64,000 nt of DNA from Kudoa neothunni (Eukaryota > Animalia > Cnidaria). The translations under genes were made by a program, and so were the position numbers. Below are positions 1 through 64,000 of this stretch, in pieces. Numbering within the stretch: position 1 is the first letter of the stretch; every line of letters starts with the position of its first letter. The DNA lies in NCBI GenBank assembly GCA_964304625.1, contig OZ199840.1:5135200-5199199 (forward strand). Direction: 5' to 3'. The notes beneath the pieces are model-generated. The model made no database searches. It was not told the origin of the DNA and was given only the letters and a program-made list of their open reading frames with translations.

Positions 1-777
1 TGCTTTATCAAACATTTCCTTGTTAATTATTTATTTGAAATTGGATATTAATTTAAAAATAATACCATTATTATTTAATATTATTTTTTTCAAATAAATG
101 TTTAAAATTCATATTTTAAAATAAATAACGTGTATTTTATAAAATAGTACTTCTTTTGCTTATAATAATATATTTTTTATAATAATAACTCCGCATTATT
201 CCATTTCGTGTTTTAAATTGATAAATCTGATCTAACCATGATTACACATAAGATCAAAAATTACCGTAATTATTGAGTAAATACGTAAATGCTTAATTTT
301 TTAATGCGGAACCATTAATCTTAAATATTATATTTAGTTAAACCTAACACTATTTTTATATTACCATTAGAAAATTCATAGTTTTGTATTTTTGTAAAAT
401 TAATAGTCTTATTTTTAATACATTAGAATATAGATAATCGATATAATAAACTATAAATATAACTATATTTATAGTTTATTGATTCTCACATAAAATATTA
501 ATTAATTTTTATTTATATTAAGGGATCCTTCTTATGAATTAATCAAAAATTCTTTTATAATAATTTTAATTTATTAATTACTACTGATATTGAATAAATG
601 GGATTAAATAAAATCATTTTTCATAAATAATTTGAGAAATAAAATATTATTCAATATAAGTTTATAATTGTTGTTTTTATTAATGTGATATCATTATAAT
701 TAATTAAATGTAAATAAAGAAATTATTTCATCTAGAATAACTAAATAATTTTTTGTTAATTTGTAATGTTTTCATCT

Positions 778-1679
778 TCAGTTATTGTTGTATATTAATT
801 CTACTCCTTTGATTTTCAAATCAGGATATAATTGCAGCATATCGGTTATATCTTGTAAAGTATTAGAAATTTTATTTTCACCTATAATGTATATATTAGT
901 TTACTATAGTATATGTGTGTGTATATATTCAAAAATTACTATGTAATATATTTTGTGGACAAAAGGTATCTTTAATACATTTATGCTTGGCGATTTGATA
1001 GCATATTTTTTCCTCCTTTCGTAAAAAAATTAGAATCAATCATTGAACGATAAGTAATAACGGTATTTTTTAAATTGTCCTTCATTTGTGTGTTGCTAAT
1101 GAACTTTTCTTCTCTAGAATTTTTGTCTCGTGTTGGATCCATGCAAATTAAATGGTTCACTAACTATTAAATATAATAAAACAATTAAATTAAATATTAC
1201 CAAGCAAGGCATACACTCTACAGGTACTAAAACCTCTAAAACTAAAAAGAAAGGCATTAATAAACATATTAATGTATTTCATGCCTTGGTTTTGAGAACA
1301 TTTAAAATGATAAGCACATAGATCATTCGGTTCTGGAAATTTATTTACGAATCGATTTATACCTGTTCTGGCCTCCAACATTACGTGGTTCTTTGGTAAA
1401 TAAAAGTAAAAATTCAAATAAAATAAATTACGAGTTTCTCATCCTCATCGCCATATGAATTATGTATATAAATTAATGCTTGACTTATCTGCATTTGAGC
1501 TGGGATTCGAACCACAAACTGCACTAATTATTGTTAAATTTTTACAACAATTACTTGCTCATGTTTTATAGCAAAAATATTCCCCATCGTACCATAATCT
1601 AACGCAATCACAACTAAAAGTAATCTTATTATTTGTTGTCCGTAAAATAACTACAAAAAACAAAATATATTAAATTCAT
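778..1679 (-). CDS. Secreted Cys-rich saposin-like family, subfamily A, copy A1 (8 exons)
   Basis: Hand-spliced: MNLIYFVFFVIALDYGTMGNIFAIKHEQ|FVVRIPAQMQISQALIYIHNSYGDEDEKL|NHVMLEARTGINRFVNKFPEPNDLCAYHFKCSQNQ|VLEVLVPVECMPCL|LVNHLICMDPTRD...LKNT|EEKICYQIAKHKCIKDTFCPQNILH|SENKISNTLQDITDMLQLYPDLKIKGVELIYNNN*. Hydrophobic N-terminus; each exon has a counterpart in the paralogues; intron 4 is GC-AG. Saposin relationship is inferred via subfamily B. Confidence 0.8.
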
Positions 1680-2689
1680 TTTAAAATCAATTCTTATTCG
1701 TTTAGTATTTTTATCATCTCCAATTATAATCATTAAATATCTAATTCATTATCTTTTATTTATAATTTAATGCAATATAAATTTTATATCTCATATTTTA
1801 CGGATAAAATAGCTGCAATTTTACCTTATATACAATAAACAATAATGGAAATACATAAAATACAATAATACTACTTTTATAATTCAAATAACTCATTTTT
1901 AATTATTACATTTAAATATTGTTTCAATAGATATTAATTCATTTTAATATTAGATAGGGATATCAATAGCATTGAATTAATATTTATATTCTTGTATCAG
2001 GAAACAAATAAAATATCTAATGCTAGATTACAATTACATCAATTCAAATATCTAACCCTAGTTGTGACCGATTATGTAGTTATCTATTGGTTATTTTAAT
2101 ACATGCGATTGAGTTATATAACATTGAATAAATGTCATCAATTTATACAAAAGCATTAACGCTAATTCCTAGCTTTGTCTGGCATTATGTGATGGAAAAT
2201 TATAAAATTTATTTTTATTTTTGAATGGAGAAATTCTACGTAAAATTTAATCTAATTAGCACGTTAAACCCCGTAAATTTTATTTTTCTATTTTAATTTT
2301 TGCATTTTTAAGCTTTGGATTATTTTTGCAATGTGATGATTTTGGTACACCAAGTTATGTACTCACTTTCCATTCAAATATAAATGAAGGTATCGAGAGA
2401 AATTAATGAGTATTTTTAAGTTTATTTTACAAATAATTTACCCAAAATATAATTACCTTAATTTTACGAGCGATGTAATTTACGGCTTAAGTTTATATAT
2501 TTATTTATTAAATATCATCATTAAATAACTTATATAGGACTTTCAGTTCTTTTCAAAATAAGACGATAAATATTAATCCTTCATGTTATAAAAATTATTA
2601 TTAGTCTACAAACGACAAGAAAAATAAAATAATAAAATCTGAATAACATAAACAATCTTATTTTACTTTTTATGGGGAGGGGTAAAAAC

Positions 2690-3450
2690 AATCATTAAAT
2701 TTATCTGCCAGGCCAATAGACGCAACCACACGTATGTGCCAATTTGAAAAACATTAGATTTGTCGTGTTAACTCTGTTATACAATCCTTAATTTTCAATT
2801 ATTTTCTCTTTTTTTAAACATTTTCCTTACGAATTTTACGATATCAGAAATTGATATTCATACTTTCAAAGTTGAGTGAAATAACCGAAAATTCCACCAT
2901 TTTAAAACTACATTCTTGATTCTCTTTAATAATCATTGAAATTAAATTTTGGCAGGAGGAACTACTTCAATCCTACTATTGACAATCTTATAATAACGAA
3001 AAATACATCCAGAAATTAGATAAATTATTTATGGATCAATTGTCGATAATCCGAGGTGATGTTCTATAGTATGTTAAGTGTCATCCTTTATTGAATTGAA
3101 TGTTATATCCTAAATTTATAAATATACGTTTATAAGATAACAATATATTTACCCGTTATACACGTGTATCCCTTAAAAACAAAACATAGTTTTGTTTGTA
3201 GAGAAAAAAAATCATTAAATTTAGTCGATACTAATTATTTTAAATATATTTTCACGCCGTTTCAAGTGTTATAAAATTCTAGAGGATGTCCGAAATTTAC
3301 AGACGACATAGATTTGTTTATCCAACACTAGGGTCAAATTTGGCTACGAGCACGATCAAACGTGTAACCAACTCCGGACAGGGAGGATTAAAAGGGTATG
3401 ACTTGGTTTTTAAGTGCGAAAAGAAACTTCTTATTAACGATATTAAGATT
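2690..3450 (-). mobile_element. Probable highly decayed Ty3/gypsy LTR-retrotransposon pol fragment
   Basis: Minus-strand broken frames give RNase H-end-like 'HTIEHHLG' (~3050-3075) followed by integrase Zn-region-like 'VYWPG' (~2705-2725), in the expected order; many stops, no LTRs seen. Confidence 0.3.
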
Positions 3451-3576
3451 ATTAAAGGAAATAAACACACTTCAGTAATTTAATACATTTTATTTTATAA
3501 ACTTACATTAATTCATAAGGTAACGGAACATTAAATTCGCGTGATCAAAACATTAAGTTTTATACAGGTTTTTTAA

Positions 3577-5938
3577 CTTTCCGGAGCGTAAAATTAATCA
3601 TTTGCTTTATACTCAATTAAATCTCTCAATATAATTCATTTTTTTATTTGAAAATTTCAAAGTAATTAGATTGAATGAAATTGACTTAATATAACTACGT
3701 TAATAAGTAGACTATCTTCACCTTGAAATAACGTTAATGACTATATTCAATGATTATTTTACAATGTAATATTAATTTTTACCTTAAGATGACTCAACAA
3801 AGTTTAAATAAAATATCAAAGAACTTTAAGAAATTATAATTTTAACTTCCATCCACAGAATCAAATAGACGATAAGATCACTTTGAGATTAATTTGAGAT
3901 ACACACGACAGGTAACTTTGTTGTTTGGGTTTTAAGGGGTACGTGTATTTTTGTACAAAAATTTTTCGATATTTTTACATAAAGAAATTTTATTATAAAA
4001 TAAATCGGATGATATTATTGGGAATTTAAATAAAAATTTAGAATATTTTAACAGTGATCTGGAAGTTAAGGATAACTAATATGAGGAATAGTTTAATTAT
4101 GGCTTTTTCGAATATTCAGAAATTTTATATGAGTCAAAAGTCGAGTGTGATAAGATATTAGAGAAGATTTCAACCACTAAATCGGATTTCCAATGGAAAT
4201 ATGTTTGAAAATCAAGAAAATGGACGAATCTTCGCCATCGTGTTAATAACGGGATAGATTCTATGGGGATTTTAGAGAATATTACATCATTTCATGGTTC
4301 TAGGTGAGGATGGGAAACTTAAAATTTCGTCACCACCTTCCAATGGTACTATTCTTTTCGCAGAAGAATATTACGTTAATGACAATTTTTATAAGCAATA
4401 AACGCTACATAGCTTAAATTCTACAGGGTGTGACTAATCAAAATGAGTTATCGCCAAAATTTATCTTCTGTAAGAACGTAACGCTAATACCATATGTTCA
4501 AAAGAAAAAGCTTATAATTTTTCGGTTATTATCTGTTCCCATGATAGATCAATTGAAAAATCATAATATAATAACTCTGATATAATTATCAATAACAATC
4601 AAAGCAGAGGAAGTTTGATGCCGGCGATCGAATGGCGTAAAAGTATAGCTGTGTTGTTATAACTAGAAGATGGCTCTTCAGCATGTTTATATATCTTATT
4701 GGTGTTCCAGCATTTAACGCTTATATAATATTGTTATAGGAATTCCCAGACCTGTGATCATGTTATCGAAATCGGTGGCAATGTTTTCTTCGCGATCTTA
4801 TAGCGTTACTCATCGAAACGAATGTTTTGAGTTGTCAAATTTTAGCGAATAACTATTGTTCTCATATTAAAATTAGATTTCTATTATTTAATAAATAAAT
4901 CAATTTCTGGGTAAATAATATTTAACATGAATCGGTCAATATATACACACTGTTGAGAAAAAATATTGAATAAGAGAACAGAATTTCATGTTAAACAATC
5001 AAAAAACTGCATTCGTTCTAATTAAATTAAATAGAGAATATAAAATGTCCAAATTGCAATTTTAAATAAAACTTATATACATAAAATAAACTCAATATAT
5101 ATTTTTTTTAGTTTCAGACTACTTTTTAGGAAAACATTCATTGTGTATCTGATATTCGTTTTATGGAAGATATAACGAAATCTACATTGCGAATAAATTA
5201 CATTTTATTCAAAATTATGATAGTCTATGCATAAAGGTTTTTTAATTGATATTATTATTCGGAGGTTTTAATTTTATGTTAAAAACTCAACTTAACCTAT
5301 AAAATAATACTCAACAATAACATAGTATGTTATAAAAGCTAATAATTCAATTAACTCAAAAATACTAAATTATTATAGCTCAATTTAATGTATGTATGTA
5401 CGCTTAATTTATTGTATTCAGTCTTCAGTATTACTCAACATTATATTTTATTATTATCCAATTATTAAATTGTAAAATATAGTTAAACAATGATTGCTAT
5501 GTTGAAAAAGAACTCCATTCCAAATTAACCTTGTTATCCATCTTTGGGATTAAGGTAAATTCTCAATAACCTACAACCGTTGGGTCTGAATTTTTTGGGC
5601 GTATTATAGAGAAAGCGAAAAAACATTGAAGCTGACTGTTGACCCCTCTATGAGTTAATTGGTGGTTTTATTTTGTTGTAAACTATATTAATATCGAATA
5701 TATAATCGATTCGTTGTTTCTTTTGTGAATCGTGATTATCAGTTAAATGCGTGTTTCTTACTATAATGCTAAACTACTATTACTTTTGTGTGGTTTTTTA
5801 ATTCTTTATGATAAATGTAAGACATATTAAATGATTTCTTTTGACGCATAAGTGCAATAACATGAAAATTTTCTGGGATGCAAAATGCACCCCCTTCGTC
5901 GCCTGTGCTAGTTTTTTTTGAGTTCCTTCTTCTGAGGG
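3577..5938 (+). mobile_element. Decayed piggyBac-type transposon remnant(s)
   Basis: ~4590-4735 reads YSCVVITRRWLFSMFIYLIGVPAFNAYILL, resembling the piggyBac C-terminal 'YS...TRRWP...F..L.....NA.I' block; TTAA-flanked end-like sequences at 3573-3576 and GAGGG|TTAA at 5939-5942. The two ends may belong to different elements. Confidence 0.45.
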
Positions 5939-6042
5939 TTAATGTGGGTATATAATTTTATAACATTCCCATAGAAATTTGAAATTTACTCTATTTATCT
6001 ATATTTGTTTAACGTACCATGTATCAAAAACTTGGCTAAAAT

Positions 6043-6120
6043 ATAGGTTTAGGTTATGCCCCAACAAATTCCATCCTCTAACCAGCTTAGGAGAAAATCA
6101 TCCCATGGGTTTTTATGCTT
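6043..6120 (-). repeat. Solo terminal fragment of the hAT family found at 19353-23353
   Basis: tataggtttaggttatgc...aattccatcctctaac... is close to the reverse complement of 23285-23355. Confidence 0.65.
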
Positions 6121-7008
6121 ATATTAAATTGAAAAATAATAAATAAATTATACATATGTCAAAAAATTAGCTAGAGTCGATAATGAAATTTTTATTCAAA
6201 ACTCAATAATTTCTTACGTGGTACAAATCCAAAAAAAACCTCTATTTATTAGTTGTGATTGAATTATATTAATAAAGGAATATTGTTTTTATATAGTTAA
6301 CTTTATCTATTTGAAAATTGAGCCTTGTTTGATATTTGCAATTTTTACTATATATTTGACGTAATTATTATATTTAGATAAGGTAAAATTTATTATTTGG
6401 ATTAAAACTTTAACCTAGTAATAAATTAACGCTTGAATATTTATGAAAATAAATATATTTATATCGTACTTATATTGATTTTCATAGAATAAATTTTTTA
6501 TTCAACCATTATCGCTATAAGATTAATTTTATTTATTACTTATTATTCGGCAAAAAATTATAGCATATTAAATTCGGAGGTCGGTTTTTAAATGATGAAA
6601 TATTATTTACTAATAAAAAGTAAATAGAATATTCATTATAAATTTTTCAATTACTCATATATATAAAATATTTACAATTACTTTGAATAAAGATATATAA
6701 TATATTCATTCATATCTAGGTCAAATAATTTAATTTCAATATTTTTTAAAGCTTACAAAACAGTGTTATATTTACTTATAATTGTTTAAAAAAAATATAA
6801 TAAATTATAATATAGTATAATCAACACCAATAAAATTTTAATTACGTAAATTTTTTACCAAGTGACAATAAATACACGGAAAAAAATATTGTTAAATTTG
6901 AACAATGCGTATATTTAAAATTGTAATATAAATTTTAAGATGATTTTCATTGAAATAAATAGATTGTGAAAAGAGATAATATTTTAGACGTAGTTCATAT
7001 CTATGTTG

Positions 7009-8498
7009 TTAGTTGGATTCGAATATTAGTTCCACCTCATTTATTTTCAAATTTGGAAATTTAATCAGTATTTCTTCTAAATTTTGCATAGTTCGAGAAG
7101 ATACATTTTTTTGGAATCCCCAGTTTTCACCTATAATCAAATTTACAAACATGATTTAGAATTATAAATCATTATTAATATGATATATAAATTTGAATTA
7201 TTTTTTTCAATTACTGTGTAATACATTTGGTGAGCAGTATTCTGCTCTAATACATCTATGTTTGGCAATTCTGAAATGTCTCTTATCATCCTTTTATACA
7301 ATTATAAAATTAATTATTCAGTAGTAATTATTATATAATATTTCAACATCAGTTTTCATGTGAGGTGTGCGCCAATATTATATCATAAATATACCAAAAA
7401 ATAGATATTTACTGTTAGATAAAACGCACAAAATCCGCGAATTTTATGTTTTAAGGATAATTTCAGTGATTTTGGCTCCATTTTAAGATTTATTAATACT
7501 AAATCTAATGATTAAACTATTTGTTTGATTTTGTCTATATATGGTCGTAAATTAAATAACGTATCAAAGGGATGATACAAATATTCGGTTTTGTTATCAA
7601 TGTTCTAGATGATAGTGTTTAACTAATTGTATTACATACACGGTTATGCGATCATATAATCTACCATGATAAAGTTATATAATGGATTATTTCGTATTTT
7701 TTAAATAAATATAAAATATTATTTGATAAATCATCATTAAAATAGTTAAAATTTTTAATCTCAATTAAGCAGGGTAATAGACATTCTATTCTACTGATTG
7801 TGTCGATTGCAATTTGGTCAGCTCAGTTTCAAAGTGATGTTGAAATAATGTAATATTTTAATTACGTCATTTTTTAGGTTATGATGAATCATTGGATTAT
7901 TGCCAAGGTTGAGGGAACCACTGCCATCATTTGGATTTGGTTCCTTGAGCATTAAATAATTAACTAGCTATATAAAAATATATCTAAAGTATCAATTATA
8001 ACTTTACCAAGCAAGGCATGCACTCTGTTGGTAGTAAAACTTCCAAAACTATAGTGATTATTAAAGAAAAAGATAATCTAAAGTTTTCATTGTTACCTTG
8101 ATTATCACTGCATTTGAAATAAAGTATACACAATTCATTTGGTTCAGGATATTTGTTTACAAACGCATTGAGACCTATCCTAGCGGTTCCAATTACCCTA
8201 TTCTAATAATTTAAAAAATATAGTCAATTATAAATGTATATTCTAACAATTTTTTCATTAACATTTCCATAACGTAGATGAATTATATTTAAAGCGTCAC
8301 TTATTTGTGTTTGAGCTCGAAAGTGAAGAATCAACTAAAAAAATGAGATTGATTATTAATACCAATTACCTACCTGTTCGTGTTTCAACTTTATATTCTT
8401 GCCTAATATTTGGTATATAATTGTAATTAAAGCTAAAAGTATTTATTGTATTAATTTATAGTAAAATATTCACCGAAAACAAAAGGAATAACGATCAT
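7009..8498 (-). CDS. Secreted Cys-rich saposin-like family, subfamily A, copy A2 (8 exons)
   Basis: MIVIPFVFALITIIYQILGKNIKLKHEQ|LILHFRAQTQISDALNIIHLRYGNVNEKI|NRVIGTARIGLNAFVNKYPEPNELCILYFKCSDNQ|VLEVLLPTECMPCL|LVNYLMLKEPNPND...LKND|DDKRHFRIAKHRCIRAEYCSPNVLH|SENWGFQKNVSSRTMQNLEEILIKFPNLKINEVELIFESN*. All GT-AG; intron 6 is long (7291-7865); closest paralogue of A1. Confidence 0.8.
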
Positions 8499-10277
8499 TT
8501 ATTAATCAATTAAAATATTATTGGATTATAGATGAGAAATTATCTATATATAAACATAATTATCACGATTTTTATTAATAAAAAATAACAAATGAAATAA
8601 TTATATAACATTAATAATAGAAAAGGCTGATATTAAATCAAATATCAAATAACAAGACAATATTTTTAGATTTCACTGATATGATATCGTTTGATTGATA
8701 ATAAAATATATGTTTATATTCACGAATATTAGATTGCGTTTCAATGATAATTAGTAAATATAAAAATAGATCTATAATATTTTAGAAAAATCTATCTAAC
8801 ATTTATCTCATCTAATCTTAATTCAATAAGTATATCTATATTCATTTAATGTTTACCAATTATAATTTTATTTTCCAGTGATAATATATATAGTTATATT
8901 GAAATTGATAAAAATAATAATAATAAACACATATGGAATTAATGTATAAAAAACAATTACATACAGAAAATGAAGACATTTTTGTACTTAAGAATACAAT
9001 TATTTTAATTAAATATCACTATGAAGTAATCTAGCATCAATATTATTCAGATACATTTTAATCTGGTAATTGATGCTAACAATCAGAAAATTCCTTATTT
9101 TTGACTGCGGTATTGATTATATTTATACTTCTAAGTAAATGAAAGGTTTTTATTAATGGTATGATCTATTCTGATGCAAACGTTAAGAAGCATTTAAAAA
9201 AAGTTTATCCGTGACACAAGCATACTGCTGCAGACACACAAACGTACTGACAGATATAACTTTGTATTTATAGTAGGTAGATAGTTGATAAGGGGCAAAT
9301 ATTATTAGCTCAAAAGTTTTTAGTTTCTAGGCTAATAACTTATTAACTTATATAAAGTAAAAAACTATAGAACGATCTAAAATAAATATTTATATATATA
9401 TATAAATATATGATTTAGTCAGGTTTTATTAATTATTTTTTTATTGTTATCGGAACACTTCGTATTTTTTTGAATTTAAAAACAAAACTAATAATTTATT
9501 TATCATATTCATTGAATAAAATAAAATATATATATGGACACTTTAGACATAAAAATATATTTTTTGTGTTGGAATGCAAATCCTAAATAAAAATAAATGG
9601 TAAGTTATAAAAATAAAATGTTTTTACTCTGAATTTTAATATAGGTTTAGGTCGTCTAATAACAATGACCATCTTCAAAAAACATAGAATATGAAGAAAT
9701 CTGTAAGAATGCACGCGCTATTGCAATTTTTTATCCCAATATTTTATTTATGCAAATAATTCAACATTTTAATTTAGAACAACGGATATTTTATATTATT
9801 CTCTACCGATCGCTTGTTTCGTTCACAGGATTACAAAAATATTTAATATTTTTAAAACTCAGCATATTTTTTACATTTATTCAGTCATAATATTCACATT
9901 CTTTTAATTCATTATTTAAAAAATATTTTCATTTTTTCGTAATTATTCTATTAGTCACTTTAATATTGAGTAATTTTTACTTATTTAGGAATCAGGATTG
10001 GAAAATAAGTTATATTTATTTAATATAAAACATATCATCCTACAATATTTTTTGGGATACATCATTTAATTTTTCAAATATTTAATTAAAATCTTTTTTT
10101 ACGCAAAACGCTTTTTATTATTTTATTAATATTTTCAATGACAAGACCAAAAATTACTTTTATACCTAACTAATATGATGAGTATATCGATCATACTCCC
10201 ATAAGGAATAATTAAATATCAACGAAATGAAAAATTTATAATATTAAAATAAACCTGTATTTCTAAAACAAATTCAA

Positions 10278-11226
10278 TCATTTTTTAGTATATACTAAAA
10301 ATATCGTTATTTTTGTCATCTTGAATCGTTTAATTTGACTTTGAATATAATGATGATATCTTTTGGTTTTGTTTAATTTATTCAACGATAATCTCATATT
10401 CACCCCTATTTAAGACGTTGAATAAAAATTAAATAACTAATAAATTAAAAAATTTAATTTTTTTTTAATTGAAATTATACTATTATCATTGGATATATTG
10501 CCAGATGAAACGGATCGTTGAGGGCAAAATTTGTCTTTTACACATTTTATTTTTGATGTCTGAACACAATATTGTTCACCCTGTAATTTATATAAGATTA
10601 TTATAACAATTAATTACATTCGAATTTATTCAAATTTACGGCATCAAAGGTCCATTCATCCATACACTTTAGGTAAAATGCATTCTAAAAGGTAATAATA
10701 TTAAATATTTTAGAATTAACATTACTATGCATGGCATACAGGTGTGTGGTTCATTAAATAATTTGACTATTCAGAAAAATTAATTACGTACAATATATGA
10801 TATTATACTTAAGTTTTTAACACATCTTGCATAGCGCGAACACAGTTGAGTCGGTTCAGGAAAATTGTTAATAAATCTAAACAAATCGCTACTAGCCTTT
10901 ATAGTGATTATGTCCTAAATTATAAATTAAATAGAATTATAAAATGAGAAAATATACAACGTTGTCAGGATTACTATTGTAAAAAACCATTATTATTTGT
11001 AAAGCGTCAATTAGTTGATTACGAGCTTCAATAGTATAAATATACTAAAACATTTTATGACAAAAATCATAACTACTAATGACTGTTTGAGTTAGATTGT
11101 TTTTATTGACGATTGATAATCCAAAACCGAATACTCTACCTTATTAATGAAAATAATAAAATAAGGTTAATTTAGTGTAACTCTGCTACTCCAATAAAAT
11201 AGAACCGAAAATACAAATTTATACAT
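10278..11226 (-). CDS. Secreted Cys-rich saposin-like family, subfamily A, copy A3
   Basis: MYKFVFSVLFYWSRVFGFGLSIVNKNNLTQT|YIYTIEARNQLIDALQIIMVFYNSNPDNV|DIITIKASSDLFRFINNFPEPTQLCSRYARCVKNL|IKLFNEPHTCMPCI|NAFYLKCMDEWTFDA|GEQYCVQTSKIKCVKDKFCPQRSVSS...|...QIKRFKMTKITIFLVYTKK*. Last-exon boundary is less certain. Confidence 0.75.
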
Positions 11227-12659
11227 CTTCGACAATCTTTATTTACACTGAACAATATAATTCTTATCAACTCTTAAAGAAATTCAAAACATAATATTTA
11301 CAAGAATATTTAGTTTTTCTTAGACCTATAAAAAAAATAAAATTATATAATTTCAATTTATAATTTTGTAATATACACGGTATCAAAGAAATATATTACA
11401 AGGATATTAAACTATATTATATTAAATGCTACTTAGATTATTATTATCTTAATAATATCATTTTGGAAATGGTATCTATTTATATGTTCAGAATATATTT
11501 ATTCATTTACATACTAGAGAAATGTATATTATGATAATCAATTATTATTATTAAAGTTTTATTTTTAATCCAATTTTCAAAAATTCTGTTAGTGATATAA
11601 ATTTTTATTTCTATTTAGTATTAGTCATTGCGTGGTTATAGAAAATAATATTATTTGATATTGAATTAGAAATTTCGGGAAAAATTAAATTATGTATACA
11701 TATTGCATCACATAATCATTTATTATAGATGCAATATAATTATGATGATATTTTTATCTATGGTGATAATTTATGATAATACTAATTTTCGCAGTTGAAA
11801 CCAATTAAAATTGGATATCATTAAACTTGTTAAATATGTATACATTATAAAGGCTCGTAAAAACTAAGTTAGGTAAAAAATAATTTACAAGATCTTCTGT
11901 TTAAGTATAATTAATCATTGCAACTCATCAATATAACACATACGATAAATATAAGTTAATGAATCAAATTAATTTAACTTTGAGTGTTACAAACCATTTG
12001 TCACTAATAACATAATTTGGTAAGATAATAATTCACTAAAAATATACAATTATTACATCTATATTATATTATTAAATAATCAGAATATATTCACAAAAGA
12101 TAATTAATTAATTTATTATTATTTAATAAAAAATATTATATTTATTTAAACATTCTCTATTATATCGAAAGATTTATAAAGATTAAAGATTGAAATTTTA
12201 ATTATTTGAGACCATATCTCGAAAATAATTAAAATGGAAATATGTATAGGTTCAATTTTTTACTTCATATATATCTAATATATATATATATATAAATGTG
12301 ATTTAAAATAAAAATATGATTTTATTATAATATCTCTTATTATAGTAAACTCTTGATACTACGTAAATCGTTGTATTTTAACATGTTTAATGACTTTATT
12401 TGGGTATAGAAAAAAATAATATTGTGTGAGTTTAGAAATCTATGGTTTACTGAACAATTATTTATATATATATATATATATAAAGTTAAAATGGAAAAAG
12501 AGAAAAAATTAATGTTCTCGTTATTGCGTAACTCAAATAATTGATTTTATCTATCAAGTCTTCAAAATGCATCACAATAAAAATCGAAAATTACTTGATC
12601 ACAGAGAAATAATCCAGATAAAATCACAAAAATGAAACATTATTTTATAAATAGTCACA

Positions 12660-14300
12660 GGTAGGGTTCAAACCGCCAGGCCTATGTTTATTGACAATGG
12701 CTATTCTTATGGAAACGAATTACTCCTCTGTTATGGAAGACATTACAAGTCTGGTTGCTTATATGAATTTATCTGTTTTTGATCTAATTTCTATATATAA
12801 ATTATTAGATAATTTAAAGAATAAAATTTCAGCATTTGTAAGCCCTACATATAGTGTTTTAGTGTTTAATAACTAAATTTACATATTCCGGGTGTAAACT
12901 TATGTAATATAAACAATTTAGTTGGAATAAAACGTAAGCATGTCTAATGGTGGTTAGAAATCATTATTTTAATACGTCTTAACGCACGCTGTTTAACTTA
13001 GAATGAGTCATCTCCAATAATTTACGAAACATGTACGTTTCTATGTAAACATTTTTCAGTATAAATTTAACAAAAATTTCGTTAACTAATTAACATTAAT
13101 TGGATTCGAAATATTTTACATTGATTTTAACCACTTTTCTCATGTATCTGTATCTATAAGATTGTAACATAGTTTCGTGGAATTTTCGTTGTTTTGCCCC
13201 AACAAATGTGTATACTTTCAACAGATGTATGAGAAAGGTTTACATGGTGCCTATTAGTGAATACAGAACCTATACTTGTTAATTTAAACACATTTATCAA
13301 TTTTTAACAAGAAGGGTGAATCTAAATTTTCTGCATTAAATCCTCAGGTAGTGGTAGCGTTGCAATAAGTAATTTTATAAAATGAAAATCTCTGAATAGT
13401 GATTTTGCTTCGACTATTGTAAAGCGAGCCAACGAAGAAATTTAGTATATAATTAACAATGTTGGAGATAAAATAACGGTTAATTCGTCCTTGAGAATTT
13501 TGAATCGTTCTGAAAAACTTCATTTTAAGATTGCAAACATTTGCTTCCTGATACAAATAAATGCGTAATTTTTATAGTTCAGATAAATCAATTTTTTACT
13601 CCATTGAAGAATTGATCAACTTATCCACTAGCCATGGTGTTTTAACTGTGTGCTAAAATTAAATTTCTGCGAAATAATCATATTCAAAAAATTTTAACAG
13701 TAAAATAGCATTTTTTAATTTAAGGAATAGGTCTGAACAAATCAATTTAATAGCGCTTCATATGAAGAAATAAGGACATCACCTTTCAGACTTATTCCAT
13801 GCAATTGGTATTTTATATCTTACAAACTAATAAATTTCTATTCTCCAACTAAATATAATATACACAATTGTTCTACAGATTTCGGTTATTTCATAGTTGG
13901 TTAAAACTTAGAAATAGTCTCATGAAATAGAACGCCTCATAATCAAATAGGATTTACGCACATATTCCGAAATTATGGGTGACCAAAGAATACTCCAACA
14001 AGACAGTTTCTACTTATTAGTAAATTTTTTAACTTGTGATTTCAATTAAAGTATTTATATTACACAATAATAGGTTCAGTAAATGTGAGTGTATTTAATG
14101 AACAGTTTAGTAAATAGGGCAGACAAAGTTTTAAAAATTGATTCTTTAAATTTGCAAAGAATTTTAAAAATATTAGATTATAAATTTATACATTCAAATA
14201 AGAAATTAAATTTGAAATTTCTTCTATAACGGAGGAGTTATTCAATTCCATGTGAGTAGTCACTCAAGGAGAGAGGATTATATGGATCCACAAAAATAGC
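12660..14300 (-). mobile_element. Decayed hAT transposase remnant
   Basis: Minus-strand fragments in hAT order: LAHS*N (~13645, cf. CxAHxLNL), FLRWLAL (~13425, cf. TRWxS), ALRRIK (~12975, cf. dimerisation domain ERxFSxLRRIK). Many stops; boundaries approximate. Confidence 0.4.
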
Positions 14301-14719
14301 CATTGTCTGGTTTATTTGGTAGATAACTAATACTCTGTTACCACTGATTGTGTGTAAGTTAATTTTTTCTTATATTCATAATAACATTACATTATCTTAA
14401 ATAGTAAAGAAATATAAAGCATTAAAAATAACGAATATTTTTAATAAAATAATTATTTGTAATTTTTTCGCGTATGTTTGTATCGTTTTTGATTAATATT
14501 TACTAAGTACAAACGAAAAGATCAGCATTATTAAATGTCATCTGTTTTAATACGAATGAATTGTTTTTTTTTTGAAACTAATGAATGATTTTTAAATAAA
14601 ATTTTATGTATTATGTGAATTTTAATATATTAATAAATTTAATATTTATAAAATATACAAAACGAGAAACACAGAAAAGTATTTTGTAATTTAAATCGTA
14701 ATTTTAAAGGATATATATT

Positions 14720-15681
14720 CTAGGGTGTGTTTGACACAATAGTTATACGAGAGGGTTGGAAACCTTTAAGTAGTTCTTGCACATCTGACAATTTTTGAGT
14801 GTTCGGTACGCTTGTACATTTATCTTTATCTATAATAATAATAATGTTTTTGAATAATTGTTTTGAAGGATTATATTATATTTTATGTATAATTTTATTG
14901 TATTACCCTCATCTGATGATTTAACTACGCAAAAGTTATCTGAGGTACATTTGGCGTATGCATCATTATAGCATTTTTCCTTATTCTAAATTCGAGTAAA
15001 ATATTTCATATAAATATTCCTTAAAATACCGGATTAAAACCAAGGGATCCATGTCTTCTAGCATTGTTGAATGATAAATATCTATAATGTGGATTTTCAG
15101 TCTCTTCAACATATCTTTTGTAGAAGATATTCTAGCTAAGTTATAGAGAATATTTTGTATACTCGACAATACCACACATGGAACGCAGTTACTGGGGAAT
15201 TCAAAGTTTTCGACTGTCAAAAGTTATTAATTAGTTAAATAGTGTATTGATTTGTTAAAATTATCTACTTTCATTTCCATTCATCTTACAGAACTTGGTA
15301 AGTAATAGATCGGGTTTTGGAAACTGATTGATCCATTTTTTCAAATCTCCTAACGCATATGCAATATCCACAGCCTATTTAACAATTATTAGTATTACTT
15401 ATTTAAGAATATAGTTGCCTATTACCAATATGACATTTTTTTTTTCGTAATAATTCTTTATATCCGTAAGCGAATCAATGAGTTGACGTCGAGCACAAAG
15501 CTTCAGTGATAACTAATTAATTTTTTAGATGATCAAACTCTAAAATTCATTTATGTCTTACGTCTGTTCCATATACCCCAAAAGGAATAACATACGCATA
15601 GATACCTATCAATATTTATTAATTCATATTAATTAAATGATTACCGATTAAAACAATAAAATAATGACCTAAAATTCCCAT
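14720..15681 (-). CDS. Secreted Cys-rich saposin-like family, subfamily A, copy A4 (8 exons)
   Basis: MGILGHYFIVLIGIYAYVIPFGVYGTD|LSLKLCARRQLIDSLTDIKNYYEKKNVIL|AVDIAYALGDLKKWINQFPKPDLLLTKFCKMNGNE|IENFEFPSNCVPCV|NIFYKRYVEETENPH...GFNP|NKEKCYNDAYAKCTSDNFCVVKSSDE|DKDKCTSVPNTQKLSDVQELLKGFQPSRITIVSNTP*. Same phases and 41-nt micro-exon (15173-15213). Confidence 0.8.
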
Positions 15682-16733
15682 CGTAAATTGTTAAATGATT
15701 TATTATCACGATTCATTTTATACGATCAATCAGAGATAAATTTCAATTACGTTTAATTTTATGATTATTTCCAAGATAATATAACAACTGAATTTCAAAT
15801 AAATTATCAAAATATCCTTTCTATAGATGTTCCATTGTTTCGAACTGATTAAGATTAGATTATTTCGATCCACAAAAAAATGCTTAAAATACATAAATTG
15901 TGGTGAGGATAATTGTGTTGATAATTTCTTTTATATATGCAATCAGTTAATTAATACTAGTAACAATATCAAACTTTATATATGAATTTTCTGATTGTAG
16001 TGATCATAATTTCACAACCATTATTAATTTAGATACACCTATTATTTGACACGTGATCAATTTATGAATTATTACAATATAAATTAAAATTTTTAATCAT
16101 AAAAAATAAATCATTACGTATGTATATTTTTGTTTTGTTTTTAATTAACAAATTCTCACATCAAAAGAATATCTTGGTATTAATCGATCATAGTATAATA
16201 TAAAATTTATCATTGAAAATTAAAAAACTCATCATTTCACAATTTAATACACAAATTATTCATTTTTCGTAATTATATTTTTTTAATTTTGTTTAACAAA
16301 AAGTATATTAAATACAAATGTGTTATAATAAAACTACACTACAATAAACTAATAATGAATTTCTTGACAAATACATTCTTTTAATTTAAAAGTTATAAAT
16401 TACATTTTGGAAATAATTAGTTTACGATATTTACGTTAAATTAAATACTCAAATCGTACAACTTGCGAAACTCCGTAGATATTCGTTATTTGAAGGGCGA
16501 ATAGAGTCTATTTAATTTATGTTAATAGTCTCATCATTATGATCAAGATAAATTAACAATAGTTTTTACCTTTTTAGATGTGAACAATAGATGTGTATAA
16601 TAAATTGTATCGATTATATATGGTTTTCGTCATCATTTTAGTGAAGCAAATGAAATATTTTAATTAACCTTACCGCATTATAATTAGAACAGTGTTAATT
16701 TTATAATATTTTTAAAATTAAAAAATGTTTTAA

Positions 16734-18822
16734 CCCCCCTATACGCATTAGGGATCAAAAATGGGCCCAGCCTCTTTTATCATTGACTTTCTTAAAATCT
16801 CTCTTACAGAACTTTAAGTAATTTTTCAAAATTTATGTTATTATTTTATTAATTAAAAATATTTACTTAAATAAAATAAATTTAAACATTATTAAATCAT
16901 CGAAACATTAAAATTTCCGCCCCCCCCCCAAATTTGGGGCATTTTTGACTCTCATCCTTTATTGGAAAATCGATGATAATTACTCTATTAATTCTATATA
17001 TAATACCAAATTCAACTATTTAATAATAATATAATTTTAAGAATAAGTAAAATAATTTTGATGAAGAGATAAATCTGAGTTTTTAATATGTCACGTGATC
17101 GCAGAGATTCAAAATCAACTGAACTTTGGACTGTTTTAGAGATTAACACGAAATTCTATTGGATGACACTGATTCGGAGTTTAGCAACTATTTAATTGAC
17201 AATCCTACATCCGATTATGATGATTCGGAAGAAGAAGAATTAACACTGGATTGATTGCCACGTTGACTTCAAAAGATGGATAAAGTGGTCTAAACAACCA
17301 ACAAGAAGCCAACGAAGAACTATAGCGCAAAATATTCTTAAATACCAACCAGGTTTCAAACCACATGTACTGAAACCATCGGTTACCCCGCTCATGGCAT
17401 TTTTAAACTTTTTTGACAACAAAATCCTTGATTTGATTGTTGAATGCACCAATCATTATTACATAAAAAACCATCGATAAAAATTAACTATGATTATCGA
17501 AGATGATCTAAAGGAACATATAGGTGATTGCATAATGATTGGTTTAATGAAGTGCAAAAATATGGATGTTCGTGAATTCTGGTCAACCTAAAATAAATTC
17601 ATCAATCTCTATTAATTTATTTGAAAAAATATCTTCCTGCATGCGGTTTGATAAAAGACAATCCAAAATACCAGATGATAAATTTACTCCTATAAGAGAA
17701 GTTTTTGAACACTTTATTGGAAATTATCGAACAAATTATACTCCAAATGAACAAATGACCGTTGATGAGCAACTAGTGACATTTAGAGGGAGATGTGGTT
17801 TCGAAATGTACTTTCCAAATAAACATGACCTAACCTAACCTGGACGGTATGGTATGGTATGGTGTTAAAATGTGGGCTTAGTGAGATTCAAAGAATGCTT
17901 ATCTATTCAATGCAAAAGTATATCTTGGAAAAGAAGATAGCAAATTACAGTTTAATCAAGGGAAAAATGTTGTTAAAACATTATGTGAACCGATTTTTAT
18001 ATCTGGTCGAAATATCACAACAGATAATTTTTTCACTACTGTTTCCCTCGTTAGGTTTCTACTTGGCCAAAAATTGACAATTGTAGGAACTGTTCGAAAA
18101 AATAAAAAATTGTTGATACTAGAGTATCAAATGTCAAAAGGAAATTAAGATAACAGTCAGTTCTTGTTCCAAGATATTACCACACTCGTCAAATACAACC
18201 CTAAGAAAAACAGATCGGTTGTCTTGTTGCCAACACTCCACAGAGATGCGAATATTGAAGAAGAAAGCCAAAAACCTGAAATTATATCTTACTATAATTC
18301 CACAAAAGGTGGAGATGATACTCTTGATCAATTAGTAAGATATCTGTCAGTAAAAAGAACAACACGAAGGTGGCCAATGGCTCTTTTCTATAGTTTCTTA
18401 AACATCGCTGCATATAATGCCTACTTGTTGAATTGCTAAAATCATCTCGCATTCTTTAATAAATATAGAAAGAGATCCAGAAGAGAATTTCTAAAATTAC
18501 TCTTTATCATTTAAAAGTCCCGAAACTGGCATTCCATCATTAAAAAGGGCCTGAAATCCTACAAAACAATGCTTCAAAATGACGCCAAATATGTATTCGT
18601 TCGAGGAGATTGAAAACGTTAGCACAGTGCAAATTATACAATAAAAAGGCGTGCAAACTTCATAATAAAGAAGAAATAATTTGCATTGAATGTTTAAACT
18701 CAAACAATATCGATTAGAATTTTTCGAATTTTAAAAGCGTTTTTATGTGTTTATTTTTTAGTAGTGGTCAAAAATGACCTCCATTGCGAGTTAAAGTAAT
18801 TTTTTGTGGGTTCGTGCGAGTG
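16734..18822 (+). mobile_element. piggyBac transposon, frameshifted/inactive transposase
   Basis: Fragments CMRFDK, TVDEQLVTFRGRC, ITTDNFF, YYNSTKGGDDTLDQ, RTTRRWPMALF are canonical piggyBac DDD motifs; TTAA at 16730-16733 and 18823-18826; palindromic GGxxCAAAAATGxCC subterminal motifs. A second, outer pair of end-like sequences (~16668, ~19012) suggests nesting. Confidence 0.9.
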
Positions 18823-19036
18823 TTAACACTTGTATTGAGGGGCCAATTTTTACTTTAATCAAGTTTGGGATCGTTTTTGACCCCTATATACAAATAGTAG
18901 TTTTGCGAATAGATTACTCCATGTAAAAGATTAAAATGTTAATATTTTTTAAATCATAATTATCTAATTATAATTTAAGATGCAATTTTCACAAAATATT
19001 GTAATACGAAGGTTATACAAGTTTCATAAAAGTTAA

Positions 19037-19199
19037 ACCCATTAAGGGTTCTATTTATCAAATTAAACAAAAACTTACAAAAAAGTACAATAATAATTTT
19101 TATTGTACTTTATGAAATAAGATTTTAAAATAATATCTTTACGCAAAGAAAAATAGATTTTACAAAAGTGCAGAAAAGGGAACGCAAACCCTTAATTGG
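19037..19199. mobile_element. ~163-bp non-autonomous piggyBac-type MITE
   Basis: TTAA|acccattaagggtt ... aacccttaattgg|TTAA; carries the subterminal 'aaaagggaacg' motif also present in the 28430-30716 element. Confidence 0.6.
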
Positions 19200-19352
19200 T
19201 TAATGACAAGTTGAACCTTTGTTATTATGCTCTTTTGGGAAAATAGAACATCTTATCATGTAATTTAAATATCGAATGCGCGAAATTTGATTCAGATTAT
19301 CAATGCCGTATTTATTAAAATTTCTCCAATAATACTAACACTATATTTTCTT

Positions 19353-22300
19353 CTGGTTCAGGGGGTACAATCATATTTCTGCTGCGGGGCCGGATTTTAA
19401 TACAAAAATATATTATTAATATAAATTGAATCTCATATTAAATAAAAATTAATAAAAAATATAAATAAATTTGGTTTCTATTTTTTCTTCGGTCGGTCTT
19501 CCTTGATCCATCCAACCTAGCTAGAGAAAAAGTCCATCCACTAACAAGCTTGATGTGAAAACACTCAGGCTGTTTTTAAATTTACTCAAAAAATAATTTG
19601 GAATTTATTTGAAAATTTTTAGTGGATTATATCCATAGAATTTAGAGTTTATTTACATCTGATACAAAATATTATCTGGCTTGGCTCAATCTTCGTGGAT
19701 TATTTTCTTCAAATTTAACGCCTTGCGTTAAGTGGTGTAAACAAAAGTTATAATCTAACCACTAAAGGAGTGGATAACCTCAAAAAATTCACCGAAAACG
19801 CTCCTCTTAATTCACCTACCAGAATGGCTCAAATAATGTAAACTTTTTTCTTAAATAATCCCATTTTTCAATATAACCCCAATTGGAGCATAATTTATCT
19901 TCTAAGTAAATTGGGTTAGATTTCTACCTTAAGTGAATCTTGCCAACAACAATATAGTGTGTAAATGGAACATAACTCCTCACCAATTTTTGTAATCTTT
20001 TATTTTTATAAAAGCTTACAGAAAAATTATTTGAAATTTTTTTTGTCATATCAAAAAGTTAATGTAAAAGTACCTTCCAAATATAATTGGGGGTAGAAAG
20101 CAACCCCACATTTTTTCATGAAATTAATTAAAATGTCAATACATGTGAATTTTAAATAATTACAAAAATTCTATTGATTAAAAAATGAATAAATAAAGAA
20201 ACATTATATGTGTGATTCTAGCACGCATGCGCAACAACGATATGGCTGTGTTGTTCTTTCCAGAATTCAACGATAGCTCCCCATTTTCTCATTATTATTA
20301 TTATTATTATTATTATACCAGTTATTCAAAGTGCGATGAGTTCTCGTCGATGTGCTTATTTTCACGTTGTAGAGCGCATCCAAAAACATATGTGAAAACT
20401 GTTAATACATATTCTTAATTTCGTATTGTAAAGAACGTTAAAAGATAAATGATATAATTTTATAAAGTTTTGACAAGTTTTATGTTTTATTAAATGTTTA
20501 AAAACATATATAATAATTTTTTGTGAAATAAACACTGTTTTCTATCATTTTCTTTTTTTGGGAATTTTTACACTGAGTTGTTAAAAATAAGATAAATTAA
20601 TTGACAGCTGATATGAAATTTGAAATAAATGTAAAAGCTAATAAACCGCGGAAATGTAACAACATAAATTCGCGCGCATGCGTATATAAAATATAACATG
20701 AATAGTAGGTCATTTATTCAAAATTTACATGTTGAATTTTTCTCTTATTTTATCAGTCAATGCTGACTTATATTTGAGACAATTTCGTCAAATAAAAAAG
20801 TGTGGTATATTTTTACCCAATTTTTATTTGGAGGGTATAAATTTTTTTTAGCTACTAATAAGTTAAAATATAATCTCCGAAGAAGTATTCTTCAACGTTA
20901 AAATTCAAAAATAAACTTTTTTCAGTTATTAAATCCTGATATGTCTGTAAAAATCGATGTTTCTCTGTCTGTCTGATAAAAGGACCAGCGTTGCCAATGA
21001 TATCCTATTTTTCTCACGCTTAATTTAAGAATGGCTGGCCCATCAAAAAACACTATAATAAAACAAAGCACTTTCCATGCATTCCAAGAAAAATGGAAAA
21101 CTAATAGATCTTGGCTTCAGTACGAGAATTCTTAAAATAAATTTATTTGTAATTGGTGTAATGCCTCATTTCAGCTTAAAATATCAGCAGTTGATGATCA
21201 TGAAATTTATAAATATTAATAACAACGACCATGATAATATTTCGGTTTTACATTCTAAGAGACATATCAATATTAAATATAGAATTAACTTACCAAAAAT
21301 ATACAAAAACAAATATGTCTTTAAATCAAAAACCTCCGTCTATACCAAAATATGAGAAATACGATTTTCGGCATCAATTACCATGTATACTCCTATACTT
21401 CTATACTCCTACTGTAGTAGCGGACCATTTAAGAACTATTATGAAGCTAATTATGTGTATAAATACAGACTGTTCAAATCTTGGAAAGGACTTTCATGTT
21501 CATCTCATCATATGTTCTGCTATCTTCAATAATGTGTATGAACTAAATTTTACTTATTTTATTTTTATATTAAGGTAATAACAAAATCAATTTAGATGAA
21601 ATTGAAATATGACTCGAAGGATCAACCGTTTTCAATTTTTAAATGATGAATTGTCAGACATAAATATATAACCTCACTTGGACATAGTTGTTTTATTCTA
21701 TTCTATTGTGGAGAAAACAATTTTCACTCGTTTACTTGAAATTAAGGAAATTGAAAAAATAGACGCCGAAACTATTTTTAAATACCGTGATAATTCGATT
21801 TCATCATTCGGAATAAACTACAAGAATTTAATGGGATATGGATCTGACGGAGTTTCTAGTTTCTATAATAGCCGGAATAAATAATAATGTTTGGACTTGA
21901 ATACTTAATAAAAATTCGAATGTAACTCGATTTATTCGTCTATGCCATTAGCTCAACAAAGTTATTGAAGAAGCGTTTTCTGAACATCCACCAAACATGA
22001 TTGGTATTTTGAAAAATATTCCAAAGTGGTTCAATAGGGCAGTAAAATGAATATGGAATATGTGAGAGTTTATGAAATCTTTGTAGAGTCGTCTATTTCA
22101 GATTATTTTGATGGTGTGGATCCTCCATTTAAAATGTACACTCAAAAAAGATGGCTTTGTAGAAGTGAAATAATTGAGCTTCTGATCAATAATTGGGACA
22201 ATCCTGTTCTATATTTTACAAGTATCTTACCCAAACTTAAAGATGACCAAAAATATAAAGCACAAGTTAATCATGATCTCCTAAAATATATTAAGCATAA

Positions 22301-23353
22301 GAAGCTGTTCATTATTGTATCCCCGATTATAAAATTTCTGGAGGAAAATAACAAGCTATTTCAAATGAAATTTATTGATCCATAGATTGCAATCGAACAG
22401 ATTAATTTATTGGTGAAATCTTTTGATTCTAGTTTGTACAATCATCAGAAAACTACCAAACCAATTAAATGAAATCGATTATGGGTTTAAATTCATGGAG
22501 TTAACTCCAGAATTCGAAACTAAAATCCTAGCCAAGAGATGTCTTGAAAATATTTTATGTGAATTAAGCGCTAGAACTTTTGATTCATATAAGAAAATAA
22601 AAAAGTTGTTTTTTTAAAACCAACTTACGTGTTATACAATAAACATCAAACCTCAATTTCATATGTTTTCAGCGAATTCATTTATGAACGAAATAAATTG
22701 GAATCAATTTTTAGGGTGTAAAGATGTCCCAAAATTGAATTCACTTGAATTTATGGGGTAAGAATTCTGAACACAATGATTTAAATTCCATTGGAAAATA
22801 TTGCATTTTGCTTATTTTACTTCCCGTATGCAACACTTCCATGGAGAGAATATTTTCATCTGTTGGAGCTTTCAAGACTCTCAGGTGGAAAAAAATGTTG
22901 TGTTCGACACTGATGGATAGCCTGATTCGAATAAGAGAATTTTTCAATATGTCAACTCACCGTTATCATAATTATAACGTTAGCGAAACAACGTTAAATT
23001 TACATAACATTAATATGTATAATTTGATTTATTTTGATAAATTGTTTCGTTTCTCCGATTGTTTTCGGCTATAATTTTGCGAAATATCCATGTCTGATTT
23101 GTGTTGGTAGTGCTAAGGTGATCCTCTATTTATACCGACTAAAACATTAGAGTAAACGACAAAGAATGTCGTATTGGATTAGGTGAGATACTAGTTTTCG
23201 ATTTTCTTGTTAATTTGTCAATGGAATTATATAGGGGTTTCTCAATTAATTAATTAATTATAAATTTTCATGTTAATATAAACAAAAAACCCTGAGGTGT
23301 ATTTCACCTCAACCCCGTTAGAGGATGGAATTTTTTAGCATAACCTGAACCTA
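19353..23353 (+). mobile_element. hAT transposon, fragmented transposase
   Basis: Zn-finger-like FQEKWKTNRSWLQY..FICNWC (~21080-21160), MGYGSDGVS, QKRWLCR, and hATC dimerisation motif LPVCNTSMERIFSSVGAFKT (22745-23074); TIR-like ctggttcagg / cctgaaccta; 8-bp TSD not recognisable. Confidence 0.85.
20073..20835. mobile_element. Long-TIR, TA-flanked non-autonomous element (MITE/foldback) nested in the hAT
   Basis: TA|ccttccaaatataattggggg... versus ...ttttacccaatttttatttggaggg|TA; inverted similarity continues inward (cacgcatgcgca ~20222 / cgcgcatgcgta ~20673). Confidence 0.6.
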
Positions 23354-23408
23354 TATATTAGCCAAGTATTTGATATATAGTACGATTAACAATTATAGGA
23401 GAATATCG

Positions 23409-24236
23409 TTAATATAAATTTTCTATGAGAAGTTTGTTAAATTTTATACCCACATTAAAAGTAGTTTGGGCTGGAATAAAACTCAGATATGTTAAAGCAG
23501 TGTTTCCTAACGTGGTGGGGATCGACAAAATTTTTGTGAAACACGGTAATTTTTGTACGTTTAATGAACCACTCTGGTGGGACGCGAAAAACCCTGGGTA
23601 TTGTTGTAACACGGTTAATAGTGAAACAATTGATCAGTCTGGTATATATTGAAGTCAATATTGCATATTTATAAATGACAATTAATATCATAGAAACTAT
23701 AAATAGCAATGACTAATTACATAGAAATTAATAATAAAATTTAAAGTGTCCTTCACCCGAATATAACCAAAATGGTTTAATCTCAACCTTGTCACATTCA
23801 GAATCATATATCCCATTTTTGGTTAAATCTAATATAAATCGGTTAACTTTAAATATTGACTATTTATTTTGAGTTTATAAGTCACATACACAAGAAAAGT
23901 TTTCCTAATTAAGATTGAAATACACCGAATTTCACTTGATGCTGTTGTTGACGGAATGAAGAACTAAATATGTTAATTTTTGGGGTCCACTAATAAATTT
24001 AGTTAGATCGTGTCGAAAACATTTTAATTTTATTTAGAAAAAATATATATATATATATATATATTAAATTCTATGTAGGTTTCACTTGATAGGAAGCTTT
24101 ATTCAATGTTATGAATAGTTTGGGTTAAAAAAATAATACTTCATCAAATTAAAGACGATGAAAAATAAAACGTAATATTACAAATAATGCACAATAGATA
24201 CTTACTACGCAATCCTGCTTGATATTGTAGTAACAT
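23409..24236 (-). pseudogene. Possible degenerate member of the Cys-rich family
   Basis: Splice-site pattern with phases 1-0-0-1; exon ending ...KASYQ| (cf. KHEQ|), KVNRFI (cf. INRFV), VIAIYSFYDINCHL* (cf. IIKLYSPGYCMPCV), LTVLQQYPGF (cf. TDMLQLYPDL); two or more in-frame stops. Weak. Confidence 0.3.
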
Positions 24237-25019
24237 TGTCTTTAAAAATTTGAAAAATATAATTTTATTAAGTAATTATTATCATTTAGTAATTAGATTT
24301 GTAGTGTTTGAATTTTTTTTTATTTCGACGCGTGCTGAATAATTTAATCTATTAGCTGATTTGCTTCGACGATTTTTTTTCATACGAGGTTTTCGGTAAT
24401 TATAAACCTTTTAATATGTTTTTGTCACTAAGTCTTTTTTACGGTTATATTATGATATTTTTACATTCCACTCGCACCGTTGTTAACATAATATCCTTGA
24501 TTTAAATGCAACATAGTAAGCTGTATAATAGATGTTATACATCCTAGTTTACCTTGTGCAATGTAGTACTTCTAGAATGCATAAGTTTGAAATATAAAAA
24601 TACTAAATTATATTTTTAGTTATTGATTTATTGTATCACACTCTATAAACTCTAAATAGCACTGTAATATTTAGGGTCATGTAGGGTGAAAATTTGATAT
24701 TTTATAAACAAATTTATTTTTCGGATAAAATAAATAATATAAATTAGAATTATTCATATATTTTAAATTATATCTGCAATTAAATAAATTTTATTCTTCT
24801 AATTTTTTTAACATGATTACGTTTCTAATATTTTCTTGTTATATATTTTATAATAAATGTTATTATTTAGATATAAATAACATAAATGTTGTTGGTAAAT
24901 GCCGATTTTAATCAAAAAAGTGTAAATTGTCAATATATGACAAATGAATAACAAAAAAAAACAAATTTAATCCATCGAATTATAATGCGACTAGTAACTG
25001 AATTTATAATAGCTCATCT

Positions 25020-26050
25020 TCATAATTCCACATGTAGTAAAACTCCTCTAACATTTAGTCCAAAATTTTCTCTCAAGAAATCTTTAATGGAGGATCCGTT
25101 TTGCCTACATTGATATCCATGGGGACATTCAGCTACAATGATTTACTCATTAACATATTATTCGCACTTTATGTAATATACAAGCATTTGTATCAGTTTG
25201 AGATCCTTCTTGACTTAATTCTGAATAACATTCAATTATGATCATATCATATGCATATATATATATATATATTAATAAGCATTATTACATTAGTTAAATA
25301 AATATTTTCTATAAGTGATAAAAATTAAAATATTACCGTAAATTTGATCACAAAGCCCAACGTCCATGCAATTAACTTGAGCATTTGCTTTGCAATCCGA
25401 AATAATCTATGAAAATTTCAAGCAATATTACATATAAAGTAACTTGTCTAAAAGCTGGTATATCTATCGATATTTGATTATTTATTAATCGATTTATTTT
25501 ACATTCTTTGTCAATAATTTCCTATTTGCTTCTTACTCAAAATCATATAAATTAAATTAGTTACAATACAAACAAAACATATAGGAGATATATTAAAAAA
25601 CTGAACTAAATTTATTATTATTTTTTTATTACTAACTGTTGATATTGATGGTACTTGTGTTTCCGTTTATTCTGGCAAATCTATTACCGTGCACTGTAAT
25701 TAATGTAGAATTATTCACAAATTCCACCATGTCAAATGTGGCTTTATTGAGTAACTCAACCTATAATTTATTTGAACAATTAATAACATATTAAATACTT
25801 TAGTTGGACTAGTAAATAATGGATTCGTTGTTAAGTTATACAATGAAAGCGAAAGTTGTCTCAATGCCGTAGGAGACAATTCATACTACAAAAAATTTTT
25901 ATTTCAACAAAAAATTTATTTATGAATCAATACATGGGATGCAGATATTTTTATTACCATATCTTAACTATAATCAAAACAGTCAAAACACACCAAAGTA
26001 CAGCATGCCAGCGGGAACATCATCATATTCATCATACTGATCTGAATTAA
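25020..26050 (-). CDS. Cys-rich saposin-like family, subfamily A, divergent copy A5 (5' end unresolved)
   Basis: ...QYDEYDDVPAG..DMVIKISASH|YELSPTALRQLSLSLYNLTTNPLFTSPTK|VELLNKATFDMVEFVNNST...NRFARING...|IQFFNISPICFVCI|EIIDKECKINR...PAFRQ|IISDCKANAQVNCMDVGLCDQIY|...SECPHGYQCRQNGSSIKDFLRENFGLNVRGVLLHVEL*. 41-nt CxxC micro-exon at 25565-25605. Start codon and penultimate exons are uncertain. Confidence 0.7.
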
Positions 26051-28429
26051 TTTGCTAATGATTTAAATTCTGTTTACATGTTTAAATAGGATTTATTTAT
26101 CTCCTACTATCATTATTTATAAAATTCATTCAATTTCACCTTATAAACCTTAATTAAAATTGGTCTTGTTAACATTTTTGTATTATTTTTCAAGAATTTC
26201 TTTAGTATTGATAAAACATGGTTTCATACGTTTATTAGTTTTTTCTTATATTCAATAATTTTTTCATGTAACACAAACATAAATATATCTTATAAAATAA
26301 TTTAACATTAAAATACACAGTATATTGTTGTATTCTTCTTAAAATTGTCAATTATGGTTTTATCGGATAAAATATTATTATTTTCTAGTTTCAATATAAT
26401 GCATTGATTTTATAGTTTCTGTTTTAAATAAACTAAAATATATTTATAATGAGTTATTTATTAAAAAACATTATCTTTCTCGTCTAATCGATTTTTCAAA
26501 AATTATATTAAATATATTTAATGGAAATAACAATTAAAAAATATTGCCTATTATTATTTCGATAATAAATTATAGTCAGTATTAAACAATTATTGAAGAA
26601 ATATTCAAACAAAAAAATAGTATTCATTTGAGTTAAACCATGGTAGGAATTTACTTTAATAATGAACTTTACAAATTTTTTATCCTTAGTGATAATTTTG
26701 TTTCATTCAAATGATAAGATTGTACAGAATTATTTCTCAATCAACTATAGGCAGAATTACCAATATTTTATTAGATTACACTTAACTCTATAGGAATTAC
26801 AAATTAAACTTTTGATTCAAAGCTAGACGTATTTGCATAACATTTGATACATATTACAATTATATAGGAAATAAATAATTCAAATCAACTCAAATTTTTA
26901 TCAAATAATATTCCATATCTCATATCAAATAATAAGCATTGTATTATATGATTAATGCACATAATAAAAGACTCATTTTTTAATAATCAAACTCGAATCT
27001 TATATTTTTTTTGTAAATAATTATCAGTTAATGAATATCACCGATAAATAAATAAATTTTTGTGATAAGACAATAGTTATTCATTTCCATAATTTTATCC
27101 ATCTATTTAAGATCAATTTGATGAATAGAATTACAATAACAAAATTAAAGAAATATATTTCTCATCTTAAAAAATAACAAATAATTCCTATCCATAAATT
27201 ATTTTTAATACAATTTATAAATAATAAAATACTCAATTTATAATTAGTATATAATTCAAAAAGTAATTTAACTTTAGATTCAAATTAAATAAAATATATA
27301 TTCAAATTTATGAAATACGAATAATAATAATAATACAAAGTTATTGAATCAACGGATATTTGATTATTCTGATTAGTTAATCATCATATTTTATATTAAT
27401 CCCCTTATAAATAAATAATATATTTATATTCATGAATAAAAATCTCGAAGCATTCTCTCACTCGACATTAAATTATTTTTTCTTTCTCCAATCAGGGGAT
27501 TACTACGTTAGCTATTGTCATATGTAAAATTCAGATATTACATTTTTTTAATGTAACCAATTCAATATGATTAAATTCAACTATTCTACAAATAGTGACA
27601 TTGACTGACGTAGAATTATTTGTTACATGAATTTATGAAGCTAGCCAATATGATTCCAGAAAGTGAGTTTTGAAAAGTTAGACACAAAAAATGTTTAAGA
27701 CGTTTCATAAAATAATACGGACTATTGAAGTAAAATATAAATGTTTTGATATTAAAATATAGACTTTTTGCAATAATAAAATTATATTATGTATATAATT
27801 AAACAAAAATTTTAAATGTTCAACAAATCACAAAATTGACGGAAACGTGACAATTATTCATTTCACAAAATTATATTTTAAAATCCTATTATAGATGAAA
27901 TCAATTTCAACTGCGTCCTTGAGATCAAAAACGAATGTTACTCAAAATAATTAACTAAACATAATCATTTCTATGTAGTAAGCATATAATCAATGATATT
28001 TCTAGATATAATTAAAATTAATTTGAAAAAATTATATAAAACTATAAATAAACCAACTTTGAACATTATTTTATGTAGCTTAACATTTTATAATAATATT
28101 CTTAAGTATGCATTTTCACGTAAACCAATTTAAAAATTTTTTCCATTATTGTGTAAACATTGAAAAAACCAAAAACAGACTAAATTTCGCATGTCAATAG
28201 ATTTTTATCATCGATTCCAATTGTAAGGATGTTTAAAAATTAAAACTCTAATGAAATAAATAATAATCTTTAATGTAAACAATTACACAGAGAATCTGCT
28301 TGTGTGTATGTTGAATTTGCAATGCCATGATAAAAAATGTTCCTATTATCATGGAAGATTTTTAATAAAAGAATTCTGAATATGAATAATACTTTGTAAT
28401 TTGGTCATTTTATCAAAAATCCGTTCTAA

Positions 28430-30716
28430 CATATTTTGGGTTTTCGTTCCCTATCCGACCCCTCATTATTGTCTCTCTAAGAATTTTAATTCCTCGTCAA
28501 TTATTATTATATCATATAGCATGTATTAATTAATTTTAAAATTACATGTCAATTATGAATTTACATCTTTGAGATTATGTACTATACATTAATTATGATA
28601 TACTGATGTGGTAATAGAACAGCAATTTCGTAGAAATAACAAATTTAAAATTCTCAAGCTAAATTATAATTCAAGAAGGCTAGCTAAATAATATTTTTTC
28701 AAAATAGGTCAAACCGTTAAAGGGGTCAAGAAATATAAGCAATATAGTATAACGTCGAAAAGGGAACGAAATCCCATCGACATGCTAAATTCCAATTAAT
28801 CATTTACATGACCTAGTGCTTACAACTTCACATCATCATGTGGAAACATAATTGATTCTGATGGCAGTAATGAAAAAAATGTTGATATTTAAACACAGTT
28901 GAGTTTTTTTACGTTACCTCGACTGTTTGAGATATTGGTATTTTGAGTGATGAAGAAGACCTCTTTGTTTCAAGAGCTTATGACAACTGCCATCGGGACC
29001 GTCCAGAAATATGCGGTGAAGTAGATTTTTTTTAGATATTAATAATGAACCATTAATTATAAGTGTTTTACCATGTAATGTAAAATATTCTATTCTAAAA
29101 ACTTATTTGTAATTGCCGAACAGATACTTGATATAAATATGGCATTATGTATGATGGCTCAACAAGTAGGTATGAATCCTAGGAGGAATTGTAAAAATTT
29201 TTCGATGAAATTCACGTTTTAAATATTTTTAAAGAAACAACATCTTTGCTAAACAAATAATTAAATTTAAATTTTTCATCGGTATTTTATTATTATCCAG
29301 ATACTATCGACTAACTCGGCAGCATTTGCATGGAGAAACATCGATGGATTGTGCCTGGTGTTGAAATTGTATCAAAATTCATGAACTATAAAATATTCTA
29401 ATTGATAAAAAGGGTATATTCACTTTAATAATAATTTTGAGCTTGGTAAGGAAGATAAGCTGTTCAAGACGAGGTCAATAATTATTGGATTGTCTAAAAT
29501 ATCAATAAATTTCGATATTTACACATCTTATCTGTTGATCAACAAATACTCATGTATATTGGTCATCATTCGTGAAACATATATATGAAGGGAAAGCCCA
29601 AACGTTTCGGTTTAGCTTCTTCTTATGGGAATATTTATATTTTCAATGTATATACAGATAAGACAGAAATATACATCAAGAATTTTGGCCAAGGTGGAAG
29701 TATCATGCTAAATTTTTTCGACGAGCCAAACGATAGAATTATGTCGTGCTTACTTTTACAATTTTTTCAACTCATGCAAATTATTGGCTGAATTGAACAG
29801 AAATGTTAATGCTACCCGATCAGTAAGAATGAGCCGAATGTCAAGCTATTATACAATGGCACTTCCGACATTAATGATGAAACCCCATCAAGGCTACTAT
29901 GAATATTTCCATGATTATCGAATTGGAGTTAATTGTATTTAATGGAATGATACGGAGCTAGTTATTTTTCTTAGCATTTCATTATTGTTGAAAAAATTCT
30001 ACATATAACACGTTTTTGTAGGGCAAAAGAGCACAATATGTCGATAGAATAGACCCAAATTTCATATGTACAACAAGTATATGGATAAGGGTGGTGTGGA
30101 TAACGTAAACAATTTGGCTCTTGTTACAGTATGAGGAATCGCTCTGAAAATGATAATGACCTTATTTTAACGGCATGATATTGCTGACAGTAGATCGTTC
30201 TTGATGATTGCTTAATTTTATTTAAGGAAAGATAGTCTATTAAATCATATTGGATAAATTGTATCCCACTTGATAGTACAAATTGTTGTTTAAATTAATT
30301 CGACGATCGTCCATCATAAATATTCATTCTATGTCTCCATGTAGTCCATCTATGATGAGTACTAATTCTGCCAAAAAGGGGACGACGATGATTTGTATGC
30401 AATAAGACTCTCTACTTTTGTTAAAGCTGCCAGAATTATATTCAATCATAAAGTTTAATAGATTCTTATTATTAACAGTATTTTTCACTCTAATCGATGT
30501 ATAATCGTTTATTTTTCGCGCATTCTACGTCATAACGTTTAATTAGAAGATCGCATGTCGGTAGTTTTTCGTTCCCTTTTTGGCTCTTGAGAATTCTTAC
30601 ATTTTCCAATAAAAATATAATTTTTAATCAATAATAATTTAGATTCATTATTAAAATATTATTTTCAACTAATTTTTTAAATTTTTTGAAAATTTTAGTA
30701 TTGGAGCCGAAATGGG
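28430..30716 (+). mobile_element. Decayed piggyBac transposon (PGBD3-like motif wording)
   Basis: SVDQQILMYIGHHS*NIYMKGKPKRFG (~29530-29610, cf. SIDExMxPYxGRHxxKQxxxGKPxRFG), YNKYM..GGVD (~30067-30102); inverted subterminal repeats gtcgaaaagggaacgaaa..cgacatgc (28754) / gcatgtcg..ttcgttcccttt (30553); end ...aaatggg|ttag. Confidence 0.75.
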
Positions 30717-31321
30717 TTAGTTAATATTGGAATCAGAAGACTCATGTCGTGCGATCCAATGTCGGATGTTTGAATTGGTTTCCCTATAATAGAGCGCTCC
30801 ATAAATCTTACGAATAATAAACTTTTACAGTATCACAATTTTACACTTATGACTAAATCCAATCATTCTCAAAGTTTAAATATACATTAAAATTTCATTT
30901 ATTTTACTATATAAGAAAATAAGTTAATGAATTTTGTGTTTATCACATTATAAAATATAAGACTAAAAATATATTTATTGTAATAATCCCACAATGAAAA
31001 GAGGTTGGGTCCCGCGCTATCCCACTTCATTATTGGGCAGAAGTCCTCAAGACTACTACGATTATCAGTATTATCGCTATCGCTTCTATTGCTATTATAA
31101 TATAACTATAATCAAATAGATTTCTACATATATTATTATAAACATTGATAATTTCTTCTGGCAAATACATTTAATTCATTTAAATAGATTTAATTTATAT
31201 CTAGAGGTAAACAAAACGAATGTGTACAATATAATGGTTTTGTTTTGAAAAAAAATTGAATTTAAAAGGATTCAAACATATATTAGATATAATAATTAAT
31301 CCAGTCATATATTTTCGTTAA

Positions 31322-32326
31322 CTAGAACTCTACTTTTATTTTAATTATCAATTTTTCTTCATCTGATAAGGGTTTTTCGTCATATTTTATAGCTTTGGAA
31401 TTTTGATAGTTGTTAATTTTATTATACTCATCTAAATTAAAGTCATTATAATTTGAAAATTAAATTACATATATTTTTTAAAGAAGACATTTACGTTTGT
31501 CTTAATTTTTAATTTTAAAGAAATTATAAAAAAGGAAATATATTACGTGAAGGGCAAAAACTATCCTCAACACATCTGGATTTTGAATCGTTTAAACATT
31601 GTTGTTCTCTCTTAAATATTATATTATAATAATATTTTAGTAACGTATCACCTCATTTAATTTTATGCTTTGTTTATTATTTAATATTGAACTTTTCTTA
31701 GCAATGTTAATATTATTATATGATTCCGTTGTGCACTTTAAATAGAACAATTGCTAATGACAAGATTTCATTAGATTCAATATATATATATATATATATA
31801 TCCAGAAAATACCACACAAGGCATACAATAACCAGGTGAATATAGCTTTATGACTAAAAAATTTGTATAGTTCATATCATCAAATTAATAACTTAAATAA
31901 ATAAATAAATATACTTAAGTTTCCTTCACATTTAGAAAATCGTGAACATAAATCATTCGGTTCTGGAAAGTTATTTAAGAACTTTACTAGATCCAGTTTT
32001 GCTAATGCTATCTGTCTATCCTATAGAATGAGTTTCAATGAAAATTACACATTAATTATTATACCAGATTGTAGCTTGTTTTCATCGTAATATCTCTGTA
32101 AAAATCCTTATTATGTCCATCAGTTGCAGATGGCACTTAACTGTAGTTAAAAACTAAAACGTATTAATATCGAAACATATTTGAATTACTTGTTCATGTT
32201 TTAGTTGTGGGAGGGAAACTCAATGTTGCACTATCGAAGTAACTTAATACTAAATTATAGAAATAATTATAACCACCAATTAAAATCACCTAATATAACA
32301 TAATATTCGACCCACAATAAATACAT
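31322..32326 (-). pseudogene. Cys-rich saposin-like family, subfamily A, copy A6 (two frame disruptions: pseudogene or assembly error)
   Basis: MYLLWVEYYVIL..LKHEQ|FLTTVKCHLQLMDIIRI..|DRQIALAKLDLVKFLNNFPEPNDLCSRFSKCEGNL|IIKLYSPGYCMPCV|QLFYLKCTTESY...LNE|REQQCLNDSKSRCVEDSFCPS|...EEKLIIKIKVEF*. Frame breaks in exon 2 (~32220) and at an A/T run in exon 3 (~32100); downstream exons intact. Confidence 0.7.
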
Positions 32327-33708
32327 TTAAAAGTTATATTGATAGGTTAGTCATATAATTTTTAACCCTAGTATTAGTTGTTTTAACTAACTAATGGTGA
32401 TAATGATAAAATTATTTGTCGCTATAGTTATTATTAGCACAAATACAAAATTTGTTTGTATAATTTATATAGTGGTTCAATATTATCGGCACGATCAATA
32501 TTATTTATTATATTAACGCTTGTTATTGTGTAAATATGATAAAATAAAATTGTGTACAAAGACCTAAATTATTTTTTCATTTTTAAACTCACAGTTTGGA
32601 ATAATATTAACATATGAGTATTTGTAGATTTTTTATATATCACAGATATGTATTTTGTACAACTTTTCGTTATAGTTTTCATTTCAAGATATATTCTTAC
32701 GTGATGCATGTAAATATATTTACGTTTATAAACTATATTATTGCTGTTAAAATTCAGAGATTCTGAGCAGGGAAAAATCCATGTGTAAATTTTTATCTAA
32801 AAACATTTAAATTTTGTAATACATTATGTTTGTTTATAAAGAAATTACAAAATAAACATTGATTAAGTGAATTTTAATCCAATTTAAAAACTTTCATTTT
32901 TGATTGAGTTAAACATTTAAAATATTTCATAGAATGTAAAAATTCGTTCTATATGATTTAAATTTATATATATATTATTGATTATAAAATAAATTTAATG
33001 GGATATATTTTATTATATCAAGATTACATACACTTGAAGTCTTCAATAATGAATAATAAAAAAATCGACTATAAATTTGATGCTTTTTGAGTCAAATTGA
33101 CCCCAGAAACGCTCGGAAGATTAATAATCACATTAAGGCTCATGGCAAAAAAATGGCACATCACAGCCAAAAATTTGTGAAACTCTAAGATATTGCAATG
33201 CATTTTGAAATTTTGCAAAATATAATTGTGAAAAATTAAAATAACATTATCAATTTGAATTTTAGTAGCCGTATAGCATACTATTACCTAACGATATCGA
33301 TTAAAGTAACTACTCTTAAATCTAACTAGCTAGAGTATTTTTAATATAATTAATATCTCGTTTTTTATGAATAAATTTTCACTATCGTTATTTTAAAAAA
33401 GGTTAAACATCATATATTTATAATAACGAGTTATAACGAACGAAAATTAAATATTCGCGAAGCAGATTAGAGAGGATTAATTTGAGAATAATTGGTTATT
33501 TTACCAATGTTCTTTTCGAATATTTAACTCCTATTTAAGTCATATCTTGATAATAATTTTCTGCATATAATAAACAAAAAATTTTGGATTTCTTCTTGAC
33601 CATAAATCGCAATTATATGCGGTTATTTTTTCATCAGTCTAATAGTTTATAATAAAAAATTGACTAATTCTAAGAACAATCGGGATTACTTTTATACATT
33701 TTCATTAA

Positions 33709-34996
33709 CCCTCTAAGTATAATGTATAATTTGGGTCTTTTGGACCACAGACTATATAAGTTATAAATTTTCTACCATATTAACTTCCGAGAAATTTTTG
33801 ATAGCCAGTCTATATTTCTAAAATTTTCTGTATTAAAATTCTACAGATTAAAAAAAATTTTCATTTCGTAGAAAAAAAGTTAATGCAAAAGCACTCTCCA
33901 CGTAAAATTGAGATCCAAAAGACCCCACGATTTTTTTTCATCTAATAATCCAAAATACTTATTTAAATGTTTGGGATAACATTTAAATAAATTCTATTGA
34001 GCAAGTATACTTTTATTGCATGAATATCATATCGTGATCTTCATTGCACATGCGCCGAGATTAATTTAGTTGATGTTTAAAGTGGTGTTGATAGTAATTA
34101 AGAAGCTGATACTGAATCCGAAGATTCAGTATCAGCTTCGGTTCTTGATTATTTATCGTCAAAAAAATGTGATATTGATACAAATATACAATTTATCTCA
34201 TTAATGAACAAGAACAGAATGTTACGGTCTTTGAATCCACCGTTGGCATCTAGTTTCTAGAACATGTGTTGTAAATATTATGAGTAGTTAGTAGTAATCC
34301 TGGTGTTTTTCCGTTTTTATTACTAAATACAAATGATATTTTGAGGATAATATCTAATTCTGTTATGAACGCAATTATTTTAAAATATGTCAGTAAATGG
34401 GTGTAAAAATTTTTGGTGATATATGGATCGATTTGCATGAAATAGAATTGGATAGATTGATTGATTAGTTGTTTATTTCTGATGGCAATTCAAGAAGGGT
34501 AATCGATAAACAGTTAAAGAGATATTGGGTTAGAGGAAGAAGAAATGATGTTACGTGATTTATTCTCATTACATAAATTTCTCCAAATAATGCGATTTTT
34601 ACATTTTGATGATACGGAAATTTTTGTCATATTTGTGCGCCAAGACATATTTGAGTGGGTTTCTCACGCGTCGTTTCACCCTAATTAACATTTCTAGCGT
34701 ATCTATGTTACCTGTTTTATACAATAGTCTATGCGAGGATTATGATAAATTCGATCACATTAAGCAAAAATTAAATAAAGAATTAATTTTACTAAATGAG
34801 CTGATTTTTGAGTTTTGTTTAGAGAAAATGTGTCATCTCAAAAGAAATACATACGCATACGCTGTGGTTAAATAACTTTTTATCGTTCGCACATAATATT
34901 ACATATTATCGATCAAATATTTTATCTAATACATACGTGTGGTTGTTTGGATCCCAATTTTATTTGGAGAGTAAAATTTTCATGTGACTTAGAAGC
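33709..34996 (+). mobile_element. Internally deleted piggyBac remnant
   Basis: TTAA|ccctctaagta ... gacttagaagc|TTAA; FLQIMRFLHFDD (~34578-34613); palindromic gggtcttttggacc / gatccaaaagacccc subterminal motifs. Confidence 0.65.
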
Positions 34997-35851
34997 TTAA
35001 AGGGCTACATGGTTTTAATGTTTGTTATAAAGCATGCGTATTAATTGATAATTAATTCTCGTAATATTAAAATATATATTATAATTCCTTCTATAATATT
35101 TAATAGTAGTTAATATGTAAAATATCTGATCTATTATTTCTTCAAAAAAATTAATCAGATTTCTAAAATAAAAATAATTAATCATATTGGAGAATTACAC
35201 GTATATCACACCTTAACTTTATATTACAAGCGACAGATTTCATAAATTATATACCATATTTTAGAAAAGATTGAAAATAAAAATAAATTTATATGAGGAA
35301 TCACACGCTGATAAATACATTATTAAATAAGAAGTACATCTAGATAATTTTACTAAACATTTCAGGTTCAAATTTAACTCTGTATTGCTCCAAGTTCCCA
35401 AATAATCATCATACCATTCTGAAAATCATACAAGAATTTGAATTTTTATAATGATGTATAAAAAATAATATAAAGTTCATAATGAACTATTATGACACAA
35501 AATAATACAATTTCATTTTTGATTAAAATTACATTATTAAGATTAATAAAAAATATGTTATTTTCCAATTTTTTAAATTAAAAAAACTAAAAAAGAGCGT
35601 GAGAGTTAAATAATTATTGAATTGAAATTATTTAATTTAATTACTAATAATTAATGAATAATTAAAAAATAATAAATTAGGTTTAATCACCTTAGTTCAG
35701 TTTTAATTTTATTCTTAATTATCCGAAATTTTATACTATAAAATAATATGCAAAATAATCAATATTTATTTAATGAATACAATAATACAATCAAGTAAAA
35801 AAAGCAGAAAACAGTTATTAATTAAGGAAAAATTCCAAGTAGAGAAAGAAA

Positions 35852-38800
35852 TCACAGTTTACATTTAGGACAAATTTGCTGGTGGTTTGAATAGCAGGAT
35901 CTAAGCCGAAAAATTAAAACAAATAACAATAAATCAATAACATTCTTACATGTGTGACACAGTGTTACACAGTGAACAAGTATGAATATTATTCTCAAAT
36001 CTAAAAATGGGTGCGGAACTCAGACACACTAGACATGTATGTCCTCTTCCTTGGCAAAGCTGATTTATAAGTTATTGGATTCAACAATTCACAACTAATA
36101 CAAATAAACATTACAATACAATCCACTTTAATATGTTTATAAAAAAGAGTGATAATGTGGGATAGTTTATCTTCAAGGCTATTGTTGAGTAAATCCACAA
36201 TATTCCTGAGGGTGAAATTGGGTGGTGATTTAATCAAGTGATGGTATTGTTTAAGCTGGATAACAACAACAATTATCAAAACTAAAAATTACACTCAACA
36301 ATAATCGAATGTACCTGATTATAAAGTCCACATCTGTTGGCATAACGACAAATGGTAATATATTCAACCATATGAGAAAGTGTGAGATGTTTATTCTATT
36401 TTTAATGGAAAAACTCTATTCCAACAAATTTAAAGTACCATAAATTTTGAATAGTCAGGCATTATATTTTTGATATCAGGGACAACAGCAGGGAGAGTGA
36501 ATGTGCAATTTATATTATTGGAAATGGCGCGTAATAACAAATATGCATCCCTGCAAATCTACAGATACAAAATTTATTTCATATAAAATATATTTAAAAA
36601 AATTTATCGAATTAAAAGAATCTTACAGGATAATATTCACAATCACCATAGTTGATGAGTTTTGAAGGGATGAAATAAGTGTCTTTAAAGTGGCAAAACT
36701 TGCAATAATAGAAACCAGTATAATGGCAGAAAAGGTAGTCGACTCCCTTGTTGCTACTTCCAAAATAGTCTTTTCTTCCTAATGGTACAAAATTAGAAAA
36801 TAACTTCCAATACACAATTTCTAATTTCTACCCTTAAGCAGACGATTGCAGGTGAAACATCTGAATTTCTGTGAATTAAGGTCGTTACTAGGTTTAAATT
36901 CGATAAGATTAGCCTGATAAGTTTTGTCTAGCTATTAAAAATTTAAGCCGTATCAACATATTAATATAAAATACATTATAAACTTTATGAACGCATTCCC
37001 TCGCGTAATAACTAAGGCAATTTTTATGCAGACTAATATGGCAGCGAGAGCACATAAGATAATTTTTAATATTCCAAATGATGCCATGGCAGGATTCGCA
37101 TCGTTGAATGTTATCCAATTGGAATTTAGGAAAGCCAATGGTGGTACTAAACAAATGTCCAGATTTTTCAACTGGCTCATTTTGATGGATTCCGTTCTTT
37201 GATTTGATTATTTTGTGACGGCTTCTAAATTATAAAAACATTATTAGTTGAAAAAAAAAGACTATAGAACTATATTAATTAACCTCTTATTTGAGATTTC
37301 GCCCGATTCGTTGTCCTTCATAGCTAAAAGATTAAACCTGTGTTTAACCAATCGTTCAATGAGTTGACATTTTTGATCTTCGGTAAATAATTCACTCTCT
37401 TTCTTTAATATATGTTCGTAGATCCTGATAGTGAGCAGACTCTCTTCATTTTGGGTAAAGCCCATAAAATTCTACTCGAAATTCCCGATAATAAATAACT
37501 CAAAGATTCTCTGATTCAAAATACTTCGTGGTTGGTTAATAGATTTTGATTCACGCTCGCTGTAAATAGATCTTCAACGATACCATATTTGGTGAAAATT
37601 TTTTCAACAATGTTCTCACTGAATTCGTTCGCAGAATTTTCTTCACTGTACGCAGACGATCCGTCGCTGTATTCGCTGTTATCTTTGGTGGTGTTACTGA
37701 AGCAGGAAGAATCGTGCACAGTTGAGTCTATACCTTTAAATTTCACATATATTATATCATAATTTAATTTAATTTAATTTAATTCAATTCAATTATATTA
37801 TATTATTTAATATGAGTATATTAAACAATTACCTCCAATACTCCCCCTCTGTATTAATACCATTTTCACAGTTCTCTATCTTTTCTGAAAATTCTTCTTC
37901 ATCTAAACTCTTCAAATAAATTAACAAATACATCGAATAAAATTGATAAAACCTTATTCGCTGAAGAAATTTGGGAGGTGTTTGCTAGAAAAAGCTCAGA
38001 TTTAATCACCACTTCATAAATTACGTTGTGAGTTGGATACATCACCAGTGTGAGATATCATATTGGAGCTGACGGAGTTAATTTGAATGTTATTAACGCC
38101 AAGTAGATCAGCCAACGAATTGCTCCACTGAGACCTTAATCCAAAATACAATAGAATAATATATTACTAATAAAAAAATACATACAATACAGAGGTACCG
38201 TACATATCCAACAAATCCAGTTTAAATTCTTGAATGTTTGTTTCAAATAAGGTCTTTAGGTGAACAATTAGTTCTACATTTCTTACATGAGATTGTGGAA
38301 AATAAAATTTCCTATTCAAAAATTAAAAATAAATAATAAATAATATTAAATGATTAACGAACTTGATTTTTTGTTGATAATTAATGAGATTGTTGAATAT
38401 GTTTCCCATTTCATCACTCATCAAATTATATGCAATCCATTTGGTAATATAACGATCGAGTAGTTGGCTATTGTCACTATTATACATATATATATACACA
38501 GGAATTTTATATAATTGGATTATTCAAAGCATTATCTACCTGTAACAACAGAATTCGTTTATTTTATTATCCGTAAGTACAGATATTAATTTACTGGCAC
38601 TATGGTGATTCGGATCTACTCTATTACTAAACAGCGAGTTTATTAGAGCTAAATTATTCTCATGGAGGAATATAAACTTGTTTTTAGTTTTGTGGTAGAA
38701 TAGCATTTTAATCTGGCTAATTAGAGAAACAAAGGAATCCATTCGACTTAATTCGATTATCAAATTGGGGTCATTTTTCAATTCATTAATATTTATATAG

Positions 38801-39020
38801 AACTATAAAAATATAATATAAACACAATTGGCTAATTAAATATTATCTGCTAAAATAAATTAACAAAAAACAACCTTTGAAATCAGCAGTTCGAAATCGT
38901 TTACCATTCGTTTGGAAATGGAATTAGTTTTTGAACCATGGATGATAATTGATGGAATGGTTCGACTGAATATTTGGTCTATAGTTAGTAAGTCTTCAAT
39001 GTGGTGATATAAATGCTTGT
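35852..39020 (-). CDS. DEF8: DEF8-like protein (coiled segment, C1 domain, Rubicon-homology Zn domain) with an N-terminal RUN-like domain; multi-exon, 5' end uncertain
   Basis: QKCQLIERLVKHRFNLLAMKD (cf. DEF8 [20 protein letters not shown]); C1 RCESCHGIIW..YLMCSRCHISLHKNCL...EC; SQKFRCFTC; RH domain CHYTGFYYCKFCHFKDTYFIPSKLI..YPV; terminal ICPKCKL*. Upstream in-phase exons contain RUN-like SQIKMLFYHKTK, ITKWIAYNL and KFYFPQSHV. Confidence 0.75.
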
Positions 39021-40076
39021 GTAATCGAATAAAGAGTCACAGATATGTCAACTCACGACTCCAATTCAACGTTTATACAAAAGTAGATTACGCATGGATA
39101 ACCATTAAAATAGATTATAATTTAATAATATAATAAATATTAAATTGGTTATTGATCCGATAATTACCAGTTTTTATATTCAATGTATTAATGATTTAAA
39201 TTCAAAAAAACAATATTTCGTTCGAATAAATATTACACGGGTATTTGTGGGATGTCCAATAATGGATTGAATTTTCTTTATTGTTTTTTTCCTTTTCACC
39301 GACACACATGATGAGTATGATTTCATCGGACAATGATACCCAACAATATTTTTGAATCTAAATTAACTGTTTAAATCCTCCTGCGATAAATATTATCTTT
39401 TTTAATAAACCTCACAATATGTAAAATTGAAACTCCTACTGTGATGTGTGATACTTTGGCTGTTTGGTTTTGAAGTTGATTCGATTTGATTCATGTAGAT
39501 TCGGGAGAATCCATCATACTATACAGTAGATTATCCAACCGTATATTATAATCAATAAATTATTTTGCACTTTAATATAAAGTATAAAATCGTTTACACA
39601 GAAAATTATCAAATATTTTCATCCTTTAGCTTTGGTGAGATAAATATCACAATTAGGTTTTGTTTATTATTACTAATCGCTTATATAAAGGCGATTCAAA
39701 TATTTAACACCTATTTCGATTGTGAATTCTAAATATTTAATAATACCATAGAGATTCTGTTATATAATTAAGCTGGTAGATATTTGATTCACCTATTTTA
39801 ACATTGTTATTTAATTTTCTTACTATGACAACTTATAATAAAGCATAAATTAACACATTTCAACAATTTTCTACAATTAATCAGTATAATCCTGGCCTAA
39901 ATAAAGTAAATATACATTAAACTAAGTTAACAATTATTAGGAGAAATGACATGGTGATACTAATTAGTATATTATTATTATTATTATTATATAAATTGTA
40001 CTCATAGAAAATTAAAAACAAATATAAATAACCTATTATAATACAACAAAATAATATAAATATGTTTTATTAAATG

Positions 40077-40784
40077 CTAATTTTGTGGATTGATAATCGG
40101 TGTAGTGGTGGCTTCCAGTGGGCGAGTTATCACGGGTAAAACTGCGAATTTTCGAAGTTTATTATTCTTCCAGTGTTCATATTTTTGATACTCCTCAAAG
40201 AGTAGGTTGAAAATTATTTTTTCAGTGTTGTCCAGCCGTTGACAAATCGAATTCATACTGTTTTCGTTGTTGTTTTGAGCTTGGGTGATTATTGTTTTAA
40301 TGCGTTGATTCCATGTCTAAAAAAATAATATTAAAAATACAACCAATTAACAACAAAAATTCTTCGTCTGATTGATATATACCACTTCAATACAATCAAG
40401 AATCTCAATCGCTTGATTATCATTCTTAATAATCATATAACAAAATTTTTGGGCCAACAAATAAAAGTAGGGTCCGTATTTCTGGAGATTCAACACTTGA
40501 GCACCAGCCATATAAGCTTTTCGATATTTATCCTTGAGATAACGAGGAATCTCCATTTTTATATACACTTTCCTTTTGAACAGATCCCTGGCCAACCATA
40601 ATGGTAATTCTAATTTGGTACCAGCGGGGATGTGTTCGTACTTGGGTTGTTTTGTTGATTTCTTGTTCAACAAATAACCCATATTCAAAACTGTCACATT
40701 AAAATGGGATGTTATTGTGGAACACTCGGCCATTAGGTCATCCAAATCAAAATAATCTCCGTAGTTAATGACAGAATCGTACAT
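40077..40784 (-). CDS. GINS3: DNA replication complex GINS subunit Psf3 (2 exons)
   Basis: YFDLDDLMAE, GTKLELPLWLA, LNLQKYGPYFY are Psf3 hallmarks; exon 2 (40317-40077) TWNQRIKTII...RLDNTEKIIF...YEHWK. Confidence 0.92.
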
Positions 40785-41779
40785 TTCCTACAACAAACTT
40801 ATATTATTTGCGCTTGCGCCAAATATAACATTCATACTGTAACTTATATCTTAGATAATGTAGGTATTGATTTTGATTTATATTTTAATTTCGGTTCATA
40901 TTTGTTTTGATTTTTTCTAAAATTAAAATAAAATTAATGTCTTATTGTAGACTAAATAAATTGGGAATAATTTCGAATATAGATATCTAAATAACACAAA
41001 AAGTGCGCCAATATCTGAATTTTATCGTAATGCAATGTATATTTGCAATGCAGTAAATCTATTTAAACTAAAAATATTTAATTTTAAGTAAAATTTATTC
41101 CCCAATTCAGAACCGGTAATATATTGTTACGCCTGCGCGAAAAAGTTTACAAAAAATTGAGAAATCAACTAATGGATAGAAGTTAATGATTTTTATTATT
41201 TTTGAGTAATTTGTTCTGTGGCTATGGTAGTTTCAGAAATTTTTTCGGAGCTATATGTTGTTTATATAATGTCTAAATACAAAAATCTTCAATAGTAAAT
41301 CTCTGATTTTATGAATTAATGGGTGTTTTTACGTATTATCACCACTGAAATGTGTATTAAATTCAAAAACCATATATTCTATTGTGGTTATAATTAAGAA
41401 AAGAATTGTATGAGTCTTGTTATAATCGTGATATATTTTTTTTTATAATTAACATTTTTTTATATTTCATCCAGAGTTTGTTATATTTTAATCATTTGAG
41501 TCGTGTCTGTTAATTTGGAGATTATTATATTTTACTTGATTGTTAATAAATAGGTTAACGACCACATAATAGAAATATTGCTAGAGGGTTTCCTGATCAA
41601 TGTCGGCATTTTTGCAACCTATCTCTACAATTTGCAATTAAACACGGTACTTATGCTATCAAGATCTAGGTTTCAACGCGAATTGATTTTAAACAAATTT
41701 ATGTTACTCAAAATGAATCCTAATATGTACGATGTTTCAAGTGTCCCAGAGTGTATAGTTTCTAAGCGACTCAATTAGG

Positions 41780-43250
41780 CTAGGTCCGTATCAACTACGA
41801 AACCTAGAAGAAAACAAAGAACAATCATTTCTGACGATTTAAGGGAGAAATGTGCAATTTTTTTGCTTAGATGGTAAAACTGATAATTATATCGCTTCGG
41901 AAATGAGGTCACCATGATCAACGGTTTGGTTTGTATTGCCAAAATTTAGAAACAATGGTACTCTTTCTCCAAAACCATGAGAAGGATACAAACGATCACT
42001 TCTTTCAATGGATTAGAACCAAAAAATGATCAGTAGGATTGATAATAATTAATTTATCTCTTTAAAAGAACTAAAGTAAAAGCTTCAGAACGGATATGGA
42101 GTTATCATATCCTTAGTACAGTCGATAGGATAATCGGAGAGGCCAATTACTCTCTCCAGTCGGTTGTAAGGGTTCCTGAAATGATGAATTTTTCTCCGGA
42201 AATGTTTCGGGAACTAAAAATCCTTAAATGCATGAAAGTCTTATATTTTTGGATGAAGTGGGATTTTCTGTAGCCACCCGACCCAAGTGAAGACACTTAT
42301 TGAGAGGTATGTCAGTTTATTGTTTTGTACCGACCGCTTGAATTTGGAATTTTTCTGTGATTGTTGCAGTCAATAAAGATCACGCAATTTATAATAAAAT
42401 ACATGATAAGGCTGTATCCGGACAAATCTTTAAAGCTTGCTTTCTTTCTGTTTTAATAAAGGGATTCTTGATCCAATATTTACAATGGATAACGCAAAAA
42501 TCATCACTGTAGGGATCTTCAGGACATAATTGATGCGTAAAATTTAGTTGTAAAATAATTTCATCCACATTCACCCTTTCTAAACCCTATTGAAAATTTT
42601 TTTGCATCCAAAACCGGATTAATTGCAACTGTTACTAGATCTAAATCAAATAGCATTCAAGATGTCAAGAAAAATGCATCATACTGAAGATAAGAGAGCT
42701 TTTGCTTGTCATGTTGTCGTTAACAAAGAGTAAGGCCGGATAGAAGTTTCCGAGGATTTAAGAATTCCGAGGTCAGCGCTAAATGAATGACTAACAAATA
42801 TAGTATAGGGCTACTAATTCATCCAAAAAGATTAATAGAGGAGATATGAGAAATGCTTGAAACAAGTTCACTGAACGTTATCTTAAAGGTCATTTTCAGC
42901 ATTCGGAGACATTCTTTGGTTAATGTTTTTCTCTTATGAATCTCAACCGTAATTAGATTAAAATAAGATCTATAATTGGTAATTATACATATAAAGTTCT
43001 CTTTTTTATATAGCATTATTAAATAAAGGGCAAAAATTTCCATTAACCGCAATTTAAAATATTCCCGTTTTAGATGCAAAAACCTGTAATATGGAGGGAT
43101 GCAGTGTAAAAACTAGAATGAGCTGAAATTAGCTATTGCTGAGTGTTTCGATGGAATGACGCATAAACACTGTGAGGGGTCTACCGAAAAATGCTTGGCT
43201 GTATCGCAAGGTCTTCTCGAAGAGAGGTAATATTGGAATAAATAACAGTG
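41780..43250 (+). mobile_element. Decayed IS630/Tc1-superfamily transposase, interrupted by a nested element
   Basis: IFLDEVGFS (~42243), FTMDNAK (~42480), PIENFF (~42585), continuing after the insert with ELKLAIAECFDGMTHKHCEG; same family as 60997-62455. Ends not resolved. Confidence 0.75.
42604..43078. mobile_element. ~475-bp TIR element nested in the Tc1-like transposase
   Basis: Inverted ends gcatccaaaaccggatta / tattcccgttttagatgc; host reading frame resumes after 43078. Confidence 0.55.
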
Positions 43251-44599
43251 ATGATAGTAATCCAAGCAGGGAATATTGTGGGACTATCTCATGGAACCGA
43301 TTATGACCTCAAAGTTGTTGCACATATTGATTATGGTTTCAAGGTTCGCCAACTTAGAACTGGTATCATATTTTTAATAACGAATAAATAAATTTGTTTT
43401 AAGGTTTAGCAACGCTTACATTTGGAAAGCATATGTTGGATAAATGTTTTAAAGTGACAGGGTCTCTATTATCAACTGACCCTATTCTATAATGATGATC
43501 CAAATATTTACGTGGTTGTAGTAATAAACCAAGGTTGCATTATCATATTATGCCGCATTTAATTCAAAATATTTAATAGGAGAATCTTCAAACAAACCGA
43601 TGTAGCTTATTATATGTGACAATTTTTACTATACTTTTTTTACATCCAAAAATAAAATGTATTAAAATAAAAATTGGTAATTTTAGTCTCAATTTTTAGC
43701 ATTATATCCGTGGTTTTACTAGTTGTTACTGTAGTTTTTTAAATGGGTGCCTATTTGAGGTACATGAAGAACAAAAATTAGATAACCTCAATTAAGAAAA
43801 AAAATTGGCTTGTTTGAATTAATTACAAAATATAGTTTATTATAAATCCAACCTTATTTCCGCATTTTCCCCATTTTTAAATGTTTCTTCTTTACGTACT
43901 TTGCATGGAATGTTTATTTGTGTCTCTATAATAATTAAAATTTAACTCATTTATATACCATAATATATTTTAAAAAGCTCACTCTTTTATTGGATTCCTT
44001 ACATACCTTTAAATATATTAACAATATCATGCTGAAAGTGTTTCATAGGATTCAATGTTATATTATATATATCAATAAATCAAATAGGATTAAGGAGCAT
44101 AATTTGAACTGTGTCGGACTGATTATTCTAATTGAGAAAAATCGTTCTAAATGCTTCTATAGCTCCGATAATACACAGTAAGTAGTTGTTAATTCGTAAT
44201 TATTTTTGAATGTCAAGAATTCACACATTGAGAACGCTTCACGAGTGAGACGATAAAATAAAATATTAAAAACTTTTTAATAAAATAAATTCTCATAATA
44301 AATGGTATTTTTGTAAAGAAATTTTAAATGAATATGGCAATTGAGAATGAATTGCTTCAAAGTGAATGAAGATCACTGCGGAAACAAAAAGAATAAGGCG
44401 ATTATAAAACAACCCCATATTTTTTTAACTTGAATTATGAGGAAAATGTTATAAGTAATATACTAAAGTATGTGAGAAAACTATCGATAAAATATTGAAA
44501 AATGTCACAACTATAAAACCACCGGTTGTTAAAGATAATTGCCGAAACATTTAAAAAGTTAAATTATGCATCTAATTTTAACAAACTTAACTTTATTTT

Positions 44600-45600
44600 T
44601 TAATCTAATTGATTTTAATAAAAATAAATATCATTCCACATCACCGAAATCTTAATAATTATTTCCTTTATAATTAATTTTTTAAAAATCCAGAAAAATA
44701 AAACTCGCAATACAAATTGTTTCAAAATGGATAAAATGCGAGACATTTATATTTCTTTAGTTTTCCTGTCTCGAGATCTTGAACAATAACAGCATCACTC
44801 GTGACAAAGATATTTGAATGATTATAATTTAGATTTGAGAATTAACATATCGACAACGATTCCAATATATGCCAACAAATGTTGGTCTGTGAAGTCTTCA
44901 AATAATTCTGACAATTATAATTGTCATACTTGTTAGTATTTGAAATAACAGTCGAGAAAAAGACTCGCTATAAAATCTGAGGAACGTATCAGCTATGGAG
45001 TTGATTCTGTTTGAAGTAACAAAATTTTAATTTTGGACAAATATTTCGTTTAGATCTTCTAGTTATTAAGAGGTCTCAGAAAACCAGTTAACACCATCCT
45101 TGTCTTCGTATATGTTTAGATAACATTTATTATTTTCAGAAACATTAGAATGACGTCAATAACCTAATTATCGAAAGATATCAAAAAGTCAATTAATATC
45201 GAATTCCAATTCATTTAAAATATTACGCTTAGTATCATTTATTGTATCGTTTTATTCATCGTTATGAACGATATTTAACGTATGCATGGTTTTTTCGATT
45301 TATCTATGATTACTTTTAATACAATTTTAATTAATTCTCTAAATTGTTGTAAATTATTTTTCATTGTTGTTTCGTAGAAAAAAACCAGGGGTCCATTGAA
45401 TCCCAATAAAGGATTGTGCAAGTATTTTGATTATTTCGTGGCCTCAATGGATAAATTCAAATTTTCTAGGATATTTTAATAGAACTCATATTTGCAGGAG
45501 AACAGATGTGACCCTAAATTTACTGATGTAATATAAGGTTCTCTAAAATTGATTCAAACAACCATTGAGGTCCAATGGGCACCAAGGAAGCTAGTAAGTT
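44600..45600 (-). mobile_element. Decayed piggyBac remnant
   Basis: Minus strand: FTDQHLLAYIGIVV (cf. ELxAFIGxL) and Cys-rich tail CCYCSRSRDRKT; palindromic ggggtccattgaatccc / gaggtccaatgggcacc motifs near a TTAA at ~45600. Confidence 0.45.
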
Positions 45601-46356
45601 TAATGATCTAATTAACAAAATTAAATACAAAATGAATCTTGATAAAATTCGATTTACTCGTATGTTGTATTATTAAGAAAAATAAGAATGTAATAAAGTA
45701 ATTAAATTTTACGCCATTTTGTTTATCTATCAAATTATTGTTAACTAATACGAAAAGATGCCTAGTGTCGCACCAGTTCAACCAAATTCCTTGTAATATT
45801 AAAGAAGATACCACAGAGTAATCTATATTGAAAGAATCATCATTATCCAATATTTGTTAACTTGGGATCATTATTTTATTCAATTATGCCACAGACAACG
45901 AATACCAATAGATACATATTCATAATTCATCAAATATATTTTTGTGCAAAACAGAAATTAACCATAGATGAAATTTTTCACTTAAGTAACTTTTCTATAT
46001 ACTTTCACAATGTATATAATAACACGTTATCGCAAAATGTGTCAAGTACATCAAATATGTAAATATATAGTGGTATTTTTAAAAAACAAAAATCAACAAA
46101 TTTTCAATTTTAATTGGTGCATATAAAATTTGGGTAGGATTTTTTGTAATTTGTCAATTTAAAATATTATTTGAATGTATTTATTGTGGTAAAAGAGGTA
46201 ATTACAAGTTATTTGATAAATTTTATTGCATAATGAAGTGGTCGATTGAATGCAATTAATTTCTAAAAGATCAATTGATTGATACCTAATTTTTTTAATA
46301 TATTTGAAACCCCACTTCTAGGCATTATCCAAAATCTGGTGTAAGTGGCTTCGAAA

Positions 46357-47542
46357 ATGAAGGAAAAGATGTTTCAAATATTGGCTCTTCTGTTTTTGTC
46401 TCGTATTATTTTAAATAGTTTTTTTATTTTATATTTATAATAATCACTATAGTTTTCACCTACACAAACCAGGGGAAGGATAGCGATTTTATATTCCCTC
46501 TCAAAAGCGTAACATTTCTTCAGCTAGAAGCAAAAATTAGAAATATTTAGTTCGAGGGTGTAAGAACCATAAAAGAAGCTCTTAACCTCACCCTCTATTA
46601 CCTAGAGCAATCTCAAGAATTCATGTTCGGTGGGAATATTTGCATATACGCGATGCGCAAACGAAGAGTAATTTCATTACAGTTATTGTTTATAATTTTA
46701 TATTGAATATATTACTCATATATCACAGTGTCGTAGAATGGTATCCATCTTGAAGGAACGATACCAGGAAATGATTGCCAAATACATCAATCGTGAAATG
46801 ATGTGCAAGTACGTGTTCAAAAATTGCTATAATTTCAGAAGACGTAACTATTTTCTACAAAATATCAACTTATGCATTTTAAATAGTAAGACTCAAAAAA
46901 TCATACAAATGCTTGTCATGTCAAGTAGTCACAAATCTCATCATTAATTTTAACACATTTTAAGGCTACCGTGTTTTTGTCAAACAACAAAAAAGTTATC
47001 AGAGCAAACGACTATATTATTAAACTTTATTGCAGCAGGGAGAACTCATCTCTAAAAAGACAACAAGTTTAATAACTTTGTATATAATTTTCTAAATGCC
47101 TTTTTAGTGTATGGGCAAAATATACGAATACATGGGAATATTTAATCACGTCAGACACGGAACCAAACCATTGTGGTTCTGTATCAAACATGGCAAATGT
47201 AGAAATTCCGTACTGGAACATGATTTCTCTGATTTTAATGCAATGCTAAGCAACACAGCATTACCAGAAATAAGAGAAATCCTCTCAGGATCTTCAAACA
47301 GCACTGTTGTCAATGCGGAAAGTCATCGTTACCACGACTACAATGATTTGAATTTGGGTGGATCCAATCACAACGAAGAATCCACTCCTTTAAGGGGTCG
47401 CTATCGAAACAGATACCGACCAAACCGCCCTGACGACCACTTTTTCCGCTATCATGGTCATCATTATCACCTACAACCCCCTCCTCCGGATGGATGGAAC
47501 GTTCATTTTGGACTGCTCCCCTTTTTCAACATTCTTATCTAA
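46357..47542 (+). CDS. Secreted tandem saposin-like protein with His-rich tail, subfamily B copy B1 (7 exons)
   Basis: MKEKMFQILALLFLSLFTYTNQGKDSDFIFPLKS|FEGVRTIKEALNLTLYYLEQSQEFMFGGNICIYAMRKRR|CRRMVSILKERYQEMIAKYINREMMCKYVFKNCYNFRR|LRLKKSYKCLSCQ|ATVFLSNNKKVIRANDYIIKLYCSRENSSLKRQQ|CMGKIYEYMGIFNHVRHGTKPLWFCIKHGKC...HFFRYHGHHYHLQPPPPDGWNVHFGLLPFFNILI*. The second module has saposin-B-type C-x2-C-x23-C-x11-C-x23-C-x5-C spacing with Pro before C5. Confidence 0.85.
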
Positions 47543-47725
47543 TAAATAATAAAAATAGTGAATCCTATCCAGAATTCACTCATGTGGATTGGAAGGTTTA
47601 TACATCTAACTGATTCACAAAAAAAAATATTTTTTTCTCGAGTTCCTCTTTATTATGCTTATTTTTTCCGTGACTATTTTATGAAATTATTACATATTAT
47701 TCTGAATTTAATAAATATTTTTTAA

Positions 47726-49912
47726 CCTTTTCGTGCCCAAAGGCTATCCTAATGACCACATGTATATTCACTATATGGAAGCTTAGTTATGGGAAATAGG
47801 TGCACATAATTATTTGTTTCAATGCTATTTATAGGGCTTTTTAAGAGAATGTTGTAAAAAACTTCATAACAGTAAACTTTAAGTCATTTTGATTTCATAA
47901 AGTCATTATATTGTTTCGTTAATTAACGAATAGTTTTCCAATAAAAAATAACATTATAATTTTGAATTGTAGGTAACAAAATAAATAATATTTTTATTAA
48001 AGTAAAGCATTAGTTTATGTAACTTTTAAAAAATAATAATGAAAATAATACATGGTCACTAGGATAGTCTCTGGACCCATGCGGTAAATTTTTTTTAGCG
48101 CCAACTTTTAACCAGGATGGATCACGACGTTAATTATAATAAACTAAATAATGATTAATCAATATTAGAAGTAGTTATTCTTCCAGATGCCGTTCTGTTA
48201 GAACCTGTCAAAGTTTCTGATGATGAAATTTAAAAATTATGCCAATTAAAAATGATGATGTATAGTAAAAATGGATTAACAAAGGTCCTTGGCTTGATAT
48301 TTCGGATTATCTCATTTCTATTAATGATTTTGAAGAATTGATCGATCCTATTGATTACTTTTAGTAATTCATTGCTGAATCACTAATCCAGATGATAACA
48401 AATGGAACAAACATTTATGCAACTCAATGAGGAATAAATTCTATTACGAATATTGAAGAAATCCAAATGTATCTAGGGATCCTCATTTTGATGGGTTTCG
48501 TTAGAATGCCTCGTTATCGCTGCTATTGGAGCACATCATTCGATTTCCACACGTATCAAACGTTTTCTCTAGAAACTGATTTGGTAAAATTTCAAAATTT
48601 ATTAATTTCTCCAATAATTAAGATTCATTAAATATCAAAAATCAGAAAATTATGATCGTTTTTTTTAAATACGATATTTTTTAGAGCGCCTACGGTCCGT
48701 GTTTTTAAAGATAAAACCAGAAATCTGCAATTCAGTCGATGAGAAAATGATTCCATTCAGAGGAAGATGAAAAGCCAAAAGTATCTCCATTTTAAACCAA
48801 CCAAATAGGGGTTTAGAATGTTTTCTCGGTGTGGCTTAGTGTATGATTTTATCTTGTATGAGGGAAAACCACCAGCCGTTTCACCAATTTGTTGTAAAAT
48901 TGTACGAAACTTCAACAACCTTATTTTTGTATTTTGGTAATTATTTCACATCTATTCCAATGAAGCAATTGTTGATGAAGCGAAACATCTACTCTGTTGG
49001 AACCATAAGAAGGAACAGAATTAAAGATTGTCCATTAACCCCGGTAAAACATTTCAGCAAGAAAGATCGCGATTTTTACGAATTTTCCAGGATACCAAAA
49101 ATGGAATAGTGTTAACTCACTGGTGTGACGGTTCTGTTGTTACGCTTTGTTCTACTCATTCATCACCCCAATCCCTTTGTGTAGTTAAAAGAGTCGATAA
49201 AAGGGGCTAAAAAGACTAAAAATATTGACTATCCAATGTAGTTACAGAATATAATAAAAACAGTGGTGGAGTTGACTTGTCAGACATGTTGATGACACTG
49301 TACAAGTTAAACCACATATAACGAAATTTCAATGTGAGAATATAATTTTGGGGGCATAATTCCGCCATAAATAATGCTTGGTTATTATATAGAAAAAAAT
49401 ATAAAGGTCAATGGTGACAACAACAAAGTAATGTACCTTTTGTGATTTACTCAGTCTATAAATGAAAGTTTGATTCACTTCAAAAAACCCAGTATGGTAA
49501 AACAATGTATGCGTCCTTCGTTGGATGGTTCTAAAGTTGTTTCTGTTGATCATATTCATAAAAAAACCAATCGAAAACCCTGTCAGAGTCAATAAGATTT
49601 TATAATGTTGACCACTACCCTGAAATAGTTTATACAAAAGGAGGATGCATACTGTGTAAAAAAAGAAAACAATTCAGCTGCATTAAATGTGTAATACCGT
49701 GTTGTATTTTTAAAAATCGAACCAGATTAGACGGAAATTTTTTTTCGCGCAAATGCCCAATGGTTGGTTATTCTAGTAACCACGTAGTAAAATGTTAAAA
49801 AATATTATTTAAACATTTAATTAGAATTCAAAAAATTTTGAGATGAAATAAACAAGAAATATTTATTAAATATATTTTTATATTTCAACTAAAAAATTTG
49901 GACATGAAAGGG
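47726..49912 (+). mobile_element. Near full-length piggyBac transposon, inactive
   Basis: TTAA TSD at 47722-47725 and 49913-49916; TIR ccttttcgtgcccaaa / tttggacatgaaaggg (13/16 match); motifs SVDEKMIPFRGR, LYFGNYFTS, VGTIRRNR, YNKNSGGVDLSD. Confidence 0.92.
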
Positions 49913-50762
49913 TTAATAAAAATGATTTCGTTCACAATAAAATTGTTAGATAAATTAGATCATAAAACCTTTTATTATTCTAGAAACATTCAATCTCTTA
50001 AAGTAATGCTAATAAATAATATTTAGTAGGATATATTAGCTAATATATGTTGTTTTTAACACAAAATTTATAAAGGGTTTAAATATTATTGTTTTCCTTA
50101 ATAAATATATATTTATTCCTAATGTATATCATAATACAAAATTAAACTAATGAATGAGTTAAAAATTTTATTGTAATAACTGAAATGGCTATCAGCAACT
50201 ATTATCTATAGAAATCAGCCCATAACAACACTTAGGTAACTTCAATTTATTTACAACGAAATCGTAGAAAATAGTTTATATGGAAAATTAAGTAATTTTA
50301 CTCCTTTGGAAACCTAATAAATTCTAATGGTGACGAATATAAATCTATAAGGATGAAATCTATTCACTTTCTGTGTTCGAATAAGTTTATTGAGTTCAAT
50401 TTTATATGAAATAAATTGAATTAAACCCTGGTAATTTATTGGTTGAATAGTATTTTAGTAACTTGATTCTTATTATATTCATAATTATTTAGCTCTGTTA
50501 AAATTTGAGCTCTATATAGAGTTATAACTAAATATATCCAATTATGTAGTTACAAAATTCAACACTACCTAACTGTAATGAAAGGTATGAATCTCAATAT
50601 TAGTCTTAGCGTAAAAGAAAAATAAATAGTGTCAGTGAAAATAAATAGATAATTTATGAATAACTTGAAAATGAGAGAAAGGATTAAATAGGATTATTTT
50701 GAAGCCATATCCACAAATTTTCAAGTGATTCTAAAATTATTACTCACAGTAGTTGGTTAGCA

Positions 50763-51896
50763 ATGTTCCTAAGATTTCTATTATTTTTATTCTGTAAAAA
50801 TTCCATCGTTTTATTTCAATGCTTCCATTAATTTTTCAACTTTATAGTTGCATTCTCGATGCGCCTGGAGGACGAAGGCCAAGACTTTATTTTTCCTATA
50901 AAAATGGTAAGAAATATTTAGAGTAATGTGAGTTAATTAGAGAGTCTTTTTTTTAGCTAACAAATGTGAGAAGCGTTAACGAAGCTTTGGATATCACAAA
51001 CAGATTCCTTCGAGAATCCCAGGAACTAATGTTTGGAGGAAATTTGTGCAAACACGCAAAAAAGATGCAAAAAGTATATTTAAATAGTTTATTTAAAACT
51101 ATATTAAAACGATTTAGTGCGAAAAAATGGTAGGCATCCTTAAAAATCGATATGACGAAATGATTATGAAATACATCACAAAGGAACACTTTTGCAAGTA
51201 CCTGTATGACAATTGTTACAGCGACAAACTGCGTAAAATAAATTAATTTTTTAATATAATAAAATTAATATGTTGACAGTTAAGTTGAAAGAAAATTATA
51301 AATGTTTATCATGCCAGGTAACATTTATGGCCATATCCCTAATAATATTACAAATAGACCATGGTGTTCTTATCAAATGAAAAAATGGTGATTAAAGCTA
51401 TTCATTACATTATCAATCTATACTGCGCCAGAGCAACCACTGAGGAGGCAATTAAAGAGGTAAATATTAAACAAATTGGTGCAATACTCCACAACAAATA
51501 TTTCTTGTATAGTGTAAAAGTGATATCTACGAGTACTTTGGAATATTCAACTACGTAACACATCGAACCGGCCCTATGCTTTTCTGCATCAAATACAGAA
51601 AATGTGGAAATTATAACCGAGTGTATCTAAAATCAATGTGTGAAAATGTCGATGAAGGATTGAGTATCAGCAGTTTAGTTGGACTCTCGCCAAACCATAC
51701 ATACCCTTATCCCCCTTATCACCGTCACCATCCTTACAATGGTACAATGCACCATAGTATATGGAATCATCCTTATCATCATTTCTACAACTATCACGGT
51801 CATCACCATCACTACCACCCCAATCCAGGAATTGGCTGGAATGTGTATTTCGGACTCCTACCTTTTTTCAACTTGGCTATGGAGAAGTGGGATTGA
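50763..51896 (+). CDS. Secreted tandem saposin-like protein with His-rich tail, subfamily B copy B2 (7 exons)
   Basis: MFLRFLLFLFFAFSMRLEDEGQDFIFPIKM|LTNVRSVNEALDITNRFLRESQELMFGGNLCKHAKKMQK|CEKMVGILKNRYDEMIMKYITKEHFCKYLYDNCYSDKL|LKLKENYKCLSCQ|TMVFLSNEKMVIKAIHYIINLYCARATTEEAIKE|CKSDIYEYFGIFNYVTHRTGPMLFCIKYRKC...HHFYNYHGHHHHYHPNPGIGWNVYFGLLPFFNLAMEKWD*. Exon-for-exon paralogue of B1. Confidence 0.85.
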
Positions 51897-52559
51897 ATTT
51901 TGCCCATTTTTTAAAGATCTTTAACTTTTTTCAAACATTACTTTGGTTAATTATTAATACTCTCTCACAAATTTAAATTAAGAATATTATATTCTTTCGC
52001 ATATTCTTACTCCTGTTTTTCTCCCATTTAATTCAAAATTTTAATTTCAGAACCTTATAACAGTATGAAGGTTATATAGTTGTGAAATGAATTAACGCTT
52101 TGAAACCCGAATTTAATTCAATGACTGAACAATTTTTTTTTCTTATTCTGTTAATTTTTAAATAATTTTATATAAAATATCGGAAAACTGGAGCAGTCAT
52201 TTTTAAGATTAAAAAATACACATATGATGCCAAATAGCAACATGGATTAATCTGTCTCTATAGTATACATATCAAAATATATTTTCTTCGTGGATTCATT
52301 TTTACAATAAACTTATTTAATAGTATATGTGTATATTTTTTAATTTTAATGAAAACTCCAAATTCTAAGTTTAACTGCAGGATACTTTTATCCTTTTTAC
52401 ATTTCTCTTAGGGGTAGATATTCGTCTTTATTGCTCATGATGAAAACATAAAAGTTTTTATAGTTCATTTTTATTAAACCAAATAAAAATGAGTTATATT
52501 ATAATAGTAATGATAGATTAAAAATGTAATTAAATGGTCAAACCACTCATAATATTAAA

Positions 52560-53960
52560 ATGTTGCCATTTGACAAAATTGGGATCCAAATGATAAACCC
52601 TCTAATGGTATATCTTTTTATCCAGCAAACCAATACCAAATAGATTCCAGGTATTATTTTAATAAAAGTTAGTCCTTGGTTTGATGAAAAAAGTTTTTGC
52701 GAGGAATTATGATATAAGTTTTAATATTTATATTATCCTCTAATGTTCTTTGGGATAAAATTTCCCCATGTTATATTGTTTAAAAATATTTCAAAAAATG
52801 TAAACAATTTAAACTTTAATTCCAATGAAATTCCTATGAGTAGTTTTGTAGAAAGCAAGGAAATGACATAAACATTAATTAAATCGCATACGCAAATTAT
52901 AAGGTGGTGTGTGATTCTGGTGATTTCATTGATGAATTTTCTAAAATAGAAAATGAATATCGTATTTTTGGCGAAAATATTATCTCTTAGATGTTTCTGG
53001 TTGAAAAAGTGTTGGAAAAAATTTATCTTAGAGATATTACGGGAAAAACTAGGGATAGCACCATGCCTCTCGATCATCACCAATTAGAGCTGGTTCCGAC
53101 ATTATTTTTGTTTTCCGTGAGAAGTATATATTGGTATATTGCGTTCCCAATAGATCCAGATGCGAGATTGTTTTAAAAAAAAATCGATGAACAATTATAT
53201 AAAACATTGTTAACACCAAAATCCACAAACGAAACAATAAAACAGGTTTCAGCGTTGTTTATGCTTCCTAACAGGATCATCTTCTTAACGTAAAAGGTGA
53301 AATATGTGAATAAATTATTGAGGGGAGAATTGTCAAAAATATTATTATTCATTCCAAATATTTAAATACTGTTTTAATTTCTCACAACTTTCAAGAATTC
53401 TTCTTATGTACTGTTGTAGACGTAGCAGAAGCTATTTGGGGGATAAACTCTGGTCCTAAAACGAACGTACGCTTGCATAATGACAATTTTTAATTCCATC
53501 ATCTCTTACTCATAAATGGTATACAGATTTTCTATTTTTAAATTTTGCCGAATTAAATTTTTTTTCTTGCCAATCCCTTTGCTCTTGCTCTGAAGGGTTA
53601 GAAATAATTAAAAATAGTCATTTTAAGTATTATTAATATTAAGCCACACCATTAAAAGATAAACCAGGCATAAAACAGACTAACACGGTAGGTAACCGAT
53701 TTTTGTGATCCCCTTGGACCCCCATAAAGTGCGAAAAATAGATTACCTACTATAATAGTTTGAGAAATAGCTATTAAAAATTTATTTTTGAAAACATTTT
53801 AAGAATTTTTTGACTGATTTTTATCGAGTTTAATAGCCCTTAATAATACAATTCCTTAACAATACCCAAATATAACATTAACCCATAATACCAAAATGGC
53901 CTCTATATAATTTTAATTTCATTTAATTTACCTCCTGCCGAGAATTCCTGCATTAGAGGG
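52560..53960 (-). mobile_element. Decayed piggyBac-type remnant
   Basis: Minus-strand VRKHKQR*..FVDFGVNN (cf. RKxxKWW..F..LD...N); GAGGG|TTAA end at ~53961 and a second end-like aaggg|ttag at ~53598. Confidence 0.35.
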
Positions 53961-54069
53961 TTAATCACTAAAAACATTTATAGGTAACTCGGATTTATTT
54001 TTTATCGAGAAACAATTAAATAAATAAATAACAATGTTATACTCAATGAAAACAATTTAATACATTAAA

Positions 54070-55110
54070 TCTAATTATTTATAAAAACAACAATAACCAA
54101 TAAACTATAAATTATTCTGGCAATGTGGTCACGTGAGCATCTCAAAATGACTGGATCCGGAGCTGGATTTTCTGGTCGAGATGCTAAAATAACCATGAGT
54201 AACTTTGCAAATAATTATCATACCTTTTTAATGGTTAATTAAGATATGGTTACCACAAAAATTACTGCTAAAATCGCTAACTCCTTACCAATCAACGTAT
54301 TATTGTTAATATTCATTTTTGTCGAAATATTCAATCTGTTTAGAAATTAAGAACTGCTCCAAATGAATTGTATAACAACATATTTTCAACAAATTTTGGT
54401 GTTCCCGACAGTATCGGTTTGAGAGGGAGAATAAGTGAACCTGACCGACCTTGTATGCTTGAATCGGGGAAAACCGCACCACCTATGAAGAAAAAGATTG
54501 CAAGACGCTTTGCTGGCAAACGGATTTTATTGAAACCGAAAAATAAAGAAGAAAAACTTCTGTTGGTTTATTTTTGGGGATATTTTCAATGTATCTCTTT
54601 ATGTTAGATATAACGATTTTTTAAAAATGAATCAAATGTGGTTGGAATATTTTGGAAAAGTTGTTGATTTGAAGTCTTCCAACGTGTTTTCCTCTCGGAA
54701 ATCACTTTTCGCGTTTGGTAACAAACTCCTTAAAATTGACTATCATGGAGCTATTTTGAGTGGTATCTATCTACTGGTGATATTCGTATTGGTTAATGTT
54801 TTTAGTGTTGGAATGCAAGGATAAAAATATTCATGGTATACAAGGTATCGTGTTACAAGAAACCTGTCAAATGTTCACTCTAATCTCAAACGATAATAAA
54901 ATAAGATGTATTTATTAAATTGTATTGATTGATTGTTAATTCACCGAGGAATTTGTTCCATTATATAGTCATACCCAAACAGAATACTGTATTTGGGCTT
55001 GTTTGTAACGACATACTTGTAAAGATCCATGGAAACCAATTCCGTTCCCGATCTGGTACGCGATACTTTAAGGCTATCAAATCATCGACTTTGGTGGTCG
55101 ATCATTATAA
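54070..55110 (-). CDS. Probable multi-exon gene of unknown function
   Basis: GC-elevated ~1 kb with minus-strand GT-AG signals (cctcg|gtgaat..gacag|; aaaag|gtatga..caaag|) giving MDLYKYVVTNKPKYSILFGYDYIMEQIPR|FLVTRYLVYHEYFYPCIP...; I could not build a full model or recognise a family. Confidence 0.3.
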
Positions 55111-56602
55111 AGAATAGCATAAATAAGAAACATAACTTTTTGTGAATTATTTAGTAGTTATTGTATTCAAGGATCGTCTATCCAATTTTTTATTTTATTT
55201 TAAATATATTAATATATTCGCATTTTATTTCGAAATAAAAAATTACTTTGAATATGAATTCAATTTTGTGTTCCATAATTTTCTTTCCCAATTCAAATTT
55301 TTGATAATCCTTTAGTAATAGTTTTAAATTCTATTAATATATTGTATTTTAATAAAATAAAGACTCATTTTATCATGTTTGAAATATAATTAACACGTAT
55401 AATATTATTTTTCACGTTCTGAATATTAGGAATACTAGCGTTTATAAATGGAATCGTTTAAACGTGTGAGAAATTCCATGTAAAATTTTATAATAAAGAA
55501 TATTTTTTTCGAGTAAAAATAATAATTAATTTTGTAACTAGTTAAATATTGCAATATCCAAGCTGATGTAAATTTGCAGCAATAATATAGCGATACATTT
55601 CTCTGGGTTTATGAAAGGTGTTTATTTTTCAGGGGAAGCTATTTGATTACGATTAGATGGCATTATATAATTAATTTAATGTTTTCTATGTTATTTACAA
55701 AACTCGTGACGTTTTTTTTTGAATTCTCCTACCATTAGTTTGTTTTCTTTTAATTTAGTTATATAAATATTTTGGTAATTGTATAATGAACGGTTATTAA
55801 AATACAGCATAATAACGTATCAATTTGTGTAAATTGTTTTATAATTATATTTCGTTATTTCTAGAAAAGTTTAGATATTAATTTATTATTCTGAGTATCT
55901 CATACATTAAGTTTTTTGTAATTCTGAGTCTTATTTTAGAATTTATTTCTACTGGCATTATTATAATCCGTTATTTATTATTAATATTCATGTCAATAGG
56001 CTTGAAGTGTGAATTATTTAAAATTTTCAAAGTAAATTATCAAAAAGCTTTTCAAGTCAAAAAAATAGCTTATAAAAAATTTAATTGATTAAAAAGAAAA
56101 TTCTTGTATCATGTGAAACTATATAAAATTATAATAGACGATACAGAAACGCTTACTTTTCGATAAATTTTAAAATTTATTTAATTATTTTGTAATTTAT
56201 GATTTTTTTAATGGTCAAACCAAAAGTTGGGCAAATATTAAATGAGTTATTATTAAAAAATTTACATGTTTTTCTCTCCTAACCATCAACTATTAATTTT
56301 ATCACAAATAGTATAATTTAATAATAAAAATATTATTTTTCTTGACTCATTTTAGTATTAGTTTACTATTATTGTAAATATGCTTAAAATCTATTAAAGT
56401 ACCAACGACTTTATTTACTATTTTTTATTATATTTAGTTAATTTTAATCGCATTTTTAAACTTTTAACAAAAATCACGGATATTTTACTGTTAAATCCTA
56501 ATAGAGGCGAATTTAATTAATTTTCAAAACTTTATTTGTTATATACACATATAAATTGTTGTATAAATAAAAACATTTTAAGTTTTTTACCAATATTCAT
56601 GT

Positions 56603-56611
56603 ATCATCATG

Positions 56612-56707
<96 letters not shown>
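56603..56707. repeat. (TCA)n trinucleotide microsatellite
   Basis: About 105 bp of near-perfect TCA repeats with one interruption near the start. Confidence 0.97.
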
Positions 56708-56899
56708 ATTCGAGTTTATTGTTTATACATGCATTTAAATTTAAGTCTATATATACCATGAATTATTTTTTCTCACATTGTAATATTAATCTAATATGTG
56801 AAATAATATTAATTATTAATAAATAAGTGCTTATATAAAAATTTGAACCCTAACCCAATAATTGACTAAATCATTATTAATGGAGGTATGATTCAAAAT

Positions 56900-57450
56900 T
56901 ATATTTGCTAACTCTTTTTATTTGTAGGATACTAGGATTTCGTCGGACTTCAAATAATTTTTTGTGTTTGAATGTGTCATGTTGGTTGAGTATACTTGCG
57001 AATGGTTCATTTGGAAGTGATTTAACCGCGCTCTTCTAATTTGTTATATGCAAGCCATTATTTATCGTTATATGTTGTGGACTCTTTAATCACTTCATTT
57101 TCAATTAATGGAACCAAGGAATATAGATATCGTCGTCGACAAAATATTATCTTGCTTCCATAAGGGTTCTTTTATCGTTGGGCAAACTGATTATAAGCTA
57201 AGACTCAACCACCATGGACTGACTATCTATTTTATTCCCTTATTTTTAGGAATCTAGACTTAGATTTAAATAGAAATTATAGAAAATCAATATATACGAT
57301 ATTTAAAACATTTATTAACGATCCAACTATTAAAAAATTACGAAGATTAATTGTGAAAGAATTTGCAAAAGGAAGCGCCTTATCCACACGAAATTTAGCA
57401 AACGTTAACTACACATTTAATACTATAATTATATTATTCAAGTATACATA
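56900..57450 (-). mobile_element. Merlin/IS1595(ISXO2)-like transposase relic
   Basis: Minus-strand ~57130-56990: SLVPLIENEVIKESTTYNDK*WLAYNKLEERG..NHSQ matches the Merlin pattern TLxPII...V..GSTIxSDxWxAY..L...GYxH..VNHS. Confidence 0.55.
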
Positions 57451-58306
57451 ATTATGACTATAAATAAATGTTTAAAATATCTAAAGGCGTTGGAGTTTTT
57501 CACTAAAATACAATAACAGAATATTCTATCATATTAATGGATTATATTAGCCAATTACAGGAAATGATGAGATTTGAAATCAATAAACCAAAGCCGTATA
57601 TTATATATCCCATTTAGGATTAATTTTTTATTACAAACGGTCATATCATAGAGTTAATTGATAACTTAAGAAGTATAAAGTAAAAATATTATTTCCTAAT
57701 TTCGAAACCATCTAATTCTATTAAGTGATGTTTAAAATAACTAATTTTATTATAATTAATGGAAAAAATGCATTACTGGCTAATATTTTTTCTCAATATT
57801 ATATCATTAACTCTGAAAACATTAAATTTAATATATTTTTATAAATTTTCACTTAAATTTTACTTTTAATCTATCCATGTAATCATATAATTTATTAATC
57901 GAAATTAATATAATTTTTCGGTAAATGATTTTGGATGTTTAATGTGTTTATATTCATAATTAAAAAAAATTAATTACACTTTTTTATTTCTGTCTCTGAA
58001 GGACAATATTTAACTGAGTAAATACAAGAAACGACAAATATTTTGTGTATAATTAAATTATATTTTAAAATAATGTTCATACAGCATAGTGCACATCCAC
58101 ACTCATAGTATAGAAAATAATTTTTAATTTTAATGAGTAGCCAGTAGTTCAATATAATTCTAACATTCCAAATTTCTAAAAATAATCATATACAATTTTT
58201 TAATAAAATTTCTGAATAATTCACTAAAAATTTTGAAAACATATAGACTAAAGATTCATACAATGCGAAATATCGATTACATAAGGTAATTAACCCTGCA
58301 TATTAC

Positions 58307-58347
<41 letters not shown>

Positions 58348-58403
58348 TTAAAATGCGAAATGAGGAAGAAAACATTAATATGGAAATATGTACAAAATAT
58401 AAG

Positions 58404-59393
58404 TTATAGTCTAGCATTAGCTAACTCTGGATCGAAGTATCTCCTCAACAATTCGTACACAACAAATGAGTTGATATCACTCAATCCATCATCGAGCAAT
58501 TGTTTCTCGATTTCCAACAGGGCGTGGGTATTGCCGCAATGATACTGTTTAACAAAGGATCTCAAACAGTAAATTACCTCTATAGGCATATGTGTACGGG
58601 ATAGAGATTCGGAATCTACTGCATCGTTGAGAAAACGTAAGAAATGATTATAGGAAGGAAGTTTTGAATGAGAGTGATTGGAGTTCATAGGTTTGCCTGT
58701 GTCGATCGATTTTGAATATTTGAATAGAAGCAACAGAATATTGGAAATATTGACTTGGCAGACAAATTCATCAGGACACTTTGATAGTTGTGTATCCCAA
58801 TCCGCATCATCCAATATGAGATCATTGATTATTTGGTAGGATTTATGGTAGTTTTTGGAAACAATTGCACAATGAGCCATTTTGTAACAGATAGAATAGT
58901 AGAAATAATCCTTCGAAGTCGCTGATTTCAATAACAACGAGGAATTCAGATGAGATATAGCGTCGGCATATTGCTCCAGTTGTATAGAATAGTTGGCCAA
59001 TTCGAATAATAAATACACCCCAAGAATCTTAAAATCTGACTCTTTAATCCCATCTACAATATCGTAGAACGTTTTTGTTGCAATCACATAGTTATCTCCA
59101 ACTAGTTGCAATCCAAATTCATGTTCATCAATTTCTTTTTGAAGCATATTTCTTGCACTCTCCAGTTGGGTTACATAGACAGTTCGGAGATTTTGTTTCT
59201 CGCAAGCGGCTCTTTTTTTAAAAATAAAATGTGAATATTCCACCCCATGACGGAAATCGCACATTTTTTTCCCTATTTGAGTAAGTTCATTCGTTACTTC
59301 AGTGAAATTGGGACGTCGAAACAATTTTTTCTTCATGCGATCACATAATTCATTATAATGATCCAAGAATAACAGTTTATTTTTAGTTGCCAT
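58404..59393 (-). CDS. F8A1: HAP40 / Factor VIII intron-22 protein homologue (huntingtin-associated protein 40), single exon
   Basis: 329-aa intact ORF; N-terminus FLDHYNELCDRMKKKLFRRPNFTEVTNELTQIGK matches HAP40 [34 protein letters not shown]; TPR-like helical body. Confidence 0.85.
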   Translation of the reverse strand: MATKNKLLFLDHYNELCDRMKKKLFRRPNFTEVTNELTQIGKKMCDFRHGVEYSHFIFKKRAACEKQNLRTVYVTQLESARNMLQKEIDEHEFGLQLVGDNYVIATKTFYDIVDGIKESDFKILGVYLLFELANYSIQLEQYADAISHLNSSLLLKSATSKDYFYYSICYKMAHCAIVSKNYHKSYQIINDLILDDADWDTQLSKCPDEFVCQVNISNILLLLFKYSKSIDTGKPMNSNHSHSKLPSYNHFLRFLNDAVDSESLSRTHMPIEVIYCLRSFVKQYHCGNTHALLEIEKQLLDDGLSDINSFVVYELLRRYFDPELANARL

Positions 59394-59527
59394 TACTTAA
59401 ATATAACAGTGGATTTAATAGCTGGAAAGTTCAGCAAACTGATAATCAACTTTGAGTCAAAACCTTTGCGTATTTTCTCGACAAAATTCGGTATCACCAT
59501 AAGTAATCATTATTCGAACCCTAACAA

Positions 59528-59998
59528 ATGACTAAGGACTCTGTTGAAATTGTAAATGATGAGGAATGTTTGAAAAATACATCTACTGAAAATATCCCCA
59601 AAAAGAGTGATAAAAAAAATATTTCATTTTACATTAATTTTTTTATTCAGTTGAAGTCACACTCAAATCAGTTGGAAGCACTCCCGCACTTACAAAATCC
59701 AAATGGAAGGTGGAACCTTCAAAAAATATCTCATATATTATTGATTTCATAAAAAATGTCTCAAGTCAGATACACAGGATTCTCTTGTATTAGATTTCTG
59801 TTAGATTTTTGTTTTTAAATTGTTTAGTTCATCTATGCGAAGCAAACGTTTGCATTGCAACCTGATCGATGTCTATCGGATATTGTTCAAGTGAGAATTA
59901 AAAATGTTTTTTATTTGTATTGTTTTATTTAGTGTTACGGCTCTCCCGCCGACGGAAAACTCACTTTACATTATTGTTACACTCCCGCTTGGGGTTAA
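59528..59998 (+). CDS. ATG12: Ubiquitin-like autophagy protein ATG12 (4 exons; one apparent 1-nt homopolymer frameshift)
   Basis: IEVTLKSVGSTPALTKSKWKV, FIYAKQTFALQPD, GKLTLHYCYTPAWG* (diagnostic C-terminal AWG). The A6 run at 59751-59756 is one base short of the expected frame. Confidence 0.9.
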
Positions 59999-60996
59999 AA
60001 TTACCTATCTTTTTCTATTTTGCAGTCTTATTTTATTCAAACAATAAAACATTAATTGCATATACATAAGATTTAACAATCTATTTTTATATACATTAAT
60101 TTAAAAGTTATTTGTTCTAATAAGTCTTAAATTTTAGTTCTTCATTATTTAAGTGAAGTGAATATCCCTAACTTATTCACCAAGAAAATGTTTTCAACTT
60201 ATAGTTGATTTAAAAAAAGTGGATTGAATGAAGCATTCCTAATAATCGACTCAAAAAATTCAATAATCGTTTTTTGTTTTCATTTTAATATCATATATAA
60301 AAATGAAAATATTTCTAAAATGTGAGATAAAAAAGGGGCCGAGGTTAGTGTCACATTAAATTTTAATCAAAAATGTTGTTTGTATGCGCGTATTTTGATT
60401 TTTTAATTCCTTCGACTCCTACTCACTCACAAGGTGTGTATAGATTTAATTATTTCTCACCACTATGAGCGAAGCATTAGATCGCAAATAATAAATTTAC
60501 GGTCAAAACTGTCCAAATCTGAATAAAATTTTTCGGACTAGCATGCATTTTCATTAAAAGGTTGAATGTTAAAGTCCAGAGCAACTGTGTGACGTGCCAA
60601 CAAGTATTATCTTGATCTAATCCTCGGCTATGCGTAGTTTATTCCCTTAGATCAATAATTAGAAAAATATTTTTAATATTTATAGTGTTCATTTTATTTG
60701 TGAAATGATATAATTCATCTACGACAATACGGAAGTTAGGAAATTGAACGTGCTTTTGTATAGAAATAATTGAATAATAAATTTACGGTATAATTTTTAA
60801 GTAATTTGGCAAACTATGAAATTTAAATCCGATTCAATAATTTCTATAACCCTACATTGATTATTATTCGGAGTTTGCATATTATCTAACAACATTAGAT
60901 GGTGAGTTGGATTTTTAATCACACCATGTAAATATATTTTAATTTATCGAAATTAATATATATCATATGAAGTGTAAATACTGATTTATTATATTA

Positions 60997-62455
60997 TAGG
61001 GTTTCTCATTTATGCTTAGCATCCTTGCAATTTAAGTTTAGCGTATTCGTGTTTAGTCTATAAATTTGTCTGAATGTGTAGAAATCAAGAACCAGAGATA
61101 ACAAACAAAAATGTATTATATTTATTCCAATAAACACAATAAAATTATTATTATTATTATTAATTATTATTATAGAATTTCTTCACCTCTAGAAGACCTG
61201 ATGATGTAATCCAATATATTGCGATAGAAACCGCCAAACTGTTTGGATGTGATATCTTGAAAACACTCTTTTATCTCATTTTCAGTTCGTTTTCATTTTG
61301 ACATTGCCTGGGGATATCTAGATATTTCCAAACAGAGAATACGTTCTCGGTTGGATTCAGGAATGGATTACACGGAGGTAAATATCTTATCGTGAATTTT
61401 TTTTTGAAGATTTAATTCTTTTAGTCCCTTATAACGATGAATTTTCGCGTTGTCTATAAAAAAACAGGATTATCAATATCACTTGATACATAGCTGGATG
61501 TTAGTTCCTGTAGACAAATTTTAAAATTCTCACCTGAAACCGCTCGCCCGCTCGTTTATCTTACTATACATGATATCTTTTTTGTTGATTGCAGCAACTT
61601 AAGATATGTTTCTGCTTCTTGGTGCTGAAACAAAACAATATGCAGAAGTTCCTCTCAAAGAGTGATCTTTTTTAGGTCTTATATCCACTAAAAAAACCGA
61701 CTTCGTGAGGAAATACAATACTTTCATGTGGTACATTGGTTTCTAAGTCTCTGATCATCTCAGTATATTCAATTCTCTTTTGAATCGTCGCCTCACAATT
61801 TCTTCTTTGGGGGACCCTCACAAGGGATTTTAAAATGTAATAAAATTTGCCGATTACTCAATCTATCATGCTTAGAGGCACTGTTATTTCAAACTACTCA
61901 CTAATTTTTTGTTTAAGTTCTTTCAACGTAATTTGAGAGTTATCGTCCATCCACCTAATAATTTTTTTACTTCTGATCAGGAGAGAGAAGTGAAAGTCTT
62001 TTCTCGCCTCTAGATTTTGCATCTAGCGTTCCTGAATTGCGAAACTTTGGTAATATGGGTCAAACAAGAAGTCTTGGTAGATGTATTTGGAAGAAATGAA
62101 GTGTCACTTCCTCCACTTAAAAAAGGATTATACATATATTCCATTAAATCAAAAGAGATTGTTTTTCGCAGCATTATTTTTTCTTGTTGTGTTGGTGTAT
62201 TTGAAATTTCACTATCATCGATATGGAACTCACAGATTCTACGATATGATCTCTGTTATTAGGATTAATCTATTGAATTCAATCTCCGAATATTATAAAA
62301 ATATTTTAATAAATAAAGTTTTTTAACAAACGTGATATATGAAACAACTTGAATACTACTGTGGAGGTGCTGAGATCAATTACAAATGTGCCGGGACTAA
62401 ATGCAATAATACTGAGATTTAATGTTAAAGTGCCGAGAATAAATTAGAAACCCTA
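60997..62455 (-). mobile_element. IS630/Tc1-superfamily transposon, inactive
   Basis: TIRs tagggtttctcatttat.. / ..ataaattagaaacccta with TA flanks; minus-strand motifs QITLKELK, HEVGF, FIDNAKIH, PFLNPTENVFSVWK. Confidence 0.88.
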
Positions 62456-62994
62456 TATTTTTATAATTGTGTATTTTTTTAATTTTTAATAAAATAAAAT
62501 CTTTCTTTATCAATTATAAATTATGCTGTATTATTTATTAATAATATTTTATAATGTTGCTTTTAAATAATAGGAAAAAAATTATTCCAATTAATATTAT
62601 CATGCTAAATATCGTAAAATATATAAATTAAAAGATATAAAACTAGACGGATATAATCATATAAGGTATAATGAACATGGTATACAATTTTACCAATATT
62701 TTGCTGTAATATTGGTTACAAAATTTAAAAATCATAAATAAATTTTGTTAAATAACTTTTAATATATTAAAATTATAACTATTATTCAAAAATTTTTTAA
62801 CTCCCAATGTGCGTTTAAATTTTAAATGAATATTAAAATATAAATTTGAACATGGTTATTTTTTGTAATAAATCTTTTATATTTTTGCTATTGTATATCT
62901 CAATATAAAACATATATATATATATATATATATTATTAGAATATTATTTGTTAGTTGTTCACTCCAAATCACATAAAATAAGATTTATAAAATA

Positions 62995-63230
62995 CAGTCG
63001 GCAACCGATTTTACGCATTGTGGATTTTACGCCTTTTTTAAAAAAACAACAGTGGTCCTCACATTAAATGTATATATTTAAGGCTAATTGTAATTAATAC
63101 GCCCCATTTTATACAGATAAAATCTTCATTTAATGTCAAATAATGACAAGGTACCTAAATTCCGTAGTGACCGATTTTACGTACGTTTTTTCCAGTCCTC
63201 CGAGGATTACGTAAAATCGGATACCCACTG
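62995..63230. mobile_element. 236-bp Tc1/pogo-type MITE
   Basis: TA|cagtcggcaaccgattttacg ... cgtaaaatcggatacccactg|TA; internal copies of gattttacg. Confidence 0.8.
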
Positions 63231-63338
63231 TATTAGCCATAATATTTCATAATAAATTATTAACGCTGGATGACATTTTACCCCGAAAAGAAAATCAATA
63301 ATTCAATGAATACACTCATCTCTTTGATTACAGAATGG

Positions 63339-64000
63339 TTAATAATTTTTGTTTTTTTTAACCGCCGTTCCGATAATTAACCCTGAGAGGATAAGCACTA
63401 ATGTGCCTGTAACAGCAATCATACCAAAAGCTACATTTCGATATGTATAGTAGTCATCAGCATTTGGGTCTCTGTTAAAATAATTAATAATTATCGCTAA
63501 AATGATTTAATACAAGCAATATGTTTGGTTGTATAGCCATAACCGATGCTGACTACTTTTACAGTAATTCTCGTCTCCTGTATAACTTGTACAAGATGTG
63601 CCATCGCCAACATAATTTGGCTCGCATATGCAACTATAGGAACCATTGGTATTGACACAAATGGCATGTTCATGACATGAGTTTTCCATTTCGCATTCAT
63701 TTATGTCTGTAGATTATTAATTAATTCAAGTGGGAAAAATTACCTTCAATCTCGCCCAAATCCATCACGGATATCACTATATCTGAACCAAACGTGAAGT
63801 TTTTGACAGCTGTAAGATTTATTTCATTTGTCAATGTTTTCCAGCCGTTTAATATGTTTTCACTGACACTTGTGAATTTATACTCGGCAAAAATGGTATT
63901 GGGACTATGATAGTTGATTTACGCACAAAGTAAATTATTTTATTACCCAACCAAGGTAGCATTTACGGATATAATGTGTGGGTAGAATACAAATAAAGGA
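63339..64000 (-). CDS. 3' part of a type-I membrane protein: possible SEA-like segment, Ca-binding EGF, TM helix, short tail
   Basis: DINECEMENSCHEHAICVNTNGSYSCICEPNYVGDGTSC (cbEGF consensus); TM VAFGMIAVTGTLVLILSGLIIGTAV followed by KKNKNY*; gene runs off the window end. Confidence 0.8.

Follow-up and report, generated by a model that had tools for sequence, protein, structure and literature searches.

Does a 64,000-nt stretch of the genome of the cnidarian Kudoa neothunni (contig OZ199840.1, positions 5,135,200 to 5,199,199; hereafter the window, to which all coordinates below refer) conceal a tandem array of genes for secreted proteins of the saposin-like (SAPLIP) kind? Such an array, in two subfamilies termed A and B, had been proposed in a preliminary description. 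Here, we rebuilt the gene models, compared them with one another and with further copies in the 40-Mb genome, and searched protein, structure and metagenome collections for relatives. On balance, we favour the reading that the window carries the right-hand end of a large lineage-specific A-type tandem array, accompanied by a two-gene sister family B, and that both encode secreted proteins most likely composed of SAPLIP-like modules.

Eight genes built from very short exons

The window contains eight unannotated genes, six on the minus strand (A1–A6) and two on the plus strand (B1 and B2), in agreement with the preliminary description; all eight C-x5-C motifs were found at the positions and on the strands that it had given, and the splice models were built around them. 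The models rely on conservation between paralogues and on GT/GC-AG introns of 36–115 nt, plus one of 575 nt. Exons measure 19–128 nt, only the last B exon being longer (384 or 435 nt). Six of the eight genes have complete ORFs with standard stop codons (TGA, TAA or TAG), of 198–205 aa in A1–A4 and 302 and 281 aa in B1 and B2, and the introns are canonical save for a GC donor in A1, the 575-nt intron lying in A2.

A1 (778..1679) comprises eight exons (1679-1652, 1613-1555, 1518-1432, 1390-1285, 1241-1201 with the CxxC motif, 1163-1062, 1015-940 with CIKDTFC, and the tail exon 881-778, ending in TGA) and encodes 200 aa; the GC donor lies after the 106-nt exon, termed exon c (AAG|GCATGA), while all its remaining donors are GT. 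Together with B1 and B2, the next three genes have clean open reading frames. A2 (7009..8498; 205 aa), also with eight exons (8498-8474, 8432-8374, 8334-8248, 8202-8097, 8048-8008 with CxxC, 7967-7866, 7290-7215 with CIRAEYC, 7130-7009), represents a six-cysteine form devoid of the middle cysteine pair, and its long intron separates exons e and f. The eight exons of A3 (10278..11226; 198 aa) lie at 11226-11190, 11139-11084, 11044-10961, 10914-10809, 10766-10726 (CxxC), 10684-10640, 10580-10481 (CVKDKFC) and 10405-10278, and those of A4 (14720..15681; 201 aa) at 15681-15645, 15605-15562, 15512-15426, 15374-15269, 15213-15173 (CxxC), 15131-15030, 14985-14907 (CTSDNFC) and 14829-14720. In A4, the exon-c cysteines are shifted and exon b carries an extra cysteine; a fusion of its exons d and e was rejected in favour of the 41- plus 102-nt arrangement of the paralogues.

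The two remaining A-type genes deviate further. The divergent A5 (25020..26020) retains exons b (25885-25799), c (25760-25655), d (25605-25565, CFVC), e (25521-25444) and f (25406-25337, CMDVGLC), complemented by tentative 5′ exons (26020-26002 and 25962-25934) and a tentative tail (25132-25020); this model is in frame, and both cysteines of exon c are gone. A6 (31322..32326) consists of 32326-32290, 32218-32190, exon b at 32153-32063, 32020-31915, 31853-31813 (CxxC), 31753-31652, 31610-31547 (CVEDSFC) and 31431-31322. Because its 91-nt exon b is frameshifted, carries an in-frame TGA and must be skipped for the gene to stay in frame, A6 is probably a pseudogene or a form without exon b.

Both B-type genes have seven exons. 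Those of B1 (46357..47542; 10 cysteines) are 46357-46402, 46453-46508, 46551-46667, 46729-46843, 46887-46924 (CLSC, 38 nt), 46965-47066 and 47108-47542, the last combining CIKHGKC with a His/Tyr/Pro-rich tail that terminates in the GWNVHFGLLPFFN motif. Those of B2 (50763..51896) are 50763-50793, 50848-50906, 50957-51073, 51118-51232, 51280-51317 (CLSC), 51358-51459 and 51513-51896 (CIKYRKC and tail).

Gene architecture and family size

The eight genes are only part of the family: searching the 40-Mb genome with a profile of the A-type exon c gave 53 matches (E down to 6e-16), mostly in two arrays on one contig (C3), so the count of eight holds for the window, but the family comprises at least 53 members by this profile. 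Upstream of the window, the A-type array continues on the same strand for another ~86 kb. At least 37 A-type copies, spread across three chromosomes, keep exon sizes and phases. In all 37 modelled copies exon c is exactly 106 nt long, which rules out chance, and the CxxC exon, at 38/41 nt, is likewise constant in size.

Several features bind the A- and B-type genes together. The intron phases 1-0-0-1-0-0 proposed earlier are indeed identical for the first six introns of both types, but A-type genes possess a seventh, previously uncounted phase-1 intron (1-0-0-1-0-0-1). Exon sizes are similar as well (56/59, 38/41 and 102/102 nt). The CxxC micro-exon, rightly described as common to both types, is 41 nt in A (38 nt with an alternative GT) and 38 nt in B, and the intron follows exactly one codon after CxxC. 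Moreover, a profile–profile comparison of A with B in hhalign, a check proposed at the outset, brought the motifs into the expected register, albeit weakly (P=0.019 and 0.05), and the tails of both types carry a similar alternating N-V-x-(L/F) motif. Taken together, phases, exon sizes, the intron position at CxxC, the hhalign register and the tail motif support the view that A and B represent two related subfamilies.

The hydrophobic N-termini that had been attributed to every gene with a resolved start are clear in seven of the eight genes, including A1–A4, B1 and B2, and are weaker in A6; in A5, where the start is tentative, the N-terminus is only weakly hydrophobic. These termini support a secretory type of protein in both subfamilies, which would presumably be secreted.

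Cysteine frames and the case for saposin-like modules

Saposins, NK-lysin and amoebapore A space their cysteines at about 2/26-27/9-10/24/5. In the second module of both B1 and B2, the frame reads C-x2-C-x23-C-x11-C-x23-C-x5-C, each spacing falling within 1–4 residues of these values, and a proline shortly precedes the closing pair, as it also does in A exon c. The saposin-B/SAPLIP pattern invoked earlier is thus seen in the spacing of this near-canonical six-cysteine module, but not in the rest of the family: the first B module has only the last four cysteines (C-x8-C-x24-C-x6-C), closes with C-x6-C and lacks CxxC, and the A-type spacing is the non-canonical C-x2-C-x7-C-x31-C-x7-C-x5-C with an optional middle pair. 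In the commonest A form, four cysteines span ~45 residues, and the ~33 residues that separate CxxC from the closing pair would offer room for a helical hairpin, not for a four-helix saposin. Among the 37 A-type copies, 13 have both middle cysteines, 22 have neither and two are mixed, so that the two co-occur or are jointly missing in 35 of the 37; this fits a C3–C4 bond, one of the nested disulfides (C1–C6, C2–C5 and C3–C4) expected of a saposin B-type domain, although shared descent could produce the same pattern. The hydrophobic periodicity of exon c is alpha-helical, with a peak at 105 degrees. SAPLIPs consist of four to five packed helices held by three disulfides from six conserved cysteines (PMC5890168).

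Based on these features, we propose that the proteins of both types would start with a signal peptide and continue with two modules of three exons each, in which a phase-1 intron marks the entry and two phase-0 introns divide the interior, followed by a variable linker that ends in a short conserved C-terminal run of alternating hydrophobic residues. Each module would most likely fold in the manner of a saposin, as a bundle of amphipathic helices stapled by disulfides. In B, module 2 would have retained all six cysteines of the frame and module 1 the last four; in A, module 1 would have retained only the closing C-x5-C, whereas module 2 would be shortened, with constant CxxC and closing C-x5-C and a middle pair that is variably present. 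Since hhalign detected no similarity between B modules 1 and 2, the argument for an internal duplication is confined to intron phases and cysteine placement. Outside the cell, such proteins may bind lipids or membranes and could possibly serve as effectors; the membrane activity and the parasite host-interface role suggested earlier are conceivable.

The likeness to known SAPLIPs (saposins, NK-lysin/granulysin, amoebapores, caenopores, Dictyostelium Apl and helminth SLPs) extends to small size, predicted secretion, amphipathic helical periodicity, a multi-domain, prosaposin-like arrangement, and tandem lineage-specific expansions, which are known for SAPLIPs in amoebae and worms. On the other hand, the conserved C-terminal motif of A and B and the His/Tyr/Pro-rich tail of B are extra elements, and sequence or profile similarity was not detected exon by exon. 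Indeed, the SapB profiles, named earlier as a check, gave no convincing match: exon-by-exon hmmscan against Pfam (E <= 10) returned no SapB domain, and six-frame scans of the whole genome with SapB_1 (PF05184) and SapB_2 (PF03489) left the window empty and yielded elsewhere only a few weak matches to chance ORFs that are not saposin-like. No saposin chain was retrieved from the PDB (E <= 10) with profiles of exon c or of the SapB_2-like halves. The B exon 7 profile had no match among 1.84 billion protein representatives, neither it nor the A exon c profile retrieved relatives from JGI metagenomes, and a look-alike search of the ESM Atlas with B exon 4 (scores 0.80–0.83) gave nothing useful. 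These searches support the impression that the family is undescribed and has no known relatives in the collections covered.

The same lack of SapB signal and of relatives would be expected if A and B formed a novel family of helical, cysteine-stapled proteins without relation to saposins, in which the B spacing is convergent, the A core is a two-helix hairpin with local or hairpin disulfides, and the function does not involve lipids. We consider this rather unlikely, yet it has to be taken seriously, as the A-type spacing is short and non-canonical and the C-x5-C of exon c is self-contained and was lost as a pair in A5, implying that the closing C-x5-C might likewise form a local bond. It has to account, however, for five cysteine spacings close to the saposin frame in both B copies, for the recurrence of the last three of them in B module 1, and for the gene architecture common to A and B. 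Furthermore, the bicycle proteins of aphids, which are fast-evolving secreted products of micro-exon genes, can adopt structurally confirmed tandem saposin-like folds while lacking all sequence similarity (PMC13041983). We therefore retain SAPLIP-like modules as the preferred reading.

Divergence and maintenance of the array

The array was described earlier as a rapidly diverging expansion in a region rich in transposable elements; strong divergence and remnants of such elements were both observed. ORF pieces around the motifs are conserved between paralogues at the protein level (blastp E of 1e-32 for B1/B2 and 5e-15 for A1/A2), with conservation restricted to exons and nearly no DNA similarity; amino-acid identity is as low as 32–49%, synonymous sites are saturated, and the paralogue comparison that had been called for gave pN of 0.33–0.49, below pS of 0.68–0.80. 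The transposable-element remnants, which comprise piggyBac-type fragments together with a dispersed repeat of 208 bp, lie between the genes. An intron-less copy was sought in ~330 kb of DNA, and none was found.

The repeat remnants, the frameshift in A6, the cysteine loss in A5 and the GC donor of A1 would all suit decaying relics that have lost expression and preserve conserved pieces from a recent duplication burst. Three raw RNA runs and one RNA contig set contributed no read to positions 46200-52100, a result that carries no weight because these runs were not shown to contain the organism. Such decay is improbable, because full-length ORFs persist in six of the eight genes despite saturated synonymous divergence, pN remains below pS, and at least 37 copies, distributed over three chromosomes, maintain exon sizes and phases. 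Still less probable are secreted thiol-disulfide exchangers: although CxxC in the A type almost invariably takes the form C-[MVLS]-P-C and sits between a short, strand-like hydrophobic stretch and the hydrophobic start of a helix, reminiscent of a thioredoxin active site, no exon matches a thioredoxin-family Pfam entry, the stretch after CxxC is too short for that fold, the B motif C-L-S-C lacks the proline, and the closing C-x5-C always accompanies CxxC in the 37 A-type copies, as in a structural staple.

Parallels with other hidden secreted families

A parallel to the proposed SAPLIP-like proteins is provided by the aphid bicycle effectors (PMC13041983), likewise a large fast-evolving secreted family with many very short exons, which is recognizable via gene structure rather than sequence and features two tandem or swapped saposin-like units and cysteine loss in some members. 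The differences are clear: bicycle proteins carry paired C-Y-C motifs, none of which occurs in the A and B gene models, where CxxC and C-x5-C are found instead; aphid genomes exceed this one about tenfold in size and have long introns; and there is no sequence relation. Searches of this genome yielded neither an arthropod cuticle-protein domain nor the nematode cuticle-collagen N domain, both weak results because the controls gave no signal, and canonical nematode SL1 was absent as well. We tentatively suggest that A and B form an undescribed micro-exon superfamily, comprising at least 53 A-type genes and the B pair, whose secreted products combine tandem saposin-like units with a conserved strand at the C-terminus. 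This superfamily may have arisen independently of, and parallel to, the bicycle effectors and may account for a sizeable share of the secretome of a poorly sampled eukaryote with a very small genome. Should the fold be confirmed, A and B would join the bicycle genes as a second independent example of a huge, rapidly evolving family of secreted tandem saposin-like proteins that is hidden by micro-exons and recognizable only through gene structure; should it prove different, A and B would still be a large orphan family deserving a structure. With at least 53 genes in a genome of this size, the family likely plays a major part in dealings with the surroundings or the host. For annotation, a practical signature is a 106-nt exon and a phase-1 intron, followed by a 38–41-nt exon ending one codon past CxxC.

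The micro-exon genes (MEGs) of Schistosoma also encode secreted, lineage-specific proteins and are concealed from ORF-based views by tiny exons; their very short exons (3–81 bp) are interspersed with long introns (PMC10526429). Unlike them, A and B combine exons of 19–128 nt with introns of ~36–115 nt in phases 1 and 0, their exon lengths of 41, 59 and 106 nt are not divisible by three, and they have a cysteine frame, which MEGs lack. Finally, the succession of closing C-x5-C, linker and CxxC midway along the protein is reminiscent of the permuted or tandem saposins of plant swaposins and prosaposin precursors. In A5, however, the exon-c cysteine pair is lost and CxxC is kept, which argues against a swaposin-like pairing of the first C-x5-C with CxxC.

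Gene models of the array

Each of the eight closing motifs (C-x5-C) was found at the position and on the strand that the preliminary description had assigned to it, namely at 959, 7234, 10524, 14929, 25350 and 31554 on the minus strand for the six A genes (A1–A6), and at 47180 and 51585 on the plus strand for B1 and B2. When stop-to-stop peptides around these motifs were compared between the window loci, they matched one another in a fixed order (E = 5e-32 for the last exons of B1 and B2, 5e-15 for exon c, an internal A-gene exon, of A1 and A2, and 1e-13 for A3 and A6), while a DNA-level self-comparison of the window revealed next to no similarity, a combination characteristic of diverged coding exons between unconstrained introns. 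The genes and the family they form are real.

To build the models, every GT/GC-AG intron joining consecutive conserved blocks in frame was enumerated, which left one consistent solution per gene. In these sequence-based models, A genes have eight exons (28, 59, 87, 106, 41, 102, 76 and 104 nt in A1) with intron phases 1-0-0-1-0-0-1, and B genes seven (46/31, 56/59, 117, 115, 38, 102 and 435/384 nt in B1/B2) with phases 1-0-0-1-0-0. The structure outlined previously was thus right, the seventh A intron being its sole omission. The A introns span 36–115 nt, except for one of 575 nt in A2, and the intron following exon c in A1 has a GC donor. Open reading frames measure 198–205 aa in A1–A4, 302 aa in B1 and 281 aa in B2, and the N-termini are hydrophobic (e.g. 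MNLIYFVFCIVIAL in A1 and MFLRFLLFLFFAF in B2). TGA, TAA and TAG are each used as stop codons, so the genetic code is standard. No read from four RNA runs fell on 46200–52100, a result that counts neither for nor against the models. Apart from the GC donor of A1, two genes deviate: A5 has lost both exon-c cysteines as a pair while keeping CxxC, and its start is uncertain; exon b of A6 (91 nt) contains an in-frame TGA, and A6 is in frame only when this exon is skipped. As had been proposed, the genes are hidden from the ORF track; with only six ORFs of at least 110 aa in the whole 64-kb window, genes here escape such a view.

In all six window A genes, a phase-1 GTAAT donor lies right after the closing pair. 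The tail exon that follows (e.g. 881–778, 7130–7009 and 31431–31322, minus strand) ends in an alternating hydrophobic stretch, such as LKIKGVELIY, KINEVELIF or KLIIKIKVEF. Similar endings (ITNVTLQFE, IRNLTLEF) occur in many paralogues elsewhere, the conserved stretch lying about 10 residues from the C-terminal end genome-wide. The B tails (47400–47542 and 51800–51896, plus strand) terminate in GWNV(H/Y)FGLLPFFN, preceded by a His/Tyr/Pro-rich stretch, and their N-V-x-F core resembles the A ending.

Family size and divergence

The array of eight genes is present as described, but the family is considerably larger, since an exon-c profile has 53 matches in the genome. These fall into a minus-strand A-type array at C3:5.049–5.167 Mb (C3 being the contig that carries the window), whose right end is formed by the six A genes of the window, a plus-strand array at C3:5.316–5.469 Mb, and further, smaller groups on contigs C1, C2 and C3. 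The two large arrays face away from each other, about 150 kb apart. B1 and B2, the only two B copies, sit immediately to the right of the minus-strand array. Across the loci sampled, 37 A-type copies have a CxxC exon preceded by an exon c, which is 106 nt long in 37/37. No intron-less copy was found in about 330 kb of sequence. Exon-level profiles found no relatives among 1.84 billion protein representatives or in JGI metagenomes.

Paralogues share 32–49% amino-acid identity, and their synonymous sites are saturated (pS 0.68–0.80, pN 0.33–0.49), in agreement with the rapid divergence suggested earlier. With pN below pS, selection on them is purifying on average, over great divergence.

Kinship of A and B genes and the saposin-like reading

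The A and B genes are kin, as initially proposed; sequence by itself is weak, and it is the architecture that carries the case, with four lines in agreement. The first six intron phases are identical; the corresponding exons are of similar size (56/59, 38 and 102 nt in B vs 59, 41 and 102 nt in A); in both, a phase-0 intron lies exactly one codon past CxxC and a phase-1 intron a few codons past the preceding closing pair; and hhalign places A exon c onto B exon 4 and CxxC onto CxxC (spliced A alignment against B, P = 0.019), a register recovered at the exon level (P = 0.05). Moreover, the phases repeat as (1-0-0)(1-0-0), and the B cysteines occupy equivalent places in exons 3 and 6 and in exons 4 and 7, which suggests two copies of one three-exon module; no sequence similarity between the modules was detected.

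Saposin C, NK-lysin and amoebapore A have cysteine spacings of about 2/26–27/9–10/24/5. The second B module comes near to this in both genes (C-x2-C-x23-C-x11-C-x23-C-x5-C), and the first (C-x8-C-x24-C-x6-C) corresponds to the last four cysteine positions. The saposin pattern previously ascribed to both subfamilies holds to this extent for B, whereas the A spacing differs (C-x2-C-x7-C-x31-C-x7-C-x5-C in A1). Among the 37 A copies, both middle cysteines are present in 13 and neither in 22, with two exceptions; where the pair is absent, about 33 residues separate CxxC from the closing pair. Together with the joint loss of the exon-c cysteines in A5, where CxxC is kept, this pattern would fit a C3–C4 bond, a self-contained first C-x5-C and a staple between CxxC and the closing pair, although shared ancestry could mimic this co-occurrence. 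Exon c shows alpha-helical hydrophobic periodicity, and SAPLIPs are defined by four to five packed helices and by six conserved cysteines that form three disulfides (PMC5890168).

On the other hand, exon-by-exon profile searches yielded no SapB_1 or SapB_2 match on any exon or elsewhere in the window, exon-level profile searches of the PDB matched no saposin chain, an Atlas search returned nothing informative, and the lack of relatives among protein representatives and metagenomes likewise speaks against the saposin reading. The aphid bicycle proteins are, like A and B, encoded by micro-exon genes and lack sequence similarity; their crystal structures nevertheless showed tandem or swapped saposin-like units, and AlphaFold worked only with custom alignments (PMC13041983). 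Absence of sequence matches is therefore compatible with a saposin-like fold. On the basis of cysteine geometry and gene architecture, rather than of a profile or structure test, we lean slightly towards a saposin-like fold as the best available reading for B and, through common descent, also for A.

Genomic setting

The assembly, 40.3 Mb in total, consists of three large contigs (17.2, 12.0 and 11.0 Mb) and a fourth of 18 kb. Searches revealed no nematode SL1, nor a nematode cuticle-collagen N domain or an arthropod cuticle domain; the two domain results are weak, since their controls gave no signal either. The smallest (C4; 18,219 bp) has a G+C content of 43%, compared to about 27% in the window (26.6%); its first 10 kb contain no Rfam match and only two ORFs of at least 120 aa, and nothing obvious marks it as an rDNA unit or a mitochondrial genome.

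The notion of a TE-rich region receives partial support. Plus-strand ORF fragments of a piggyBac-type transposase (DDE_Tnp_1_7; E = 3e-15, 7e-10 and 3e-6) at 17566–18439 and 48843–49109 are degenerate transposon remnants, one of them located between B1 and B2. A dispersed repeat of about 208 bp (~5939–6146, plus; 23247–23458, minus) has at least 34 genomic copies across all three large contigs at 71–85% identity, and is SINE- or MITE-like; no tRNA turned up in the window.

The neighbouring genes include a single-exon PSF3 (GINS) at 40347–40784 (minus; Pfam PSF3_N, E = 5e-13), which has one close relative only among 5.8 billion proteins; this protein, with 69% identity, comes from a 2-kb contig in Logan run SRR31175926. 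Sampling of the lineage is very poor. A weak Rubicon-homology-domain fragment (36001–36279, minus; E = 2e-4) and an ORF of 329 aa showing weak TPR signals (58404–59393, minus) are probably ordinary housekeeping genes beside the array. Between A3 and A4 lies an inverted pair of ~230-bp stretches (12698–12928 and 14039–14262) that are 68.5% identical.
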